Source: Candidatus Latescibacterota bacterium (GTDB lineage: Bacteria; Latescibacterota; UBA2968; UBA8231). From it: a stretch of DNA of 64,000 nucleotides. The translations under genes and the position numbers were made by a program. The stretch lies in contig OZ242318.1 of the NCBI GenBank assembly GCA_965208105.1, forward strand, positions 1,760,001 to 1,824,000, written 5' to 3'. A model generated the notes under the pieces. The model was not told where the DNA came from, made no database searches, and worked only from the letters and a program-made list of their open reading frames with translations. Within the stretch, counting starts at the first letter, position 1, and each line of letters begins with the position of its first letter. This document shows, piece after piece, positions 1-64,000 of the stretch.

Positions 1-414
1 CAGGGTGCACCCCTTGGCCAGCAGGTCGCGGGCGCGGGATCCGGCCAGGTTGATGGTGGTATAGTTGCCCGTGGTGTCGGTCGCGGCGGCGCGGCGGCCT
101 CCCAGAGCTTTCCGCAAAGACGCGATCAGCTCTCCCTCGCTCCCCGGACCGGCCACCGCCATCCACTCGTCGGGCCCCAGCCAGCAGACCAGGACCTCGC
201 CCGCCGAGGCCACCGTATTGGGCCGAAGCGGCACATCGGTGCCCAGAACACCTCCCACAGCCTCGGCCAACCCGGGATCTGCCAGGCCGCCGCGCAGGTT
301 GACATAGCCGCGAAATGGCCGCTCGGTCATGGTTATTCCCGGGTCTCCCGCTTCGCGTCCACGTCCCAAGGACGCGAAGCCGGCCAGGGGGGACTCGCGC
401 CTGTCCTCAGACAT
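1..414 (-). CDS. soxG: Sarcosine oxidase subunit gamma (runs off the left edge)
   Basis: ATG at 414 overlaps the soxA stop. Manual translation gives MSEDRRESPLAGF...GYVNLRG...PNTV...WLGPDEWM...INLAGSRARDLLAKGCTL, which are typical SoxG motifs. Follows soxA in the operon. Confidence 0.9.
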   Translation of the reverse strand, partial: MSEDRRESPLAGFASLGRGREAGDPGITMTERPFRGYVNLRGGLADPGLAEAVGGVLGTDVPLRPNTVASAGEVLVCWLGPDEWMAVAGPGSEGELIASLRKALGGRRAAATDTTGNYTTINLAGSRARDLLAKGCTL

Positions 415-3412
415 TCTGGCGCTCTCCCTCCGGATCGTAGAAGACCCGGTCGACGATCCTGGCGGCGGCGGTCCTGCCGTCACAGTTGTAGACCTGGACC
501 GTCTGGCCCAGGCGCGAATGACCGCCCGCCACCAGCGCCAGGGCGATGGAGCGGCCGAGTACGGGGCTGTGGTAGGACGAGGTGACGTGGCCGGACATGG
601 CCCTGGGCACGGGTGCCGAGGGGTCCTCGACGATCTGACCTCCCTCGGGCAACACTTCGCCGGGGTCCTCGCTGAGCAAGCCCACGAGCTGCTTGCGGTC
701 GGAGCGCAGCATATGGGAGCGGTAGAGGGAACGCTTGCCCAGAAAGTCCTTGTTCTGCGCTACCATGTGGCCGAGCCCGAGATCGACGGGGGTCACCGAG
801 CCGTCCGTATCCTGACCCACGATGATGTACCCCTTCTCGGCGCGCAGCACATGCATGGCCTCGGTGCCGAAAGGAGTGATCCCGCAGGGCTCACCGGCCT
901 CCATGACGGCCTCCCAGACATGGCGGCCGAAGTTTGCGTTGATGTTGATCTCGTAGGTGAGCTCACCCGTAAAGCTGATCCTGAAGATTCGCGCCGGGAC
1001 CCCCGCCACCTGCCCCTCGCGCACCGCCATGAAGGGGAAGGCCGCCGCGCTCAGATCGACCTCGGTGCACAGCTCGCCGAGGATCCTGCGGCTGTCGGGG
1101 CCGCAGAGAGAGATGGTTGCCCAGTGGTCGGATACGGAGGTCAGAAATACCTCGAGCTCGGGCCACTCGGTCTGCAGCCAGAGCTCCATCCACGCCATGA
1201 CCGCAGCCGCGCCGCCGGTGGTCGTGTGCATCAGGTAGTGGTTGTCGCCGAGACGAGCGGTGACCCCGTCGTCCATTACCATCCCGTTCTCGTCCAGCAT
1301 CAGACCGTAGCGGCAGCGGCCCACCGGCACCTTCAGAAAGGGATTGGTGTAGACCCGGTGGAGAAAGACGTGGGCGTCGGCTCCCTGGATATCGATCTTG
1401 CCCAAGGTCGATGCGTCGAGGACCCCGGCGCCCCTGCGCACCGCGAGGCACTCGCGCTCCACCGCTTCCACCATCGTCTCGGCGGCCGCGGGGAAATACC
1501 AGGGGCGCTTCCACTGCCCCACGTCCTCGAAGACGGCGCCGCGTTCGACGTGCCACTGGTGGATGGGGGTCTTGCGCACGGGATCGAACAGAAGGCCCTG
1601 CTCGCCCCCCGCCATGGCCCCGTAGCTCACCGGGGTGTAGAGGGGGCGGAACGTCGTGGTCCCGATGGAGCCTGGATCGGTGTCCTTATGCCGGGCCAGG
1701 ATGCCGATGCCGTTGACGTTTCCCAGCTTGCCCTGGTCCGGGCCCATACCCAGGGTGGTGTAGCGCTTGACGTGCTCGATGGACTCGTAGCCCTCCCGCG
1801 CCGCGATTTCGATGTCCGCTGCGGTGATGTCCATCTGCAGGTCCACGAACTGCTTGGGGGCCCGGCTCATGGGCTTGGGTGCGGGGATCGCCCAGAGGGG
1901 CCGTATGGGTTCCTCCTGCTCCTCCTCGACCACCGGCGCCGGCCGCGTGGGCTCGCCCCCGCCCAGCCCCGCCTCCCGGGCCGCCGCGGCCCCTCCTTCC
2001 AATCCGGATGCCAGACAGGGTCCCAGGCCGAAAACCCCGCTGCAAGCCCCCACCGAACGCTCGGCCTGTACCGGCTCGCCCGGCCCGAAGCAAGCCTGAA
2101 CGGCGTCGTAGCGAGGCCGGCCGCGCGCCTGGGCGTGGAGCTGAACCGTCGGGCTCCACCCTCCCGATACGGCAAGCAGGTCGCAGGCCACCGTTCGCCG
2201 TGGACCGCTCACACTCCTGCCGTCCTGGCCCAGGGGCATGAGCTCGACAGCCCGCAGCCGCCTTCCGCCCCTGGCGTTCACGACCACGTGGTTTTCCACC
2301 ACCTCGATACCTCGCCGGCGTGCAGCGGTGCTCCGTGCTCCCGCCGGGCGCGCGTCGACTATGGCCTCCACCTGAATTCCGGCCGCCGCCATGTCCATGG
2401 CCGTGCCATAGGCGCCGTCATTGTTGGTGAACACCACCGCCCGCGACCCCGGCCCCACGGCATAGCGGTTGATGTACTCCGAGACGGCGGAAGCAAGCAT
2501 GATGCCGGGGCGGTCGTTGTTCGAGAAGACCAGAGGACGCTCGATGGCGCCGGTCGCCAGCACGACCTGCCTGGCGCGAATGCGCCAGAGCCTCTGGCGC
2601 GGTCCCTTGCCCCCTCCCGGTGGAAGGTGGTCCCGGCAGCGCTCAAGGGCATGCAGGAAGTTGTGATCGTAGTAGCCCACTGCCGTGGTGCGGGTCAGCA
2701 CCCTGACCTCGGCCATGGCGGCCAGCTCACCTACCGCCGACGCGACCCAGCGCTCAGCCGGGTCGCCGTCGATTTCGGCGGGGCTGCCCAGGAGGCTACC
2801 CCCGGGCTCGGTGCCCTCGTCCACCAGGATCACCCGGGCTCCCGCCCGTCCCGCTTCCAGAGCCGCAGCCAATCCGGCAGGCCCCCCGCCGGCGACGAAG
2901 ACGTCGCAGTGGGCGTTCATGTGGTCATAGGCGTCCGGGTCCGGGGCCGGTGGTGCAGTGCCCAACCCTGCCGCCTTGCGGATGGCCCCCTCGTAGCGGC
3001 GCCAGAATCCCGCCGGCCACATGAAGGTCTTGTAATAGAAACCAGGCGGCATCAGGCGCGCGAACCAGCCGTGGACGGCGCGCAGGTCGAAGTCCACACT
3101 GGGGAATACGTTGACGCTGCGGGCGGTCAGACCTTCGTAGAGTTCCACCTGGGTAGCCACCAGATTGGGCAAGGTTCGAGCCCCTTCCCCCACCTGAACG
3201 ATGGCATTGGGTTCCTCCGCGCCCGCCGCGACCAGTCCCCGCGGCCGGTGGTACTTGATGCTGCGGGCCACCAGTCGCACGCCGTTGGCCAGCAGCGCGG
3301 AGGCCAGGGTATCGCCCTGGCAGCCCTCGTAGCCTTTGCCGTTGAAGGTAAATTTCAAGGGTCTGCGGCGGTCGATGCGGCCCCCGGCGGCCAGGCGCTG
3401 GGAGGAGCTCAC
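407..3412 (-). CDS. soxA: Sarcosine oxidase subunit alpha (NAD-binding plus GcvT-like folate domain)
   Basis: GDTLASALLANG, RSIKYHRPRG, GGGPAGL, KRYTTLGMGPDQG, GQWKRPWYF, RISFTGEL. GTG start at 3412 overlaps the soxD stop (GTGA). Confidence 0.95.
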   Translation of the reverse strand: MSSSQRLAAGGRIDRRRPLKFTFNGKGYEGCQGDTLASALLANGVRLVARSIKYHRPRGLVAAGAEEPNAIVQVGEGARTLPNLVATQVELYEGLTARSVNVFPSVDFDLRAVHGWFARLMPPGFYYKTFMWPAGFWRRYEGAIRKAAGLGTAPPAPDPDAYDHMNAHCDVFVAGGGPAGLAAALEAGRAGARVILVDEGTEPGGSLLGSPAEIDGDPAERWVASAVGELAAMAEVRVLTRTTAVGYYDHNFLHALERCRDHLPPGGGKGPRQRLWRIRARQVVLATGAIERPLVFSNNDRPGIMLASAVSEYINRYAVGPGSRAVVFTNNDGAYGTAMDMAAAGIQVEAIVDARPAGARSTAARRRGIEVVENHVVVNARGGRRLRAVELMPLGQDGRSVSGPRRTVACDLLAVSGGWSPTVQLHAQARGRPRYDAVQACFGPGEPVQAERSVGACSGVFGLGPCLASGLEGGAAAAREAGLGGGEPTRPAPVVEEEQEEPIRPLWAIPAPKPMSRAPKQFVDLQMDITAADIEIAAREGYESIEHVKRYTTLGMGPDQGKLGNVNGIGILARHKDTDPGSIGTTTFRPLYTPVSYGAMAGGEQGLLFDPVRKTPIHQWHVERGAVFEDVGQWKRPWYFPAAAETMVEAVERECLAVRRGAGVLDASTLGKIDIQGADAHVFLHRVYTNPFLKVPVGRCRYGLMLDENGMVMDDGVTARLGDNHYLMHTTTGGAAAVMAWMELWLQTEWPELEVFLTSVSDHWATISLCGPDSRRILGELCTEVDLSAAAFPFMAVREGQVAGVPARIFRISFTGELTYEININANFGRHVWEAVMEAGEPCGITPFGTEAMHVLRAEKGYIIVGQDTDGSVTPVDLGLGHMVAQNKDFLGKRSLYRSHMLRSDRKQLVGLLSEDPGEVLPEGGQIVEDPSAPVPRAMSGHVTSSYHSPVLGRSIALALVAGGHSRLGQTVQVYNCDGRTAAARIVDRVFYDPEGERQNV

Positions 3413-3690
3413 GGATTCCCTCCCGGCCGGGGCTCGCCGGGCCTGTAAACCGCCCTTATCTCGTTGGTCACCGTGTCGCGCTCGACGTTGAAGTAGCGCC
3501 GGCATCCCGAGGAGTGGCTCCACTGCTCCCGGTGCCCGCCTCTGACGTTCCTGCGGTAGAACAGGTAGGCGGCCCACTCTTCGTCAGTCAGCTCTTCGGG
3601 CTGGAGGGGGCGGACGATGTGGGCCTCGCCGGAGTAGCTGAACTCCGATTCGTCCCGGGGACCGCACCATGGGCATTCGATCAGCAGCAA
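3409..3690 (-). CDS. soxD: Sarcosine oxidase subunit delta (Zn-binding)
   Basis: LLIECPWCGPRDESEF...HREQWSHSSGCRRYFNVERDTVTNEI. TTG start after GGAGA. Confidence 0.93.
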   Translation of the reverse strand: MLLIECPWCGPRDESEFSYSGEAHIVRPLQPEELTDEEWAAYLFYRRNVRGGHREQWSHSSGCRRYFNVERDTVTNEIRAVYRPGEPRPGGNP

Positions 3691-3703
3691 AAGCTCGTCT
3701 CCA

Positions 3704-4954
3704 TCAGTGGGCGACGCCGGCGGCACCGTGCTCGTCGATGAGGCGCCCGCTGGCGAATCGCTGCAGGGAGAAAGGCTCGTTGAGGCGGTGGGGCCGGTCC
3801 TGGGCCATGGTGTAGGCGAATACCCACCCCGACCCGGGGGTCGACTTGTAGCCGCCCGTACCCCAGCCGCAATTGAAGTAGAGCCCTTCTACCGGGGTCA
3901 GGCCGATGATGGGGCAGGCGTCCGGGCAGGTATCGACGACCCCTGCCCATTGCCTCAGCATGCGGACCCGGCTGAAGCAGGGAAACATCTCGACTATGGC
4001 GCTGACCGCGTGCTCCAGGGTCGAAGGGCTGCCGCGCTGTCCATAGCCGTTGTAGGCGTCAATCCCGGCGCCGCACAACAGCTCGCCCCTGTCCGTCTGG
4101 CTCAGATAGGCGTGAACCGCATTGGACATGACAACTACGTCCAGCACCGGTTTGATGGGCTCCGACACCCAGGCCTGCAGCGGGTGGCTTTCCAGCGGCA
4201 GGCGCAGACCGGCCATGGCGGCGATGACCCCCGAGTTGCCCGCGGTGACGCATCCTACCTTCCTTGCCCTGATGAATCCCCTGCTGGTCTCCACTCCGGT
4301 TACTGCGCCGCCTTCGCGGCGAATGCCCACCACCTCGCAATTCTGGATGATGTCGACCCCCACAGAGTCGGCTGCCCGGGCAAAACCCCAGGCCAGGGCA
4401 TCGTGACGGGCGGTGCCGCCCCGGCGCTGCAGCGAGGCCCCCAGAATCGGGTAGCGGGTGCCCGGCGAGACATCCATGCTCGGCACCAGCTCCTTGATCT
4501 GGTCAGGGGTTAGAAACTCGCTGTCGATGCCGTTGAGAAGGTTGGCGTTGACGCGACGGCGGATGTCGCGCAGTTCCTGCAGGGTATGTCCCAGGCTCAG
4601 CAGGCCGCGCTGACTGAACATGAGGTTGAAGTTCAGCTCCTGGGTGAGTTTCTCCCACAGCTTGAGGGAGAACTCGTAGATGTGGGCAGCCTCGTCCCAG
4701 AGGTAGTTGGAGCGGACGATTTCGGTATTGCGTCCCGTGTTTCCCCCGCCCACGTAGCCCTTTTCGACCACGGCCACCTGGCGGAATCCCTGTTCCTTGA
4801 CCAGGTAGTAGGCCGTGGCCAGACCATGTCCGCCTCCGCCCACGATCACCGCCTCGTAGGCGGATTTCGGTTCGGGGCTGCGCCAGGCGCGTTGCCAGTT
4901 TTCGTGGTAGCTGAGCGCGTTGCGGGCGAGGCTGAAGATCGAGTACTTTTGCAT
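3704..4954 (-). CDS. soxB: Sarcosine oxidase subunit beta (FAD)
   Basis: MQKYSIFSLARNALSYHENWQRAWRSPEPK, GGGGHGLATAYYL, GGGNTGRNT, ARHDA, GWGTGGYK, C-terminal EHGAAGVAH. Confidence 0.95.
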   Translation of the reverse strand: MQKYSIFSLARNALSYHENWQRAWRSPEPKSAYEAVIVGGGGHGLATAYYLVKEQGFRQVAVVEKGYVGGGNTGRNTEIVRSNYLWDEAAHIYEFSLKLWEKLTQELNFNLMFSQRGLLSLGHTLQELRDIRRRVNANLLNGIDSEFLTPDQIKELVPSMDVSPGTRYPILGASLQRRGGTARHDALAWGFARAADSVGVDIIQNCEVVGIRREGGAVTGVETSRGFIRARKVGCVTAGNSGVIAAMAGLRLPLESHPLQAWVSEPIKPVLDVVVMSNAVHAYLSQTDRGELLCGAGIDAYNGYGQRGSPSTLEHAVSAIVEMFPCFSRVRMLRQWAGVVDTCPDACPIIGLTPVEGLYFNCGWGTGGYKSTPGSGWVFAYTMAQDRPHRLNEPFSLQRFASGRLIDEHGAAGVAH

Positions 4955-4992
4955 CAGAACAAAACGAAGGTGGGTGGCGGAAATCAGCAGAA

Positions 4993-5021
4993 AGTCTAAT
5001 ATAACCGCCCTCTTTTGACAA
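4993..5021 (-). promoter_or_regulatory. Putative sigma70 promoter of the sox operon
   Basis: Minus strand TTGTCA (5021-5016), 17-bp spacer, TAGACT (4998-4993), about 40 bp upstream of the soxB ATG. Confidence 0.45.
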
Positions 5022-5210
5022 CGACGCGCCGCCCACAGGTGTCCAGGCTGCCCGCCATTCTCCAGCTTGCTGCTCTCCGGCGCGGGGCGAGACCGATCCT
5101 GCCCCTTCGTCCCAACCATCCACCTCCTTTGCAGGTCCAACCAGGCCGGGCAGCCAGGGCGGGGGAACCTTTTGCAAGGCACCTGGCCGCGCGCTTTCCT
5201 CTTCCCCGGA

Positions 5211-6635
5211 TCAGGACACCGGGGGTCGATGCTGTATCCATGGCCTTGCCCTCTCGAAGGCGGCGGAGGCAGCCAGGACCGTCTCCTCTCCACCCTTTCT
5301 TCCCACTATCTGCAGTCCGATCGGCAACCCGTTACTGGAGAAACCTGCCGGGACGCTTGCCGCAGGATGTCCGATGACGTTGATCGGGAATGTGAAAGCA
5401 CCATTCCAGTACTGGTCGGGGTAGGTCCTGTGGGGCGACCACCGGCCGGGGTACTCCCCGTTTGGAAAGGCGGGGAAGCACGCCGTCGGGGAAAGCAGAA
5501 GGTCGAATTCCTCGAACAAGTCGGTCATACGGGCCTTCAACAAATCGATCAGCGCCAGGGTCCTGGCGTATTCGACCGCCGTTACCCTTGCTCCCTGCTC
5601 GAGGAAGAACAGGGCAATCTCGGTCAGCTGGTCGGCATGGGTCTCCAGGTAAACCCCGCCCATCGCGAAAAAGTCCGCGGCAATGATTGGCCCGAAGGTG
5701 TCGTAGGGTGGGTCCATGGCCAGGTCCGACTCTTCGAGGTGACAACCGAGTTCCTCGAAGACCTGGGCCGCGGATGAGGTCACCGCCGACACCTCGGGGT
5801 CCACCTCGGCAAACCCGAAATCCGGGCTCCAGGCCACCCGCATGCCCCGGACCTCGCGGTCCACCGCGGCAACGAAATCAGGTGGGTCCTGCCGCAGCGA
5901 GGTCGGATCTCTGGGGTCGTGGCCGGAAAGGACCTGGAGGAGCAGGGCTGCGTCGCGCACCGTGCGGCTCAGAGGCCCGTTCTGGGAGAAGATGTAAGGC
6001 ATGGTGTGGCCCTCCCCTCCCGCGTAGCCGGAAACCCTCCCCTGGGTCGGCTTGATTCCGTAGATGCCGCAGAAATGGGCGGGAATGCGAATGGAGCCAC
6101 CGCCGTCGCTGCCGGTGGCAAGGGGGCACAAGGAAGCGGCCAGCGCCGCGGCGGCACCGCCGCTGGAACCACCCGGCGTTCGCAGTGGGTCCCAGGGATT
6201 GCATCCGGGGTCGCCCAGGCGGTTCTCGCAGGCACCCACCAGACCGAACTCCGGAACGTTGGTTTTCCCCAGGATCACCGCACCGGCAGCCCGAACCCGC
6301 TCGACCACGGCAGCATCCCTGTCCGGTATCCTGTCCTTGAAGACCAGTGACCCCAAGGTGGTGCGAATGCCCCTGGTCATCTGCGTATCCTTGACCGAGA
6401 TGGGCAGACCGTGCAGGGGTCCCGTTTCCTCCCCGCCCCCTATAGCCTTTTCGGCGGACCTGGCCGTTTCCATCGCTTCATCCCGGGTCAGGGTAAGGAA
6501 CGCGTTGAGTTGAGGGTCCAGTCTCTCGATGCGGCTGTAGTAGAGCTCGGTCAACTCCACCGGGGAAATCTCTTTGATAGAAATCAGGTCCAACAGGTCG
6601 AAAGCCGAAGCGAACGCCAACTCCTGGTCCAGCAT
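5211..6635 (-). CDS. Amidase signature family protein
   Basis: HGLPISVKD (catalytic Lys), GKTNVPEF, PGGSSGGAAAA, GSDGGGSIRIPA (Ser-cisSer). The ATG at 6635 has a GGAGG RBS, so the ORF-track start is over-extended. Confidence 0.92.
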   Translation of the reverse strand: MLDQELAFASAFDLLDLISIKEISPVELTELYYSRIERLDPQLNAFLTLTRDEAMETARSAEKAIGGGEETGPLHGLPISVKDTQMTRGIRTTLGSLVFKDRIPDRDAAVVERVRAAGAVILGKTNVPEFGLVGACENRLGDPGCNPWDPLRTPGGSSGGAAAALAASLCPLATGSDGGGSIRIPAHFCGIYGIKPTQGRVSGYAGGEGHTMPYIFSQNGPLSRTVRDAALLLQVLSGHDPRDPTSLRQDPPDFVAAVDREVRGMRVAWSPDFGFAEVDPEVSAVTSSAAQVFEELGCHLEESDLAMDPPYDTFGPIIAADFFAMGGVYLETHADQLTEIALFFLEQGARVTAVEYARTLALIDLLKARMTDLFEEFDLLLSPTACFPAFPNGEYPGRWSPHRTYPDQYWNGAFTFPINVIGHPAASVPAGFSSNGLPIGLQIVGRKGGEETVLAASAAFERARPWIQHRPPVS

Positions 6636-6942
6636 GATCCCTCCTCTCTCTGCGGCTGCCGGCGGGGCCAAGTGGGGCAACCAGGTTGTCCTCTCACCCC
6701 TCTGGGCTCGAAGGCTCCAACACCCGCCCAAAGGTAGGTACGGAGACCTGCAAGTCAATTGGGCTCCAGACGCAACCGGGGGCAACGGCCACCCTCGCCG
6801 AGGGAGGGAATCCGAGGCCATGCCCGGGATTTGACAACGGCGGCGGCCTGCCTCCATATCCCATGTTCCCCTTTCTTGATTGCCCTTATTTCTGTTCCTA
6901 TACTAAGGAGCCTCTATCCGACCCTGATCGGCGGAAACCCCT

Positions 6943-7863
6943 ATGAAAATCGGCTTCGGCAGCCAGGTCTGGCTGAACGACAATCACTTCGAAAACTTCC
7001 CTCGCATGCTGGACGAGTTGTCGCTGGTGGGCATGGATGGCTTCGAGATGTGCTTTCCATTCCTGATCGAACAGTACGAAAATCGAACAGGAGAGCTGCG
7101 CCGGTTGCTCGCCATGCACGATTTGGAGCTGGCCAACTACTACACCGGGGTCGCCTTCCACGATCCCGAACAGCGCAAACAAGGGATGGAGGAAGTGAAG
7201 CGGCGTTGCCGTTTCAGCGCCGAGCTGGGCACCGAATACACCCTGCTCGACGGAGGTCAGAAACAGGAGGGGATCTCTGCAACCGAACTGGACGACCAGA
7301 TCAAGGTGGTGGCGGAAACCGCCAATGAACTTGGAGAGTACGCCCGTTCCTGCGGACTGACCCTCGCCTGGCACCAGCACTGGGGAAGTATCTTTGAAGT
7401 GCAGGCCCCGTTCCACCGCCTCATGGAACTCACTGATCCGGAGCTGGTGCGGTTCTGTCCCGATGTAGGCCAGCTCACCCTGGGGGATTTCGACGTATTG
7501 GAAACCATCCGGCGCTATGCCGAGCGCATCGGTTTCGTCCACTTCAAAGATGTCACCTTTGCAGGCCGCCCCCGGGGCGAGCTGTGGCCGGGCGGTCCCC
7601 TGGTCCCATCGGACGAGGGTGCCTACGATGTGGACTCCAGGGGAAGATGGGTCGAACTGGGGCGAGGAGCGATCGATTTCCCGGCGATCAGCCGCGTACT
7701 GCTGGCAGCCGGATTCGACGGGTGGATATCCGACGACCTCGACTTCAGTTGCTACCCCGCGCGAACGGCAGCGCAAGCATGCAAGGAGTACATCAACGAA
7801 GCCCTGGGCATCTGGGGCGAGAGAGACATCCGGCGCGGCCTGGTCCCCCGCGGCTCCTACTGA
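6943..7863 (+). CDS. Sugar phosphate isomerase/epimerase, IolE-like (AP endonuclease 2 TIM barrel)
   Basis: GMDGFE, LAWHQHWG, FCPDVGQL, FVHFKD, WVELGRGAIDF, GFDGWIS(D)D motifs. Confidence 0.8.
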   Translation: MKIGFGSQVWLNDNHFENFPRMLDELSLVGMDGFEMCFPFLIEQYENRTGELRRLLAMHDLELANYYTGVAFHDPEQRKQGMEEVKRRCRFSAELGTEYTLLDGGQKQEGISATELDDQIKVVAETANELGEYARSCGLTLAWHQHWGSIFEVQAPFHRLMELTDPELVRFCPDVGQLTLGDFDVLETIRRYAERIGFVHFKDVTFAGRPRGELWPGGPLVPSDEGAYDVDSRGRWVELGRGAIDFPAISRVLLAAGFDGWISDDLDFSCYPARTAAQACKEYINEALGIWGERDIRRGLVPRGSY

Positions 7864-7936
7864 GGCCTGGACCTTCTCAGCTCCATGCCCTTTCCCGTGG
7901 AACGGAACCATACCTTCAGCACAAGGAGTGATATTG

Positions 7937-9505
7937 ATGGCATCCCCTGACAGAGTTGCAGTCGAGGTTGAAAGCGGAGGGCGCTCTTTCGCCGTGGAGG
8001 AGGCGGTGCTCTTTCCCTTCGACGACGTCAGCGTCCCTTTTCGCAAGGACGTGCTCATGACCCTCGTGCACGGCAGCAGAAGCCCCGGAGAACACCGGGA
8101 GGGCGGGAGCTATGACCCCGATCATCCGGGCAAGCCGGTGCTCGAGCTGGGCGGGCCCGGGGCCTGCGACTCCATGGAGATCATCTTCCCAACCATCCTG
8201 AAGGTGGAAGACGAATATCGCATGTGGTACACTGCCCGGGGGAACTCTTCCGCAGATACCGAGCTCTGCTCCTACGCAGGTGGACCAGTCATCGACTCCT
8301 TGCGCAGAGTTGGATACGCGGTGAGCAAGGATGGTCTCAATTGGGAGAAACCGCGGCTGGGACTGGTGGAATACAACGGCGGCAAGGAAAACAACCTGGT
8401 GGACGTGGACGGTTCGAACTTGTGGTTCGTGGCCTACGATCCCGACGACTCCGACGCGGCCAAGCGCTTCAAGATGATCAGCATCGGCAATATGATGCAC
8501 CTTCAAATCCACTACAGTGCGGACGGCCTGAGCTGGACCAACGGCAGGGAAGTTGGACACGGCATCGAGCCCGGAGCTTCGCCGTTCAAGTTCAACGGCT
8601 GCTGGTACGTAAGCGGCCAGGGCGGCCCCGGTCCCTTCAACAAGACCATTCCTCACCCGGTGGACGGCGCAGCCAAGCGCGAGATGATGACCTGGGCAAG
8701 CTATGACTTCGAAAACTGGACCCTGGCGGCGGTTCCCAGCTTCAGGCGCGATCCCCTCCCACCCAGGCCCATTCCCGATTTCGAGTGGCATCGCGGCGAA
8801 CAGGTTCACGAAGGCGCCGCCCTCTGGGACCGGGGCAACGTGATAATCGGCTTCTACGGCATGTATCACAACCAGACGAACGACCGGGTCTATGCGACCC
8901 AGGACATCGGCCTGGTCGTCAGCCATGACGCGATGCACTTTCGCGAGCCGGTCCCCGACTTCAAGATCGTGCGCTGCTTCGAGGAGAGTCCCGTAGGGCA
9001 TCCCGGACTGGGAGCTGGCAGCAAGCTGGTGCAGGGCAGTTTCGCCAATATCGGCGAACGCACCGTCCACTACTACTCGACCTGGGAATACCCAGCCCGC
9101 GGCATGGTGCGCGTGGCTACCTGGCCGCGCGACCGTCTCGGCTTCTTCTCGAGTGTCTCCCGGCCGGTGTTCCAGGGACAGGGCTATAGAGACATCGCCG
9201 TGGAACCTCACATCATTTCCTGTCCGCTTTCGCTCAAAGGCGATAATGTCGGCCTCTACGTCAACGCTGATCTGGTGGGAGAGCACAGCCAGCTCAGGGT
9301 GGAGCTCCTCGACGAGGCCTTTTACCCAATACCAGGTTATTCCGGGGACGATTGCCTCCTCCTGACCGAACCTGGCCTGCGCCAGCGCGTCGCCTGGAAG
9401 AAGGGAGCGGTTGTCGAGGGAATCGACCACCCCGTGCGGGTCCGCGTCAAATGGGAGGGCTTGCGTCCCGAAGACGCCCAACTCTATGCTGTTTACCTGG
9501 CCTGA
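7937..9505 (+). CDS. Beta-propeller (GH32/43-like fold) hypothetical protein with C-terminal beta-sandwich
   Basis: YRMWY, YAVSKDGLNWEKPRLGLVEYNG..NNLV, SADGLSWT and SHDAMHF Asp-box-like repeats. C-terminal LYVNAD...LRVELLD...PIPGYS. ATG after AAGGAG. No signal peptide. Confidence 0.65.
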   Translation: MASPDRVAVEVESGGRSFAVEEAVLFPFDDVSVPFRKDVLMTLVHGSRSPGEHREGGSYDPDHPGKPVLELGGPGACDSMEIIFPTILKVEDEYRMWYTARGNSSADTELCSYAGGPVIDSLRRVGYAVSKDGLNWEKPRLGLVEYNGGKENNLVDVDGSNLWFVAYDPDDSDAAKRFKMISIGNMMHLQIHYSADGLSWTNGREVGHGIEPGASPFKFNGCWYVSGQGGPGPFNKTIPHPVDGAAKREMMTWASYDFENWTLAAVPSFRRDPLPPRPIPDFEWHRGEQVHEGAALWDRGNVIIGFYGMYHNQTNDRVYATQDIGLVVSHDAMHFREPVPDFKIVRCFEESPVGHPGLGAGSKLVQGSFANIGERTVHYYSTWEYPARGMVRVATWPRDRLGFFSSVSRPVFQGQGYRDIAVEPHIISCPLSLKGDNVGLYVNADLVGEHSQLRVELLDEAFYPIPGYSGDDCLLLTEPGLRQRVAWKKGAVVEGIDHPVRVRVKWEGLRPEDAQLYAVYLA

Positions 9506-9565
9506 GCCCGGGGAAAAATCTCAGAAGCTCTTCCACCAGGGAATCTAACGATTGTGCAGGAGGAC

Positions 9566-10486
9566 ATGGTGACAACCCGCTACCCACAGGCTATTCTGCT
9601 CAGCTGCGAGATACCCTGGAACGACAAAGAGGAATTGCTCGAAGACGTCTTCCGCAAGGAGGTTCGAGCCGTGCTCGCCGGGGGATTCAACCATCTCTAC
9701 ATCTTTGGGACCGCCGGCGAAGGATACGCGGTTACCCTTTCCCAATTCCAGGAAATTGTCAGGATCTTTCGCGAAGAAACCAGAATAGATGGCATTTTTC
9801 CCATGGTAGGCGTGATCGGAATGTCGACTGCCCAGGTTGTGGAAAAGGTGGGCTTCGCCTTTGACCAGGGCTTCCGCGCCTTCCAGATTGCTCTGCCCCC
9901 ATGGGGAGAGCTCGACGACGACGAGTATCTGGTCTACTTCCAGGACGTGTGCGGCAACTTCCCGAATGCCAGCTTCATACATTACAACCTGCCGCGCGGC
10001 CGCCGCCTGCTCACCGGGCCGGACTACCGCCGCCTGGCAGACGCTGTGCCCAACCTGGCGGGGACCAAGAATACCCGCACCGACATCAACGACATTGCCA
10101 GCATCGCAACCCACGCTCCCGAGCTGCAGCACTTCTACGGGGAATGCGGTTTCCCCATCGGCTGTCTGTTCGGCGAGTGCTCCCTCCTCAGCTCCTACGG
10201 CGCTCTATTTCCAGCCAAAACAAGGGAGTTCTTTCGGTACGGCGTCGAAAAGCAGTGGGACAAGCTGTTTCCATTGATGAAGGAATACCTCCAGGTGATG
10301 GCCGACTTCGATGAGCCCACCCTCGAGCGCAGCGGCATCGACGGCTGCTACGACAAGATGATCGTGCGCGGCAGCGGCATCGATATGCCACTGCGCCTGC
10401 TCTCACCTTATCTTTGCTTCGATATGGAGGTCTATGATTCGGTGATGAAGCTGATTAGGGAACGGTACCCTGATTGGCTGAAGTAG
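9566..10486 (+). CDS. Dihydrodipicolinate synthase / NAL family class I aldolase
   Basis: FGTAGEG, IHYNLP (Tyr), GTKNT (Schiff-base Lys). GGAGG RBS before the ATG at 9566. Confidence 0.8.
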   Translation: MVTTRYPQAILLSCEIPWNDKEELLEDVFRKEVRAVLAGGFNHLYIFGTAGEGYAVTLSQFQEIVRIFREETRIDGIFPMVGVIGMSTAQVVEKVGFAFDQGFRAFQIALPPWGELDDDEYLVYFQDVCGNFPNASFIHYNLPRGRRLLTGPDYRRLADAVPNLAGTKNTRTDINDIASIATHAPELQHFYGECGFPIGCLFGECSLLSSYGALFPAKTREFFRYGVEKQWDKLFPLMKEYLQVMADFDEPTLERSGIDGCYDKMIVRGSGIDMPLRLLSPYLCFDMEVYDSVMKLIRERYPDWLK

Positions 10487-10602
10487 GTTAGCCTCTACAG
10501 ACTTCCCCCCGTCTCACGACGGGCAAGCTGAGGAACCGGCTCCGTCTGGGTGAATTTCCTGCAGGGTGCAAGGGCCTGAGGTCCAATCACCCACGAAATC
10601 CC

Positions 10603-12129
10603 CTACTTCCAGTGGATATTGTAGATCTCTCCGCGCTCCAACTCCAGGCGCAGACTCACGGCATTGTGCTGATAGTGCTCCGTTGTCGCTTCTTTCCAGC
10701 GCATTAGGTGGCTCGTGCTGTCTCCGGAGAGGATCTTGAATGGCCCCTTCTCCAACCCCGGCAGCGGTGTCCCGAAGGGATCGCAGAGTTCGGCACGCAA
10801 CCAGCCGTCAATCCGGGCATCGACGCACAGTTCCGCTCCTCCCAGAATGAAGGGACGGGTCAACATCATACCCGCGCCGGCACCGCGTGCTGACAGCCCC
10901 AGGAATCGGCGCTTGGGAAAGCGGGCTGCCCGGACCTCGGCCCCAATCTTTCCTTTTTCCCCATGGCGTACTTCGTTGTGGCGATGGCCACTGGCGGAGT
11001 AGAGCAGAAGCCAGTCCGAACCGGCGTCCACCAGGCGGTTCGGTGCATGGATCATGCCTGCCTCTTCATCGCTTTCCCTCGGCACCCATGGCATGCGCAG
11101 GGGTCGATCCCAACGCCGCCCATCCCGGCTGAAACACAGCTCAATATCCATCGTCTGGTCGTACACCAGGTAGCTGCCCATGAGGCCGATCTGCCAGCCA
11201 TCCTGGCGATGCACAGCAAGGTAGTAGAACTGCTGGTCCAACCTGTCGCGCTCGTCGGGTACGATCAGCAGCTCCGGATCGCTCCACTCCATCCCGTCAG
11301 CGCTGCTGCGCCGGTGGATTGCCCGCAGCATGAACGGCGCGTTGTCGTGCTCGAACCGGCGCGGGCTGCCTTCCAGGTTGCACAGAGGCCACGGCGCGTA
11401 GAACTCGTAGCACCCCGTGTCCGGAGCACGGAAAACATAGACCGCGTCGTTGGCGCGCAGTCCCTTCAGCCGGACCAGTTGGTCCACCGTACACCTCTCG
11501 AGCAGATGTCCCCATCTGGCCTCACTGCTTCCTGGAACGAATCGTTCCAGGGCTCCCTGGACGGGACCTTCTCCTCTCTCCTTTTCCGGCGGCGCCACTC
11601 CAGGTGTCCAGATCCACGATCCCAACTCCAGCGGATGGTATATTACCGGCTCGTCGAAATTGGCTGCTTCCCATCGCAACCCATCCGCGCTCTGTGCCAC
11701 CACGTAGCGCAGGTAGGGCCGATTGTTGACCCAGAAGTACATGCGCCATCCTCCCTCCTCATCTTGCCATACCTGGGGCTGGCCGTAGCGTTCAACCCCG
11801 GCCGGCAACCCCTGGATGGCCAACCTGTTGCTACCCCTGCCATCCACCTGCATCTGGCCGAGTTCGGGTTTCTCCCACTTGAGGCCATCGACGGATTCGG
11901 CCACCGCAATCCCCATCATCTTCGTCTCCATCTCCGAAACCGTATAGTACATTCGCCACCCTTTCTCCCGGCAGCCGACGATGGAACTGGCAAAGCTCAT
12001 ACAGCGCTGGCCATCCGATGGCCGATCCGGCCGCAGCACCGTTCCCAGCTTTTCCACCGGTCCGGGAACCCGCACCAACCCCTCCATAGCCCTTATTGAG
12101 AAGTCATCGAAGAAATAAAGCATTCTCAT
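10603..12129 (-). CDS. Beta-propeller (GH32/43-like fold) hypothetical protein with C-terminal beta-sandwich
   Basis: WRMYY, AESVDGLKWEKPELG, SADGLRW, SADGMEW, FSRDGRRW repeats. C-terminal LRAELCDPFG.PLPG...GDS. Same architecture as 7937-9505. Confidence 0.65.
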   Translation of the reverse strand: MRMLYFFDDFSIRAMEGLVRVPGPVEKLGTVLRPDRPSDGQRCMSFASSIVGCREKGWRMYYTVSEMETKMMGIAVAESVDGLKWEKPELGQMQVDGRGSNRLAIQGLPAGVERYGQPQVWQDEEGGWRMYFWVNNRPYLRYVVAQSADGLRWEAANFDEPVIYHPLELGSWIWTPGVAPPEKERGEGPVQGALERFVPGSSEARWGHLLERCTVDQLVRLKGLRANDAVYVFRAPDTGCYEFYAPWPLCNLEGSPRRFEHDNAPFMLRAIHRRSSADGMEWSDPELLIVPDERDRLDQQFYYLAVHRQDGWQIGLMGSYLVYDQTMDIELCFSRDGRRWDRPLRMPWVPRESDEEAGMIHAPNRLVDAGSDWLLLYSASGHRHNEVRHGEKGKIGAEVRAARFPKRRFLGLSARGAGAGMMLTRPFILGGAELCVDARIDGWLRAELCDPFGTPLPGLEKGPFKILSGDSTSHLMRWKEATTEHYQHNAVSLRLELERGEIYNIHWK

Positions 12130-12168
12130 CCCCCGTAATCGTCATTCCTTGAATCCACCGCAATGACC

Positions 12169-12209
12169 AAAAAAGGCATGTGGCCACGACGGATGCCCGC
12201 CGTGACCAC
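12169..12209 (-). terminator. Putative intrinsic terminator of the envelope operon
   Basis: Minus strand GTGGTCACGGCGG-GCAT-CCGTCGTGGCCAC (13-bp stem, 2 G-U pairs) followed by ATGCC-TTTTTT, about 40 bp after the 12248 stop. Confidence 0.5.
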
Positions 12210-12247
12210 GAAAACCAGAATCCTGTCATTGGCGCGAAGTATAAAAT

Positions 12248-15200
12248 CTATATCGGCCGTCCATACTCGGTAAAACCCACAAGGGTACGAACGAAAACCG
12301 ACCACTGATCGAATTCTCTCAACTGTTGAAAGGCGTCGTCGAACTTCTTCTTTCCCCTGCTCACTCCGATCACACTGTATAGATCGTATCCAAAATATCG
12401 AGACTGGTTTGTCAGCGTGATAAAGGATGTGCTCTGCTCAAAACTCTGGCTCTCCCTGAGCTGGTCTTTCACTCTGTATTGCAAGGGACCGAATCCCTGG
12501 ACGCCCCCTCGGAGAAACGTCCGGCTCATCAATGGGTATTCCAGTCTCAATATGGGGATCGACCGGGTCTCATAACGCAAATCCCGTCCGCCGTAGGTGC
12601 CGTCCACTCGGCGGTCGGCATCCTGGTCTTTGAGGCGCAGGAGAATGAACTTGTATTGGGGCTTGACACGCAGCTTGCCCCAATGCCAGGTATATTCGGT
12701 TTTGCTGACCCAGGTCCAGAAATCCAGCCGGTGGTCCCTCTGTTCGAAACCACTGTATAGCTGTCCCCCTTGCTGCCAATTGACCTTCACCCGCAGTTCC
12801 TGTTCCACGCCCAGGTCAGGCAAAGGCCGCAAATGTGCTGCCAGAAAAGTCTCGTTGACCAGACTGTCCCGATAAAGAAGTTGATCGGGACGAGACCCGC
12901 TGGAAAAAATTGGCACACCCCCAAATTCACTCGCCCGCTCAAGACCTCGATACCCGAACATGAGACCCCTGCCAGGTGTTTCCTTGAGCAACGTGGTTTC
13001 ATCGGGGATATCGTCTTGCACCCGCCGGATGTTGTTTTCAAACAACAGTCGACGCAGTTGCCTTATACCCTGGCGGTGGAAGATCAATAGCGCATAGGTT
13101 GATCTGTTTCGTCCTGCCCCTGCCACCTCCCTGACATTGTATTGTCCTGCGGCCAACGACCAGTGCCCGCTCAGATCCACCTGCCCAAAAAGGTGATAGC
13201 CCCGCTGGTCAGAATCATAGGGGTAGTCCGGATCCCAATCGTCTTCGCGGTGGTCGGGCTCGTCGTTGTTGTTGCGGTCCAGACCATATGCATAATCGAT
13301 GGGCTCCACGCCGTACATCAGAAACGGTTCTTCGTAGTCGGGAATGGAATTTCCGTTCCGATTGGTATCGGGGAAGCCATCGCCATCGTCGTCCTGACCC
13401 GGAAAAACGCCGTCGACGTCGAAATCCCGACGGTCATTGGGAAGTCCGGGAAGATTGCCAATGCGCTTATCGGGATAGCGGTCGCCATCATCATTGTCCT
13501 CGACCAAGTCCCAGTAAACCGTCTGGTTGGAAATCCCCGCCAGATTGCCTTCGGTCAATCCCACCTCAAATGGAACAAAGCTCCGCATCCCGGTGGTAAA
13601 ACCGGGATTCATCGAGAAGAACTCCACTCCCCCTCGTCCCGGCCCCCACCAACGGGTCGCATTGACGAAATAGGCCGAACCTCGCTCCACTGAATGCGGC
13701 CCTTCCAGGTATATCGCCTCCCCTTCCCGCTGCGCAGGATAACGCGAGTACCGCGCCGAGCGGGCGTATTCGCCGTTGATTTCCACGCCAACCAGGTCCA
13801 GACCCACATCCGCGCTGTAGGTGAACAGGGCCGTGTGCTCCCCTACCGCAAAACGCCTGAGCCTCAGGTTTGACCCGTCCTGCACATTCCCTGGAGCGCG
13901 CAGAACCGTCTGGTAGAAGCTGACGTTGTAGCGCGTGGGATGATTCCGGGCGCGGAGATTCTCGTTCATCAGGAAAGACACCTCCACCCGGTAGTCATTC
14001 CCCAACAGGGCTTCCACCTCCACAGATTCAACCAGCGGCTCCTGCCTCAAATCGAACATGAAAACCAGTTGTTCTTCACCATCGGCACTCAAAACATCGT
14101 CGGGCGATTCGACATCAAAAAGTGCAACAAGCCCTTCCAGATTGGTATCTCCGCTCACATCCACACCGGCCTCGTGGTCCAGCCGGTAGAGATAATCGGC
14201 AAAGAGCGGGACCTCCTGACGTCCCCTGTAGTAGCGGGGCTGGTTCTGGTAGTAACCGCGAAAGGTATTGTATACGATTGGACGGAATTCGCCTGTTGCC
14301 CGGGACACTGTGCCCGACTGTAGTGGGACTCCGTCCAGGTGCCTGACCACCTGCGGCCTCAGGTCTGACCGTGGCTCGCCATTTACGACCAGTTGAACAT
14401 CCTGCACCAAGGCCCCTCCCGCGCCATCAGCCGGAGAGTCATCGGTGAAACGCACTACCAGCCAGTCGAACATAGGCAGGCTGGATCGCACCACTCCTTT
14501 GAGCGAATTACCCGGCTGCGTGCTCCGGTATACATTCAGGTTGGTGCCATTGAGGCCAATGCGCAAATTGCCGATCTGGGTCTGCACTCGACTCGCGACA
14601 AGCATAGTGTTGTCGTCGGCAAAGTGACTGCTTTCATAGGAGTATGAAGGAGGGGTTTCATGGTATGACCTTGGCCGCTCAATTCGCGACCCTAGTGCCG
14701 TAAAGTCGAATTGAGGGGTGGAAACGTCAACGCGCAATCCGTTGAAATTCGCCATCGAAAGAGTCAACGGCGTGAAGCGTGCAATCAGCGCATCGCCGAC
14801 AATGGCGCTGTAGCCCCAGCTACCGTAGCCATCGCGCGCCATCAGCATGTTGTCGAATACTATGGTCCAGGGATGAAAGTCCTTGAAGATCTCGCTGCCG
14901 TATTCTTGCCCTGGCCTTCGGTCCTCGGTCCACCAGTAAATGGGATAGCCGGTGACGAGATAGTCCCCCATCGAGTTGTAGAAGGCCTGCGGCTGATCGG
15001 CGTAGGGGAAGGCGTGATTGGGATAATGGCCAAACTTCTGGTAGGCAAAATTTCGATAGGGAGGACGGTGTTGCCGTAATAGGGGATAGGAGGGTTCCAC
15101 CTGGCGCAGGGACAATCGCTCATCTTGCTGGGAATGAACCCCTTCTCCCCAGGCCAGAAATCCGCCCAAAATTGCAAAAAATAAAACACCCGAGAGGTGA

Positions 15201-15259
15201 ATTGCGGAACAATTTAACCTCCCGGGTGTGAAAAACCCATTACAGGAGCGTGAATCCAT
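12248..15259 (-). CDS. Large secreted/predicted outer-membrane protein, paralogue A, with acidic Ca-binding-like insert
   Basis: N-terminal hydrophobic signal, aromatic-rich amphipathic beta-strands, EDNDDGDRYPD...GVFPGQDDDGDGFPDTNRNGNSIPDYEEPFL. Aligns by eye with 21070-23886 and 23891-26665. Confidence 0.7.
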   Translation of the reverse strand: MDSRSCNGFFTPGRLNCSAIHLSGVLFFAILGGFLAWGEGVHSQQDERLSLRQVEPSYPLLRQHRPPYRNFAYQKFGHYPNHAFPYADQPQAFYNSMGDYLVTGYPIYWWTEDRRPGQEYGSEIFKDFHPWTIVFDNMLMARDGYGSWGYSAIVGDALIARFTPLTLSMANFNGLRVDVSTPQFDFTALGSRIERPRSYHETPPSYSYESSHFADDNTMLVASRVQTQIGNLRIGLNGTNLNVYRSTQPGNSLKGVVRSSLPMFDWLVVRFTDDSPADGAGGALVQDVQLVVNGEPRSDLRPQVVRHLDGVPLQSGTVSRATGEFRPIVYNTFRGYYQNQPRYYRGRQEVPLFADYLYRLDHEAGVDVSGDTNLEGLVALFDVESPDDVLSADGEEQLVFMFDLRQEPLVESVEVEALLGNDYRVEVSFLMNENLRARNHPTRYNVSFYQTVLRAPGNVQDGSNLRLRRFAVGEHTALFTYSADVGLDLVGVEINGEYARSARYSRYPAQREGEAIYLEGPHSVERGSAYFVNATRWWGPGRGGVEFFSMNPGFTTGMRSFVPFEVGLTEGNLAGISNQTVYWDLVEDNDDGDRYPDKRIGNLPGLPNDRRDFDVDGVFPGQDDDGDGFPDTNRNGNSIPDYEEPFLMYGVEPIDYAYGLDRNNNDEPDHREDDWDPDYPYDSDQRGYHLFGQVDLSGHWSLAAGQYNVREVAGAGRNRSTYALLIFHRQGIRQLRRLLFENNIRRVQDDIPDETTLLKETPGRGLMFGYRGLERASEFGGVPIFSSGSRPDQLLYRDSLVNETFLAAHLRPLPDLGVEQELRVKVNWQQGGQLYSGFEQRDHRLDFWTWVSKTEYTWHWGKLRVKPQYKFILLRLKDQDADRRVDGTYGGRDLRYETRSIPILRLEYPLMSRTFLRGGVQGFGPLQYRVKDQLRESQSFEQSTSFITLTNQSRYFGYDLYSVIGVSRGKKKFDDAFQQLREFDQWSVFVRTLVGFTEYGRPI

Positions 15260-15270
15260 CCAAAATTGCC

Positions 15271-16554
15271 TTATTGCGCGGACACCTTGAACTCGAAGGG
15301 ATATGTCACACTCACAGGAATAGCGCGTACCTGAACGGCAGCAGCGGCCCCTCCGCCAGGTTGCACTCCCTCTATAGCGTCTGCGCCTCCACCAACTGCC
15401 GGACCTGCGGCTTGAGCTCGCGCCGCCCGCAGCGATGCCACGTCAATCGGCCGGAAGGACCACCTCTGGACATCGGACTGGATGCACTCGACCACCCTCT
15501 CATTGTCGACGGTGGATTCCGTGATCCTGGTATCGGATATGGCCCCGCCTACTTCGATTGTGAAGCTGACCTCGACCCTGCCTTCCCTTGCCTCTCCCTT
15601 ATCGAATTCGTCGGTGAAACACCTGTTGAGAGCGGTAAGCCGCTGGCGGGCAACTGCCCGAATGGCGCTGATACTGCGGGTGCGGTCGTCAGGGAGATTC
15701 CCCAGCACCCGGGTAGGTCCATCCTCTGAGATCATCAGGTCTTCGGCGGCTTTGGCCTTCAGCGCATCGGCTTCCACAACGGTGCGCTCCACGCTGTGAT
15801 CAAATTCAAAGCGCAGATCCACTACATCTTCGGGCCTATCGAAGGCACCGAATTGCAGGACAAATTCCTTGATCGTCAATACAACTGTCTCTGTTTTGGG
15901 ATCGACCGGGTTGAATACTATGAAGCCGCCGTAGTTTTCACCCTTGAAGACAGGCTGCTCCTCTTCGTAGTTGTTGCTGCGCACAGTACCCATCCTCAAC
16001 TCGAAACGATAAAATTCATTGCCACTCTGGCCTCTCCGAGAGCGATAGTAGTTTTCAAAATTGTTCTGTACCGCGGAAGAGGAAATGCCATAGGAGCGGT
16101 GAAATTCGCCCCGGTCGGTCTCGAGAATGACTTCGCTTGGATCGATCATAACCTTGGGGAAGGTTCGGTTGAAAATCGAAACCCTGAACACGGTGAAGCG
16201 ATTAGGCGTATAGCCAAGGCGCGGATCAATCCAGTTGCCGTATGTATATGGATTGGTGGAGTACTTGCCCTTGGTTGACTCGTCAGGAAACATCTCGTTC
16301 AGTTCGTCATCGGTCATGGGTTTGACCTCGACCCGCATTCCTGACCACTCATATGAGACAGTGCCATCCTCCTGCACAGTGTACTGTGCTCCCTCGATAG
16401 GGGACCCCTCATCCAGCGGAGCAAGGAGAACCTGTTGCTTAACGGCAGGAGGGAAGAGGAAACAGCCGGCCATGGATAAAATCAGCAAGCTCGGAATCCA
16501 CAAGCTCCATCGCGTCCGGAGAGATACCTTTCGGTAAAAAGAGCGATTCTTCAC
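15271..16554 (-). CDS. Lipoprotein with C-terminal TonB_C-like (AgmX/PglI C-terminal-type) domain
   Basis: Lipobox LILSMAG-C. C-terminus IRAVARQRLTALNRCF...EGRVEVSFTIEVGGAI...VVECIQSDVQRWSF...VSVTYPFEF matches the AgmX/PglI C-terminal pattern. GTGA overlap with the upstream gene. Confidence 0.7.
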   Translation of the reverse strand: MKNRSFYRKVSLRTRWSLWIPSLLILSMAGCFLFPPAVKQQVLLAPLDEGSPIEGAQYTVQEDGTVSYEWSGMRVEVKPMTDDELNEMFPDESTKGKYSTNPYTYGNWIDPRLGYTPNRFTVFRVSIFNRTFPKVMIDPSEVILETDRGEFHRSYGISSSAVQNNFENYYRSRRGQSGNEFYRFELRMGTVRSNNYEEEQPVFKGENYGGFIVFNPVDPKTETVVLTIKEFVLQFGAFDRPEDVVDLRFEFDHSVERTVVEADALKAKAAEDLMISEDGPTRVLGNLPDDRTRSISAIRAVARQRLTALNRCFTDEFDKGEAREGRVEVSFTIEVGGAISDTRITESTVDNERVVECIQSDVQRWSFRPIDVASLRAARAQAAGPAVGGGADAIEGVQPGGGAAAAVQVRAIPVSVTYPFEFKVSAQ

Positions 16555-17762
16555 TTCGTCGTCTCCTTGTAGAAGTCGATCTGTTGCTGGGCAATTCCAC
16601 CCTCCTGCAGCAGGGCGAAAACTACGAGATTAACCCCAATTTGCAACTGGGGTTCATTGCGGAACTCCTTCTCCCAGGCAATCCCATAAGCCTTGTTGGA
16701 AAAAACTACAACCAGTCGATCTCCCAGGAAGATTCCTTCGAGATAGGGGACCTCCGGGCGAAAATCTCTTTGGAAATTGACTCGGTCTTCGCTGCGCTGC
16801 GGCGGCGGCCCGTCCTCGAAATCAAAAAAGCTGTGGTAGATAGGATGATCATTGGGAATGACCCTGAACCGCGCATCCCGACCCAGAGCGTCCTTCAACA
16901 TCTGGCGCAATGAGGCCTCCGCCGGGCTGTACTCTATATCGGGCGTGGCATTCTCCACGAGGGCAAAACCGCCCCCCCGCAAATAAGCCTCCAGATTTTT
17001 TATTTCAGGTTCAGTCGGCTGAAACGCCGCGCCGACGGTGATATATACAAAAGGCGCACGGAAAATATCGCGCTCATCAAGGTAGAGATGGTCGTCCACC
17101 TCAGCGCGAATCTGGGTGAAATCGTTGATCGCCTCAACCAATTCAAAAATGGCACGCTGAGTAGCAGGTTCAAAGTCATTGCCCCATGCAAGGGCCAAGT
17201 AGACAAATCCGGTGATGTTTTGCTTATCCGTGGGATCCTGGATCACCAGACCCTTGTATTTGCCGATGTCTAACGCATCCAGGTCAAGAAATTCTTCCTG
17301 CATGCTGATGCGCTTTTCCGGCTCCTTGGGACTCGCAATGGCAACCCTCTGGATTTCAGGCTGGACAACCTCGAGACCCAGATCCGCGCCAGTGTCGACC
17401 CCAAAACGAAAGGTTTTTATCTTGCCGATCAGATCGGGACGGCGAATCTGGAGCCTACGGGTAATTTCGGGTTTGGCTGCACTAACCTGCCGGGTCATTT
17501 TTCTCTTGGGAATCTTGCGCTTTTCAAATTCGAAAGGCTTGGTCATCCGGGGCTTGCGCACCACGAGGTGCATCACGGGCGGCTTGGGGGCCTTTTTCTC
17601 CCGCTCGAGAGTGGCCAGATATATAACGGGCAGGGCCAATACCACCAGGGCAGCGACCAACGCCCAATAAAAAATCCTGCGCAGGCGCGCCAATAGTTCA
17701 TCAAGGCTAAGGAAATCCGCCGGCTTGGCAAAGCGCTTTCTTATTTCAGGACGATCTGTCAC
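16551..17762 (-). CDS. Membrane-anchored DUF4159-domain protein with basic Pro/Lys/Arg linker
   Basis: One TM (IFYWALVAALVVLALPVIYL), linker KKAPKPP...RKPRMTKPFEFEKRK, then DUF4159-like APFVYIT...NLEAYLRGGGF...IPNDHPIYHSFFDF...GVNLVVFAL. Confidence 0.7.
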   Translation of the reverse strand: MTDRPEIRKRFAKPADFLSLDELLARLRRIFYWALVAALVVLALPVIYLATLEREKKAPKPPVMHLVVRKPRMTKPFEFEKRKIPKRKMTRQVSAAKPEITRRLQIRRPDLIGKIKTFRFGVDTGADLGLEVVQPEIQRVAIASPKEPEKRISMQEEFLDLDALDIGKYKGLVIQDPTDKQNITGFVYLALAWGNDFEPATQRAIFELVEAINDFTQIRAEVDDHLYLDERDIFRAPFVYITVGAAFQPTEPEIKNLEAYLRGGGFALVENATPDIEYSPAEASLRQMLKDALGRDARFRVIPNDHPIYHSFFDFEDGPPPQRSEDRVNFQRDFRPEVPYLEGIFLGDRLVVVFSNKAYGIAWEKEFRNEPQLQIGVNLVVFALLQEGGIAQQQIDFYKETTK

Positions 17763-17786
17763 AAATTCCCCCTTAATGAAATAGTT

Positions 17787-20700
17787 CTACAGACGCGCAG
17801 TTTCAATCCATTCCTTGTGCATACGAGCGAACCGGTAAGCTTCCTGTTGCTCAGCATCCGGCCCATCGAAACTGTTCAAGACCCGATCGTAAACCCCCAC
17901 CGCTTTTCTCCACTCGCCCAAGGACTCGTAGCAAACCCCCATATTGCTCAAGGCGCCTATCTCGCTTTCAGTGCCTGGGTATTTCTGAGTAATCTCCTTG
18001 AACCCTTCGATGGCTTCGCGGAATTTGTCCTTATCCCCCGACTCCAGCGCTTCGGCGAAAACCGCCTCGACCTCGGCATATGCCACATAGGCAACCACCT
18101 CTTTGAGATCCGCCAGAAGTTCGGGAATCTTCTCGGACTCCTCGCTGTCGGGGAAGCGACGGAGGACAGCCTCGTATATTTCTATTGCCTCCTCGTAACG
18201 CTCCTCGTTGTAAAGAAAATCTCCAACAGTGAATTGTGATTTGGACGCTAGCGGACTTGCCGGATAATCGTCAGCCATCTGCTGGAAGGCTGCCATGGCC
18301 TCTTCTTCGCGTTTGAGATTGAATAGAGACCAAGCCAGGTTGTAGGCCGCATCGTCAGCAAGATCCGCATTCGGAAATTCGTCCAACAATGTATTGTAGA
18401 ACGTCAACGCCTTTTCAAACTCCTCCAGGTTGTAACGTGCTTCACCTGCCCGGAACAGGGCGTCCGGTGCCAACTCGGTACGCGAGTACTCGGAAGCCAG
18501 GGTGGCAAAAACTCCTGCCGCCCGCTCAAATTGGGTCAGGTTGAAGAGGGCGTATCCCAGATAATACATACCATAGGACCGGTTGGGATGTCGCGGGAAT
18601 TTCTCAAGATACTGGCTCAACACCCGAGTAGTCTCTTGGAGATTTTCCTTTTCAAATAAAACCTGCCCAAGGATAAAACTCATATCCCCTGAATAATAGG
18701 AATCGGGATATTTATTCAAGGCGGTCTTGTAAATGGAGATGAGAGCGTCTATATCCTGCCGCTGATTGAAAGTATCACCTAAGAGGAAATAGGCCTTCTC
18801 TTTCAAAAAGTAGGGGTTGTCGCCGCGGGACTCGGGAATGTCCAGGGCAATTATTTCACGACAAATCTCTTCGACTTTCCCGTAGTCCTTGATGCCATAA
18901 TAGAGTTCGGTCAGCACAACCAGGTGTTCGGCACGTTCTTCCAAATCCTTAGCGGATTCGACCAACGCGGTGTAGTCGTTGATAGCCTCCTCCTCACGCC
19001 CCATTTCCAAATGCGCCAAGCCGATCATTCTCCTGGTCGAAACCACGAGATCCTCGTTGTCGCTCTCCAACAATGGCTTCAGAATGGCCACTGCCTCGCC
19101 ATATCGCCTTAGCTTGAGCAGGCTAACCCCGCGACCGTAGTCGGCCCCTTGGCGTATCTCTTTGTCGGTTGAGGAAGCACTGGCCTGGGCCAGTGCCTCT
19201 ATTGCACTTTCATAGTTGTCCACCTCAATCAGGGTGCGGCCCTTCATGTAGTAGAACCTGCCCCTCTCCTCGGGGTCGGTGACTTGCTCCAGTCCATTGT
19301 CGAGAGCGGCTAATGCTCCATCATAATCCTGGGCTTCGGCCAGCAGGCGGCTTGCCTCCAACATGGCTTTGGGCAGTAAGCCCGAATTTGGATCAATCTT
19401 GTAAAATTCAGCAATCGCCGTCTCTACTTCTCTGAGATCCCGGTAACAAAGAGCCAGTTCAAACTGGGCGGCATGGCGTTCGGCGGCATCGGGAAAATCC
19501 TTGAGAATGCGATTGTAGGCCGAGATAGCATCCTCATATTCGCCGTCCTGGTATTTTATCCGGGCCATTTGCAAAAGCGCGCTCCGCAAATAGTCCGGAT
19601 CAGCTTCCTCCTCGACGATGACCTGGTAGATTTCAAGTGCCCGAGCCACGCCATCCTCGTCCCCGAGCAATCCCTTCATTTGGAAACAGAGTGCCGTATT
19701 GAACTTGGTCGCGGCCATTGCCAGGTCGCTTTCGGGATAGTCGCGCTCGATATCTCCATAAACGCCGATGGCCCGATCATAGGCCGCGGCCGCACTGTCA
19801 GCGACCTCCTCCAAGCGAAATCTTTCCGCCACCTCGAAATGCGAGCGGGCGACCTTGTATTCCGCCCAGGAAGGAGAAAATCCTGCCGCTGACGCCACAT
19901 CCACATAGGCATCCAGGTAAAGTTCGTATTCTTCGATTGCCTTGATATAATTCTCGGTTTTGTAGTAGTGTTCGGCCAGGAGAGACTGCATGCTGGCCTG
20001 AAAATAGCGATTATTGCTGCCATCTATGGCTTCGTGGTAGGTGCGCACCGCACCTTCGTAATCCCCACTGTCATAGTACATATCCGCCAGGCGGATATAC
20101 CCCTCGGATACAAGCCGCTGCTCCTGGGCAAACGCATTGATCACCTTTTTGTAGGCTTCGACAGCATTCTCCGAATTGCCGCTCTTGGCATAGCAATCGC
20201 CAACCTTGATCTGGGCCTTGGCAGCCAGTTCGAGCGCAGTTTCGTCGACCAGTCCTGCAATCTTTTCCCTCCGCATCCTGAGCAACTCGCGCTCGCTCAT
20301 CTGGTCGATGCGCTGACGGTCCACCACATCCTGATACCAGGGAGCAGCTTCCTCAAATTTTCCTTGATTGAAATAAGCCTCGCCAATTTGAAAGAGGGCA
20401 CGCTCGGCCTGGTACCCTGCAGGAAAATGGCGAACTAATCTTTGGAAGGCCTCTATGCTCTCTTCATACTGCTCCGTATCGAAATAGGCCCAACCGGCAT
20501 TGTAAAGCACATTTACCAGCCATCGATTGTCCGGGTAGAGCTCTTCAAAGGCTTTGCCCTCTCTTATTACCTCCTCGTAATCCCCACTCTCATAGAGCAC
20601 CGAAACCAGTCGATTGCGGGCAAGAGCCTTCAATTTTGGTGATGTGGCAGTTTCCTCGCTTCGCCGGAAATAGGATGCAGATTTGCGGAACCCGGCCTTC

Positions 20701-21044
20701 GCCTCTTCCTCCAAAGCCGCCTTGCGCTCGGGCTGGCGGGTCCGATATGATTTTATCTGTGCCTCTTCAGCTTGCTTGAAGTAAGAGTTCCCCGTCTGGT
20801 AGAGAGCGATCTCCTTGATGGGGGCTTCGATTTCCCCGATCTCCTCGGTAATCTCCTCTGCGACCAGCAGATCGCTCTCAATACTGTTAATGCGTTCGTA
20901 GTTTTCAATCGCCTGTTTGTAGTCCTCCTGGCCATAGAACTTTTGTGCTTGCTTGAAGGAAGCGCGCACCTCTTCCGGCGTGGGCACCAGGGTAGAACCT
21001 GCAATCAGGCCTATCAGCGAAGCGATGAGAATTAAAGCAGCCAT
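17787..21044 (-). CDS. Very large periplasmic TPR protein (BamD/YbgF/CpoB-type repeats)
   Basis: Signal-like N-terminus MAALILIASLIGLIAG. More than 20 TPR units such as YPDNRWLVNVLYNAGWAYF, FPAGYQAERALFQIGEAYF, LAPDALFRAGEARY, FPNADLADDAAYNLAW. Confidence 0.85.
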   Translation of the reverse strand: MAALILIASLIGLIAGSTLVPTPEEVRASFKQAQKFYGQEDYKQAIENYERINSIESDLLVAEEITEEIGEIEAPIKEIALYQTGNSYFKQAEEAQIKSYRTRQPERKAALEEEAKAGFRKSASYFRRSEETATSPKLKALARNRLVSVLYESGDYEEVIREGKAFEELYPDNRWLVNVLYNAGWAYFDTEQYEESIEAFQRLVRHFPAGYQAERALFQIGEAYFNQGKFEEAAPWYQDVVDRQRIDQMSERELLRMRREKIAGLVDETALELAAKAQIKVGDCYAKSGNSENAVEAYKKVINAFAQEQRLVSEGYIRLADMYYDSGDYEGAVRTYHEAIDGSNNRYFQASMQSLLAEHYYKTENYIKAIEEYELYLDAYVDVASAAGFSPSWAEYKVARSHFEVAERFRLEEVADSAAAAYDRAIGVYGDIERDYPESDLAMAATKFNTALCFQMKGLLGDEDGVARALEIYQVIVEEEADPDYLRSALLQMARIKYQDGEYEDAISAYNRILKDFPDAAERHAAQFELALCYRDLREVETAIAEFYKIDPNSGLLPKAMLEASRLLAEAQDYDGALAALDNGLEQVTDPEERGRFYYMKGRTLIEVDNYESAIEALAQASASSTDKEIRQGADYGRGVSLLKLRRYGEAVAILKPLLESDNEDLVVSTRRMIGLAHLEMGREEEAINDYTALVESAKDLEERAEHLVVLTELYYGIKDYGKVEEICREIIALDIPESRGDNPYFLKEKAYFLLGDTFNQRQDIDALISIYKTALNKYPDSYYSGDMSFILGQVLFEKENLQETTRVLSQYLEKFPRHPNRSYGMYYLGYALFNLTQFERAAGVFATLASEYSRTELAPDALFRAGEARYNLEEFEKALTFYNTLLDEFPNADLADDAAYNLAWSLFNLKREEEAMAAFQQMADDYPASPLASKSQFTVGDFLYNEERYEEAIEIYEAVLRRFPDSEESEKIPELLADLKEVVAYVAYAEVEAVFAEALESGDKDKFREAIEGFKEITQKYPGTESEIGALSNMGVCYESLGEWRKAVGVYDRVLNSFDGPDAEQQEAYRFARMHKEWIETARL

Positions 21045-21069
21045 ATTCTTTATGCCTGGGTTATGTAGG

Positions 21070-23886
21070 TTACAAAACGGGTTCCAATCCAACTACCATG
21101 CGGATGAAAAACTGCTCAAAATTGATATCCAGAACGTCACGCGATGGGTCCTTCATTTCGCGTTGACTGATCTGATAACCTGCAGTGAGCACTTGGTCAT
21201 AACCAGCATAAGTAAACCTATTGATGATCATCAGCAGGAAATCTTTGGTATCGTAATTCTGATTTTCATCCTCCAAATTGCGGTAGTTCGCCGGGAGGCC
21301 CGGAAAACCTTGAATGCCGGCTCTGAACCAACTCTGCTCGGTAAATTTATACCGGACCAAAACCATGGGGTATGAGAACCACTCCCCCAGTTGATGAACG
21401 AAACCCTCGTCGTCCGTCAGCTTGCGGAACATGAATTTGTAGCGAGGGGCAATCTCCAATCCGGACAACCTCCAAGTGTAGTCAGTCCGGAAAACGGATG
21501 TCCACAACCGAATCCTATTCGGGTCCTCATCCATTCCCATACCCCCAACCTGGCGGTTGTAGTCGAACTTGAAATTGGCCTCGGCAAAAAAGTTCTGGAG
21601 ACCGGTAAACCTTCCGTTGATGAAAAAGGTGTTGACCCAACTGTTTTTCATCAATAATTCATCTTCGACAAAAACCCTGATGACCCCCCGAGGATTGAGG
21701 CGGTCAAAGTTGGCGATATCCCCGTATCGCGCTACATCGTCAGGTATGTCATCTTTGACCCTTTTGAAGAAATCGACAATCCGGAGATCGCCAATTGCCG
21801 GGAATTCCCAGGTATATTCCCCGACGATGTAATTCGATCTACTCCGCATGCCACCTCGAATTGCGGTCATGTCATATCGACCGACCCTCAAATCCAATCT
21901 GGAAATCGGACGGTCCCGCAGGTAAACATGATACCCCTTGCGATTCAAATCGTAGGGATAATCAGGCGCGTTATCGTCCTCGCGCAGGTCAATCACCCCG
22001 TTATTGTCCAAATCCTCTCCGTAGGAGAAATCATCAGGATCGACATCGTAGAGGAGAAAGGGTTCAAAGTAGTCGGGCACGGCATTGTAATTTCGGTTTG
22101 TATCCGGTTGTCCATCCAGGTCTTTATCCAACCCGGGGAAGACCCCATTCAGATCGGAGAAACTGGGAAGGAAGAAGTTGTCCGGAAAGGGGTCCTTGTC
22201 GTCATTGTCGTCGACGCTGTTCAGATCAAGAGTGAAATTCAGCGCATCCCTGACAGTGCCCAAATCACCGGCAAAGGGGCCCGGAGGATCGGTGTATTGC
22301 TTCAGGGTCAAATCTGTGACCGTGAGTGTGGTATTGTATTCAGGATCGAGGCGAAACCACTCAGCACCAACCGCCGTTCTGGCAGAGAGTTCCCTTTCTG
22401 CATTGAGCAACCATGCATCTCCTCCCCTGTCATGCCGCCCACCCCTGGGACATTCATCGCATAAAGGCTGCCGGGCGGGGAACCTGAGAAAATTAGTACT
22501 ATGGGCCCATTCTCCCTTGAATCTGAATCCTTTTACATCCGTCTTCAATTCCAGTCCGGTAATCGTAACCCCCGTATCGCGCCCGTAATCAAATCTCACC
22601 CTGCGAATATCAGAGCCGGCAGTCCGCCTTCCTTGGGAGCCGGCCACCTCCTCGAAATAAGTGGCTGTATTGCGTTGCCTGGGATCCTTTTTGTCCAGGC
22701 GGGGATCCTCGTTGTAAATCTCTGCAACGCTGATTTTGTAATTGCCACTCACCAAGGCTTCAAAAGAGATCGACTCGATGAAAACCGGGTTTCCTTCCTC
22801 GTCAAACTCGGCCACGCTCCTGAGGATTCCATCATTGTTGAACTCAGGCAACGGGAACCAATACAAGACGTATTCCTTGCCATCCGCGGTGAGGAACTCT
22901 TGCGCCTCGGGATCGATAAAGGGATAGTCCCCTCCTAGCTGTCGGCCGAGCAATACTTCCACGTAGGGGGGAATAGAGCCAACGCCACGAGGAAAGCGGG
23001 CGTCGCCGTTGGGAAAGTCGAGGTTGTACCTTTCTCTATGATGCTTGGTAATAAAGGGCTCGATGTCCGGACGCGGGACCCCATTGAGAATGATCTCAAC
23101 GTCGAAAACACGGGCACCATCGCCATCGAGCAGGGAACTGTCATCGATTCGAACCACCATGTAGTCAATTATCTGATTCACATTGGGCAACTGGCCCTTC
23201 ATACCATCCCACTTGGGTGGAGAACGGCTGTCAACCCTGAAAAGATTGACATAGGAGGCCGCTACCTCGAAGGTGTTGAAACGTCCCCGCCAATGCCCTC
23301 CCAGCAGGTATGCGGCGAAGGGATTGGTAGCAAGAACCGCATCGCGGGTATCAAAAATCGGGCGATCCAGACGTGAAGTTGCAATGGTAAAATTGTGTTT
23401 CTCATTGGCCACATCCCACCGAATGCCGTTGAGGGCAGCCAAGTCCAGGACCAATGGAGAAAAGTGCGTGCGGATTCGGTCGCCAATGATAAAGCGGGTG
23501 TGCCAATTGTTGTAGCTGTCATCCGCGACCATCAAACGGTTCATATAATTCGTGTAATTTCCCGGCTTGTTTACAGTACTGCCACTGAAGGGATTTACAG
23601 GATCGTCGAACCGCCGAGTCTCTTCCATCCTATAGACCTCAACACCGTTCACAAGGAATTGGCCGAATTCGTCATAAACAGGGTTGGCTGTCCGGGTGAG
23701 GACATTGCGCGGCCAAGGTCGGTATCCTTCAATACCATAGTTGTCATAGGTCAACAAACCCGGCCTGTAGAGCAACAGTCGCGAGCCGGTTGTATGCGGA
23801 TCCAATAGGTCGGGCTCGCCTTCGCTCCATGTAGTGGCAGCGAAGCTCAGTATGATGCCTATTGAGAAAAAGATTTTTCTAAGCAT
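21070..23886 (-). CDS. Large secreted/predicted outer-membrane protein, paralogue B
   Basis: Signal peptide MLRKIFFSIGIILSFAATTWS; LNGIRWD; YLLGGHW; VDDNDDKDPFPD...GVFPGLDKDLDGQPDTNRNYNAVPDYFEPFL; beta-strand-rich C-terminus. Confidence 0.7.
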   Translation of the reverse strand: MLRKIFFSIGIILSFAATTWSEGEPDLLDPHTTGSRLLLYRPGLLTYDNYGIEGYRPWPRNVLTRTANPVYDEFGQFLVNGVEVYRMEETRRFDDPVNPFSGSTVNKPGNYTNYMNRLMVADDSYNNWHTRFIIGDRIRTHFSPLVLDLAALNGIRWDVANEKHNFTIATSRLDRPIFDTRDAVLATNPFAAYLLGGHWRGRFNTFEVAASYVNLFRVDSRSPPKWDGMKGQLPNVNQIIDYMVVRIDDSSLLDGDGARVFDVEIILNGVPRPDIEPFITKHHRERYNLDFPNGDARFPRGVGSIPPYVEVLLGRQLGGDYPFIDPEAQEFLTADGKEYVLYWFPLPEFNNDGILRSVAEFDEEGNPVFIESISFEALVSGNYKISVAEIYNEDPRLDKKDPRQRNTATYFEEVAGSQGRRTAGSDIRRVRFDYGRDTGVTITGLELKTDVKGFRFKGEWAHSTNFLRFPARQPLCDECPRGGRHDRGGDAWLLNAERELSARTAVGAEWFRLDPEYNTTLTVTDLTLKQYTDPPGPFAGDLGTVRDALNFTLDLNSVDDNDDKDPFPDNFFLPSFSDLNGVFPGLDKDLDGQPDTNRNYNAVPDYFEPFLLYDVDPDDFSYGEDLDNNGVIDLREDDNAPDYPYDLNRKGYHVYLRDRPISRLDLRVGRYDMTAIRGGMRSRSNYIVGEYTWEFPAIGDLRIVDFFKRVKDDIPDDVARYGDIANFDRLNPRGVIRVFVEDELLMKNSWVNTFFINGRFTGLQNFFAEANFKFDYNRQVGGMGMDEDPNRIRLWTSVFRTDYTWRLSGLEIAPRYKFMFRKLTDDEGFVHQLGEWFSYPMVLVRYKFTEQSWFRAGIQGFPGLPANYRNLEDENQNYDTKDFLLMIINRFTYAGYDQVLTAGYQISQREMKDPSRDVLDINFEQFFIRMVVGLEPVL

Positions 23887-23890
23887 TCGC

Positions 23891-26665
23891 TCAATTCGTC
23901 CTTACTTGGAGGAAAAATTCCGAGGTTTCGACTTCGCCCACAGTAGCGGAGCCGACGTTATCGATAAAGGACTTGCGCAACCCCAAATTCATGCTGACCT
24001 GATAGCCTATGTAACTGCTGTTGTTCTGAAATGCCACGATATAGTGCCAAGCATCGAAATCCTGGAAGGAGGCCGCACTATTGCGATATTGATGTTTTAC
24101 AAAAGGAAGCCCCTGTATGCCACCCCGAAGTATGGTGTTTTCGGTGAGGGTATAATCGACCCGCATAATGGGAGCGAAGGTCGTCGCGTCCTCTATTGTT
24201 CCCTTGAATATTGAAGAATCTTCGCGGCGATAGCTCAATTTTAACATTGGCGTTACAACCAATCTCGTAATTGGCTCCCAACCATAATCGATCCGATTGA
24301 CTACTGCCAAAGACCAATCCGTACCCTCGTTCTGAATAATCCCGTCATCGGTGGTCTCACTCAAGCGACGATTGTTTTCGTAGCGCCAGGTTGAGTTGAG
24401 GTTCAGGTGCTCAAGGCCCTTGTATGTAAACTTGGCGAAACTCAGGCTCGCCCAACTATTGAGATAGTTGAGGGGATCATGGCGCAACTTGATCTCGTAG
24501 TTTCCCCTTACAATCGGATTCGACACGTATTCAAACAGAGGATCGGGAATGTCGTCCTTTACCCGCTTTGTACGATGATGGAGATCCAGGGAAACGTCCC
24601 AGCCGAGATCTCTATTATACTCGACCTTGGTGTAGATGGCTTGATTTTGACCAAAGCCTGCCAGTTGATCGACGTCGTGGCCTCCGAAGGTCAACTTTAA
24701 GTTGGGACGTGGCCTGAATGTAATGAAGAAATGTTGTCCTTCGCTGTCGCGCTCGTATGGATAATCCGGCTTATTGTCATTTTCCCGGGAATCGACGACA
24801 CCATTGTTATTGAAATCGTCGCCGTATACGAATTCCTCCGACTCGACGTAGTACATCAAAAAGGGTTCTACATAATCGGGAAGAAGATTGTCGTTGACGT
24901 TGGTATCGATTATTCCGTCTCCATTGTCATCGAGGCCGGGGAAAACCCCAAAACCAATGTCCCTAAGGGATGCGGGTTCCAGATTTTCCCTAGATTCTGG
25001 GGTGGACAGGGTAATATCGTCCTGAAAGATAAGGCTCAGGGGGTCCTCATGTTCCCATGAATCCGGCCATGGATCGAGATCGTCATTGTCGTCAATAAGC
25101 TGGAATTCCTTCAGTCTCAACGCCTTACCATCATCCCAATAACTGAAGGAAGTACGGTAGTCGGGGGGGACCTTAAAGACCTCGAAATTCAGGTCGAAAT
25201 CCTCGAAGGCACGCTTGCCCACTATGGAATAGGCCTGAGCATCGAGGGTATTGCGCGCCCCGGCATTTCCCGATACAGGAAATAGAAGGTGGTGATTGCT
25301 GATACTGTAATCTCCGTGCACATCAAACCCCATCCAGGTCAGATCCGCCTGAGCGCCCCACATTTCCAATCCGGTTGGGAATCCATGCGCAACATCCACC
25401 CACCGTAGATTTGATTCATCCCTTGTATTTCCGCTTGCACGCGAAACATTCCGCCAGTCGTCCCAGGTACGCCCCTGGATACCATGCCAGGAAATGGGAG
25501 TACCGATGTCGATGGCATAATCATTGCCAACCAGGATTCGAAATGAAATATCATCAAGGCCAACTGGCATTCCATCTTCGCCCAATACTTCCTGGGGGAC
25601 CTCAAAGCGGTAGATCAGGACATCAAATCCGCTGGCTTCCAGGGGCCCCGTATGGCCGTCCAGAACTTCACCAACGTCGAACAAACTCCCATTGAGAAGA
25701 GCCACAGATGGAAAATTCATGACGCGCGGCAACCAGGACTGGCGCTGCCGGGCGTGTGGCACGTCTTCAACCCGCATTCTTTCGGACACGAAGCGGGCGT
25801 TCTGGCCAACGCGCAGTGCGTCTGTAATTTTACGGATCTCCGGAGGTGTCTGGCTGAGCTTTCCATTCACGTACATCTCTATGGCGTGGACCCGGCCGCC
25901 ACCTACACCATCTTCAGGCGAATCGTCGGTCACGGCTATGTAGATGGATTGGGGACTGATCAAATTTCCAGGGAAGACCCCTTTCCGGAACGATCCCTCT
26001 CCTCTCTTAACCAGCGAATCAGTGATATGCGTGTTGACGTAGGAGGCTCCGAACCTGAGGATGCTACCCAACTGGGTTTCCCAGTGCCCCCCGTACAGAT
26101 AGGTCACGAAATCCAGGGGACGAGACAGGGCAAATAGGCGCAACGGTTCGGAAATTCGCGTAGCCAGCACCGAGAAGCGATTTCGCCGCGAGTCGGCGTC
26201 CCAGCGTATACCATTCATCCGCAGGACACCGAGCATCATGGGATTATAGTAGGCTTCCACCGCCCTGCCTACGGTAAATGCGGTGCCCCATCCCCTATAG
26301 GTGTCGTTGGCTACCACCAGGTTTTGAAACAAATCCCTGTAAAGGTTGTCTTTGAAAATTGTGCTTCCACCAAATGGAGAAAGGGTGCGGTACTCATTCG
26401 TTCTGTAAAGATCGAGCCCTTTCAACAAAGTGGCGCCAAAGGGATCGTAGGTTCGCTGATCCTCGTCCAACCGCAACACCTGTCCCTGCCGCAGAAGGCG
26501 TACGTCCCTGAAGCTGAAGTGCGCATAATTTTCGTAGGACTCATTCTGCCAGAGGGGATAATATTCCCGGCTGATATACTGGCCATCTGATGGCGCAGAC
26601 CATAGCACCACAAATAGAAACAGCAGCAAGGAATATGCGGGTGTGATAAATCGCTTGTCGTTCAT
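23891..26665 (-). CDS. Large secreted/predicted outer-membrane protein, paralogue C
   Basis: Signal peptide ...LLLFLFVVLWSAPSDG; MNGIRWD; YLYGGHW; IDDNDDLDPWPD...GVFPGLDDNGDGIIDTNVNDNLLPDYVEPFL; ends EFFLQVRTN. Confidence 0.7.
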   Translation of the reverse strand: MNDKRFITPAYSLLLFLFVVLWSAPSDGQYISREYYPLWQNESYENYAHFSFRDVRLLRQGQVLRLDEDQRTYDPFGATLLKGLDLYRTNEYRTLSPFGGSTIFKDNLYRDLFQNLVVANDTYRGWGTAFTVGRAVEAYYNPMMLGVLRMNGIRWDADSRRNRFSVLATRISEPLRLFALSRPLDFVTYLYGGHWETQLGSILRFGASYVNTHITDSLVKRGEGSFRKGVFPGNLISPQSIYIAVTDDSPEDGVGGGRVHAIEMYVNGKLSQTPPEIRKITDALRVGQNARFVSERMRVEDVPHARQRQSWLPRVMNFPSVALLNGSLFDVGEVLDGHTGPLEASGFDVLIYRFEVPQEVLGEDGMPVGLDDISFRILVGNDYAIDIGTPISWHGIQGRTWDDWRNVSRASGNTRDESNLRWVDVAHGFPTGLEMWGAQADLTWMGFDVHGDYSISNHHLLFPVSGNAGARNTLDAQAYSIVGKRAFEDFDLNFEVFKVPPDYRTSFSYWDDGKALRLKEFQLIDDNDDLDPWPDSWEHEDPLSLIFQDDITLSTPESRENLEPASLRDIGFGVFPGLDDNGDGIIDTNVNDNLLPDYVEPFLMYYVESEEFVYGDDFNNNGVVDSRENDNKPDYPYERDSEGQHFFITFRPRPNLKLTFGGHDVDQLAGFGQNQAIYTKVEYNRDLGWDVSLDLHHRTKRVKDDIPDPLFEYVSNPIVRGNYEIKLRHDPLNYLNSWASLSFAKFTYKGLEHLNLNSTWRYENNRRLSETTDDGIIQNEGTDWSLAVVNRIDYGWEPITRLVVTPMLKLSYRREDSSIFKGTIEDATTFAPIMRVDYTLTENTILRGGIQGLPFVKHQYRNSAASFQDFDAWHYIVAFQNNSSYIGYQVSMNLGLRKSFIDNVGSATVGEVETSEFFLQVRTN

Positions 26666-26688
26666 AAGCCTCTCTCTTAAGGAAACAA

Positions 26689-28737
26689 TCAGTAGGCCAC
26701 AGCAACTGGTCGAATCCGAATTTCGTCTCCCCGATCTAGACGGGCTTTAACTCGCACCAGGTAGATACCGGGAGGCACTACATCGCCTTCATCGTCCCGA
26801 CCATCCCAATATCCCGGCGCCGTCGAGGCATCGCGGTTGCCAGGCGGGCGCAAGTACTGGCCACCGACAAGACGGGAATCAAGTTGACGAACCACCCTGC
26901 CACTCAGGTCGAGAATACTAATTTCCATATCCTGAGGTTCACTAACCCGAGAAAGGGTGAATTCAACGACGGTAGCGTCATTGATGTTATCGCCATTAGG
27001 AGTAATCACTTCGGGACTGATTCGCACGGAACTGAGGACCGTGCCTTCCACATCAGTTGCGCGAACACTCCATGATCGCCCGGACGAAGTGTCTTCCTCG
27101 CCGTTGAGGATCTCGTCCGAATCGGGTGCAAAAAATTGGGACGAAAAATCAAATTCGTTGGTCAGGAGCCGGGCCGCAAAGCTCACTTCAAGAGTTCCGT
27201 CACTATTCCAAGGCTCCGCGAAGGTAATCTCTATGCCATTGCCCAGAATCACCCTCTCCTTCTCGGTGACTCCCGCCGGCAAGGTGAGCTGCACGTCGGT
27301 AGCCAGACTCGGCATGGCAATGAGCAACCTTTCCACTCCAGCGTCATCGTCTCCAAATGAGAGGTCGAGGGTGTAGGTAAATGTGGTGTCTCGGCCCAAA
27401 ATCACACTGTTTGGGACAACCCAACCCAGTGCCTGGGATACTGGAAACGTATCGGTGAACTCGACGGAAAGATTGTCAAATCGAGGGGCAAGGTCCTCGA
27501 ATTCAGCACTCATATTGACCCGGTACTGCAGGAGATTCCTGGGTTCCGGTACGGTCAACTCCGCTTCGAAATCGGTAATTTCATCACTCCATTCACTCCA
27601 TGCGGCCTCGTCATCCTGGTTTGCACTTCTAAACTGCAATGAAATGGCCGCCCCCTCGGGAATTTCTCCATCCCACCGGACCCGGCCGAAATTTTTTCTC
27701 CCCTGTGCCCCCAGATCAATCGCCTCGGAAACATATGCTCCAGAAGGGGTGGCGCCCGTTCCAAAAACTTGAATTTCCGCCACCCGGGAACGTCGCAGCG
27801 GATCTACCTGGGCGATAACCACGCGGACGAAGCGAGCGAACAGCTCGTCGATCTGCACGGCGGTCGACTCTTTTTCTTCAATGTCATTGAGAACACCCAT
27901 CTCGGTCCACTGGAAACCGTCGTTGCTCACCTGAACCGCGTAGCCACGAAGGGAATTTTCCTCGAAATCTTCCATATTCTCACCCGCGGTGAGCACGCGG
28001 ACCTCGTTAACCAGCCTCGGGGTCAAAAGGTCGACTGTGGCCGCGGTATTAATCGCATCGACATTGACCGTCCATACACTTCCGGGATCTCCGTCGAAAA
28101 CCTCGGGCCTATTCGAGGACGGTTTGTTAAGGGCCAGATTTTCGCCCTCGACGTTGCGCAAGGTGAGGCCGCCATCGGACCTTCCCAGATCTATGCCGCC
28201 GGGGAAACCATAGATTATCTCCGCGTTGAGGCTGTCCACCCTCCCCGACACACTACCCAGGTCCAAATTACCTCCCTGCACCGGAGACCAGGCATCGTCC
28301 TCACTTAAATCGGCGGTGGTCCAATCGCCCCCCGTCTGGGCCTGTTCGGTCCAACGCCAGATCTCGTTCAGGCCGCTGGGTGTACTGATCCAGGCCTCGT
28401 TATCCGTGGATACTTCAACTAGCAGTCCACTGCCCAATCCTCCGCCTCGATTTTGCACGATAACCGCAATGTCGTTTTGGCTCCCAACCTCGACCGGGTA
28501 CTCCTCCATGGCGGACCAGTCGGCGTCCGAGCCTAGACTGCTACCGTTGAAAAACACCTCGTACTCGTCGACGGCCGTAATGCGCAAGGTTCCACTTCCG
28601 GCCTCAGCTGCGCCAAAGGAATATCGGAAATAGAGGGTTTGTCCCCACTCATCCACTATCCATTCATCCGCCCCGAGACTCGAACCCATCAACACCAGAG
28701 CAAACCCCGTTGCTAGAATTTTGCTAATCGGCTTCAT
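26689..28737 (-). CDS. Secreted protein with discoidin/F5-8 type C-like domain and C-terminal FlgD-Ig/T9SS-CTD-like domain (copy 2)
   Basis: Signal MKPISKILATGFALVLMGSSLGA; LRITAVDEYEVFFNG; NLALNK...FDGD...W; YAVQVSNDG; ARFVRV...VAEIQVFG; ITPNGDNINDAT...WDGRDDEGDVVPPGIYLVRV...VAVAY. Confidence 0.78.
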   Translation of the reverse strand: MKPISKILATGFALVLMGSSLGADEWIVDEWGQTLYFRYSFGAAEAGSGTLRITAVDEYEVFFNGSSLGSDADWSAMEEYPVEVGSQNDIAVIVQNRGGGLGSGLLVEVSTDNEAWISTPSGLNEIWRWTEQAQTGGDWTTADLSEDDAWSPVQGGNLDLGSVSGRVDSLNAEIIYGFPGGIDLGRSDGGLTLRNVEGENLALNKPSSNRPEVFDGDPGSVWTVNVDAINTAATVDLLTPRLVNEVRVLTAGENMEDFEENSLRGYAVQVSNDGFQWTEMGVLNDIEEKESTAVQIDELFARFVRVVIAQVDPLRRSRVAEIQVFGTGATPSGAYVSEAIDLGAQGRKNFGRVRWDGEIPEGAAISLQFRSANQDDEAAWSEWSDEITDFEAELTVPEPRNLLQYRVNMSAEFEDLAPRFDNLSVEFTDTFPVSQALGWVVPNSVILGRDTTFTYTLDLSFGDDDAGVERLLIAMPSLATDVQLTLPAGVTEKERVILGNGIEITFAEPWNSDGTLEVSFAARLLTNEFDFSSQFFAPDSDEILNGEEDTSSGRSWSVRATDVEGTVLSSVRISPEVITPNGDNINDATVVEFTLSRVSEPQDMEISILDLSGRVVRQLDSRLVGGQYLRPPGNRDASTAPGYWDGRDDEGDVVPPGIYLVRVKARLDRGDEIRIRPVAVAY

Positions 28738-28769
28738 AAATTCATCATCCCATATCGTATGTGTAGAGC

Positions 28770-30848
28770 TCAATAAGCCACGGCCACCGGCCGGACCCGA
28801 ATTTCTTCTTCCCGACCCAGAACAGCTCGCACCCGAACGAGGTAGATTCCAGGCGGGACAACGGCTCCTTCTTCGTCCCGGCCATCCCAGTATCCAGGAG
28901 CTTCGGAAGGATCGCGGGTGACCGGTGGGCGCAGATACTGACCACCCACCAGACGGGACTCAAGTTGTCGAATCACCCGGCCGGAAAGATCGAGAATGCT
29001 GATTTCCATGTCCTGAGGTTCAATAACCCTGGAAAGGGTGAATTCAACCACTGTCGCGTCGTTGATGTCATCGCCATTCGGGGTGATAACCCCCGGATTG
29101 AGCCGCAACTTGCTGAGCACCGGGCCACTAGCGCCAGTTGCGCGGACCTTCCAGGATCCGTCCAGAAAATTTTCCTCGCTGTTGAGGGCATCTAACTCAC
29201 CAGGACCGAAGAGCTGGGCGGCAAAGACAAACTGACCCGTCAAAAGGCGAGCAACAAAACTGACCTCGAGGGTCCCGTCTGTTTTCCAGGGATCGGCAAA
29301 TTTTATCTCGAGGCCGTCTCCCAGAATCGCCATATCCTCCTCGGCGACTCCCTCAGGCAACTTGACCTGCACATCCGAGGCCAGGCTGGGCATGGCGATC
29401 ACCAGCCGTTCCACACCCGCGTCGTCATCACCGAAGGTGAGGTCGAGGAAATATGTAAAGGTCGTATCCCGGCCCAAGATCACGTCATTGGGCACAACCC
29501 GGCTCCGGGCTTCGGATACTGGAAAGGTGTCGGAGAATTCAATGGCTAGACTGTCGAGGCGAGGGGGTGCATCTACAAATTCAGCACTGAGATTGACCCT
29601 GTACTGCAACAAAGTCTTGGGTTCCGGCACTGAGAAGATTCCTTCATTCTCCACGACCTCTTCACTCCAATCGCTCCAGGAATCCTCCTCCTGATCAGCG
29701 CTCCTGAACTGCAGGGAAATGGAGGAGCCTTCAGGAATGTCACCCCACCACCGAACACGCCCGAAATTTTTGGCTTTGTCCGTTCCCAGGTCAAGTGCCT
29801 CCGAGATGTAAGTCCCAGATAAAACAGCTCCTTGTCCCAGCACTTGGATCTCGGCGACTTCGGAAATGCGCTGAGGGATGACTTGGGAGATCACAATGCG
29901 GACATAACGAGCGAAAATTGGATCGAATTGGATAGAGGGACGCTCGAACAGCCCCGCTTCCAGAATGTTGTTGAAAACTCCCACCTCGGTCCACTGAAAC
30001 AAGTCATTGCTCACCTGAACAGCAAAACCCACCAGGGAATTGGCTTCAAAATCCCCCTCTTTGGTTGGATTGGTTAGGATGCGTACCTCGGAAACCAGGC
30101 GCCGGGTCAGAAGGTCGATGGTTGCGGAGCCGTTCAACGTCTCATCTCTGACAGTCCACCAGGTATTTGGACGGCCGTCGAAGGCCGCCGCTCGTTCCAG
30201 TGACCGCCTTCCAATGGCCAGGTTCTCGCCCTCGATACTGCGCAGGGTAATTCCGCCCTCGGGGCGACTGAGGTCAACGTCACCGGCAAACCCTGCAATA
30301 ACCTCGGTGTTTAAAGTATCCTCCCACCCTGAAATTATGGCCCGGTCGAGATTTCCTCGCTGGACCGGCTGCCAGGTATCCAGCTTGTTCAATTCAAAAG
30401 TATCTTCCATGAGCCACCCGACATCTTCCCCTTCTTCCTGTGGCTCAACAGTCCAGAGCCATAGCTCATTAAGCCCAGCGGTAGTACTTATCCAACTTTT
30501 CTCTTCGGTATCCAGTTCAAGCAGCAAACCGCTGCCTTCATTGCCCCCGCTGTTGCGCACCACGACACCGATGTGGTTCGCCCTTCTCCCCAGAGCAACG
30601 GTGTACTCGTCCATGCTCTTCCAGTCGTCCCCCGCGTCCGTAACCCTTTCGCCGTTGAAAAAAAGCTCATATGCGTCAACTGCCGTCACGCGCAGGGTGG
30701 CATCCGCCGGCTGCGAGGAATTGTTGAAGGTAAAGCGGTAATAAGTGGTTTGTTCCCACTGCCTGGCCTTCCATTCCGTCGCGCCGCTGGTACGCCCCTC
30801 CATCAAAAGGGCAATTCCCAAAATCGAAATCAAAATTTTTATTTTCAT
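28770..30848 (-). CDS. Secreted protein with discoidin/F5-8 type C-like domain and C-terminal FlgD-Ig/T9SS-CTD-like domain (copy 1)
   Basis: Tandem paralogue of 26689-28737 with the same domain order and near-identical C-terminal ~250 aa (ITPNGDDINDATVVEFTLSRV...APGYWDGRDEEG..VPPGIYLVRV...RPVAVAY). The start could be 30857. Confidence 0.78.
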   Translation of the reverse strand: MKIKILISILGIALLMEGRTSGATEWKARQWEQTTYYRFTFNNSSQPADATLRVTAVDAYELFFNGERVTDAGDDWKSMDEYTVALGRRANHIGVVVRNSGGNEGSGLLLELDTEEKSWISTTAGLNELWLWTVEPQEEGEDVGWLMEDTFELNKLDTWQPVQRGNLDRAIISGWEDTLNTEVIAGFAGDVDLSRPEGGITLRSIEGENLAIGRRSLERAAAFDGRPNTWWTVRDETLNGSATIDLLTRRLVSEVRILTNPTKEGDFEANSLVGFAVQVSNDLFQWTEVGVFNNILEAGLFERPSIQFDPIFARYVRIVISQVIPQRISEVAEIQVLGQGAVLSGTYISEALDLGTDKAKNFGRVRWWGDIPEGSSISLQFRSADQEEDSWSDWSEEVVENEGIFSVPEPKTLLQYRVNLSAEFVDAPPRLDSLAIEFSDTFPVSEARSRVVPNDVILGRDTTFTYFLDLTFGDDDAGVERLVIAMPSLASDVQVKLPEGVAEEDMAILGDGLEIKFADPWKTDGTLEVSFVARLLTGQFVFAAQLFGPGELDALNSEENFLDGSWKVRATGASGPVLSKLRLNPGVITPNGDDINDATVVEFTLSRVIEPQDMEISILDLSGRVIRQLESRLVGGQYLRPPVTRDPSEAPGYWDGRDEEGAVVPPGIYLVRVRAVLGREEEIRVRPVAVAY

Positions 30849-30865
30849 ACGACCCATTATTCCAG

Positions 30866-31333
30866 TTAGGCATCTGCTCCGATATAGGGTTGGTTGTCCC
30901 CAACGGTAATTGCCTTAGTCTCTGGGTTCACCACCATCTTCTGATAAGCCCCGAAGGGCTTCCAGCGTCTCGCTTTATTTTCCCATTCGTACTCTGGTTC
31001 TTCCTTGGGATTCGCAATTCCGATCAGGTTGAATGCCTCCTGCTCGTCAAAGGTATCCATATACTTGAAGGTGTAGGTTACGTAGTTGGACCTGCCGTCC
31101 TTCAAAACCACGAAAACCCAGACTCCCTTCACGTCCTTCCACTGAATGGTATCTATGTTATTGTGCTTGTGAATAAAAATGTCACACTCACCTAGTCTCT
31201 CCTCCAACGCCTCTCGAGTTTGGCCCAGCAGTTCGTAAACATCCAATTTTGTCTTTGACTGATTACTGTCACTACAACCAACCCCAATCACGAGAGCCAG
31301 AGGAACCAGGAGCTTCCAGTTGATCAACGCCAT
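30866..31333 (-). CDS. Small lipoprotein, hypothetical
   Basis: MALINWKLLVPLALVIGVG-C lipobox-like signal; first gene of the leftward operon. Alternative start at 31381. Confidence 0.6.
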   Translation of the reverse strand: MALINWKLLVPLALVIGVGCSDSNQSKTKLDVYELLGQTREALEERLGECDIFIHKHNNIDTIQWKDVKGVWVFVVLKDGRSNYVTYTFKYMDTFDEQEAFNLIGIANPKEEPEYEWENKARRWKPFGAYQKMVVNPETKAITVGDNQPYIGADA

Positions 31334-31381
31334 GCCAAGACGTACTTGCAACCAATTGGTATTTTTAGACTTAACTGCCAT

Positions 31382-31908
31382 TATCTTCGTTGTATTCTCA
31401 ACGCGGCCCCCCGTTTTTTCCTAGTTTCACCCATAACATTGGCAATCTGGCGGCCATTGTCAAGGATTTTGTTTGGGCGCATCGGACGACAAAAATTAAA
31501 ATAATATTTTGTTTTTAAAAAATTTATAGAACTATTAATTCGAGCCGTAAATTCCTCTAGTCCCTCTCTACTCCCTCAAGTTTGAATGGTTCTGTTTCTT
31601 GGCAATGTGAAGGTATTGTCCAGCGTCAAATTGATCATTATTATCTGGAATAAGTCCGGGCTTTGTCAAGGAAAATATTCTTTGGGGATCGTCAAGGATT
31701 TTATTAAATTGATTTCAAAGATACCCGGTAAATCCACTTGCAGAGGTTCGAGGAGACATAAGTGCCAAAATATTCAAAATATTCTTGGGTTTTGTTTCTT
31801 GTTTTATTACATTGTGGATGATTTGGATGGGTAGATGATCTTAATGCAATATTATCTTTAACGACAACTTAACGGCAACATCCCTTCTATAATGAAAAGG
31901 AGAATTCA
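31382..31908. promoter_or_regulatory. AT-rich divergent promoter region
   Basis: About 530 bp, strongly AT-rich, between divergent operons. Minus-strand TTGACA at 31463-31458 and 31669-31664, the latter 18 bp from GATAAT. AAAAGGAG RBS before exbB. Confidence 0.6.
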
Positions 31909-32646
31909 ATGGACACTTTAGTTTCCGGTGGCGTTTTGATGGTCCCTCTCGGACTTTGCGCGCTGCTTGGCCTTGCCTTCATCATCGAGAGATTTTTGGT
32001 CCTGGGGAAGGTTCCGGACGACAGTACCGCCCAAAATGAATTTGAAGAAGCGGAACGCATTCTGCTGAACGATGGCGAAGTCGCAGCCGCTCAGCACTGC
32101 AACAACGGTAGTGGTCCGCTGAATTACATCTTTGCCGCACTGATCAAACGCTTTGACACGCTTATGGTCGAACTTCGGGAATTCAAGCAGACCAATGAGA
32201 GGCTCGGGCAATTGGCGGAACAGGCTGGGGCTGGAAGCCTCGGAAATTTTCTAATCCAGCAAAAGGAGCTGTCGGACCTCAAGGAGGAATTGATTCTGGA
32301 GACCGAGGAAGCCGGGAAAAACTACCTGGGGAAATCCCTTGTATTGCTGAACACGATAGGAAATATTTCGCCGCTGCTGGGCCTTCTGGGTACCATTCTG
32401 GGTATGATCACCGCCTTCGAGGCCATTGCGGTTGCAGGAACTGGCGATCCCAAGGTGGTTGCCGGCGGTATCTCACAGGCTCTCGTCACCACCGCGACCG
32501 GGTTGTCCATTGCCATCCCTTCCATTGTGGCCTATCGCTACTTTGCCCGCAGGGCCGACAGTCTCCGATCCAAACTCAATGTCTACGGCCATGCCTTTGC
32601 CAATACCCTGCTTGTGGCTGGCCAGACCCAGATGGAGAAAGAATAA
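31909..32646 (+). CDS. exbB: MotA/TolQ/ExbB proton channel protein
   Basis: GGVLMVPL...IIERF; LNTIGNISPLLGLLGTILGMITAF; VAGGISQALVTTATGLSIAIP. Confidence 0.92.
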   Translation: MDTLVSGGVLMVPLGLCALLGLAFIIERFLVLGKVPDDSTAQNEFEEAERILLNDGEVAAAQHCNNGSGPLNYIFAALIKRFDTLMVELREFKQTNERLGQLAEQAGAGSLGNFLIQQKELSDLKEELILETEEAGKNYLGKSLVLLNTIGNISPLLGLLGTILGMITAFEAIAVAGTGDPKVVAGGISQALVTTATGLSIAIPSIVAYRYFARRADSLRSKLNVYGHAFANTLLVAGQTQMEKE

Positions 32647-32655
32647 GGGCAGCCC

Positions 32656-33081
32656 ATGGCCATTGTTCATCGACGCACACGAGAAAGTTTATCAGGGGAA
32701 GAAGACACAGACCTGACTCCTTTGATTGACTGTGTCTTCCTTTTGCTGATCTTCTTCATGGTTACAACTGTCTTTCTTCACGCAAAAGGGCTTGATGTGG
32801 ATTTGCCCGCCAAGAGCGAAGCGACCGAGCAGGAGAAGAAAAAGGATATCAACATTTATATCGATCCTGAAGGCAGGATTCAGCTCGGAGGCGAAGATGT
32901 TGCTCCGGAAGGGTTAGTGAATCGAATCAAGGAGGCCATGGTAGAAGCCAACAACGAGAACATTATTGTCCAGGCCCATTTTGACTGCCCCCAGAAACAT
33001 GTGATTCTGGTAGTCGATGCAGCCAAAGCAGCGGATGTAGTCGGCATTGCTTTTGCCAAGGAAGAAGGAGGTAGTCTCTAG
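32656..33081 (+). CDS. exbD: ExbD/TolR biopolymer transport protein 1
   Basis: DLTPLIDCVFLLLIFFMVTT (conserved TM Asp), GLDVDLP. Confidence 0.92.
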   Translation: MAIVHRRTRESLSGEEDTDLTPLIDCVFLLLIFFMVTTVFLHAKGLDVDLPAKSEATEQEKKKDINIYIDPEGRIQLGGEDVAPEGLVNRIKEAMVEANNENIIVQAHFDCPQKHVILVVDAAKAADVVGIAFAKEEGGSL

Positions 33082-33082
33082 A

Positions 33083-33496
33083 ATGCCCAGGCGGCGATCT
33101 TCCATGCAACCGGAGAGTACCGAACTCAATCTGACCCCGATGATCGATTGCGTATTCTTGCTGATTATCTTCTTCATGGTCACAACGGTCTTCAAGGAAC
33201 CTCACAGCCTTAAGGTTGAACTTCCTGAGGCACGCCAATCCAATATCGTGGAAGAGAAAAAGCTTGTGGCCAGCATCGATAAATCAGGGCAGATGGAGAT
33301 CAACCGCCATTTGGTGAGCTTGGCGGAGCTTCCCAGTTTGCTTGCCCAGGAAAAGCAGAATACCCGCAGCATAACCCTGATTATCCGCACGGATAAAGAC
33401 ACCCGACATGGCCCTGTACTGGAAACAATGGAAATCGCCAAGAGACTTCAAATTGAAAAAGTCGTATTGGCGACAGAGGAACTCAAGGACAATTAG
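33083..33496 (+). CDS. exbD: ExbD/TolR biopolymer transport protein 2
   Basis: ELNLTPMIDCVFLLIIFFMVTT, LKVELPEA, IRTDK. ATG at 33083 follows AGGAGG. Confidence 0.92.
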   Translation: MPRRRSSMQPESTELNLTPMIDCVFLLIIFFMVTTVFKEPHSLKVELPEARQSNIVEEKKLVASIDKSGQMEINRHLVSLAELPSLLAQEKQNTRSITLIIRTDKDTRHGPVLETMEIAKRLQIEKVVLATEELKDN

Positions 33497-33798
33497 GAAC
33501 ACCACCCAACCTCCTGCCACATCTTCAGGTTAATCTTTCCCGCGCCTGTAACCTGGTCTTCAACATGGATCCCGCTGCCTCATCCCGGGATCCATTGCCA
33601 TGTACCCCGCAACCTGCCTTGCCCTGTTGACCATCCTGACCTGAATCCTTCCCTGCCTGGTCGCATTATCGACACGACTGGACCGGTTCCTCCTCGGATC
33701 GGTTGATGCCGGTCCTCAGGCGCTAGATATCACCTCCGTCTGCTCCACCTCTGCCATCCCCGTAATCTCGAGCCAGGCAGATCCAACCCTGCACCTCG

Positions 33799-34956
33799 TT
33801 ACCAGTTTGTATACGATCCGTCAGTTCGCGAAAGGTGGGGAGCCTCCCAAAACTGGAATTTCTGTTCCTTTGCGGCTTCTTCGTTGAAGGAAACCCCAAG
33901 CCCTGGACTATCTGGAACGAGTATCCGGTCTCCATGCAACTTCAATTGGCAGGGGAAAATTGTTTTGTCGTAGAACTGGGGGTCTTCGGTCGGGGACTCG
34001 CGGATTTCCATCCAGGAGAAATTGGGGATTGCGGCCGCGAGATGGACAGTTGCTGCAGTGCAGATCGGGCCCAGGGGATTGTGCGGCATCAGGTCGATGT
34101 AGTGTGCCTCCGCCATTGCAGCGACTTTCATTGATTCGGTGAAACCACCCACGTTGCAAATGTCCAGGCGGGCAAAATTAGCAATCCCTTTCTCAATGTA
34201 GGGCAGAAACTGCCACTTGCTTGAAAACTCCTCGCCAATCGCAAAAGGAATTTCGGTCATGGTCCGAAGCGACTGGTAGGCCGCTGGAGATTCGTCGCGA
34301 ATCGGCTCTTCCAGGAAGTCGATGGTCCCCCTCGGCATTCGCTGGCAGAATGACGCCGCCTCAGCGACAGACAGGCGATGGTGATAGTCGATGCCGATTG
34401 TCGGCCCGGAGCCCAGTTCCCTGCGCAGCTCCTTCAGCCAATCCGCCGTCAATCCGATTGACTCGCGAGGCTCGAATATACCTTCTTCTTCCTTCCTCGG
34501 GCTGGCCATTGCGGTACGAATCACCTTCCACCCTTTGTGGACCAAGAGCCTCCCATCTTCGATCAGTTGCTCCAGTGAGGACATTCCGCAAGAGGGGAAG
34601 CACTGCACAGCATCTCGCTGCTTCCCCCCCAGCAGCTGGTGTACGGGAATATCCAGCGACTTTGCGACAATGTCGTGAAGGGCTATATCGATCGCCGATA
34701 TGGCCGCTGTCAGGACGCGGCCGCCCTCGAAGTACTGGCTTCGGTACATCTCCTGCCACAAGGCACCCCTGGGCTTTGGATCACGACCGATCAGAAACTC
34801 GCGAAAGTGTTCGATCGCCCCCATCACCGCCAACTCTCTTCCGGAAAGACCAGATTCTCCGAGGCCGTCAATCCCTTCGTCCGTTTCAATCTTCACGACG
34901 AGCTGATTTCGGCGGCCAACCCAAACGGGGTATGCCCTTATATCCGTAATTTTCAA
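33799..34956 (-). CDS. Mandelate racemase/muconate lactonizing enzyme family protein (galactonate dehydratase-like)
   Basis: VKIETDEGIDGLGE, AISAIDIALHDI, IDYHHRL, FLEEP, IGEE, PHNPLGP, PGLGV. TTG start after GGGGGA. Confidence 0.88.
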   Translation of the reverse strand: MKITDIRAYPVWVGRRNQLVVKIETDEGIDGLGESGLSGRELAVMGAIEHFREFLIGRDPKPRGALWQEMYRSQYFEGGRVLTAAISAIDIALHDIVAKSLDIPVHQLLGGKQRDAVQCFPSCGMSSLEQLIEDGRLLVHKGWKVIRTAMASPRKEEEGIFEPRESIGLTADWLKELRRELGSGPTIGIDYHHRLSVAEAASFCQRMPRGTIDFLEEPIRDESPAAYQSLRTMTEIPFAIGEEFSSKWQFLPYIEKGIANFARLDICNVGGFTESMKVAAMAEAHYIDLMPHNPLGPICTAATVHLAAAIPNFSWMEIRESPTEDPQFYDKTIFPCQLKLHGDRILVPDSPGLGVSFNEEAAKEQKFQFWEAPHLSRTDGSYTNW

Positions 34957-35169
34957 ACGTTCCCCCCTTTCCTCATGAGTGGTAATTCTCGCCTATGCCC
35001 CGGCGGATACTTTTTTTCTCGCACCATCACTCTGGCTTGAGAAGAATTGCCTGTCGTCCAAGGGCGGCGCATTGTTTGGTCCTGGCCATAGGGCTATATT
35101 CGTTCTCATTGGTGCCCAGCTGCATGGAATCAATGAAATCCAAGGCTTGACATTCGGCAAGGAACACTG

Positions 35170-36675
35170 GTGGAATCCTTGAAAGGAGACCTGAAAAGTA
35201 TATTCCCGGGCGATGTATTGGCCGGAGTTACCGTCGCCCTTGTCGTGATTCCCCAATCAATCGCCTACGCTGATCTTGCCGGCATGCCCCCTTACACCGG
35301 ATTGCTGGCAGCCGCCTTGCCAGCCATTGCCGCTTCCTTCTTCTCCTCCTCGCCTTATTTGCAAACAGGTCCTGTCGCTCTCACTTCCATTCTGTCGTTT
35401 GGAGTGCTGAGTCAGCTGGCCCCACCTTCCAGCGCAAACTACATCTCATTGGCCGCCTCCCTCGCCCTCCTCGTCGGTGTTTTCAGAGTCCTTATCGGAG
35501 TATTCCACTTCGGCCAGATCGCCTATCTGATTTCTCGGCCGGTCCTTCTCGGATTCACAACCGCCGCCGCCCTGCTGATAATCCTGTCGCAACTCCCCAA
35601 ATCTCTTGGCATCGACATCGGGGACCGGAGCGTGGTCAATGGCGCAATTTTCTGCATCAGGCAACCTCAAAACTGGTTCATGCCCGCTGTTCTTGTCGCT
35701 GCCTTATCAATTGCAATCATTGCGGTTGGACGATGCATTCACAAGCTCTTCCCAGGGATTGCGCTGGCCGTTGTGCTCGGCCTCGTCGCCTCGGCATCAC
35801 TTTCCTACGGGGGGACCACTGTGGGAGACATCCCCAGCATTCTACCGCGGCTCTCGCTCCACATCCCCTGGCCCAGCCTTCCGAGCATTGCCTTGAGCGC
35901 CTTCGTCATTGCCCTGGTCGGGTTTGCCGAACCCGCATCCATTGCACGAAGTTATTCCACGCTCGATAAGATCCCCTGGAATGCCAACCGGGAATTCATC
36001 AGCCAGGGGATCGCCAATATCACCGCCGGTGCGGTGGGTGGGTTCCCCGTCGGTGGTTCCTTTTCACGCACCTCGATTAACCGCCTTGCCGGCGCCCGAA
36101 GCCGGTTCAGTGGTCTCATTACCGGTTGCACTGTCCTCGCATTTGCGCCATTCAGCCATATCCTGTCGAATCTGCCCACGGCGGTACTCGGGGGCATCGT
36201 CATCGCCGCGGTCCTGAACCTGATCTCCTTCAAGGAACTTTGGCACCTGAAATCCTACTCGACGCCACAGGCCTGTATCGGGTGGGTTACATTTTTCGCC
36301 TGTTTCCTCCTCGCCCCCCGGATCGATATCGCGATTCTTGCGGGCATTGGAATCGCGGTTGCCCATCATCTCAGAAGGGAACAAAGGCTCGTTATTGAAA
36401 GTTGGTTCTACGACAACTCGGTCCACATCAAGCCGAAGGGCGTATTGTGGTTCGGGTCGATCGCCAATTTTGAAACCGAACTCCAGCACCTTCTCAACCG
36501 CCACCGTGAAGCAGAAAAGGTCATCCTTCACCTCGAGGGTCTGGGCCGGATCGATCTAAGCGCAGCGGTCAGCCTTTGGGACATTGTGAACACGGCCAAG
36601 GAAAGTGGAATCGAGGTGAGAATCGAGAACGTGCCGCCCATGGCAAAGGCCTGGTCAAAGCGCCTCTGGCGGTAA
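35170..36675 (+). CDS. SulP/SLC26 family anion transporter with STAS domain
   Basis: DVLAGVTVALVVIPQSIAYADLAG, TGPVA, NREFISQGIAN, GSFSRT, LWFGS, RIDLSA. Confidence 0.92.
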   Translation: MESLKGDLKSIFPGDVLAGVTVALVVIPQSIAYADLAGMPPYTGLLAAALPAIAASFFSSSPYLQTGPVALTSILSFGVLSQLAPPSSANYISLAASLALLVGVFRVLIGVFHFGQIAYLISRPVLLGFTTAAALLIILSQLPKSLGIDIGDRSVVNGAIFCIRQPQNWFMPAVLVAALSIAIIAVGRCIHKLFPGIALAVVLGLVASASLSYGGTTVGDIPSILPRLSLHIPWPSLPSIALSAFVIALVGFAEPASIARSYSTLDKIPWNANREFISQGIANITAGAVGGFPVGGSFSRTSINRLAGARSRFSGLITGCTVLAFAPFSHILSNLPTAVLGGIVIAAVLNLISFKELWHLKSYSTPQACIGWVTFFACFLLAPRIDIAILAGIGIAVAHHLRREQRLVIESWFYDNSVHIKPKGVLWFGSIANFETELQHLLNRHREAEKVILHLEGLGRIDLSAAVSLWDIVNTAKESGIEVRIENVPPMAKAWSKRLWR

Positions 36676-36720
36676 CTCCGCCGTTCATGGAATGACACCG
36701 GGACCGAGAAAGGGCTTGAA

Positions 36721-38028
36721 ATGATTTCATCACCACAACGATCCAACGAACAACTGAATCGCCGCGACATCCCACTGGCTGTGGCCGAAGAAACATCTCC
36801 CGAACGCCTGATCGTAGATGACTGGCACACCCACCTTCTAGGTCCGAGGGCAGGCTCGAGACTATCGCTCTACGGCATTGACCACCAACTCACATACCAC
36901 TATGTGAGGAGGAAGCTCTTTGGCGGCGGCTACGTAGACCCGGACACCTTCTATAGCTGGGATATTGAGAAGCAGGGAGATTTTACGTGGCAAACTCTAT
37001 TTGTCGATGCACCCTCGGACTGCTTCGACGAAGGCTGCCGCGGGGTAGTGGTCGCAATGGAAGCGCTGGGTCTCAATCCCAACAGTGCCACATTGGACCA
37101 GGCGAGACAGTTCTACGCCGACACCGATCCCGAAGAGATTCAAAGGCGATGTATGTCACTGTCTGGAGTACGCCGCATGGTCGGGACCCAGGACGTCTTC
37201 AACGACGAGGAACGCGATTACTATGAGCAAGGCGAATGGGACGAGAGCTATTTGTCGGGTTTTCGCCTGGACGAGCTGGTCCTCCATTACCCCCGCGCGA
37301 TGGACAAGTTATCGGCCTGGGGATATAACGTCGAATCCGACCCGACGCGGCCCGGCACCACCGGCGAGATTCGCCGTTTCCTGTATGATTGGCACGCCAA
37401 ACTTCCAAATGTAGTCTACGGTGCATGCTCCTTCCCACCCCACTGTCAAGTCCACGACATCAGCACCATGGAAGGCTCTATTCTCCACCATGCGGTTCTA
37501 CCCGTCCTCAAGGACCTGGAATCTCCGTTTTTCATGATGCCGGGCCCCATTCGGCAACTTCAGTCGCAATGGCGAGAGGCAGGGGATGGAGCGGGATTGT
37601 CGGACATGCGCCCGTACCAGGAACTGGTGCGGCGACACCAGGAGAACGCCTTTTTCATCACCCCCCTTCACAACGCCAACCAGTACGACGCGAGCGTCAT
37701 GACCTGCCACAACCACAACGTCATGGCAATTGGCCACTGGTGGTTCAACTACCACCCCGGCCTGGTGGAGACCGACCTGCGCATGCGTCTGGAAATGACG
37801 GGCGATCGGTTTGTCCCATTCAACTCGGATGCCCGCGTCCTCGAAAATCTCATTCCCAAGTGGCGCCGGTTTCGACAAATCCTGGCAAAGGTACTGACCG
37901 AAAAATATCTCGACCTGCACGACGCCGGACGCCGCATAACCCGGGCGGACATGGCCAGGACTCTTGACACCCTGTTCGACCCCAACCGCTTTTTCAATGG
38001 TCCTATCCGCACTTTCCAAGCCAAATGA
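36721..38028 (+). CDS. Uronate isomerase, Bh0493-type (amidohydrolase superfamily)
   Basis: DWHTHL (HxH metal ligands), GIDHQLTYHY, DEGCRGVV, FRLDEL, GHWWF, MRLEMTG, SDARVLENLIPKW. Confidence 0.82.
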   Translation: MISSPQRSNEQLNRRDIPLAVAEETSPERLIVDDWHTHLLGPRAGSRLSLYGIDHQLTYHYVRRKLFGGGYVDPDTFYSWDIEKQGDFTWQTLFVDAPSDCFDEGCRGVVVAMEALGLNPNSATLDQARQFYADTDPEEIQRRCMSLSGVRRMVGTQDVFNDEERDYYEQGEWDESYLSGFRLDELVLHYPRAMDKLSAWGYNVESDPTRPGTTGEIRRFLYDWHAKLPNVVYGACSFPPHCQVHDISTMEGSILHHAVLPVLKDLESPFFMMPGPIRQLQSQWREAGDGAGLSDMRPYQELVRRHQENAFFITPLHNANQYDASVMTCHNHNVMAIGHWWFNYHPGLVETDLRMRLEMTGDRFVPFNSDARVLENLIPKWRRFRQILAKVLTEKYLDLHDAGRRITRADMARTLDTLFDPNRFFNGPIRTFQAK

Positions 38029-38465
38029 AGGTTCTGCTACAGCGAGTCCGCCGAGCTCAAGTCCTGGTTGATTCCGAGGTCAAAGGCTGCATCGGTCCTG
38101 GTCTGGTTCTTTTCGTGGGATTCAGTCACGGAGACGATGAAAAGGCCCTGCGTTTCTGCGCTGAAAAATGCGCCAACCTCCGGGTCTTTGCCGACGATAC
38201 CGGCAAGATGAACCGCTCGGTCCTGGATGAAAAGGGCTCGGTCCTGGCTGTCTCCCAGTTCACCCTATATGGAGACTGCCGCAAGGGGCGCCGGCCCAGC
38301 TTTGTTCAGGCAGCACCTCCCGAGCAAGCAGGACTGCTCTACGAGCGCTTTATCGCCTTGTTGCAAGAGTTGGGCTTGAAAGTAGCCCAAGGGGTATTCG
38401 GCGCCCATATGTCCGTCGAGGTATTCAACGATGGCCCCGTGACTTTGCTGTTGGAGAGTCCCTGA
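38025..38465 (+). CDS. dtd: D-aminoacyl-tRNA deacylase
   Basis: MKVLLQRV, VSQFTLYGD.RKGRRPSF, FGAHM.V...NDGPVT. Confidence 0.96.
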   Translation: MKVLLQRVRRAQVLVDSEVKGCIGPGLVLFVGFSHGDDEKALRFCAEKCANLRVFADDTGKMNRSVLDEKGSVLAVSQFTLYGDCRKGRRPSFVQAAPPEQAGLLYERFIALLQELGLKVAQGVFGAHMSVEVFNDGPVTLLLESP

Positions 38466-39100
38466 TGCGAACCCACGCAAACCCTCACCTCGTCCTGGGC
38501 TCCGGGTCTCCGAGGCGGGTTGCCCTGATGCAACAGCTGGACCTGCCCTTCGAGCAGCTGCCCAGCCCGGAGCCGGAACCTGCCCTGCGCAACGGACCGC
38601 CCGAGGAGCAGGTGGTTGAAGCTGCCTTGACCAAAGCTCTGGCGGTCCAACGGGTTTTGCGCGACCGGTCCGACGATGGCCGAGTTACCATTGTCATAGG
38701 CGCCGATACCACGGTCTATTTCGAGAATAAAATCCTGGGCAAACCCGCCGACGAAAGCGATGCCGCCGCCATGCTGAGGACCCTCTCGGGCCGAATCCAC
38801 CGTGTTTATACCGGGTTGGCCCTTGTATCCTCCGACCACCGCCAGCTGCGCGACTTCGCCATGACCCGGGTTTGTATGCGCCCACTCTCTGGGGCGGAAA
38901 TCAGCGCTTATATTCGCACTGGTGAACCGCTGGACAAAGCAGGGGCCTACGGGATTCAAGGAAGGGGCGCGCGTTTCATTGAGTACATAGAAGGTTGTTA
39001 TTATAATGTAGTCGGCATGCCTTTGGCACGGCTTTGTACCTTGCTCGAAGAGGCGGGGTACGATTTTGTCGAGGGGACCGGCGAGGTCGGGAAGCAATGA
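38465..39100 (+). CDS. maf: Maf family nucleoside triphosphate pyrophosphatase
   Basis: LVLGSGSPRR, IGADT, ILGKP, LSGRIH, EPLDKAGAYGIQG, NVVGMP. Confidence 0.95.
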   Translation: MRTHANPHLVLGSGSPRRVALMQQLDLPFEQLPSPEPEPALRNGPPEEQVVEAALTKALAVQRVLRDRSDDGRVTIVIGADTTVYFENKILGKPADESDAAAMLRTLSGRIHRVYTGLALVSSDHRQLRDFAMTRVCMRPLSGAEISAYIRTGEPLDKAGAYGIQGRGARFIEYIEGCYYNVVGMPLARLCTLLEEAGYDFVEGTGEVGKQ

Positions 39101-40101
39101 ATGAGAGAATGAGCCTATCGCAACAATTGCGCCGGGCGCGCGAAGAGCGCGGGGAAAGCCTGGAGGAGGTCCACAAGCAAACCAGCATAAGCCTGGAGGT
39201 CCTCAGAGGCCTGGAAGCAGACCGGTTCGATATCATCGAACCGGTGTTTACCCGGATGGTTCTAGCCGAATACGCGGGTCGATACGGGATGGACGTAGAG
39301 TCCGTTCTGCGCCAATTCGACAGGACCATCGCTCCAGCCCTGAAGGTTGCCCAGCCCCAGGTACCCGGATCCGCTGCACAAGCTGCTTCGAGATCCCTGC
39401 GACCAGGAGTTCTTTCGACTTGGCTATTGAGTGGCGGGCTCTCTCTCCTGATTCTCCTGGTGGTCGTAATTTTAATTTTCCGAAACGGCGATCCTCCCCC
39501 GGATTACAGCGAAATTTCTCCCCTGGGAGCGCCCGCGGACACCCTGGCGGAAAAGAGCAACCGCAGTCGGACAGGAGCCGTAGTTGTCCCTGGCGCGGTG
39601 CAACCACCTTCCTCCCTGGAAACCTCGAACCAGGCATCGGTCGCAGAACTACAACCGTCGGGATCCGGGCCAGCGCCCCAGTTGCCGGCATCTGTCGAAA
39701 TTGACTCCACCTCAACTGAGCTTGCCCCGGTTGATACGGTGTCCGAAATATCTCTGCAAGGCCCAGGCTCCCAGCCTTCCCCTGCCGACAATGATTCGGT
39801 CCTTGTCCTTGAGATAGAAGCCGTGGATTCCACATGGGTCCGGATCAGATGGGACAATGGAGGCGATTTCGAGGCCACGGTCCCTCCTGGATTCAAGCGA
39901 CGCTGGGAAACTCGAAACCACTTCTTCGTCCATTCGGGCCGCCCCCACGGCATCCGCTATTGGTTCCAGGGCGAGCTTCTGGGCGGCGGATACCTGGGAA
40001 ATCCCTCCAGGGTATTGCGTTTCAAGGCCTCCAAGGAAGGTGTGACCCTGCTTGGCGCGGATCCTGAACTTCCGGCCCCGGCGGCAGACAGCAGTCCATG
40101 A
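39097..40101 (+). CDS. RodZ-like HTH-TM-DUF4115 protein
   Basis: N-terminal HTH LRRAREERGESLEEV...LRGLE; single TM LSLLILLVVVILIF; Pro/Ser linker; C-terminal LVLEIEAVDSTWVRI. Confidence 0.75.
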   Translation: MNERMSLSQQLRRAREERGESLEEVHKQTSISLEVLRGLEADRFDIIEPVFTRMVLAEYAGRYGMDVESVLRQFDRTIAPALKVAQPQVPGSAAQAASRSLRPGVLSTWLLSGGLSLLILLVVVILIFRNGDPPPDYSEISPLGAPADTLAEKSNRSRTGAVVVPGAVQPPSSLETSNQASVAELQPSGSGPAPQLPASVEIDSTSTELAPVDTVSEISLQGPGSQPSPADNDSVLVLEIEAVDSTWVRIRWDNGGDFEATVPPGFKRRWETRNHFFVHSGRPHGIRYWFQGELLGGGYLGNPSRVLRFKASKEGVTLLGADPELPAPAADSSP

Positions 40102-42560
40102 GGCGGCTCTACGCAGAGGTCGCCCTACCACCTCCACTGAACCGGCAACTTTTATACGGCCTGCCTTCTGCATTGGAAGGGGACGTGCAGACCGGCAGTA
40201 TTGTGCTGGTTCCCGTAGTTCAGCGTCTGATGAGCGGGGTAGTGACCGGCTTCGTCGATCCCCCGCTTCCCGAAGCCAAGCTCGGCCCGGAGGATATTCG
40301 CGATGTCTCCCAGGTGTTTGGCCGTGATTCATATCTCGATCAGGACCTGATCGAGATATGCCGCTGGATGGCGGGGTACTACTTTGCACCTCTAGGCACT
40401 GCCCTGAGCATTGCCCTTCCACCCGGTCTTCAACTCGCCTCCAAACGCCTGGTGCGGCTCAGTTCGAAGGCCACGCTTCCCCGGCCTTCCCATTCCATGG
40501 ATGGACAACTGCTCGACCTGTTGAGATCTCACGGTCCCCTGAAGGTCACTACCCTGCGGCGGCGCCTCGGAACTCAAGGGCTCGAAGGTGCGTTGCGTCG
40601 CCTCGTGCGCCACGGACAGGTGGAATTGGTTCCCGTCTTCGAGTCCCCTCCCGTCCGCCGCCAGGTGCACATGCGCCTGGTCGATAGAGGCAGGGCCGAG
40701 TCTGCCCTTGCCCAACTGCGCAGGAGAGCCCGCCGCCAGGCTGCCTGCCTCAGCTTCCTGCTGGGCTGCGGGTCCGCCTCGAGAAAAACCATGACGCAAC
40801 GAGGATTCAGCGCTTCCGTGCTGGATTCCTTGTGTGCACGCGGCCTGATCGAGCGCTTTGACGGCGAAGTTATGCGCGATCCCCTTGCCCACATTAAATC
40901 CGACCCGCCGGCTCACCACGACCTTACTCCAGCCCAGCAGACAGCAATGGAGACGATCGAGGCCGCACTCGATCAGGAGGAATTCTTTCCGGTTCTCCTC
41001 CAGGGCGTCACGGGCAGCGGCAAGACCCAGGTCTACATTTGCGCAGTTGCCAAGGCCCTGGAACAAGGCAAGGGGGCCATTGTCCTGGTCCCCGAAATCG
41101 CTCTTGCCTGGCAAGTGGTGAGGCAATTCAAGGCCCGGTTCGGGGAGCAGGTGGCCGTGCTGCACAGCCAGTTGTCCGCGGGAGAGCGCTACGACACCTG
41201 GCGCCGACTACGCCGCGGGGAGCAGCGCGTCGTCATCGGCGCGCGGTCCGCCGTCCTGGCTCCTATTCAGCGGCCCGGCCTCATCGTTGTGGACGAAGAG
41301 CACGACGGCTCCTATAAACAGGAAGATCCCGAGGGCCGCCATTCCCTCTCCTACAGCGCCCGGGATCTTGCCTTGATGCGGGGGAAGAAGCATGGGGCCG
41401 TTGTGATCCTTGGATCTGCGACCCCGAGCCTTGAGTCCTACTGGAATGCGCGCTCCGGCAAGTACCACCAGCTCACCTTGCCACATCGCATTGACGCCCG
41501 CCCCTTGCCCAAGGTGGAGATCGTCGACATGCGGCAGGAGCCATTTCAAAAAAAGCAGCGGGCCATCTTTTCGCGCACCCTGCGGCTCAAAATCCAGGAA
41601 CGTTTGTTGCAGGGAGAGAAAATCGTCCTCCTTCAAAACCGCCGGGGCTTCTCCCCTTTCCTCCTTTGCTCCTCCTGCGGCTCGGCGATACAGTGCAATA
41701 GCTGCCGTGTCTCCCTGACTTACCACCGCAGCCGCAACCCGGAAATGCGCTGCCACTACTGCAACGCCCGGGCTCCCATTCCCGAATCCTGTTCCCATTG
41801 CGGCAGCGTCGAACTGCGTTTCCAGGGAGTTGGCACCCAACGGGTGGAAGAGGCCCTGCTGGAACAGTTTCCCGGCGTGCGCGTCATTCGCATGGACCTG
41901 GATACTACCGGCGGCAAAAATTCCCACGACGAACTGGTCGAGCGCTTCCGCCGCGGAGAGGCCGACCTGCTCCTGGGAACCCAGATGGTAGCCAAAGGGC
42001 TTGACTTCCCCGAGGTAACCCTGGTCGGGGTCATCTCCGCCGACACAGGCATGCATCTGCCCGAGTTCCGCGCCGCCGAGCGCAGTTTTCAACTTCTCAC
42101 ACAGGTGGCCGGACGCTCGGGGAGAGGACCTGTTCCGGGCGAGGTCGTGATTCAGACCCTTTTGCCCGAGGCCCCCGTACTGCGGGCGGCGGCCAGGCAG
42201 GACTTTGCCGCCTTTGTCGAGCAGGAGTTGGAGGAACGCCGGGCCGCAGGTTACCCCCCGTTTGGCCGCTTGATCGTCTTCTTGTGGAGCGGCCTCGACG
42301 AAGAAGCCCTTGTAGAGGTTGCCCGGGAGAGCACCTCCCGCCTGCGCCGGACCATCGGTGGCGATGCCTGGCTTCTGGGGCCCGCTCCGGCTCCCCTGGC
42401 TCGACTCCGGGACCGCTACCGCTGGCAGGCTCTGCTGCGCGGCTCTTCGGTCCGGCAACTCCACGCTCTGGCAGACCGGGCATTGCCGGACATGCGCAAG
42501 GCAGCTGAAAAAAGAAAGGTCCGCTTGACCGTCAACGTCGATCCGCTCACCATGATGTGA
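40098..42560 (+). CDS. priA: Primosomal protein N' helicase
   Basis: GVTGSGKT, LVPEIAL, DEEHD.SYKQ, GSATPSLES, NRRGF, four CxxC, GTQMVAKGLDFP, QVAGRSGR, VDP. Confidence 0.97.
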   Translation: MRRLYAEVALPPPLNRQLLYGLPSALEGDVQTGSIVLVPVVQRLMSGVVTGFVDPPLPEAKLGPEDIRDVSQVFGRDSYLDQDLIEICRWMAGYYFAPLGTALSIALPPGLQLASKRLVRLSSKATLPRPSHSMDGQLLDLLRSHGPLKVTTLRRRLGTQGLEGALRRLVRHGQVELVPVFESPPVRRQVHMRLVDRGRAESALAQLRRRARRQAACLSFLLGCGSASRKTMTQRGFSASVLDSLCARGLIERFDGEVMRDPLAHIKSDPPAHHDLTPAQQTAMETIEAALDQEEFFPVLLQGVTGSGKTQVYICAVAKALEQGKGAIVLVPEIALAWQVVRQFKARFGEQVAVLHSQLSAGERYDTWRRLRRGEQRVVIGARSAVLAPIQRPGLIVVDEEHDGSYKQEDPEGRHSLSYSARDLALMRGKKHGAVVILGSATPSLESYWNARSGKYHQLTLPHRIDARPLPKVEIVDMRQEPFQKKQRAIFSRTLRLKIQERLLQGEKIVLLQNRRGFSPFLLCSSCGSAIQCNSCRVSLTYHRSRNPEMRCHYCNARAPIPESCSHCGSVELRFQGVGTQRVEEALLEQFPGVRVIRMDLDTTGGKNSHDELVERFRRGEADLLLGTQMVAKGLDFPEVTLVGVISADTGMHLPEFRAAERSFQLLTQVAGRSGRGPVPGEVVIQTLLPEAPVLRAAARQDFAAFVEQELEERRAAGYPPFGRLIVFLWSGLDEEALVEVARESTSRLRRTIGGDAWLLGPAPAPLARLRDRYRWQALLRGSSVRQLHALADRALPDMRKAAEKRKVRLTVNVDPLTMM

Positions 42561-42576
42561 CCTTTCAGGTCCAACC

Positions 42577-44802
42577 ATGACCATTTCCCTGATCATCATA
42601 ATCGCAGTCTTCGCGTGGAACCCCCTGCGGGTGCAAGGCCAATGCGAGGATTGGAAAGCCTACACCAGCATGCGGGAAATCAATCACCTGCTGGTCCACG
42701 GCGACGCCGTCTGGTCCGCTACCTCCGGGGGCGTGTTGCGCTTCGACCAGAGCAGCCAGTCCTACACCCGCTACACCGTGCTGGACGGTCTGGCGGGCAA
42801 CAAGGTCCTGAGCGTGGCCGACGACGACCGCGGCCATCTGTGGTTTGGGACCCACCTGCAGGGGTTGAGCCGGTTCAGGACCAGCCCGGAAGGCTTCGAC
42901 CCTCCCTTCCTGGATTTCAAGGACCTTGATATATATGCCCTGAAAACCATGGGAGACCGCATCTTCGTTGGCACCGGGCGCGGGGTAAGCGTTTTTCTGA
43001 TCGACAAGGAAGAAGTGAAGGAAACCTATCGCCAGCTGGGCACTCTTCCCAAGGACACACCCGTAAACACGCTCGAAGTTGTTGATGGCAGACTGGTGGC
43101 AGGTACCGTCGCAGGCCTTGCCTGGGCAGATCTGAGCCTTCCCAACCTGCAGGATCCGGAGAGTTGGAAGAACTTTACGGCGGCTGGGACGGCGGAGGAT
43201 CTGATGATAGTATCCGATACCCTCTACACTGTCACACCCCAGGGCGTGTGGCGCTTTGATCCCGACTCGGACCGCTTCGTTCACGACAGCCCCAATTCCT
43301 CCGCCAACGACGCCGAACTTTCCAGCCTGGGCATCTTCAGGGGGAAGGTGATCGCCTCCAATAAAGAAGGATATTTCTACCAGCGCCATGGTGCTGGTCA
43401 CTGGTCCTTGAGCCCCACGCGAGCCATACCCAAGGTCCGCGCTCTGTCACGGGTCGACACGGTCCTGTGGATCGCCACTTCCCAAGGGCTCCGGGTCGTC
43501 GGCACCGTGCCGCCACCACCGCCGCGGGAGCCTACAGCCAACCGCTTTTACGAAATGGAATTGCTCGACTCAGGTGAGCTTTGGGTGGCGAGTGTTCCCA
43601 GCGACTTTATTCCCCCCCACGGCCTCTATCACTTCGACGGAACAGGCTGGACCGTATACGGCCTGCTCAGCGGCCTACCGACCGAAGTTGTGGTCAGCGT
43701 CGAGGTCAATGCAGAAGGCCGCCTCTGGGTTGGCACCTGGGGCAAAGGGGTGGCAATGCTCGACAAAAATGAAGAATGGATGCTGATCAACCAGAACAAT
43801 TCCGTCCTCCAGGGCCTGGGTCCGGAGAGGTCCTTCGTGGCCGTGAGCGACATCGAGCGTGACGAAGATGGCCTGATGTGGATTAACAACGTACAGATCG
43901 GTCTGGCCGTGATGGACGGCCTCGACCCTGCCCGGGCCACGCTCTACGACCAGAAGACCCTGGGTATTTCCGGTGACATCAGCAAATTGACCATCGCCCC
44001 CGACGGCATCAAGTGGATATCCACCTATCAGCAGGGCTTCCTGCTCTTCGACGACGGGGGGACGCCCTTCACAATAGGAGACGAGCATTCCATCCACATA
44101 AGCACCGGTAGCGAGAGCCGCCTGAGCAGCGACCGGGTCGCCGACATTGCCGTGGACTCCGGCGGCCGGGTGTGGGTGGCCACCAACAACGGATTGAACG
44201 TCCTCAGCGGCACCTATTCCAGGGAGAACCGCGAGCTCGAGATAGACGATTGGCGCATCTACACCACCGAGGACGGATTGCCCTCCAATGAAATCAAGGC
44301 GGTCGAGGAAGGCCGCGGCGGCAGCATCTGGGTGGGCACCGAGGGAGGGCTGGCGCAGATCGAGCCGGACGGGACCGTGGCCTTCTCCTTCACCACGGGG
44401 AACAGCTGCCTGGTGGACAACCGCATCAACTCCCTCCTCTTCGACGACGCCAATGGCGAGTTGTGGATTGGTACCCTGGACGGCCTCAGCCGCCTGAAGG
44501 CAGCGCGGGGAAGGGACGAGGACTCTGCGGTCCTGGGCATCTATCCCAACCCCTTCGTTCTGGGCTCTCCCGGTGCGGAGATGGTCTTTGCCGGCCTTCC
44601 CCTTGGAGCTTCGCTGCGAATATTCTCCCTCGGCGGAGAGATGGTATGGCATGGCGCTGGAACCCCGGGCAGCAGCGCCATCGCCTGGAACGGCCAGAAT
44701 GCCTCCGGATTCCTGGTCGGCTCGGGCATCTACTTCTTCGTAGCGCGGGACGAATCCGGCGCCGGCGCCAAGGGGAAGTTCGCCGTTATCAACGCGCGTT
44801 AG
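42577..44802 (+). CDS. PorZ-like double beta-propeller protein with T9SS-type C-terminal domain
   Basis: Signal peptide; repeated LWFGT/LWVGT/IWVGT and GLPSN Reg_prop units; C-terminal IYPNPF...FAGLP...LRIFSLGGE...WNGQNASG..VGSGIYF...GKFAVIN. Confidence 0.72.
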   Translation: MTISLIIIIAVFAWNPLRVQGQCEDWKAYTSMREINHLLVHGDAVWSATSGGVLRFDQSSQSYTRYTVLDGLAGNKVLSVADDDRGHLWFGTHLQGLSRFRTSPEGFDPPFLDFKDLDIYALKTMGDRIFVGTGRGVSVFLIDKEEVKETYRQLGTLPKDTPVNTLEVVDGRLVAGTVAGLAWADLSLPNLQDPESWKNFTAAGTAEDLMIVSDTLYTVTPQGVWRFDPDSDRFVHDSPNSSANDAELSSLGIFRGKVIASNKEGYFYQRHGAGHWSLSPTRAIPKVRALSRVDTVLWIATSQGLRVVGTVPPPPPREPTANRFYEMELLDSGELWVASVPSDFIPPHGLYHFDGTGWTVYGLLSGLPTEVVVSVEVNAEGRLWVGTWGKGVAMLDKNEEWMLINQNNSVLQGLGPERSFVAVSDIERDEDGLMWINNVQIGLAVMDGLDPARATLYDQKTLGISGDISKLTIAPDGIKWISTYQQGFLLFDDGGTPFTIGDEHSIHISTGSESRLSSDRVADIAVDSGGRVWVATNNGLNVLSGTYSRENRELEIDDWRIYTTEDGLPSNEIKAVEEGRGGSIWVGTEGGLAQIEPDGTVAFSFTTGNSCLVDNRINSLLFDDANGELWIGTLDGLSRLKAARGRDEDSAVLGIYPNPFVLGSPGAEMVFAGLPLGASLRIFSLGGEMVWHGAGTPGSSAIAWNGQNASGFLVGSGIYFFVARDESGAGAKGKFAVINAR

Positions 44803-44810
44803 ATACTGAA

Positions 44811-45482
44811 ATGATTCGACCAGCCCTCAAATCCCTGGCCCTTCTTTCAATTCCAATCCTGATGGCTCCAGGCCCTGCCGGTGCGGACTTGCTATTTACC
44901 ATTGCCCGCCTGCACTACGACGGTGGAGGGGACTGGTACAGCGATCCTTCCTCCCTTCCAAACCTGCTGCGATTCGTCGAGGAACACACCGGCATCGAGT
45001 CATCCAGCGCAGAAGCGCGGGTGCAGGTCATGGACGAGGACTTCTTCCTCTACCCCTATATCTTCATGACCGGCCACGGCAACGTATCCTTCTCCTCGGA
45101 AGAGACTCTTCGCCTGCGCCATTATCTCGAAAGCGGCGGATTTCTGCACGCCGACGACAACTATGGCATGGATGAGTCCTTTCGCCGAGAAATCAAGAAG
45201 GTCTTCCCCAGGAAAGACCTGGTAGAGCTGCCCCCCGACCACGGAATCTTCCACTGCCATTTCGATTTTCCCAATGGTCTTCCCAAGATCCACAAGCACG
45301 ACGGCAAGCGGCCCCAGGCCCTGGGCCTGTTCGACGGCGACCGCCTCATCCTGCTCTATACCTACGAATGCGATTTGGGCGACGGTTGGGAAGACGAGCA
45401 AGTGCACCAGGTACCCCCCGGAAAGCGCATGGAAGCGCTCCGCATGGGCGCAAACATTATCGTATGGGCCCTGACCCACTGA
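44811..45482 (+). CDS. DUF4159 domain protein (secreted)
   Basis: IARLHYDGGGDWY..PSSLPNL, YPYIFMTGHG, LRHYLESGGFLHADDNYG, DLGDGWED, ALRMGANI. The ORF-track start is over-extended. Confidence 0.85.
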   Translation: MIRPALKSLALLSIPILMAPGPAGADLLFTIARLHYDGGGDWYSDPSSLPNLLRFVEEHTGIESSSAEARVQVMDEDFFLYPYIFMTGHGNVSFSSEETLRLRHYLESGGFLHADDNYGMDESFRREIKKVFPRKDLVELPPDHGIFHCHFDFPNGLPKIHKHDGKRPQALGLFDGDRLILLYTYECDLGDGWEDEQVHQVPPGKRMEALRMGANIIVWALTH

Positions 45483-45492
45483 GCCTCGATCC

Positions 45493-48400
45493 ATGCAGGA
45501 CAGCAATAATTCCTATCACTCGGTAATTTTTCATCTGCGCAGGCTGCGGCGGCGCGCCCTGCTTTTGGATGTGGGCGCATCCCTCCTCCTCGGCCTTGCC
45601 CTCGAAGCGACCCTCCTCCTGGCATGGGTTTCCCTTGAAGCCCTGTTCTACCTTGCACCGCCCTGGCGCTCCGCATTTGGGCTCGCCGCCGGCCTGGGTT
45701 TCTTTGCAGCCGTTTCGCTTTACCTGGCCCGGAAGCTGCCCGGCCACCTGTCCTTCAAAAGACTCGGCTTGCATCTTGAGTCCTGCAGCCCCGAACTGCA
45801 ACAGCGCCTGATAAGCACCCTGGAACTCTGGCAAAACCGGCGGGCGCACCAGCTCTACTCCGAGGATCTGCTCCGGTCCACGGTCGACGATGCCTGCGCT
45901 ACTCTCGCCTCCCTGGACCCCAGGCGGATTTTCACCGCCCGGGATCTCGTGGTCCATGGCCGCTGGCTGGGACTGGTGGTTTTGTTCGCCCTCGGGTGGG
46001 GGGTCCTCTTCACCGAATCGTTCACTCAGGCACTGCACCGCTGTTCCAACCCTCTCACGGTTTTCGCCCGGCCTCCTGCCACCCTTGTTGACGTAGTACC
46101 CGGGGACATGGAAATTGTAAAAGGAGAAGACGCGGTCCTGACCATTCATTTCAGCGGCAAAAATCCGCGCACGGCCACAGTGTCGAGGCGGGAAGGGGAA
46201 GCTGCTCCCTGGCAGGAGGAAGAGATCATCGTCGATGGCGTCGACTCCCTTGCCTACACTTTCAAGGAGGTCAAGCGCACCCTTTCCTACCAGGTTCGCG
46301 CCGGAGACGGCTACACTCGGCCCCACTGGATAAGGGTCATTGATCCACCAGCCATCAGGCGCCTGCGACTCAAATACCGGTACCCGGCCTACAGCGGACT
46401 GTCCCCCCGCATAGATGAGGAGAACGGCGATATCGCCGCCCTTCCCGGCACTACGGTCGATATTGAGATCGCGGCCAGCAAGCCTCTCTCCAGGGCCGCC
46501 CTGGTCCTCGACGACTCACTCTCCATGCCGGCGCGAATCGAAGACCAGAGGGCCTACGCCCACCTCGTCCTGGACCGCAACGGCCACTACCACCTCGAAT
46601 TGACCGACCTCGATGGCGCAGTCAATCCCCATCCCATCCGCTATTCCATCCGGGCGATCGACGACCTGCCTCCCAGGGTATCCATCACCGAACCGGGACG
46701 CGACATGGACCTGACCGAATCCATGCAGGTGGTCATGGCTCTCGAGGCCACAGACGATTACGGCATCTCCAGGCTCGCCCTCGTCTATCGCGTCAACGAA
46801 GGCCCGGAGGAGCAGCGGCATCTGGCTGTGCCGTCCTCCGCGAAGATTCATTCAATTCACCGCTGGGACCTTGGGTCGATCGACCTTCTTCCCGACGACC
46901 TCATCCACTACCGCGTGGAAGCCTTTGACAACGACCAGGTCTCGGGGCCGAAGATGGGTTCCAGCCGGGAGTACGTCCTGCGCTATCCCTCCCTCCACCA
47001 ACTTGTTTCCGAAGCAGGCAGCGACCAGGATGAACAACTGGGAGGTCTGGAAGAACTGGCCGCCGACAGCCCGGAGTCGAGAGCCTATCTGGAAGAGGTT
47101 CGACGCCGGCTCCTCAACGAGGAAAAGTTGAGTTGGGGGCAGAAGAAAGAGTTGGAAGCCATCCTGGATCACGAGGAGCAACGCGCCCGGTCCGTCGCCG
47201 AGCTTGCACGGGAAATGGAAGAGACGATGGGACGACTCGAGGACGACGGTCTGGCATCCGAAAAACTGCTCGACAAGCTGGAGGAGGTGCGGCAGCTTCT
47301 GGCGGAGGTGACCACTCCCGAACTCCAGGAGGCGCTGATGGCCGTACAGCAGGCCATGGACAGGTTCGCGCCACCCGAACTTGCCGAAGCCCTGAAGGAG
47401 TTCAGGAAAGACCAGGAAGCCTTCGAGGAACGGCTTGACCGCGCGATCGACCTGCTCAAGCAGGTGCGGGCGGAACAGCGCCTCGAGGCCGCAGTGCAGC
47501 TGGCGGTCCACCTGGAAAGGCGCCAGGCCCAGATCAACACCAGGTTCGACCTCGGCGCCGACAGGGAAAACCTGCAAAGACAGGAGAACAGCTTGCGGGG
47601 GGACACCGAGCTCCTGCAGGGAGAGTTGCAGGAACTGGGCAGGGACATGGAGAAGTTCGGTCCAGGCACCTCCCGCAAACTGCAGAGGCAGGCGGAGGCC
47701 ATGGAGGAGCAGGACTTGAGCGGCCGCATGGAGGAGATGGCCGAGCGCATGCAGGACCTTCAGGAACAGGATGCCCGCCGCCTGGGCAGCGGGCTCGAGG
47801 AGGATCTCGGCGTCCTCAGCGCCAACCTGCAACAGTTGCGGGACGAGTACGGCGCCATGCAGAAAGACCGGCTTACCCGGCAGATCCGTCAGGCCATCCA
47901 CGAACTTCTGCGCCTGTCTCATGACCAGGAGAATCTGCGCGCCAGGACCGGTGCGCCCCTGGAACAAGCCTCCACTGCACTTGCCCATGATCAATTTGCC
48001 CTAATGCAGGGAACAGGCCAGGTAGTTGAAGGTCTTGCCAAGGTAGGCAGGGAGACAATGAGCCTGAGCCGGGGGCTGAACGTGACTTTGGGCTACGTGC
48101 TGCGCACGATGCGGCAAGCTGCCGACCAACTTGGCCAGCGCGACTGGTCGGCGGCTTCCACGGCTCAGCGGGAGTCCATGGGTTACTTGAACGAGTCGAT
48201 CCTCCTCCTCAGGGAAAGCCTGGAAAACCTGGCTCGATCCCGGATGCCCTCAACCTTCGGCGAGGCCATGCAGAAGATGTTGGACCTGGCCGAGAAGCAG
48301 GGCAATGTCAACCAGTCAACCCTCAAGGTCCTCGGGGCACAGGGGCGGCAAACGAGCATGGGTGGGCATCCGGAAGAGAGCCTTTCCGAGGAGATTGCCC

Positions 48401-48840
48401 GCCTGGCTGCCGAGCAGCGACGGATCTACCAGGCTCTCGCGCAATTGGAGCGCGATATGCGCGGCCACCGCGGAGCCCAGAAGAGAATACAGGCCATCGA
48501 GGAGGAAATGGATTCCGTGCTCCGGGACCTGGAGCGAAGCCCGGACCGGCGCACCCTGGACAAGCAGAACCGCATACTTCAGCGCATGCTCGATGCCAGC
48601 CGTTCCATCCATACCCGGGGATTTGACGACAAGCGCCGCGCCACCAGGGCGGGAGAGCATGCCTACACCGGACCCAACTGGCTGCCCGTCGATCTGGGAC
48701 AGTCATTCGACTTCCTGCGCCAGGCCATGAAGCACGCCCTCGATGGTCCCTACCCGGAGGAGTACCAAGCCCGCATCCAGGACTACTACGAACGTGTATA
48801 CCAGGATGCGATCGGGCGGGAAAGCGGGACCGTCCCTTGA
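45493..48840 (+). CDS. DUF4175-family membrane protein with Ig-like domains and long coiled coil
   Basis: N-terminal TM segments, YPAYSGL, PGTTV, DLPPRV.I..PG.D, A.DDYGI, Y.VEAFDND.VSGPK, then Q/E-rich coiled coil, RMLDASRS. Confidence 0.75.
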   Translation: MQDSNNSYHSVIFHLRRLRRRALLLDVGASLLLGLALEATLLLAWVSLEALFYLAPPWRSAFGLAAGLGFFAAVSLYLARKLPGHLSFKRLGLHLESCSPELQQRLISTLELWQNRRAHQLYSEDLLRSTVDDACATLASLDPRRIFTARDLVVHGRWLGLVVLFALGWGVLFTESFTQALHRCSNPLTVFARPPATLVDVVPGDMEIVKGEDAVLTIHFSGKNPRTATVSRREGEAAPWQEEEIIVDGVDSLAYTFKEVKRTLSYQVRAGDGYTRPHWIRVIDPPAIRRLRLKYRYPAYSGLSPRIDEENGDIAALPGTTVDIEIAASKPLSRAALVLDDSLSMPARIEDQRAYAHLVLDRNGHYHLELTDLDGAVNPHPIRYSIRAIDDLPPRVSITEPGRDMDLTESMQVVMALEATDDYGISRLALVYRVNEGPEEQRHLAVPSSAKIHSIHRWDLGSIDLLPDDLIHYRVEAFDNDQVSGPKMGSSREYVLRYPSLHQLVSEAGSDQDEQLGGLEELAADSPESRAYLEEVRRRLLNEEKLSWGQKKELEAILDHEEQRARSVAELAREMEETMGRLEDDGLASEKLLDKLEEVRQLLAEVTTPELQEALMAVQQAMDRFAPPELAEALKEFRKDQEAFEERLDRAIDLLKQVRAEQRLEAAVQLAVHLERRQAQINTRFDLGADRENLQRQENSLRGDTELLQGELQELGRDMEKFGPGTSRKLQRQAEAMEEQDLSGRMEEMAERMQDLQEQDARRLGSGLEEDLGVLSANLQQLRDEYGAMQKDRLTRQIRQAIHELLRLSHDQENLRARTGAPLEQASTALAHDQFALMQGTGQVVEGLAKVGRETMSLSRGLNVTLGYVLRTMRQAADQLGQRDWSAASTAQRESMGYLNESILLLRESLENLARSRMPSTFGEAMQKMLDLAEKQGNVNQSTLKVLGAQGRQTSMGGHPEESLSEEIARLAAEQRRIYQALAQLERDMRGHRGAQKRIQAIEEEMDSVLRDLERSPDRRTLDKQNRILQRMLDASRSIHTRGFDDKRRATRAGEHAYTGPNWLPVDLGQSFDFLRQAMKHALDGPYPEEYQARIQDYYERVYQDAIGRESGTVP

Positions 48841-50312
48841 AAACCTTCTTCGCCGCCATCGCTCCGGCCATCCTCATCGGATCCTCCATCGCCGCCGCCG
48901 GGAACGAGGAATCCACCCTGCGCCGCCAGGTGGAACGCCTGCAGCGGGAGGGAGAATACCAGGCAGCGATCGCCACCATCCAGAAAGGCCGGCGGGACCT
49001 GGGCATGGACCGGTTACTGGACTGGAAGCTGGCCGAACTGCATTTGCTCGACGAAGACTACCCGAAAGCGGTCGAGGCCTATCTTCTCAACCTGCGCCAC
49101 GAACCCCGGCGGTATGCCCAGGTGGAGGGAATTCTTCAGTCCCTGGCGCGGAAAGGCCGGGCCGACCAGGTCATTCAGCTCCTCAAGTCAGCCGCGGAGA
49201 AGTCCGAGGACCCTCTTCCCGCCGCCTTGCTCGCCTCATCCTGTGCACTGGAGGCGGGAAATCCACAAACGGGCTTTGAAGTCCTTGGGCGAATCGCCTC
49301 GCGCCCCGAAGCGCCTGATCTGCTTTTTCAGTTCGCCTCGCGTTGCGAGGTCAAAGGCCACGATCTCATCGCCTCCCGCGCCTATTCCATTTTCGCTGAC
49401 CACAGTCCCCATTCGCCATACATCCACCAGGCTCTGTTGCGCCGCGCCCGTATCGAGGCTCGGCTCGGGAACATCGACCAGGCCATCGCGGCCTGCCGGA
49501 GGCTTGCGGGGGACTTCCCAGAACGCCCCGAAGCCATGGAAGCCCTGCTGGAGTTGGGGGGACTGCAACTGGAGGTCGTGAAGGACATGGATGCTGCGGA
49601 GACCACGCTCCGAACCCTGCTCGAATCGGCGCCTCAGCGGCACTTGCGCGCCGAGGCCCTCTCCCTTCTGAGCGAGTGTGCGCTGCGCCGGGACGATTTC
49701 GAAGGAGCCGCCGCCCGCCTTGAACAACTGCGCCGCACGGATCCCGCCTTTGCCTACGAGGCCGGCTACAAACTGGCCGAGCTATCCTATTTCAAGCACG
49801 ACTTCGATGCCGCCGTCGAAATTCTCGATCCCCTCCTGCAGGAGGACCACAGAGAGGACCTGGCCAACGACGCCCTGCAGTTGCTGCTGCGCATCGAACA
49901 GCACAAGGGTCAGGAGGAAGCACTTGGAATGCTTGCCCGGGCACAGTTGCACGAGCGCCAGAAACGGCCCGCCGAGGCCGCCGAGGCGTGGGCCTGGCTG
50001 GAAACCAGCGCCCCCAAGGTCCTGCGGCAACTGAGTATGCTGGTCCATGCCCGGATTCGCGCTGCCCGGCAGCAACCCGAGGTCGCGCTGGACCTCTACG
50101 CCCGCATGATCAGTACCTATCCGCAGAGCCCTTACATCCTGGACGCCCAGATTGATCGAGCCCGAATCTACCTGGAGCAAAACCAGGTCGGCCATGCCCT
50201 CGAGATTTTCGAGACGGCGCTGATGAGCTTTCCGGAGAATGCCCGCATCCCCGAAATCCGCCTCCAGGTCCAGCGCCTCCGGCGTTTGCAGGAAGAGAGA
50301 AAAACGGGATGA
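48837..50312 (+). CDS. Periplasmic TPR protein
   Basis: Signal-like N-terminus; TPR units FPERPEAMEALLELG, ANDALQL, YPQSPYILDA, FPEN.RI.EIR. Confidence 0.8.
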   Translation: MKTFFAAIAPAILIGSSIAAAGNEESTLRRQVERLQREGEYQAAIATIQKGRRDLGMDRLLDWKLAELHLLDEDYPKAVEAYLLNLRHEPRRYAQVEGILQSLARKGRADQVIQLLKSAAEKSEDPLPAALLASSCALEAGNPQTGFEVLGRIASRPEAPDLLFQFASRCEVKGHDLIASRAYSIFADHSPHSPYIHQALLRRARIEARLGNIDQAIAACRRLAGDFPERPEAMEALLELGGLQLEVVKDMDAAETTLRTLLESAPQRHLRAEALSLLSECALRRDDFEGAAARLEQLRRTDPAFAYEAGYKLAELSYFKHDFDAAVEILDPLLQEDHREDLANDALQLLLRIEQHKGQEEALGMLARAQLHERQKRPAEAAEAWAWLETSAPKVLRQLSMLVHARIRAARQQPEVALDLYARMISTYPQSPYILDAQIDRARIYLEQNQVGHALEIFETALMSFPENARIPEIRLQVQRLRRLQEERKTG

Positions 50313-51571
50313 TGAAACTGCTCGGATTCTTCATGGTCTTGCTGTGCTGCTGCCAACCGCTCTATGCCGAGCGCCTGATGGTTCCCATGGACCTGACCCA
50401 GAAGGACCACCTCAAAGCCTACGGCCTGGCATTCTGGTCTCTGGAACGCGGGGTCAGCGTCGAGTGGCTGCTCAACTACCGGGGCGGCTCCTTCCTGCTT
50501 GACTATCGCGGCCCGATCGCTGCCGAGGCGCACATTCGCGGAGTCTCCTTCGTCCCGGTCTCCGCCTCTCAGGCCGCCGCCATCTACGCCGAGATCGATG
50601 CCTCCAACATGGAAGTAGTGCTCCTGGAAAAGGCCCCCAGGATCGCCATCTACACACCCCCGAACTCCCAACCCTGGGATGACGCGGTTACCATGGCCCT
50701 GGAATACGCCCAGATCAAATACCACAAAGTCTGGGACCCGGAGGTGCTCAATGGCGCCCTCGACGAATACGACTGGCTGCATCTGCACCACGAGGACTTC
50801 ACCGGCCAATACGGCAAGTTCTATCAGGGGGAAGGCCACAAGCCATGGTACCGGGAACAACAGCGCCTCTACGAAGCCCAGGCCCGCCACCTCGGATTCG
50901 ACAAGGTTTCCGAAGAGAAAAAGGCCGTTGCCCGGGCCATCTTCGACTACGTCGGAAAAGGTGGATTCCTCTTTGCCATGTGCTCGGCGACCGATACCAT
51001 CGATATCGCCCTGGCCGCAGCGGGGGTCGACATCGTCCACCAGATCTACGACGGAGACCCCGCCGATCCGCTCGCCCGGCACAAGATCGACTTCAGCCGG
51101 ACCTTCGCCTTCGAAAACTTCACTCTTGTAGAGGATCCCCTTTTCTACGAGTACTCGGACATCGACACCACCCCCACTCCACTGCTCCGGGCGCGTGGAG
51201 CCGAGGCAGAGTACTTCACCCTTTTTGAATTCTCGGCCAAACACGACCCGGTCCCCACCATGCTGACCCAGTGCCACACGAATATCGTCAACGGCTTCAT
51301 AGGCCAGACCACGGATTTCAAGCGCCAGCTCATCAAGGAGTCCGTGGTCATTCTGGGGGAAGTCGAGAAATCCGACGCGGTCAAGTACATCCACGGCCAG
51401 AGCGGCAGGGGAACATTCACTTTCTACGGCGGGCACGACCCGGAGGACTACAAGCATCACCTGGGCGATCCGCCCACCCAACTGGAGCTTCACCCCAACT
51501 CCCCCGGATACCGCCTGATCCTCAACAACGTGCTCTTTCCCGCGGCGAAGAAGAAGAAGCGGAGAACTTGA
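50309..51571 (+). CDS. Secreted class I GATase-like protein (family often labelled 'asparagine synthetase B' in Bacteroidota)
   Basis: VPMDLTQKDHLKAYG, WLLNYRGGSF, QPWDDAVT, WLHLHHEDFTGQYGKFY, FAMCSATD, YGGHDPEDY, GYRLILNNVLFPAAKKKK. Confidence 0.7.
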   Translation: MMKLLGFFMVLLCCCQPLYAERLMVPMDLTQKDHLKAYGLAFWSLERGVSVEWLLNYRGGSFLLDYRGPIAAEAHIRGVSFVPVSASQAAAIYAEIDASNMEVVLLEKAPRIAIYTPPNSQPWDDAVTMALEYAQIKYHKVWDPEVLNGALDEYDWLHLHHEDFTGQYGKFYQGEGHKPWYREQQRLYEAQARHLGFDKVSEEKKAVARAIFDYVGKGGFLFAMCSATDTIDIALAAAGVDIVHQIYDGDPADPLARHKIDFSRTFAFENFTLVEDPLFYEYSDIDTTPTPLLRARGAEAEYFTLFEFSAKHDPVPTMLTQCHTNIVNGFIGQTTDFKRQLIKESVVILGEVEKSDAVKYIHGQSGRGTFTFYGGHDPEDYKHHLGDPPTQLELHPNSPGYRLILNNVLFPAAKKKKRRT

Positions 51572-51691
51572 TGACTGCGGGCCTGTCGATATCTTGGGTC
51601 GGCGGGACACAGCTATCGCAGCCTCCGCCGCAACAACCGGCAAACCATTGAACTCAGGCGCTGAGCCAGGAGAAATCGAAAGGATGTACGA

Positions 51692-52699
<1,008 letters not shown>

Positions 52700-52730
52700 C
52701 CGAGAATCTACTTCCCGGCAAGGTTCCGAG

Positions 52731-53639
52731 GTGAACGCCTCCCGCGCCAACATCTCCTATCTCGATCCCGCCACCATCTCGCGATTGAGCCGCCTCGATC
52801 TGGTAGCCCGGCTCGTCGTGGAAGGTTATATCACCGGCCTCCACCGCAGCCCTTACCACGGATTCTCGGTGGAGTTTTCCGAGCATCGCCCCTACATGCC
52901 CGGCGACCCCCTGCGCCATCTCGACTGGAAGACCCTGGCCAGGTCCGATCGTCTATACATCAAGCAGTACGAGGAAGAGACGAACCTCAAAACCTACCTC
53001 CTCCTCGATACCAGCGGCTCCATGGCCTTCCAAGGGGGCGGTCCAATGGCCAAATTCCGCTACGCCTCCTCCCTGGCGGCGGCTCTGGCCTATCTCATGC
53101 TGCGCCAGCGCGACGCCGTCGGCTTGACGCTCTTCTCCAGCCGCGTTCAATCCTTCGTCCCGGCACGGTCGCTGCAGAGCCACCTGCAGGTGCTCCTGAA
53201 GGAGATCGACCGGGGCATGCCCGGCTCCAACACCCGCATGGCGCCATGCTTCCACGACCTGGCCGAACGCATCTCCCGCCGGGGGCTCGTGGTGGTTCTC
53301 TCGGATCTGCTGGACGATCCGGAAGAGGTGCTTGGAGGCCTCAGGCACTTCCGCCACCGCGGCCACGAGGTCATCGTCTTCCACATCCTCGACCCCCGGG
53401 AACGCGATCTGGAATTCAACCGGGAAACCCGGTTTTTCGACCTGGAAGACCCCGATGCGGTCCTTACAACCCAACCCTGGCACATTCAACAGGAATACCG
53501 CGGCCTCATGGACGACCTCGTCCGCACCTACAGGCATGGCTGCGCCGAGTCCCGGATCGACTACAACTTGCTCGACACAGCCACCTCCTTCGAAGTTGCC
53601 TTGACGCGCTACCTGGCGCGCCGCAGGAAATCAGGCTGA
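52731..53639 (+). CDS. DUF58 domain protein
   Basis: G.HRSPYHGFSVEF.EHR.Y.PGD..R.LDWK, YIKQYEEET, LDTSGSM, VVLSD. Confidence 0.92.
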   Translation: MNASRANISYLDPATISRLSRLDLVARLVVEGYITGLHRSPYHGFSVEFSEHRPYMPGDPLRHLDWKTLARSDRLYIKQYEEETNLKTYLLLDTSGSMAFQGGGPMAKFRYASSLAAALAYLMLRQRDAVGLTLFSSRVQSFVPARSLQSHLQVLLKEIDRGMPGSNTRMAPCFHDLAERISRRGLVVVLSDLLDDPEEVLGGLRHFRHRGHEVIVFHILDPRERDLEFNRETRFFDLEDPDAVLTTQPWHIQQEYRGLMDDLVRTYRHGCAESRIDYNLLDTATSFEVALTRYLARRRKSG

Positions 53640-53690
53640 CGCCCATGCAGGAAACCCCCGTTGCGCAGCCAGTCCCTGTCCCCTGCGCTG

Positions 53691-53748
53691 AATCTTGACT
53701 TTTTCGTCCAGATTACATACCTTAATCTTGACTTTTTCGTCCAGATTA
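53691..53748 (+). promoter_or_regulatory. suf promoter with two identical palindromic operator boxes (probable Rrf2/IscR-like sites)
   Basis: Exact 25-bp direct repeat AATCTTGACTTTTTCGTCCAGATTA at 53691-53715 and 53724-53748, each an inverted repeat with one mismatch. -35 TTGACT (53695-53700), 17 bp, -10 TACCTT (53718-53723). Confidence 0.72.
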
Positions 53749-53784
53749 ACCTTTTCTTCAACTTTTCTTTCCTCGGGAGCTCAC

Positions 53785-55248
53785 ATGAGCGCGACCGCAG
53801 GCATCGAAGAACTCGCCTCGCGCGAATACAAGTACGGTTTCGTCACCGATATCGAGGCAGACTCCGCCCCGCCCGGTTTGAACGAAGAAACCATCCGCTT
53901 TATTTCAGCGAAAAAAAACGAGCCCGAATTCATGCTGGAGTGGCGTCTCAAGGCTTACCGCCAATGGCTGAAGATGGTGGATCCCACCCGCAGGAAATCC
54001 AGTGAGCGATGGGCGAAAGTCGACTACCCGGACATCGATTATCAAAGTATCGTCTACTACTCTGCCCCTGTTCAAAAGAAGGGGCCCGAGAGCCTGGACG
54101 AGGTCGACCCGGAACTCCTTTCCACATACGAAAAACTGGGCATCCCCCTCGAAGAGCAGAAGATGCTGGCAGGCGTCGCCGTGGATGCCGTATTCGACAG
54201 CGTATCCGTGGCAACCACCTTCAAGGATAAGTTGTCCGAACTGGGCATCGTCTTCTGCTCGTTCTCCGAGGCGGTACAGGACCATCCCGACCTGGTGCGG
54301 AAGTACCTGGGCTCGGTCGTCCCCTACAACGACAACTTCTTCGCCGCTCTGAACTCGGCCGTATTCAGCGACGGCTCTTTCGTGTACGTCCCCAGGGGCG
54401 TGCGCTGCCCCATGGAGCTTTCCACCTACTTCCGCATCAATGCCGCCAACACCGGCCAGTTCGAGCGCACTCTGATCATCGCCGAAGAGGGTGCCTATGT
54501 ATCCTACCTGGAAGGTTGCACCGCTCCCATGCGCGACGAGAACCAGCTTCACGCGGCGGTTGTGGAACTGGTCGCCCTGGAAAACGCCCAGATAAAGTAC
54601 TCGACCGTCCAGAACTGGTACCCGGGCGACGAGAACGGAGTCGGAGGGATCTATAATTTCGTCACCAAGCGCGGCGCCTGCCGCGGCCCCCGCGCCAAAA
54701 TTTCCTGGACCCAGGTCGAGACCGGCTCGGCCATCACCTGGAAATACCCCAGCTGCATCCTCCAGGGGGACCACTCGGTCGGCGAGTTCTACTCGGTAGC
54801 CCTCACCTCCGGCCGGCAGCAGGCCGATACCGGCACCAAGATGATCCACATCGGCAAGAACACGAGCAGCACCATCGTGTCCAAAGGGATTTCCGCCGGC
54901 CGTGGCCAGAACACCTATCGCGGCCAGGTGAACGTCCTCGGGAAAGCGGCCAATGCGCGCAACTTCACCCAGTGCGATTCCATGCTCATCGGCGACCGCT
55001 GCGGGGCCCACACGTTTCCCTACATCGACGTGAAGAACAACAGCGCCCAGGTGGAACACGAAGCTTCCACCTCCAAGATCGGCGAGGATCAGATCTTCTA
55101 CTGCAACCAGCGCGGCATTTCGACCGAGGACGCGGTGGCCATGATCGTCAACGGGTTCTGCAAGGAAGTCCTCGCCGAACTGCCCATGGAGTTTGCCGTT
55201 GAGGCCCAGAAGCTCCTGGGCATCAGCCTCGAGGGCAGCGTCGGTTAG
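53785..55248 (+). CDS. sufB: Fe-S cluster assembly scaffold SufB
   Basis: [66 protein letters not shown]. Confidence 0.97.
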
Positions 55249-55469
55249 GAGATTCCATGGACAACGGCCAAAAGGGGCAATCACCGGAGCCGATTATTCC
55301 CATGCGACTGCATGTGCCAAGCGCAAAGGCCGAAGATGGTGTAATTCGCGCTGGAGAAGGCAGGAGAGGAAGCATGGAAAAAAACAGCCACATCCCGCCC
55401 GCGATTCTCGGCGCCTTGACCCGCAGGGAATCATAGGCAGGCCACCGGGAGAAAGGAATCCCAAGCACC

Positions 55470-56231
55470 ATGTTGCGCATCAAGAACCTGCACGTCCGCG
55501 TCGAAGACACCGATATCCTGCGCGGCATCGACCTCGAGGTCAATCCGGGAGAAATCCACGCCGTCATGGGTCCCAACGGCTCAGGCAAAAGCACCCTCGC
55601 CCAGGTTCTGGCCGGATGCGAGGACTACGAGGTTACCGCCGGCGATGCTCTCTTCGACGGGCGGGACCTGCTGGAAATGGACCCCGAAGAACGGGCCCGC
55701 GAAGGCCTCTTCATGGCCTTCCAGTATCCTGTTGAGATTCCGGGGGTCAACAGTGCCTACTTTCTGCGCACGGGACTCAACGAGATCCGACGGCACCGGG
55801 GCGAGGAAGAGATGGACGCCATGGACTTCCTCGGCCTGATCAAGGAAAAAATGGAACTGGTGGAAATGGACGAAAGCTTTCTCAAGCGTCCGGTCAACGA
55901 GGGATTTTCCGGAGGCGAAAAGAAGCGCCACGAAATCCTCCAGCTGGCCGTGCTCAGCCCCAGGCTGGCCATCCTCGACGAGACCGACTCGGGGCTCGAC
56001 ATCGACGCTCTCAAGGTCGTAGCCAGGGGCGTCAACAGGCTCCATACCGCCGAAAACAGCGTGGTCATCGTGACCCACTACCAGCGCCTGCTGAACTACA
56101 TCGTCCCCGATTACATCCATGTCCTGGTCGACGGACGCATTGTCAGGTCGGGAGGAAAGGACCTGGCCCTCGAGCTCGAAGAGAAAGGCTACGACTGGGT
56201 CAGGCGGGACGCAGAGGTATTGAAAGCATGA
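55470..56231 (+). CDS. sufC: Fe-S cluster assembly ATPase SufC
   Basis: MGPNGSGKSTL, FQYPVEIPGV, NEGFSGGEKKR, LDETDSGLDIDAL, THYQRLL. Confidence 0.97.
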   Translation: MLRIKNLHVRVEDTDILRGIDLEVNPGEIHAVMGPNGSGKSTLAQVLAGCEDYEVTAGDALFDGRDLLEMDPEERAREGLFMAFQYPVEIPGVNSAYFLRTGLNEIRRHRGEEEMDAMDFLGLIKEKMELVEMDESFLKRPVNEGFSGGEKKRHEILQLAVLSPRLAILDETDSGLDIDALKVVARGVNRLHTAENSVVIVTHYQRLLNYIVPDYIHVLVDGRIVRSGGKDLALELEEKGYDWVRRDAEVLKA

Positions 56232-57571
56232 GAGACCTGGCAAAAGCCGAAGATGCCGACAAGAGGGACTGGTACCTTTCGAGGTTTGCGGGATTCGAGA
56301 AGGATCTCAACGGCGGATCTCCGGCACCTGTCCACACCCTTCGCCAGGCGGCCATGCAGTCCTTCGCAGAGTCCGGCTTTCCCACCAGCCGCGACGAGGA
56401 TTGGCGCCACACCAACACCTCCGCGCTCACCCGGATAGACTTCCATCCGGTACTCCACAAGGCTTCCTCCTCCCCGAACACTGCAGACCTCGAACCATTC
56501 ACTTTCGCGGACTTGAAGTGCAACCAAATGGTATTCGTCAACGGCCATTACTCGCCGGTGCTGTCCACTTCCGCCCCTCTTCCGGAAGGAGTGCGAGCCA
56601 CCAGCCTCGCCAAAGCACTCGCGGAGGACCGGGAGCTCGTGTTGACCCACCTGGGCCGGTATACCTCGTTCAGGGAGCAGGGATTTGCTTCCCTCAACAC
56701 CGCTTTCCTGCAGGACGGCGCCTTTCTCTTCGTTCCCGAAAACACCGCGGTAGCCGATCCAATCCATTTGCTGTTTTACTCGACTCCGGGGAGTGACCCC
56801 ACCGTCTCCCACCCGCGCAACCTGATCGTCGTCGGCGCCAACAGCGAGGTGAGGGTAATCGAAAGCTACGCGGGCACGGGAAACCGGCCATACCTGACCA
56901 ATGCGGTGAGCGAGGTCGTAGCTGGAGAAAACGCCTCGGTCGACCATTGCAAAATCGCGAGAGAAAGCGCCTCGGCCTTCCACGTGGCGGCGCTGCACGT
57001 GGTGGAAGAAAGAAGTTGCAGTTTCACCTCTCACAACCTGGTCCTGGGCGGCCGCCTTACCCGCAACGATATCACCACCGTACTCAACGGCGAGGGCGTT
57101 GAGTCCACCCTCAACGGACTCTACCTGGCCGATGGGAAAGGGCACGTGGACAACCATACCCTGATCGAGCATGTCCGTCCCAACTGCAGCAGCCACGAGC
57201 TGTACAAGGGAGTCCTCGACGGCGCCTCCAGGGGGGTCTTTCGCGGCAAGATCCTCGTGCATCAGGAAGCGCAGAAGACCGACGCCTATCAGTCCAATCA
57301 GAACCTGCTGCTCTCCCGGGAAGCCGACGTGACTTCCAAGCCGCAGTTGGAAATCTACGCCGACGACGTCAAGTGCAGCCACGGCTCCACAACTGGCCGG
57401 CTCGACCCGGACGCCATCTTCTACCTCCGCTCTCGAGGTATCGGCCTCCAGGATGCAGCATCCTTATTGACTCGTGCTTTCGCCGCCGAGGTGCTCGCCC
57501 GCATCGATATCGAGCCCGTGCGCGCCCGGCTGGATCGCCTGGTAGAAGCCAAACTCGGATCCGCACGCTGA
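56228..57571 (+). CDS. sufD: Fe-S cluster assembly protein SufD
   Basis: FPT..DEDWR.T, LNTAF..DG, AQKTDAYQ.N.NLLL, KPQLEIYADDVKCSHG.T.G, FYLRSRGI. Confidence 0.96.
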   Translation: MRDLAKAEDADKRDWYLSRFAGFEKDLNGGSPAPVHTLRQAAMQSFAESGFPTSRDEDWRHTNTSALTRIDFHPVLHKASSSPNTADLEPFTFADLKCNQMVFVNGHYSPVLSTSAPLPEGVRATSLAKALAEDRELVLTHLGRYTSFREQGFASLNTAFLQDGAFLFVPENTAVADPIHLLFYSTPGSDPTVSHPRNLIVVGANSEVRVIESYAGTGNRPYLTNAVSEVVAGENASVDHCKIARESASAFHVAALHVVEERSCSFTSHNLVLGGRLTRNDITTVLNGEGVESTLNGLYLADGKGHVDNHTLIEHVRPNCSSHELYKGVLDGASRGVFRGKILVHQEAQKTDAYQSNQNLLLSREADVTSKPQLEIYADDVKCSHGSTTGRLDPDAIFYLRSRGIGLQDAASLLTRAFAAEVLARIDIEPVRARLDRLVEAKLGSAR

Positions 57572-57585
57572 GCTGGGAGAGAGGA

Positions 57586-58854
57586 ATGCCGGCAAGCCAA
57601 CCCGCACTGACCCCAGCTCCTGAGCAGCCATCGGCTCCACTTGATGTGGAGCTCCTGCGCCAGGATTTTCCAATCCTGCGGCAACCCGTCCGCGGCAAGT
57701 CCCTTGCCTATCTCGACAACGCGGCAACGACCCAGAAACCGCAAGCGGTGATCGATGCCCTTGCCCGCTACTACTCCGAAGAGAACGCCAACATCCACCG
57801 CGGCGTTCACTTTCTGAGCCAGCAGGCGACCTTCGCCTACGAGCGCGCCAGAGGACGGGTATCGCTCTTTCTCAACGCCGCCGAGAGCAGCGAAATCATC
57901 TTCGTGAGGGGCGCCACCGAGGGCATCAACCTCGTTGCCCAGACCCTCGGCAGACAGAGCATAGGAGCCGGAGACGAGATAATTGTCTCGCACCTCGAGC
58001 ACCATTCGAATATCGTGCCCTGGCAGCAGCTTTGCGAGGAGAGGGGCGCCGTTTTGAAGGTAGCACCCATCGATGACAAAGGTGAATTTGCGCTCGACGA
58101 CTACGAGAGGCTCCTCAACGGCCGCACCCGCCTGGTAGCCGTTGCCCATGCCTCCAACGCACTGGGAACCATTGTCCCGGTTGAACGAATCATCGACCTT
58201 GCCCACGCCCGTGGAGTGCCGGTCCTGGTCGATGGTGCTCAGGGAGCGCCGCACCTTCCCGTCGATGTCCGCGCAATGAACTGCGATTTCTACGTCTTCT
58301 CCGGGCACAAGCTCTTCGGCCCAACGGGTATCGGCGTTCTCTACGGCAAGAAGGAACACCTCGAAGCCATGCCCCCATACCAGGGCGGCGGGTCCATGAT
58401 CCAAAGCGTAACCTTTGAAAAGACCACCTTCGCGGAGCTGCCGAACAAATTCGAAGCCGGCACCCCCCACATCGCCGGCGCGATCGGTCTGGAGGCGGCC
58501 ATCGATTACGTCAACAATGTGGGGATGGAAAGGATCGCTGCCTACGAAGCCGACCTGCTTCACTATGCTCACCAAACCCTGGCGCAAATCGAGGGCCTGC
58601 GCCTCGTCGGCACCGCGGCGAAAAAGGTCGGAGTCATTTCCTTTGTCATGAGGGACGCTCACGCCCACGACATCGGCACCATCCTGGACACGGAGGGGGT
58701 GGCAATCCGCAGCGGGCACCACTGTGCCCAACCGCTGATGCGTCGCTATGGCCTGGCCGCCACCGTCCGCGCATCGCTTGCATTCTACAACACCCGCGAA
58801 GAAGTCGACGCCCTTGGCGCGGCTCTCCACAAAGTCTCCGAGGTATTCAACTGA
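57586..58854 (+). CDS. sufS: Cysteine desulfurase SufS
   Basis: YLDNAATTQKP, NIHRG, EHHSNIVPW, SGHKLFGPTGIG (PLP Lys), RSGHHCAQP (group II). Confidence 0.96.
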   Translation: MPASQPALTPAPEQPSAPLDVELLRQDFPILRQPVRGKSLAYLDNAATTQKPQAVIDALARYYSEENANIHRGVHFLSQQATFAYERARGRVSLFLNAAESSEIIFVRGATEGINLVAQTLGRQSIGAGDEIIVSHLEHHSNIVPWQQLCEERGAVLKVAPIDDKGEFALDDYERLLNGRTRLVAVAHASNALGTIVPVERIIDLAHARGVPVLVDGAQGAPHLPVDVRAMNCDFYVFSGHKLFGPTGIGVLYGKKEHLEAMPPYQGGGSMIQSVTFEKTTFAELPNKFEAGTPHIAGAIGLEAAIDYVNNVGMERIAAYEADLLHYAHQTLAQIEGLRLVGTAAKKVGVISFVMRDAHAHDIGTILDTEGVAIRSGHHCAQPLMRRYGLAATVRASLAFYNTREEVDALGAALHKVSEVFN

Positions 58855-59309
58855 TGTCAGACCTCCGCGAACTCTACCAGCAAGTCATTCTCGACCACAA
58901 CAAGAACCCGCGCAACTTCGGAAAACTGGAGGGCGCCAACCGCGTCCAGGAAGGACACAATCCACTCTGCGGCGATCACCTCCACGTCTACCTCTACCTG
59001 AGCGACGACCAGATAATCGAGGACATCCGCTTCGAAGGGTCGGGTTGTGCAATATCCAAAGCCTCGGCTTCTCTGATGAGTTCGACCCTGAAGGGGAAGA
59101 GTGCCGATCACGCACATGAAGTCTTCGACCGATTCCATGCTCTGGTCACCGCCGGCGAGGACAAAACTGTAGACCTGGAAAAAATGGGCAAATTGGCCGT
59201 ATTTTCCGGCGTGCGCGATTTTCCCACCCGGGTCAAATGCGCCACTTTGGCCTGGCATACAATGAAGGCCGCCCTCGAAGAAGGAGATTCCACCATTACC
59301 ACGGAATGA
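58854..59309 (+). CDS. sufU: SUF system NifU-family sulfur acceptor SufU
   Basis: LYQQVILDH.KNPRN.G, NPLCGD, GSGCAISKASAS, RVKCATLAWH. Confidence 0.94.
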   Translation: MSDLRELYQQVILDHNKNPRNFGKLEGANRVQEGHNPLCGDHLHVYLYLSDDQIIEDIRFEGSGCAISKASASLMSSTLKGKSADHAHEVFDRFHALVTAGEDKTVDLEKMGKLAVFSGVRDFPTRVKCATLAWHTMKAALEEGDSTITTE

Positions 59310-59322
59310 GAGGAGACAATCT

Positions 59323-59649
59323 GTGCAAGACACCTATCCTCCCGACAGCCTTGAGGCTCAGGTGGTCGATGTTCTGAAGACTTGCTACGATCCGGAAATT
59401 CCCGTCGACATCTACGAGCTGGGCCTGATCTACAAAATCGAAGCCCCCTCGGAGGACCACGTGGATGTCACCATGACCCTTACCTCGCCTGCGTGTCCCG
59501 TGGCCGGATCCTTGCCTCCCGAGGTCCAGCAGAAGATCGAGGAGGCAATCCCCGCCGTTGAGAAGGCAAGTGTAGAGGTTGTCTGGGATCCTCCTTGGAA
59601 TCCCGATATGATGTCCGATGCGGCCAAACTCGAACTAGGTATGATGTAA
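59323..59649 (+). CDS. sufT: DUF59/SufT Fe-S assembly protein
   Basis: DPEIPVDIYELGLIY, MTLTSPACP, VWDPPW..MMS.A.LELG. GTG start after GAGGAG. Confidence 0.9.
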   Translation: MQDTYPPDSLEAQVVDVLKTCYDPEIPVDIYELGLIYKIEAPSEDHVDVTMTLTSPACPVAGSLPPEVQQKIEEAIPAVEKASVEVVWDPPWNPDMMSDAAKLELGMM

Positions 59650-59650
59650 T

Positions 59651-60133
59651 ATGAAACTCAGCGCCCAAGAAGAATACGGACTCCGCTGCCTGCTCCAGTT
59701 GGCAAGCTGCGAGCCGAGGCAGAGCCTCACCATTCCGGAAATCGGCCAACTCGAAGGCATCTCCTACCACAATGTCGCCAAACTCCTTCGCATTTTGCGT
59801 CAGGCAGGATTCGTGGAAAGCGTCCGCGGCCAACACGGTGGTTACACCCTGGCCCTTCCCTCCGGCCGAATCGTCATTGGCGAAGTCCTCGCCGTACTGG
59901 GCGGTCGTCTCTATGAACCAGGGTTTTGCGACCACTTCACCGGCAGCGAGGAATGCTGCCAGCATTCGTCTACGGAATGTTCCGTTCGTGCCTTATGGGG
60001 AAGAGTCCAACAGGCAGTAGACCAGGTGCTGCGTCGAACGACTTTGAATGACTTGCTTTACAGCGACGGGGATATTCGAGCAGGTTCGCCTTCGGAGGTT
60101 AGCGGTAACTTGCTGGACATTTCGAACCGGTAA
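59651..60133 (+). CDS. Rrf2 family transcriptional regulator (Fe-S sensing, SufR/IscR-like)
   Basis: EEYGLRCL..LA, V.KLL..LR.AG.V.SVRG..GGY.L, Cys cluster FCDHFTG..ECC.H...C.VRALW. Confidence 0.9.
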   Translation: MKLSAQEEYGLRCLLQLASCEPRQSLTIPEIGQLEGISYHNVAKLLRILRQAGFVESVRGQHGGYTLALPSGRIVIGEVLAVLGGRLYEPGFCDHFTGSEECCQHSSTECSVRALWGRVQQAVDQVLRRTTLNDLLYSDGDIRAGSPSEVSGNLLDISNR

Positions 60134-60150
60134 GTAATTTCCACGTGGTC

Positions 60151-60186
60151 AAAAGGCCCCGCCGATCTTTTTCGGCGGGGCCTTTT
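60151..60186 (+). terminator. Intrinsic terminator after the suf operon
   Basis: AAAAGGCCCCGCCGA-TCTTTT-TCGGCGGGGCCTTTT perfect 15-bp stem with A/T tails. Confidence 0.85.
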
Positions 60187-60371
60187 GTATTAAATGGCGT
60201 CAACCCGAATTCACAGGGAAAGGCCACTGATTATACCTGAAAGAAGTTGAATTTTTCTTGCTTGAAAAATTAAGATTGGTTATTTTTGCGGAACGAGATG
60301 ACAGTTCGTTGAGGACCAGGAGGACCAAACGAATTTTCATCCAATTTTCCAAAGGAGAGAGGAGAATTTTC

Positions 60372-60662
60372 ATGGCAAAAAAGAAAAAGGCCGCCGCCAA
60401 GAAGAAGGCCGCTCCGAAGAAGAAGGCCGCCGCCAAGAAGAAGGCCGCTCCAAAGAAGAAAGCCGCCGCTAAGAAGAAGGCCGCTCCAAAGAAGAAGACC
60501 GCCGCTAAGAAGAAAGCCGCTCCAAAGAAGAAAGCCGCCGCCAAGAAGAAGGCCGCTCCAAAGAAGAAGACCGCCGCTAAGAAGAAGGCCGCTCCAAAGA
60601 AGAAAGCCGCCGCCAAGAAGAAGGCCGCTCCAAAGAAAAAGGCCGCCGCCAAGAAAAAATAG
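60372..60662 (+). CDS. Histone H1-like Lys/Ala repeat nucleoid protein
   Basis: GAGGAG RBS; 96 aa: MAKKKK plus 15 hexapeptides (A/T)A(A/P)KKK; 49 Lys. Flanked by terminators. Confidence 0.85.
   Translation: MAKKKKAAAKKKAAPKKKAAAKKKAAPKKKAAAKKKAAPKKKTAAKKKAAPKKKAAAKKKAAPKKKTAAKKKAAPKKKAAAKKKAAPKKKAAAKKK
60388..60659 (+). repeat. Coding tandem repeat, 18-bp unit with 36-bp higher-order period
   Basis: Alternating gccgccgccaagaagaag / gccgctccaaagaagaa(g/a) with synonymous variation. Confidence 0.9.
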
Positions 60663-60723
60663 GGCTTTGGATGAAACAGGCGGAAAGGCAGATTTGAATT
60701 TCCTTCGGCCTGCAATCCCTATC

Positions 60724-60770
60724 AAAGGAAAGAGCGCCAGAATTATCTATTCTGGCGCTCTTTCCTTTTT
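60724..60770. terminator. Bidirectional terminator between the H1-like gene and nadE
   Basis: AAAGGAAAGAGCGCCAGAAT-TATCT-ATTCTGGCGCTCTTTCCTTT 20-bp stem between convergent genes. Confidence 0.85.
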
Positions 60771-60794
60771 CAATCCAATCCTTCCATTCCCAAC

Positions 60795-62702
60795 CTATAT
60801 TGCCAGGCCGAGCACCTTCTTCTTCAGGCTATTGTAGATCCTGGGAACATATGCCGGCAACTGGGTTTCGCGCAGATCAAAACCAAAAGCGCGTTTGCTC
60901 AACACTATGACAGGAGGAGCCTGAACGCGCTTGAAGTAGTTTATCCGCACCTGTTCATCCACCCACTCCAGGTCTTCGGTCCAGCTCCTTGTGTCGGGGA
61001 AATAGGACCTCCAGCTTTCCCTGTCGTCCCAGCCCAGCCGCTCGAAAAGTTCTCCGGCGACGAACCACCGCAGAAAATCAACGGGATGCCTGCGGTATTC
61101 GATCATTTGTCTCAGCACCGCATCGTGGTACCCGTATTTGATGGGGTCTCCCCATCCCTTGTTGACATCCTGATCAGCGGACAGCTCCGCGCTGGGCACT
61201 GTCGCACCGCTGATCAGATTGGCCGGGATCACCTCGCGGCCGAAGACGCGCTCATTGAGATATTCGGCCAGTTCTATCACCTGGACCTTGTAGAGATCGG
61301 CAATCGGAGCTACGGCGCCGTTTACATCGCCGTAGAGCGTGGCATAGCCCAGGGCCGTCTCGGTTTTGTTCCCGTTGTTGGTGAAGATCAACCCGTACTT
61401 GGCCGCCAGACCAGAAAGAATATCCGAAAACCTGATGCGGTTCTGAATGTTCTCGTCCACCAACCGGGTATAGGTTCCCTGCCCCCGGGAAAATTCAGTC
61501 CCCTTTATTCTTGAAGACACCTGCTCGTAAAGATCCTGAATCGACGAACTGATATAATCTACGCCGAGCTCGGCGCAAACTCTTCTTGCGTTCTCCTGTG
61601 TGATGGTGGCGTTGAAGCGGGTGGGCATATTGACGGCAAATACTCGTTCGGGACCAAAGGCCCGAACCAGCATGCAGACCACTGTGCTCGAATCGATTCC
61701 ACCGCTGACCGCAATGAGAAACTTGTTCTCCCGACCGCGAATGTAGTCCAGGTGGCGCAGGCCGGCCAGGATGGCCTTGTAGACCGACTCGACCTCGCTT
61801 CCTGTGTCCGGGACCGGCTTGGCCCCCCCTGGAAAGATCATCTCCTCCTTCCAGGGCCGGGCTCGTTGAACGATCTCCCCCTTGGCGTCATATGCAGTGG
61901 TATCCCCGTCAAAAACAATGATGTTCTTTCCGTTGTTCTGCGCCCCCACGTGATTGACATAGAACAACGGCAGGGGCGACCTCTGCAAGATCCTGCGCAC
62001 GACTCGATTGCGCTTGTCGTTCTTCTGCCAGGTCCACGGCGACGACGACAGGTTGAACACCGCCTGCGCCCCGCGCTCGCGATAGACCTTCAGAGTATCC
62101 AGAATGTCATGTCCCCAGCGATAGTCCTGGCACCAGATGTCCTCGCATAGCTGCACGCCGAATTTAAATTGGCCGCCGCTGCGGCGTTGTATCTCGAAGG
62201 GAATCATCCAGTCGTACACGGAACGTCCCTGTTCCTGGGCCAGCTTGCGCACGGAGTAGAAATGGCGGTCGTCGTCGAAGAACCGGTAGTTGGGATGCAG
62301 AGTCTTGGGCTGTATGCCCGGAGCCAAATCTCCCGGGATACCCGGCCTGCGCAGGAAACACCGGTCCGAGCACACGTAGACTGCATTGTACTTGCGGAAA
62401 CGTCCGTCCTCGCCAATCTGATTGCGGTCCACCGCAATGTTTCCGAATACCACGGTCAATCCCGCGCTGGCCTTGCGAATAACATCGCTGTAGGCCGCAT
62501 AGTCCTCGACCAGCGCCTCCATTTCCCAGAGATCTCCAAGGATGTAGCCGCTTATGCACAGTTCAGGGAAGACCACGATTTCCGCCGCCTCCCGGCGAGC
62601 GGCGTGGATGAACTCCTCCATCCTGGCAACGTTCAGGTCAGGACGGCCGGGCAGCACATCCATCTGCACCAAGGCAACTCTGGGAAGATCGTCAAACGCC
62701 AT
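60795..62702 (-). CDS. nadE: Glutamine-dependent NAD+ synthetase
   Basis: Nitrilase domain FPEL..SGY / PKT.HPNY.FFDD.RHF / LCEDIW; synthetase SGGIDS, ENIQ.RIR, NKTE.ALGYATLYGD, PSAEL, FKRVQAPP. Confidence 0.94.
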   Translation of the reverse strand: MAFDDLPRVALVQMDVLPGRPDLNVARMEEFIHAARREAAEIVVFPELCISGYILGDLWEMEALVEDYAAYSDVIRKASAGLTVVFGNIAVDRNQIGEDGRFRKYNAVYVCSDRCFLRRPGIPGDLAPGIQPKTLHPNYRFFDDDRHFYSVRKLAQEQGRSVYDWMIPFEIQRRSGGQFKFGVQLCEDIWCQDYRWGHDILDTLKVYRERGAQAVFNLSSSPWTWQKNDKRNRVVRRILQRSPLPLFYVNHVGAQNNGKNIIVFDGDTTAYDAKGEIVQRARPWKEEMIFPGGAKPVPDTGSEVESVYKAILAGLRHLDYIRGRENKFLIAVSGGIDSSTVVCMLVRAFGPERVFAVNMPTRFNATITQENARRVCAELGVDYISSSIQDLYEQVSSRIKGTEFSRGQGTYTRLVDENIQNRIRFSDILSGLAAKYGLIFTNNGNKTETALGYATLYGDVNGAVAPIADLYKVQVIELAEYLNERVFGREVIPANLISGATVPSAELSADQDVNKGWGDPIKYGYHDAVLRQMIEYRRHPVDFLRWFVAGELFERLGWDDRESWRSYFPDTRSWTEDLEWVDEQVRINYFKRVQAPPVIVLSKRAFGFDLRETQLPAYVPRIYNSLKKKVLGLAI

Positions 62703-62979
62703 ATTCACTTCCTTTGTCCCGCGGTCACCCGAAACTCGCTCCCTGCCCGTGGCCGCCGAAGCAGGGCTGAAGAATTTTCAATCGGCCGCGGCATCCTTCC
62801 GAATATAAAAAACCATCATCCTGACCGATGGAAGGAAATTCTATGGATGAAAACCTATTCATATCTTCTGTGGCACTCAATCACCCAGGCATTATCTTAT
62901 TTAGTCGGTAGCGAACACTTCACACCGGCCTGAATTCGCCTATTCCCAGCCCCACCATCCAGTCAAACAAGGAGATGTC

Positions 62980-63558
62980 ATGAAACGGTCCATTCTGTTC
63001 ACGGTGATCCCATGCTTGTTCGCCCTCGCCGGCCCGCTGCACGGCGAGTTGAAACTGGGATACATCAACTCGAATATCCTCAAGGAAAGGTTGCCCGAAT
63101 TCAGGGATGCCCAACGCCAATTCGACCAACTGCGGCAGCAGTACGAGCGCGAAATCGGCGACCGCCAGAGTAAACTTCTCAAAATGCAGGAAGACTTTCA
63201 AAAACAGGAACTGCTGATGAGCGAGTCCAGAAAGGCTGAACTGCGCGCCGAGTTCGAGGAGAAGAGGATGCAGTTGCTGGAGTTCGAGGCGAAGAAAATG
63301 GGTCCGGAGGGAGAGCTGGTGCAGAAAAACATGGAGTTGTCCGCTCCCATCTTCGAGTGGATCAACGAAAGTCTTCAGGATATGGGCAAAGAGGAAGACT
63401 ACGATTTCATCTTCGATGTGGGCGGAACCGGTGCCATAGTCTACGTAGCCGAGGAAAAATACGACCTCACGGAACAACTGCTCGACCGCCTCGACGAATC
63501 CCGCGCCTCCAGGGACCAGGGAGAAGCCGAGGAGACCGAAGACGGTGGAGAAGAATGA
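62980..63558 (+). CDS. skp: OmpH/Skp periplasmic outer-membrane protein chaperone
   Basis: Signal peptide, LKLGYINS..L...PE, coiled coil, YDFIFD, IVY....YDLT..LL. Confidence 0.88.
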   Translation: MKRSILFTVIPCLFALAGPLHGELKLGYINSNILKERLPEFRDAQRQFDQLRQQYEREIGDRQSKLLKMQEDFQKQELLMSESRKAELRAEFEEKRMQLLEFEAKKMGPEGELVQKNMELSAPIFEWINESLQDMGKEEDYDFIFDVGGTGAIVYVAEEKYDLTEQLLDRLDESRASRDQGEAEETEDGGEE

Positions 63559-63608
63559 AAATCCGTCATTGAGGACAGGCTTCCCTCCAGCCGGGGATCG
63601 AGGATCGG

Positions 63609-64000
63609 TTAATCGGCCATGCCCAGTTCCATCCGCCGCAGGCGCGGGTTCTCAACCGTTCCCGGAATCCTGCCCCGCTTGGCTGCCGGCCTGCCATCCA
63701 CCTCCTTGATATCCGCCGTGAAATCCACCGGGCGCGCCCCACTGATCGCACTGCCCACCCCGAACAGATCCACGGGAGCTCCCGACTCGCGGAAGTAGCC
63801 TATGCGCTCCGCGTCGAATCCTCCCGATACCATGATCTTTACGTGGCCGTACCCCGCCTTGTCCAACCGCGACCGCACCTCCTCGACCAGGGCGGCCGTC
63901 ACTCCGCCCCGTTCGCTCGGTGTATCCAGGCGCACACCCCAAAGCCTCTCCCCCATCGCGGCGGCCACGCGCAAGCTCTCCTCGGCCTCGTCCTTGAAGG
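63609..64000 (-). CDS. pncB: Nicotinate phosphoribosyltransferase (5' end outside the window)
   Basis: FKDEAEESLRVA...GVRLDTPSERGGVT...VKIMVSGG...FGVGS.IS.A.P.DFTADIKE.DG.P.AKRG. Confidence 0.88.
   Translation of the reverse strand, partial: FKDEAEESLRVAAAMGERLWGVRLDTPSERGGVTAALVEEVRSRLDKAGYGHVKIMVSGGFDAERIGYFRESGAPVDLFGVGSAISGARPVDFTADIKEVDGRPAAKRGRIPGTVENPRLRRMELGMAD

Follow-up and report, generated by a model that had tools for sequence, protein, structure and literature searches.

A conserved motor, lectin and giant-barrel gene cluster in Latescibacterota, possibly a glycan-uptake system

Introduction

In a 64,000-nucleotide stretch of a Candidatus Latescibacterota genome (contig OZ242318.1, positions 1,760,001 to 1,824,000; the window), genes for an ExbB-ExbD motor lie beside genes for lectin-like proteins, periplasmic proteins and giant outer-membrane barrels. 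Do these genes make up one machine, and what would it do? Our preferred reading, held at a little short of even likelihood, is a PMF-energised glycan-uptake system. It would be an analogue of TonB-SusC/D in which the membrane anchor has a DUF4159 head and the TonB-CTD fold belongs to a lipoprotein.

Organization and expression of the locus

Nine close-set genes (g1-g9) occupy positions 12248-31381 of the minus strand, divergent from exbB-exbD-exbD. They are tightly packed and co-directional, as in the original prediction: the inter-gene distances from g1 to g9 are 8, -4, 23, 4, -23, 24, -4 and 11 bp (largest gap 24 bp), and the stop and start codons overlap at g2/g3 and g7/g8. The GC content is 0.532 in the operon and 0.60-0.64 in its flanks. 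One AT-rich region separates the operon from exbB-exbD-exbD, as was also predicted (31382..31908; 527 bp, GC 0.364), and both promoters presumably lie within it. At the operon end there is an intrinsic-terminator-like hairpin (12170..12209, minus strand; a T run after a 13-bp stem, 9 of whose pairs are G-C); the hairpin itself, earlier placed at 12169-12209, was found at 12209-12180, directly past the g9 stop. The domains recovered (ExbB, two ExbD, DUF4159, TPR, F5/8 type C and AgmX/PglI C-terminal) agree with the earlier description, and a signal peptide, lipobox or TM anchor is assigned to each product by reading the translations by eye.

Contigs of 4 RNA libraries (2 studies), which are assembled from a relative of about 95% identity, are silent on strand, level and single transcript and may include DNA carry-over, span g8 to g2 as well as exbBDD, and their depth falls over the 31382..31908 spacer in 4 of 4 runs. 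They give a hint of cluster expression.

Conservation of the gene set

Related loci were counted where full 10-kb flanks were available (51 loci). Homologues of the lectin are found in 51 of them, of the A-barrel in 49, of the third barrel in 46, of the TPR protein in 50, of the DUF4159 protein in 49 and of g8 in 48, the last three occurring together in 45. The common gene order is lectin, barrel, barrel, barrel, TPR, DUF4159, g8, and it is maintained among loci just 31-40% identical. The first gene in 23 of the 51 loci is a homologue of g1 (30866..31381, minus strand), a small putative lipoprotein of 171 aa with a lipobox-like Cys read from the translation and no Pfam or NCBIfam match. Often exbB-exbD-exbD comes next, co-directional and within one gene train; exbB is present in at least 21 of the 51 loci, 17 of which have it on the same strand. 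The figure is a minimum, since the fetched flank often ends at g8. In 4 chromosome-level relatives with exbB beyond the flank, an exbB of 58-60% identity is located 4-19 kb past the cluster. Of 81 genomes of the phylum, 45 have barrels and 48 have the g8 family. The two are found together in 43 genomes, while 2 carry barrels but no g8, 5 carry g8 but no barrels and 31 carry neither. The gene set is therefore supported as one conserved unit, in line with the earlier claim.

The cluster could also consist of two functionally unrelated modules that co-travel, a lectin-barrel surface module and a motor/TPR/DUF4159 module, which we consider very improbable. Divergent transcription of the motor in the window and the 4-19 kb between exbB and the barrels in several relatives fit such a pairing, and TPR-tolQ-tolR-tolR-transducer sets exist in other phyla without such barrels, as far as the account in PMC12204202 goes. 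Against it, gene order is kept at 31-40% identity, g8 is present in 43 of 45 barrel-positive genomes, and there are the codon overlaps at g2/g3 and g7/g8.

A dedicated motor

The motor genes, all on the plus strand, encode an exbB/tolQ-type proton channel subunit of 245 aa (31909..32646; PF01618, E 1.1e-27) and two exbD/tolR-type subunits, of 141 aa (32656..33081; PF02472, E 9e-26) and 149 aa (33047..33496; PF02472, E 5e-30). Both exbD products have an Asp inside the predicted TM segment, as read from their translations. The real start of the second subunit may be further downstream.

Four ExbB homologues are encoded in the genome, three within clusters of the present system and one with a canonical tonB. 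In the two further clusters of this genome (B and C), exbB lies inside the gene train, between the TPR gene and a g8-like gene. The sole canonical TonB_C of the genome adjoins the fourth exbB-exbD-exbD. The absence of classical receptors and canonical TonB noted originally is correct at the locus but does not extend to the genome, which has about 20 classical TonB-dependent receptors, with PF00593 matched 23 times, and one canonical TonB_C. Together with the co-directional exbBDD of many relatives, these findings support the exbBDD of the window as a dedicated motor and a member of the cluster, as was predicted, with a housekeeping exbB-exbD-exbD-tonB operon elsewhere.

Periplasmic components

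The g6 gene (17787..21092, minus strand) encodes a TPR protein of 1101 aa with an N-terminal hydrophobic anchor or signal, matching TPR families and YbgF/BamD-type repeats. Its neighbour g7 (16551..17762, minus strand) encodes a bitopic inner-membrane protein with a DUF4159 head (PF13709, E 6.5e-31), which also matches the uncharacterised protein of PDB 4i66 (9.6e-7). It consists of a short cytoplasmic N-terminus, one TM helix, a conserved basic linker and a periplasmic head, the helix and linker being read from the alignment. In the same alignment, no His is found in the TM helix of the window g7 and its orthologues, and the TonB/TolA motif SxxxH is confined, among g7 homologues, to some paralogous clades. 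Here, g7 is a candidate force transducer, and we infer its coupling to the motor.

The vWA-headed transducers are close to g7 in design: they are three-part TonB/TolA-like proteins of unknown role with a non-TonB globular head, and their genes neighbour a single tolQ-like gene, a pair of tolR-like genes and a TPR gene. By Pfam, however, the head in the cluster is DUF4159, which may differ in fold from their vWA head, and they carry an SHLS/His motif, which the window g7 lacks. In the main text of the paper describing them, Latescibacterota, giant barrels, the g8 lipoprotein and lectins do not appear.

The g8 product (15271..16554, minus strand) is a lipoprotein with a conserved beta-sandwich and a TonB-CTD-fold domain, as judged from its lipobox, its model and NF033768 (AgmX/PglI C-terminal; 60.8 bits, cut-off 40). 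The lipobox Cys is almost invariant among homologues. In the model (pLDDT 84.9), residues 288-425 match the TonB CTD (Z 8.0, rmsd 2.5, 83/83 residues aligned) and residues 58-257 the YcdA lipoprotein sandwich (Z 8.0); the TonB-like domain is missing from 26 of 57 g8 homologues. The TonB_C-like lipoprotein proposed earlier is thus confirmed in fold and lipobox, but as a motor-bound transducer g8 is ruled out, because it is lipid-anchored and not TM-anchored.

The original prediction likened the locus to the Myxococcus Agl-Glt machines, whose core Luciano et al. (2011, PMC3169522) give as aglRQS with gltD, gltE, gltG and gltC, with an unknown role outside myxobacteria. Both that machinery and the present cluster combine one TolQ-like and two TolR-like genes with a secreted TPR protein of very large size, a TonB-like C-terminal domain of AgmX/PglI type and outer-membrane proteins, and both exist in several copies per genome. 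The likeness is one of architecture only; in the cluster the TPR protein, at roughly 1100 aa, has a GltD-like size and the C-terminal domain scores above cut-off. Nevertheless, a relative of that complex whose motor drives the lectins as surface adhesins, for gliding or surface translocation, has only a slight probability. The full-length GltG model reaches just 34 bits (cut-off 650), g8 is lipid-anchored and has neither an FHA domain nor a TM helix, g6 matches no GltD- or GltE-specific model, and the window cluster gave no specific match for GltD, GltE or GltC. The giant barrels come from another family, and the DUF4159 protein and the lectins are extra. Moreover, since the housekeeping Ton operon likewise has one exbB and two exbD, the motor composition is not diagnostic, and about 38 C barrels beside catabolic genes are ill-suited to motility.

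Three lineages of giant barrels

Three giant outer-membrane barrels are encoded on the minus strand: g4 (23891..26665; 924 aa, lineage A), g5 (21070..23886; 938 aa, lineage B) and g9 (12248..15259; 1003 aa, lineage C). The AlphaFold2 model of g5 is a large beta-barrel (pLDDT 85.2, pTM 0.87) with about 26-28 long strands by our own count from the DSSP string, and g4 and g9 are called barrels by homology. The large paralogues are accordingly outer-membrane barrels, as predicted, and the g5 model is neither a soluble fold nor an ordinary TonB-dependent receptor. Against solved structures it has no specific match, only generic large outer-membrane barrels (SlpA, MtrB, LptD, SprA, SusC).

In a set of 1.84 billion proteins the family is represented 446 times, and it has no Pfam match above cut-off, including Plug and TonB_dep_Rec. 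The barrels show no recognisable plug or TonB box, a conserved N-terminal motif being a candidate only, and they carry a conserved acidic insert. In the tree, clades A, B and C have support of 1.0 each and are sorted by gene position, clade A containing every position-1 barrel; they are three old lineages of an undescribed family. Lineages A and B occur once in the genome, at the window locus, and lineage C in about 38 copies (34 of the genome's own ORFs score about 750-1280 bits against g9).

For the g5 model, Foldseek ranks Deinococcus SlpA (PDB 8ae1, 7zgx) first (E 1.8e-8), and the VIA alignment to 7zgx_A covers 420 residues, the longest among the listed chains (Z 11.1). Sub-threshold SlpA_C matches were found in 5 of 32 family members (best 30.2 bits, cut-off 35). 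However, TM-scores are just 0.17, the cluster barrels have no SLH or coiled-coil part, and the family profile misses SlpA among PDB sequences, so that kinship is only a candidate. This resemblance raises a role in envelope integrity, namely a Tol-Pal-like or SlpA-like tether or stabiliser of the outer membrane, in which large porin-like barrels would work with a TPR protein resembling CpoB. The YbgF/CpoB repeat model matches g6 in eight stretches, and TolB_N was not found in the genome (93.9% complete; control positive in E. coli and Caulobacter). We find this role highly doubtful: there is no complementary pattern, as families f2 and f3, without barrels (0/30), are also without TolB_N (0/30). 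None of the products has a peptidoglycan-binding or SLH domain, and a housekeeping tether would not be expected to come in three cluster copies, with lectins and with barrels expanded 38-fold.

Lectins, sorting tails and barrel context

The g2 product (28770..30857, minus strand) is a secreted lectin-like protein of the discoidin (F5/8 type C) class whose C-terminus forms an Ig-like tail of T9SS type (PF22633 1.8e-10, PF00754 8.1e-10), and g3 (26689..28773, minus strand) is its paralogue (879 bits to g2; PF22633 4.4e-11). The CTD-like tails seen earlier do have matches in g2/g3, but all are weak and under the curated cut-offs: CHU_C 22.8 of 27 bits and FlgD_ig 24.4 of 27 (both for the g3 tail), and TIGR04131 16.7 of 35. 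FlgD_ig-type tails have 58 matches across the genome, and SprA and PorV-like genes, whose presence the original prediction had left to be checked, are in the genome together with a PorZ-like gene, all outside the locus. CTD sorting is genome-wide, not locus-specific, and a machine handling CTD cargo, as proposed, is unneeded.

In Bacteroidota, cargo proteins with a type-B CTD are served by barrels of the PorP/SprF type. By analogy, the giant barrels may be the cognate outer-membrane partners of CTD proteins, with a motor that moves or loads lectins for surface display or anchoring and no import. In all 51 full-flank loci the barrels are immediately preceded by a lectin with a type-B-like tail, and the g2 and g3 tails have the weak CHU_C and TIGR04131 matches given above. 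CTD proteins are also enriched near barrels: 11 of 43 barrel ORFs have a CTD-type match within 3 kb (7 of 43 if four hand-added sites are left out), compared with 6.4% of the genome within 3 kb of a site. We nevertheless regard display as rather unlikely, given that most C-type barrels (32 of 43 ORFs) lack a CTD match at that distance, that the barrels show no detectable PorP/SprF similarity and match no Pfam family, and that the enzyme and permease context of C barrels better suits uptake.

This context was taken from the scattered C-type barrels, not from the core cluster, with neighbouring genes called by a crude GC3-based caller. Among the 168 proteins encoded near these barrels are 7 DUF6785/6784 membrane proteins, 8 CTD proteins, 10 PhyH, 5 GFO/IDH/MocA, 3 sulfatases and 7 glycosidase-type proteins. 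Of the secretion, display and uptake options of the original prediction, such surroundings (sulfatases, glycosidases, permeases) would favour uptake.

A possible glycan-uptake apparatus

In the glycan-uptake reading, the genes would form one envelope-spanning apparatus restricted to part of Latescibacterota. A dedicated proton motor of ExbB plus two ExbD in the inner membrane would act via g7, with its TonB/TolA-like topology and DUF4159 as the head. The roughly 1100-aa TPR protein g6 and the g8 lipoprotein (beta-sandwich and TonB-CTD-fold) would reside in the periplasm, and the three anciently diverged barrels, A (g4), B (g5) and C (g9), in the outer membrane, where they may form a single complex. 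The lectins g2 and g3 would leave via the general type IX pathway, be displayed on the surface and bind glycans, presumably the substrate; the barrels would move these inward, the motor paying for gating or release. The C-type barrel may be the exchangeable, substrate-specific part, with roughly 38 copies in utilisation-type loci.

The function would be a counterpart of TonB-ExbBD with SusC/SusD, made of different proteins, and if this reading is true, a new kind of powered glycan-uptake system. Both have an ExbB/ExbD proton motor, an adjoining bitopic periplasm-spanning protein, a TonB-CTD-fold domain, many paralogous outer-membrane barrels near glycan enzymes and inner-membrane permeases, and surface carbohydrate-binding proteins beside the barrels. 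Unlike Ton-SusC/SusD, the cluster has barrels without Plug or TonB_dep_Rec, with about 26-28 strands (a model reading) and the acidic insert; its TM protein has DUF4159 in place of TonB_C and, in the window, a helix without His; its TonB-fold domain is on a lipoprotein; glycan binding at its surface falls to CTD-sorted lectins in place of SusD lipoproteins; and the genome also retains a separate classical Ton system.

Past the terminator, a gene at 10603..12129 (minus strand) encodes a 508-aa protein with no Pfam match and no signal peptide by eye. It belongs to a 17-copy family recurring beside C-type barrels (neighbour cluster c1), and a homologue follows g9 in loci L039-L042; the protein is cluster-associated, outside the core.

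Gene layout and domain content of the locus

The gene layout and domain content of the original prediction are borne out by ORF coordinates and Pfam/NCBIfam searches. Nine genes on the minus strand (g1-g9) are separated by 8, -4, 23, 4, -23, 24, -4 and 11 bp in the direction from g1 to g9. The first, g1 (30866-31381), encodes a small putative lipoprotein with no Pfam/NCBIfam match, and is followed by two discoidin lectins with F5/8 type C domains, g2 (28770-30857) and g3 (26689-28773), and by two giant barrels, g4 (23891-26665) and g5 (21070-23886), neither of which has a Pfam/NCBIfam match. Then come g6 (17787-21092), a TPR giant of 1101 aa, g7 (16551-17762), a TM-anchored protein with a Pfam DUF4159 domain, and g8 (15271-16554), a lipoprotein whose AgmX/PglI-type C-terminal domain scores above the cut-off. 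The last gene, g9 (12248-15259), is the third giant barrel, also without Pfam/NCBIfam match, and a terminator-like hairpin lies 3' of it at 12209-12180. The divergent unit on the plus strand contains exbB (31909-32646) and two exbD genes (32656-33081 and 33047-33496), all assigned by Pfam.

The spacer between the two units is 527 bp with a GC content of 0.364, compared with 0.532 in the operon and 0.60-0.64 in the flanks. On a larger scale, the cluster together with its right-hand neighbours (12248-38000) has a GC content of 0.50-0.56 against 0.60-0.68 in the flanks, and the same arrangement is kept in the orthologous clusters of relatives (L039-L042).

Assembled contigs of four metatranscriptomic libraries from two studies derive from a relative with about 95% identity. 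They span the genes from g8 to g2 as well as exbB-exbD-exbD; such contigs carry no strand, level or single-transcript information, and may include DNA carry-over. Single contigs span g8/g7, g6/g5/g4 and all three motor genes. In each of the four runs contig depth falls across the spacer, and the cover is low within g9 (13600-14927). In two runs of one study, contigs start at 31899-31900, 9-10 nt 5' of the exbB start codon, which is a curiosity only, because contig ends are not transcript ends.

The giant barrel family

None of the 22 word-indexed homologues of g5 contains a Pfam domain; where named, they are called 'hypothetical protein', and one comes from Candidatus Latescibacteria. In an exhaustive HMMER search of 1.84 billion representatives, the barrel family has 446 matches at E <=0.001 and 134 at <=1e-30. 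The AlphaFold2 model of g5, built from an 81-row alignment, reaches a pLDDT of 85.2 and a pTM of 0.87, and shows about 26-28 long strands (counted on the DSSP string) and two inserted regions, one of which is a strongly conserved acidic, Asp/Asn-rich segment (residues about 556-648); a conserved motif also lies near the N-terminus (about 38-58). Using this model, Foldseek returned only outer-membrane barrels (SlpA, MtrB, LptD, SprA, SusC) at low TM-scores, with SlpA on top (0.17). VIA-align matched 16-strand Omp85 barrels over the C-terminal half with middling Z, and SlpA (7zgx) over 420 residues with a Z of 11.1. At the sequence level, SlpA_C (PF21620) gives sub-threshold matches in 5 of 32 family members (best 30.2 bits, cut-off 35), and the family profile found no barrel, SlpA included, among the PDB sequences. 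The 30 nearest clusters in the Protein Atlas are all unnamed, and the nearest one bearing a Pfam domain, DUF6029 (0.89; 160 shared features), is a lead only. We conclude that g5 forms a large barrel in the outer membrane and that its family, which may be distantly related to SlpA-type barrels, is undescribed.

A TonB-dependent transporter or SusC has a plug within a 22-strand barrel, and the giant barrels show no match to that design. The corresponding Pfam domains (PF07715, PF00593) were found neither in g4, g5 and g9 at E 0.01 nor in the 32 family members at E 1, and SusC and RagA chains align with the g5 model only as generic barrels. The large paralogues are not soluble proteins or ordinary TonB-dependent receptors, either of which would have been fatal to the original prediction.

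The motor genes and their putative periplasmic partners

Known energy routes to the outer membrane are few, namely Ton, Tol, the Agl-Glt machinery and the type IX motor. By PF01618 (E 1.1e-27; 96.7 bits, cut-off 22.9), the exbB product is an ExbB/TolQ proton-channel subunit; all its scores with the equivalog models of ExbB and TolQ are under the cut-offs. The two PF02472 (ExbD/TolR) proteins each carry an Asp in the hydrophobic segment, as read from the translations. No single protein of the locus combines an N-terminal TM helix with SxxxH, a Pro-rich linker and TonB_C as a classical TonB does, since g8 has the TonB-CTD fold but is a lipoprotein, and g7 has a TM helix and linker but a DUF4159 head and no His in the helix. 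In the rest of the genome, the fourth exbB adjoins two exbD genes and the sole canonical TonB_C, and classical receptors are found with 23 PF00593 matches. The canonical TonB_C has a separate exbB-exbD-exbD of its own, so the alternative that the motor of the cluster is paired elsewhere did not hold.

According to the translation and alignment, g7 begins with a short cytoplasmic segment, crosses the membrane with one TM helix and continues through a conserved basic stretch into the DUF4159 head, a layout which corresponds to the TonB/TolA-like topology. In the alignment, the TM helix contains no His in the g7 of the window and its orthologues, and SxxxH exists only in some paralogous clades. 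The only solved relative is Hoch_4089 (PDB 4i66), an uncharacterised protein. From this topology and the neighbourhood, we infer that g7 is the transducer; a predicted complex of its periplasmic part (140-403) with mature g8 (32-427) had a score of 0.01 and a mark of 0.32, which tells neither way.

The closest described counterparts of g7 that we met are the TMH-linker-vWA transducers of Williams-Jones et al. 2025, which adjoin a TPR gene, tolQ and two tolR and are given there as of unknown function (PMC12204202). Common to both are the TMH, the linker, a globular non-TonB head and the TPR/tolQ/two tolR neighbourhood. However, the SHLS/His motif reported in the TMH of those transducers is absent from the g7 of the window and its orthologues, and Pfam assigns the head to DUF4159. 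The main text of that paper does not mention Latescibacterota, and its supplements may list such clusters.

The lipobox Cys is nearly invariant in the g8 family, and its lipid anchor excludes g8 as a classical TonB. Its model (pLDDT 84.9) contains a beta-sandwich resembling the Bacillus lipoproteins YcdA and YjhA (Z 8.0 and 7.3), and its C-terminal domain superposes on the TonB CTD 9ddz_A (Z 8.0, rmsd 2.5, 83/83 residues), with further TonB and TolA CTDs ranking behind. The TonB-like domain is present in 31 of 57 g8 homologues, and the other 26 are short forms that do not contain it. In the Protein Atlas, the N-domain of g8 has only unnamed Latescibacterota lipoprotein clusters as neighbours, plus DUF4352 at 0.75. 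Three relatives (G061, G066, G067) contain 11-12 g8-type lipoprotein matches, mostly short forms, versus 3 in the host genome; in these relatives the lipoprotein may have multiplied along with the barrels.

The Agl-Glt core complex was defined by Luciano et al. 2011, where its role outside myxobacteria is called unknown (PMC3169522). A machine of that kind, moving adhesins or serving motility, would agree with the match of g8 to the GltG/GltJ domain model NF033768 (60.8 bits, cut-off 40), with the GltD-like size of g6, and with the count of one TolQ-like and two TolR-like subunits in AglR and AglQ/AglS. However, the same 1+2 layout occurs in the housekeeping tonB operon of this genome, g8 scores only 34.2 bits against a cut-off of 650 with the full-length model NF033760, and g6 matches only generic TPR, YbgF, BamD and PorW models. 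Moreover, GltG and GltJ are TM-anchored proteins with a TonB-like C-terminal domain, and GltG also has an FHA domain, whereas g8 has a lipobox and no FHA. We consider such a mover quite improbable here.

Conservation of the gene set

Related loci were sought with a single protein, and the proteins of the window were used to label their ORFs. This gave 79 loci, most of them titled Candidatus Latescibacterota and some Gemmatimonadetes, Myxococcales or 'uncultured bacterium'. In the 51 loci with full flanks, we found the lectin in 51, the A-barrel (lineage of g4) in 49, the third barrel in 46, the TPR gene in 50, DUF4159 in 49 and g8 in 48, and the gene set is indeed conserved together in relatives, as the original prediction needed. 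At least 21 of the 51 carry exbB (on the same strand in 17); the retrieved sequence often stops around g8, so that an exbB further out would have been missed. The co-directional order lectin, A, B, C, TPR, DUF4159, g8, exbB, exbD, exbD is seen in many loci (e.g. L092-L094, L105), and four chromosome-level relatives carry an exbB of 58-60% identity 4-19 kb past the cluster.

The host genome contains two more clusters, cluster B at about 3.850-3.877 Mb and cluster C at about 4.581-4.599 Mb. Besides DUF4159 genes, lectins and C-type barrels, both have a TPR giant and a short g8-like gene, and exbB stands between these two. An ExbD homologue was not found in cluster B, and cluster C has two. That two unrelated modules merely travel together seems quite improbable. 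The interval from exbB to the g8-like gene in cluster B measures only about 230 bp (G000:C1:3868628-3870248; L010 4628-6248). For want of any supporting Pfam match, we rejected two assignments in clusters B and C: ECF sigma factors for the ~170-aa genes that precede the DUF4159 genes, and anti-sigma factors for the DUF4159 proteins themselves.

Across 81 genomes of the phylum, barrels are present in 45, the g8 family in 48, both in 43 and neither in 31, counts which are descriptive because related genomes are not independent. Barrels occur without the g8 family in two genomes (89% and 64% complete), and the g8 family without barrels in five, all of one family with weak matches near 1e-11. TolB_N was not found in the host genome, as would suit an envelope tether; however, TolB_N and barrels show no complementary pattern across the phylum, and we give the tether little credence. 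A Tol-Pal replacement was rejected in the same way for lack of phyletic complementarity, with TolB_N in 13 of the 81 genomes and in none of 30 in two barrel-less families.

Barrel copies and lineages in the host genome

The host genome is a single contig of 4.85 Mb (93.9% complete, 8.1% contamination) with 43 barrel-family ORFs at E <1e-20. A FastTree phylogeny (-fastest) was built from 98 barrels, namely the host copies of >=750 aa, shorter ORFs being excluded, and the barrels of 21 loci hand-picked from the 79. Three clades were obtained, each with a support of 1.0. Clade A contains all first-position barrels and g4, clade B all second-position barrels and g5, and clade C the third-position barrels, g9, all scattered host copies and the barrels of clusters B and C. 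From this clade membership, A and B are present in the host genome only within the window, and C is the expanded lineage. The barrel ending cluster C (G000:C1:4596478-4599145; L012 6478-9145) is broken into two ORFs (438 and 474 aa) that overlap, likely a frameshift or pseudogene.

Lectin tails and type IX secretion

The curated CTDs are type A (TIGR04183/PF18962) and type B (TIGR04131/PF13585). For the CTD-type tails claimed for g2 and g3, related models do give matches, with CHU_C at 17.5 bits in g2 and 22.8 bits in g3 (cut-off 27) and TIGR04131 at 16.7 bits in g3 (cut-off 35). FlgD_ig matches the two tails below its cut-off as well and reaches 27.0 bits, equal to its cut-off, in a lectin paralogue of cluster B; with the scores of g2 and g3 all under the cut-offs, the assignment is soft.

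No SprA, PorV or GldK/L/M/N genes were found within 12248-33496 using Pfam/NCBIfam. Elsewhere in the genome, SprA_N matches once (126 bits), and there are a PorV-like gene (158.9 bits, cut-off 250) and an envelope-related PorZ_N/Reg_prop-like gene at 42577-44802 of the window; FlgD_ig has 58 matches in the genome as a whole. GldM (TIGR03517) was not found in the genome, in a search run without a positive control. Type IX sorting is general in the host genome, and from the SprA_N, PorV-like, PorZ_N-like and FlgD_ig matches it follows that the lectins can get to the surface without the cluster. Of the 43 barrel ORFs, 11 have a CTD-type match at most 3 kb away (7 of 43 if four lectin sites added by hand are left out), against 6.4% of the genome. 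That the barrels anchor or display CTD proteins would fit this proximity; we consider it unlikely.

Neighbours of the C-type barrels and a possible function

Genes next to the barrels were called by a crude GC3-based rule and clustered, and 168 of their proteins were scanned against Pfam. Among them are 10 PhyH dioxygenases, 8 FlgD_ig-tailed proteins of about 650 aa, 7 DUF6785+DUF6784 membrane proteins, 7 proteins of glycosidase type (GH38, GH78 rhamnosidase, two GHL6, one MGH1/GH63-like, two BNR), 5 GFO/IDH/MocA oxidoreductases, 4 FG-GAP/ASPIC proteins, 3 sulfatases plus one FGE-type enzyme, 2 polysaccharide deacetylases and 2 enolase-superfamily dehydratases. Besides these, a 17-copy family of about 500-660 aa recurs beside C-type barrels. 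It matches nothing in Pfam, and inspection by eye shows no signal peptide; two members lie in the window, at 10603-12129 (-) and 7517-9505 (+). Its repeated motifs may resemble those of a beta-propeller glycosidase. By context, which is not proof, the surroundings of the C barrels look like a set of glycan-utilisation loci. The DUF6785+DUF6784 neighbour cluster has 12 members (7 confirmed by Pfam), which are candidate inner-membrane partners; these proteins, of about 650-716 aa, stand beside C-type barrels at 12 loci (e.g. L014 12458-14608, L027 13474-15414).

The cluster encodes a real, conserved envelope machine, apparently unstudied so far; we found no account of it in the literature on DUF4159 or on Latescibacter with TonB or type IX secretion. 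It falls among machines built from a motor and a transducer, to which it adds a new giant-barrel family and a core-plus-exchangeable-barrel architecture, and its function we infer. Our tentative preference, held with slightly less than even confidence, is a motor-energised glycan-uptake system, which would work like Ton with SusC/D and not be a member of Ton. If so, the expanded C-type barrels would be markers of substrate-specific loci in these genomes.

More doubtful is a bolder form, in which the cluster would represent a third class of PMF-powered outer-membrane transport beside TonB-dependent transporters and the Tol-Pal system. Energy would pass from the DUF4159-headed transducer to a hetero-oligomer in which two barrels (A, B) are invariant and C is exchangeable. 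The C position would be filled by one or another of ~38 paralogues that differ in substrate, each served by a dedicated surface binder and by a DUF6785 permease in the inner membrane. Latescibacterota would then have built their own equivalent of a polysaccharide-utilisation locus from unrelated parts.

Latescibacterota is an abundant uncultured phylum, marine and sponge-associated, and the glycan-uptake reading offers a concrete idea for how its members could take up complex glycans. The cluster would also add a well-defined further example of an energy route, with three unstudied components: the giant barrels, the DUF4159-headed anchor and the TonB-fold lipoprotein. In Youssef et al. 2015, outer-membrane passage in the phylum is assigned to unspecific porins and classical TonB import (PMC4454575).

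A second DUF4159 context in the window

Several envelope-related genes are found in the region 42577-53639 of the window, and four of them make up a second, different DUF4159 context. Next to the PorZ_N/Reg_prop-like gene, it contains a DUF4159-like ORF (44463-45482; E 1.2e-9 to g7), a DUF4175 protein (45493-48840), a TPR protein (48837-50312) and a DUF58 protein (52731-53639).
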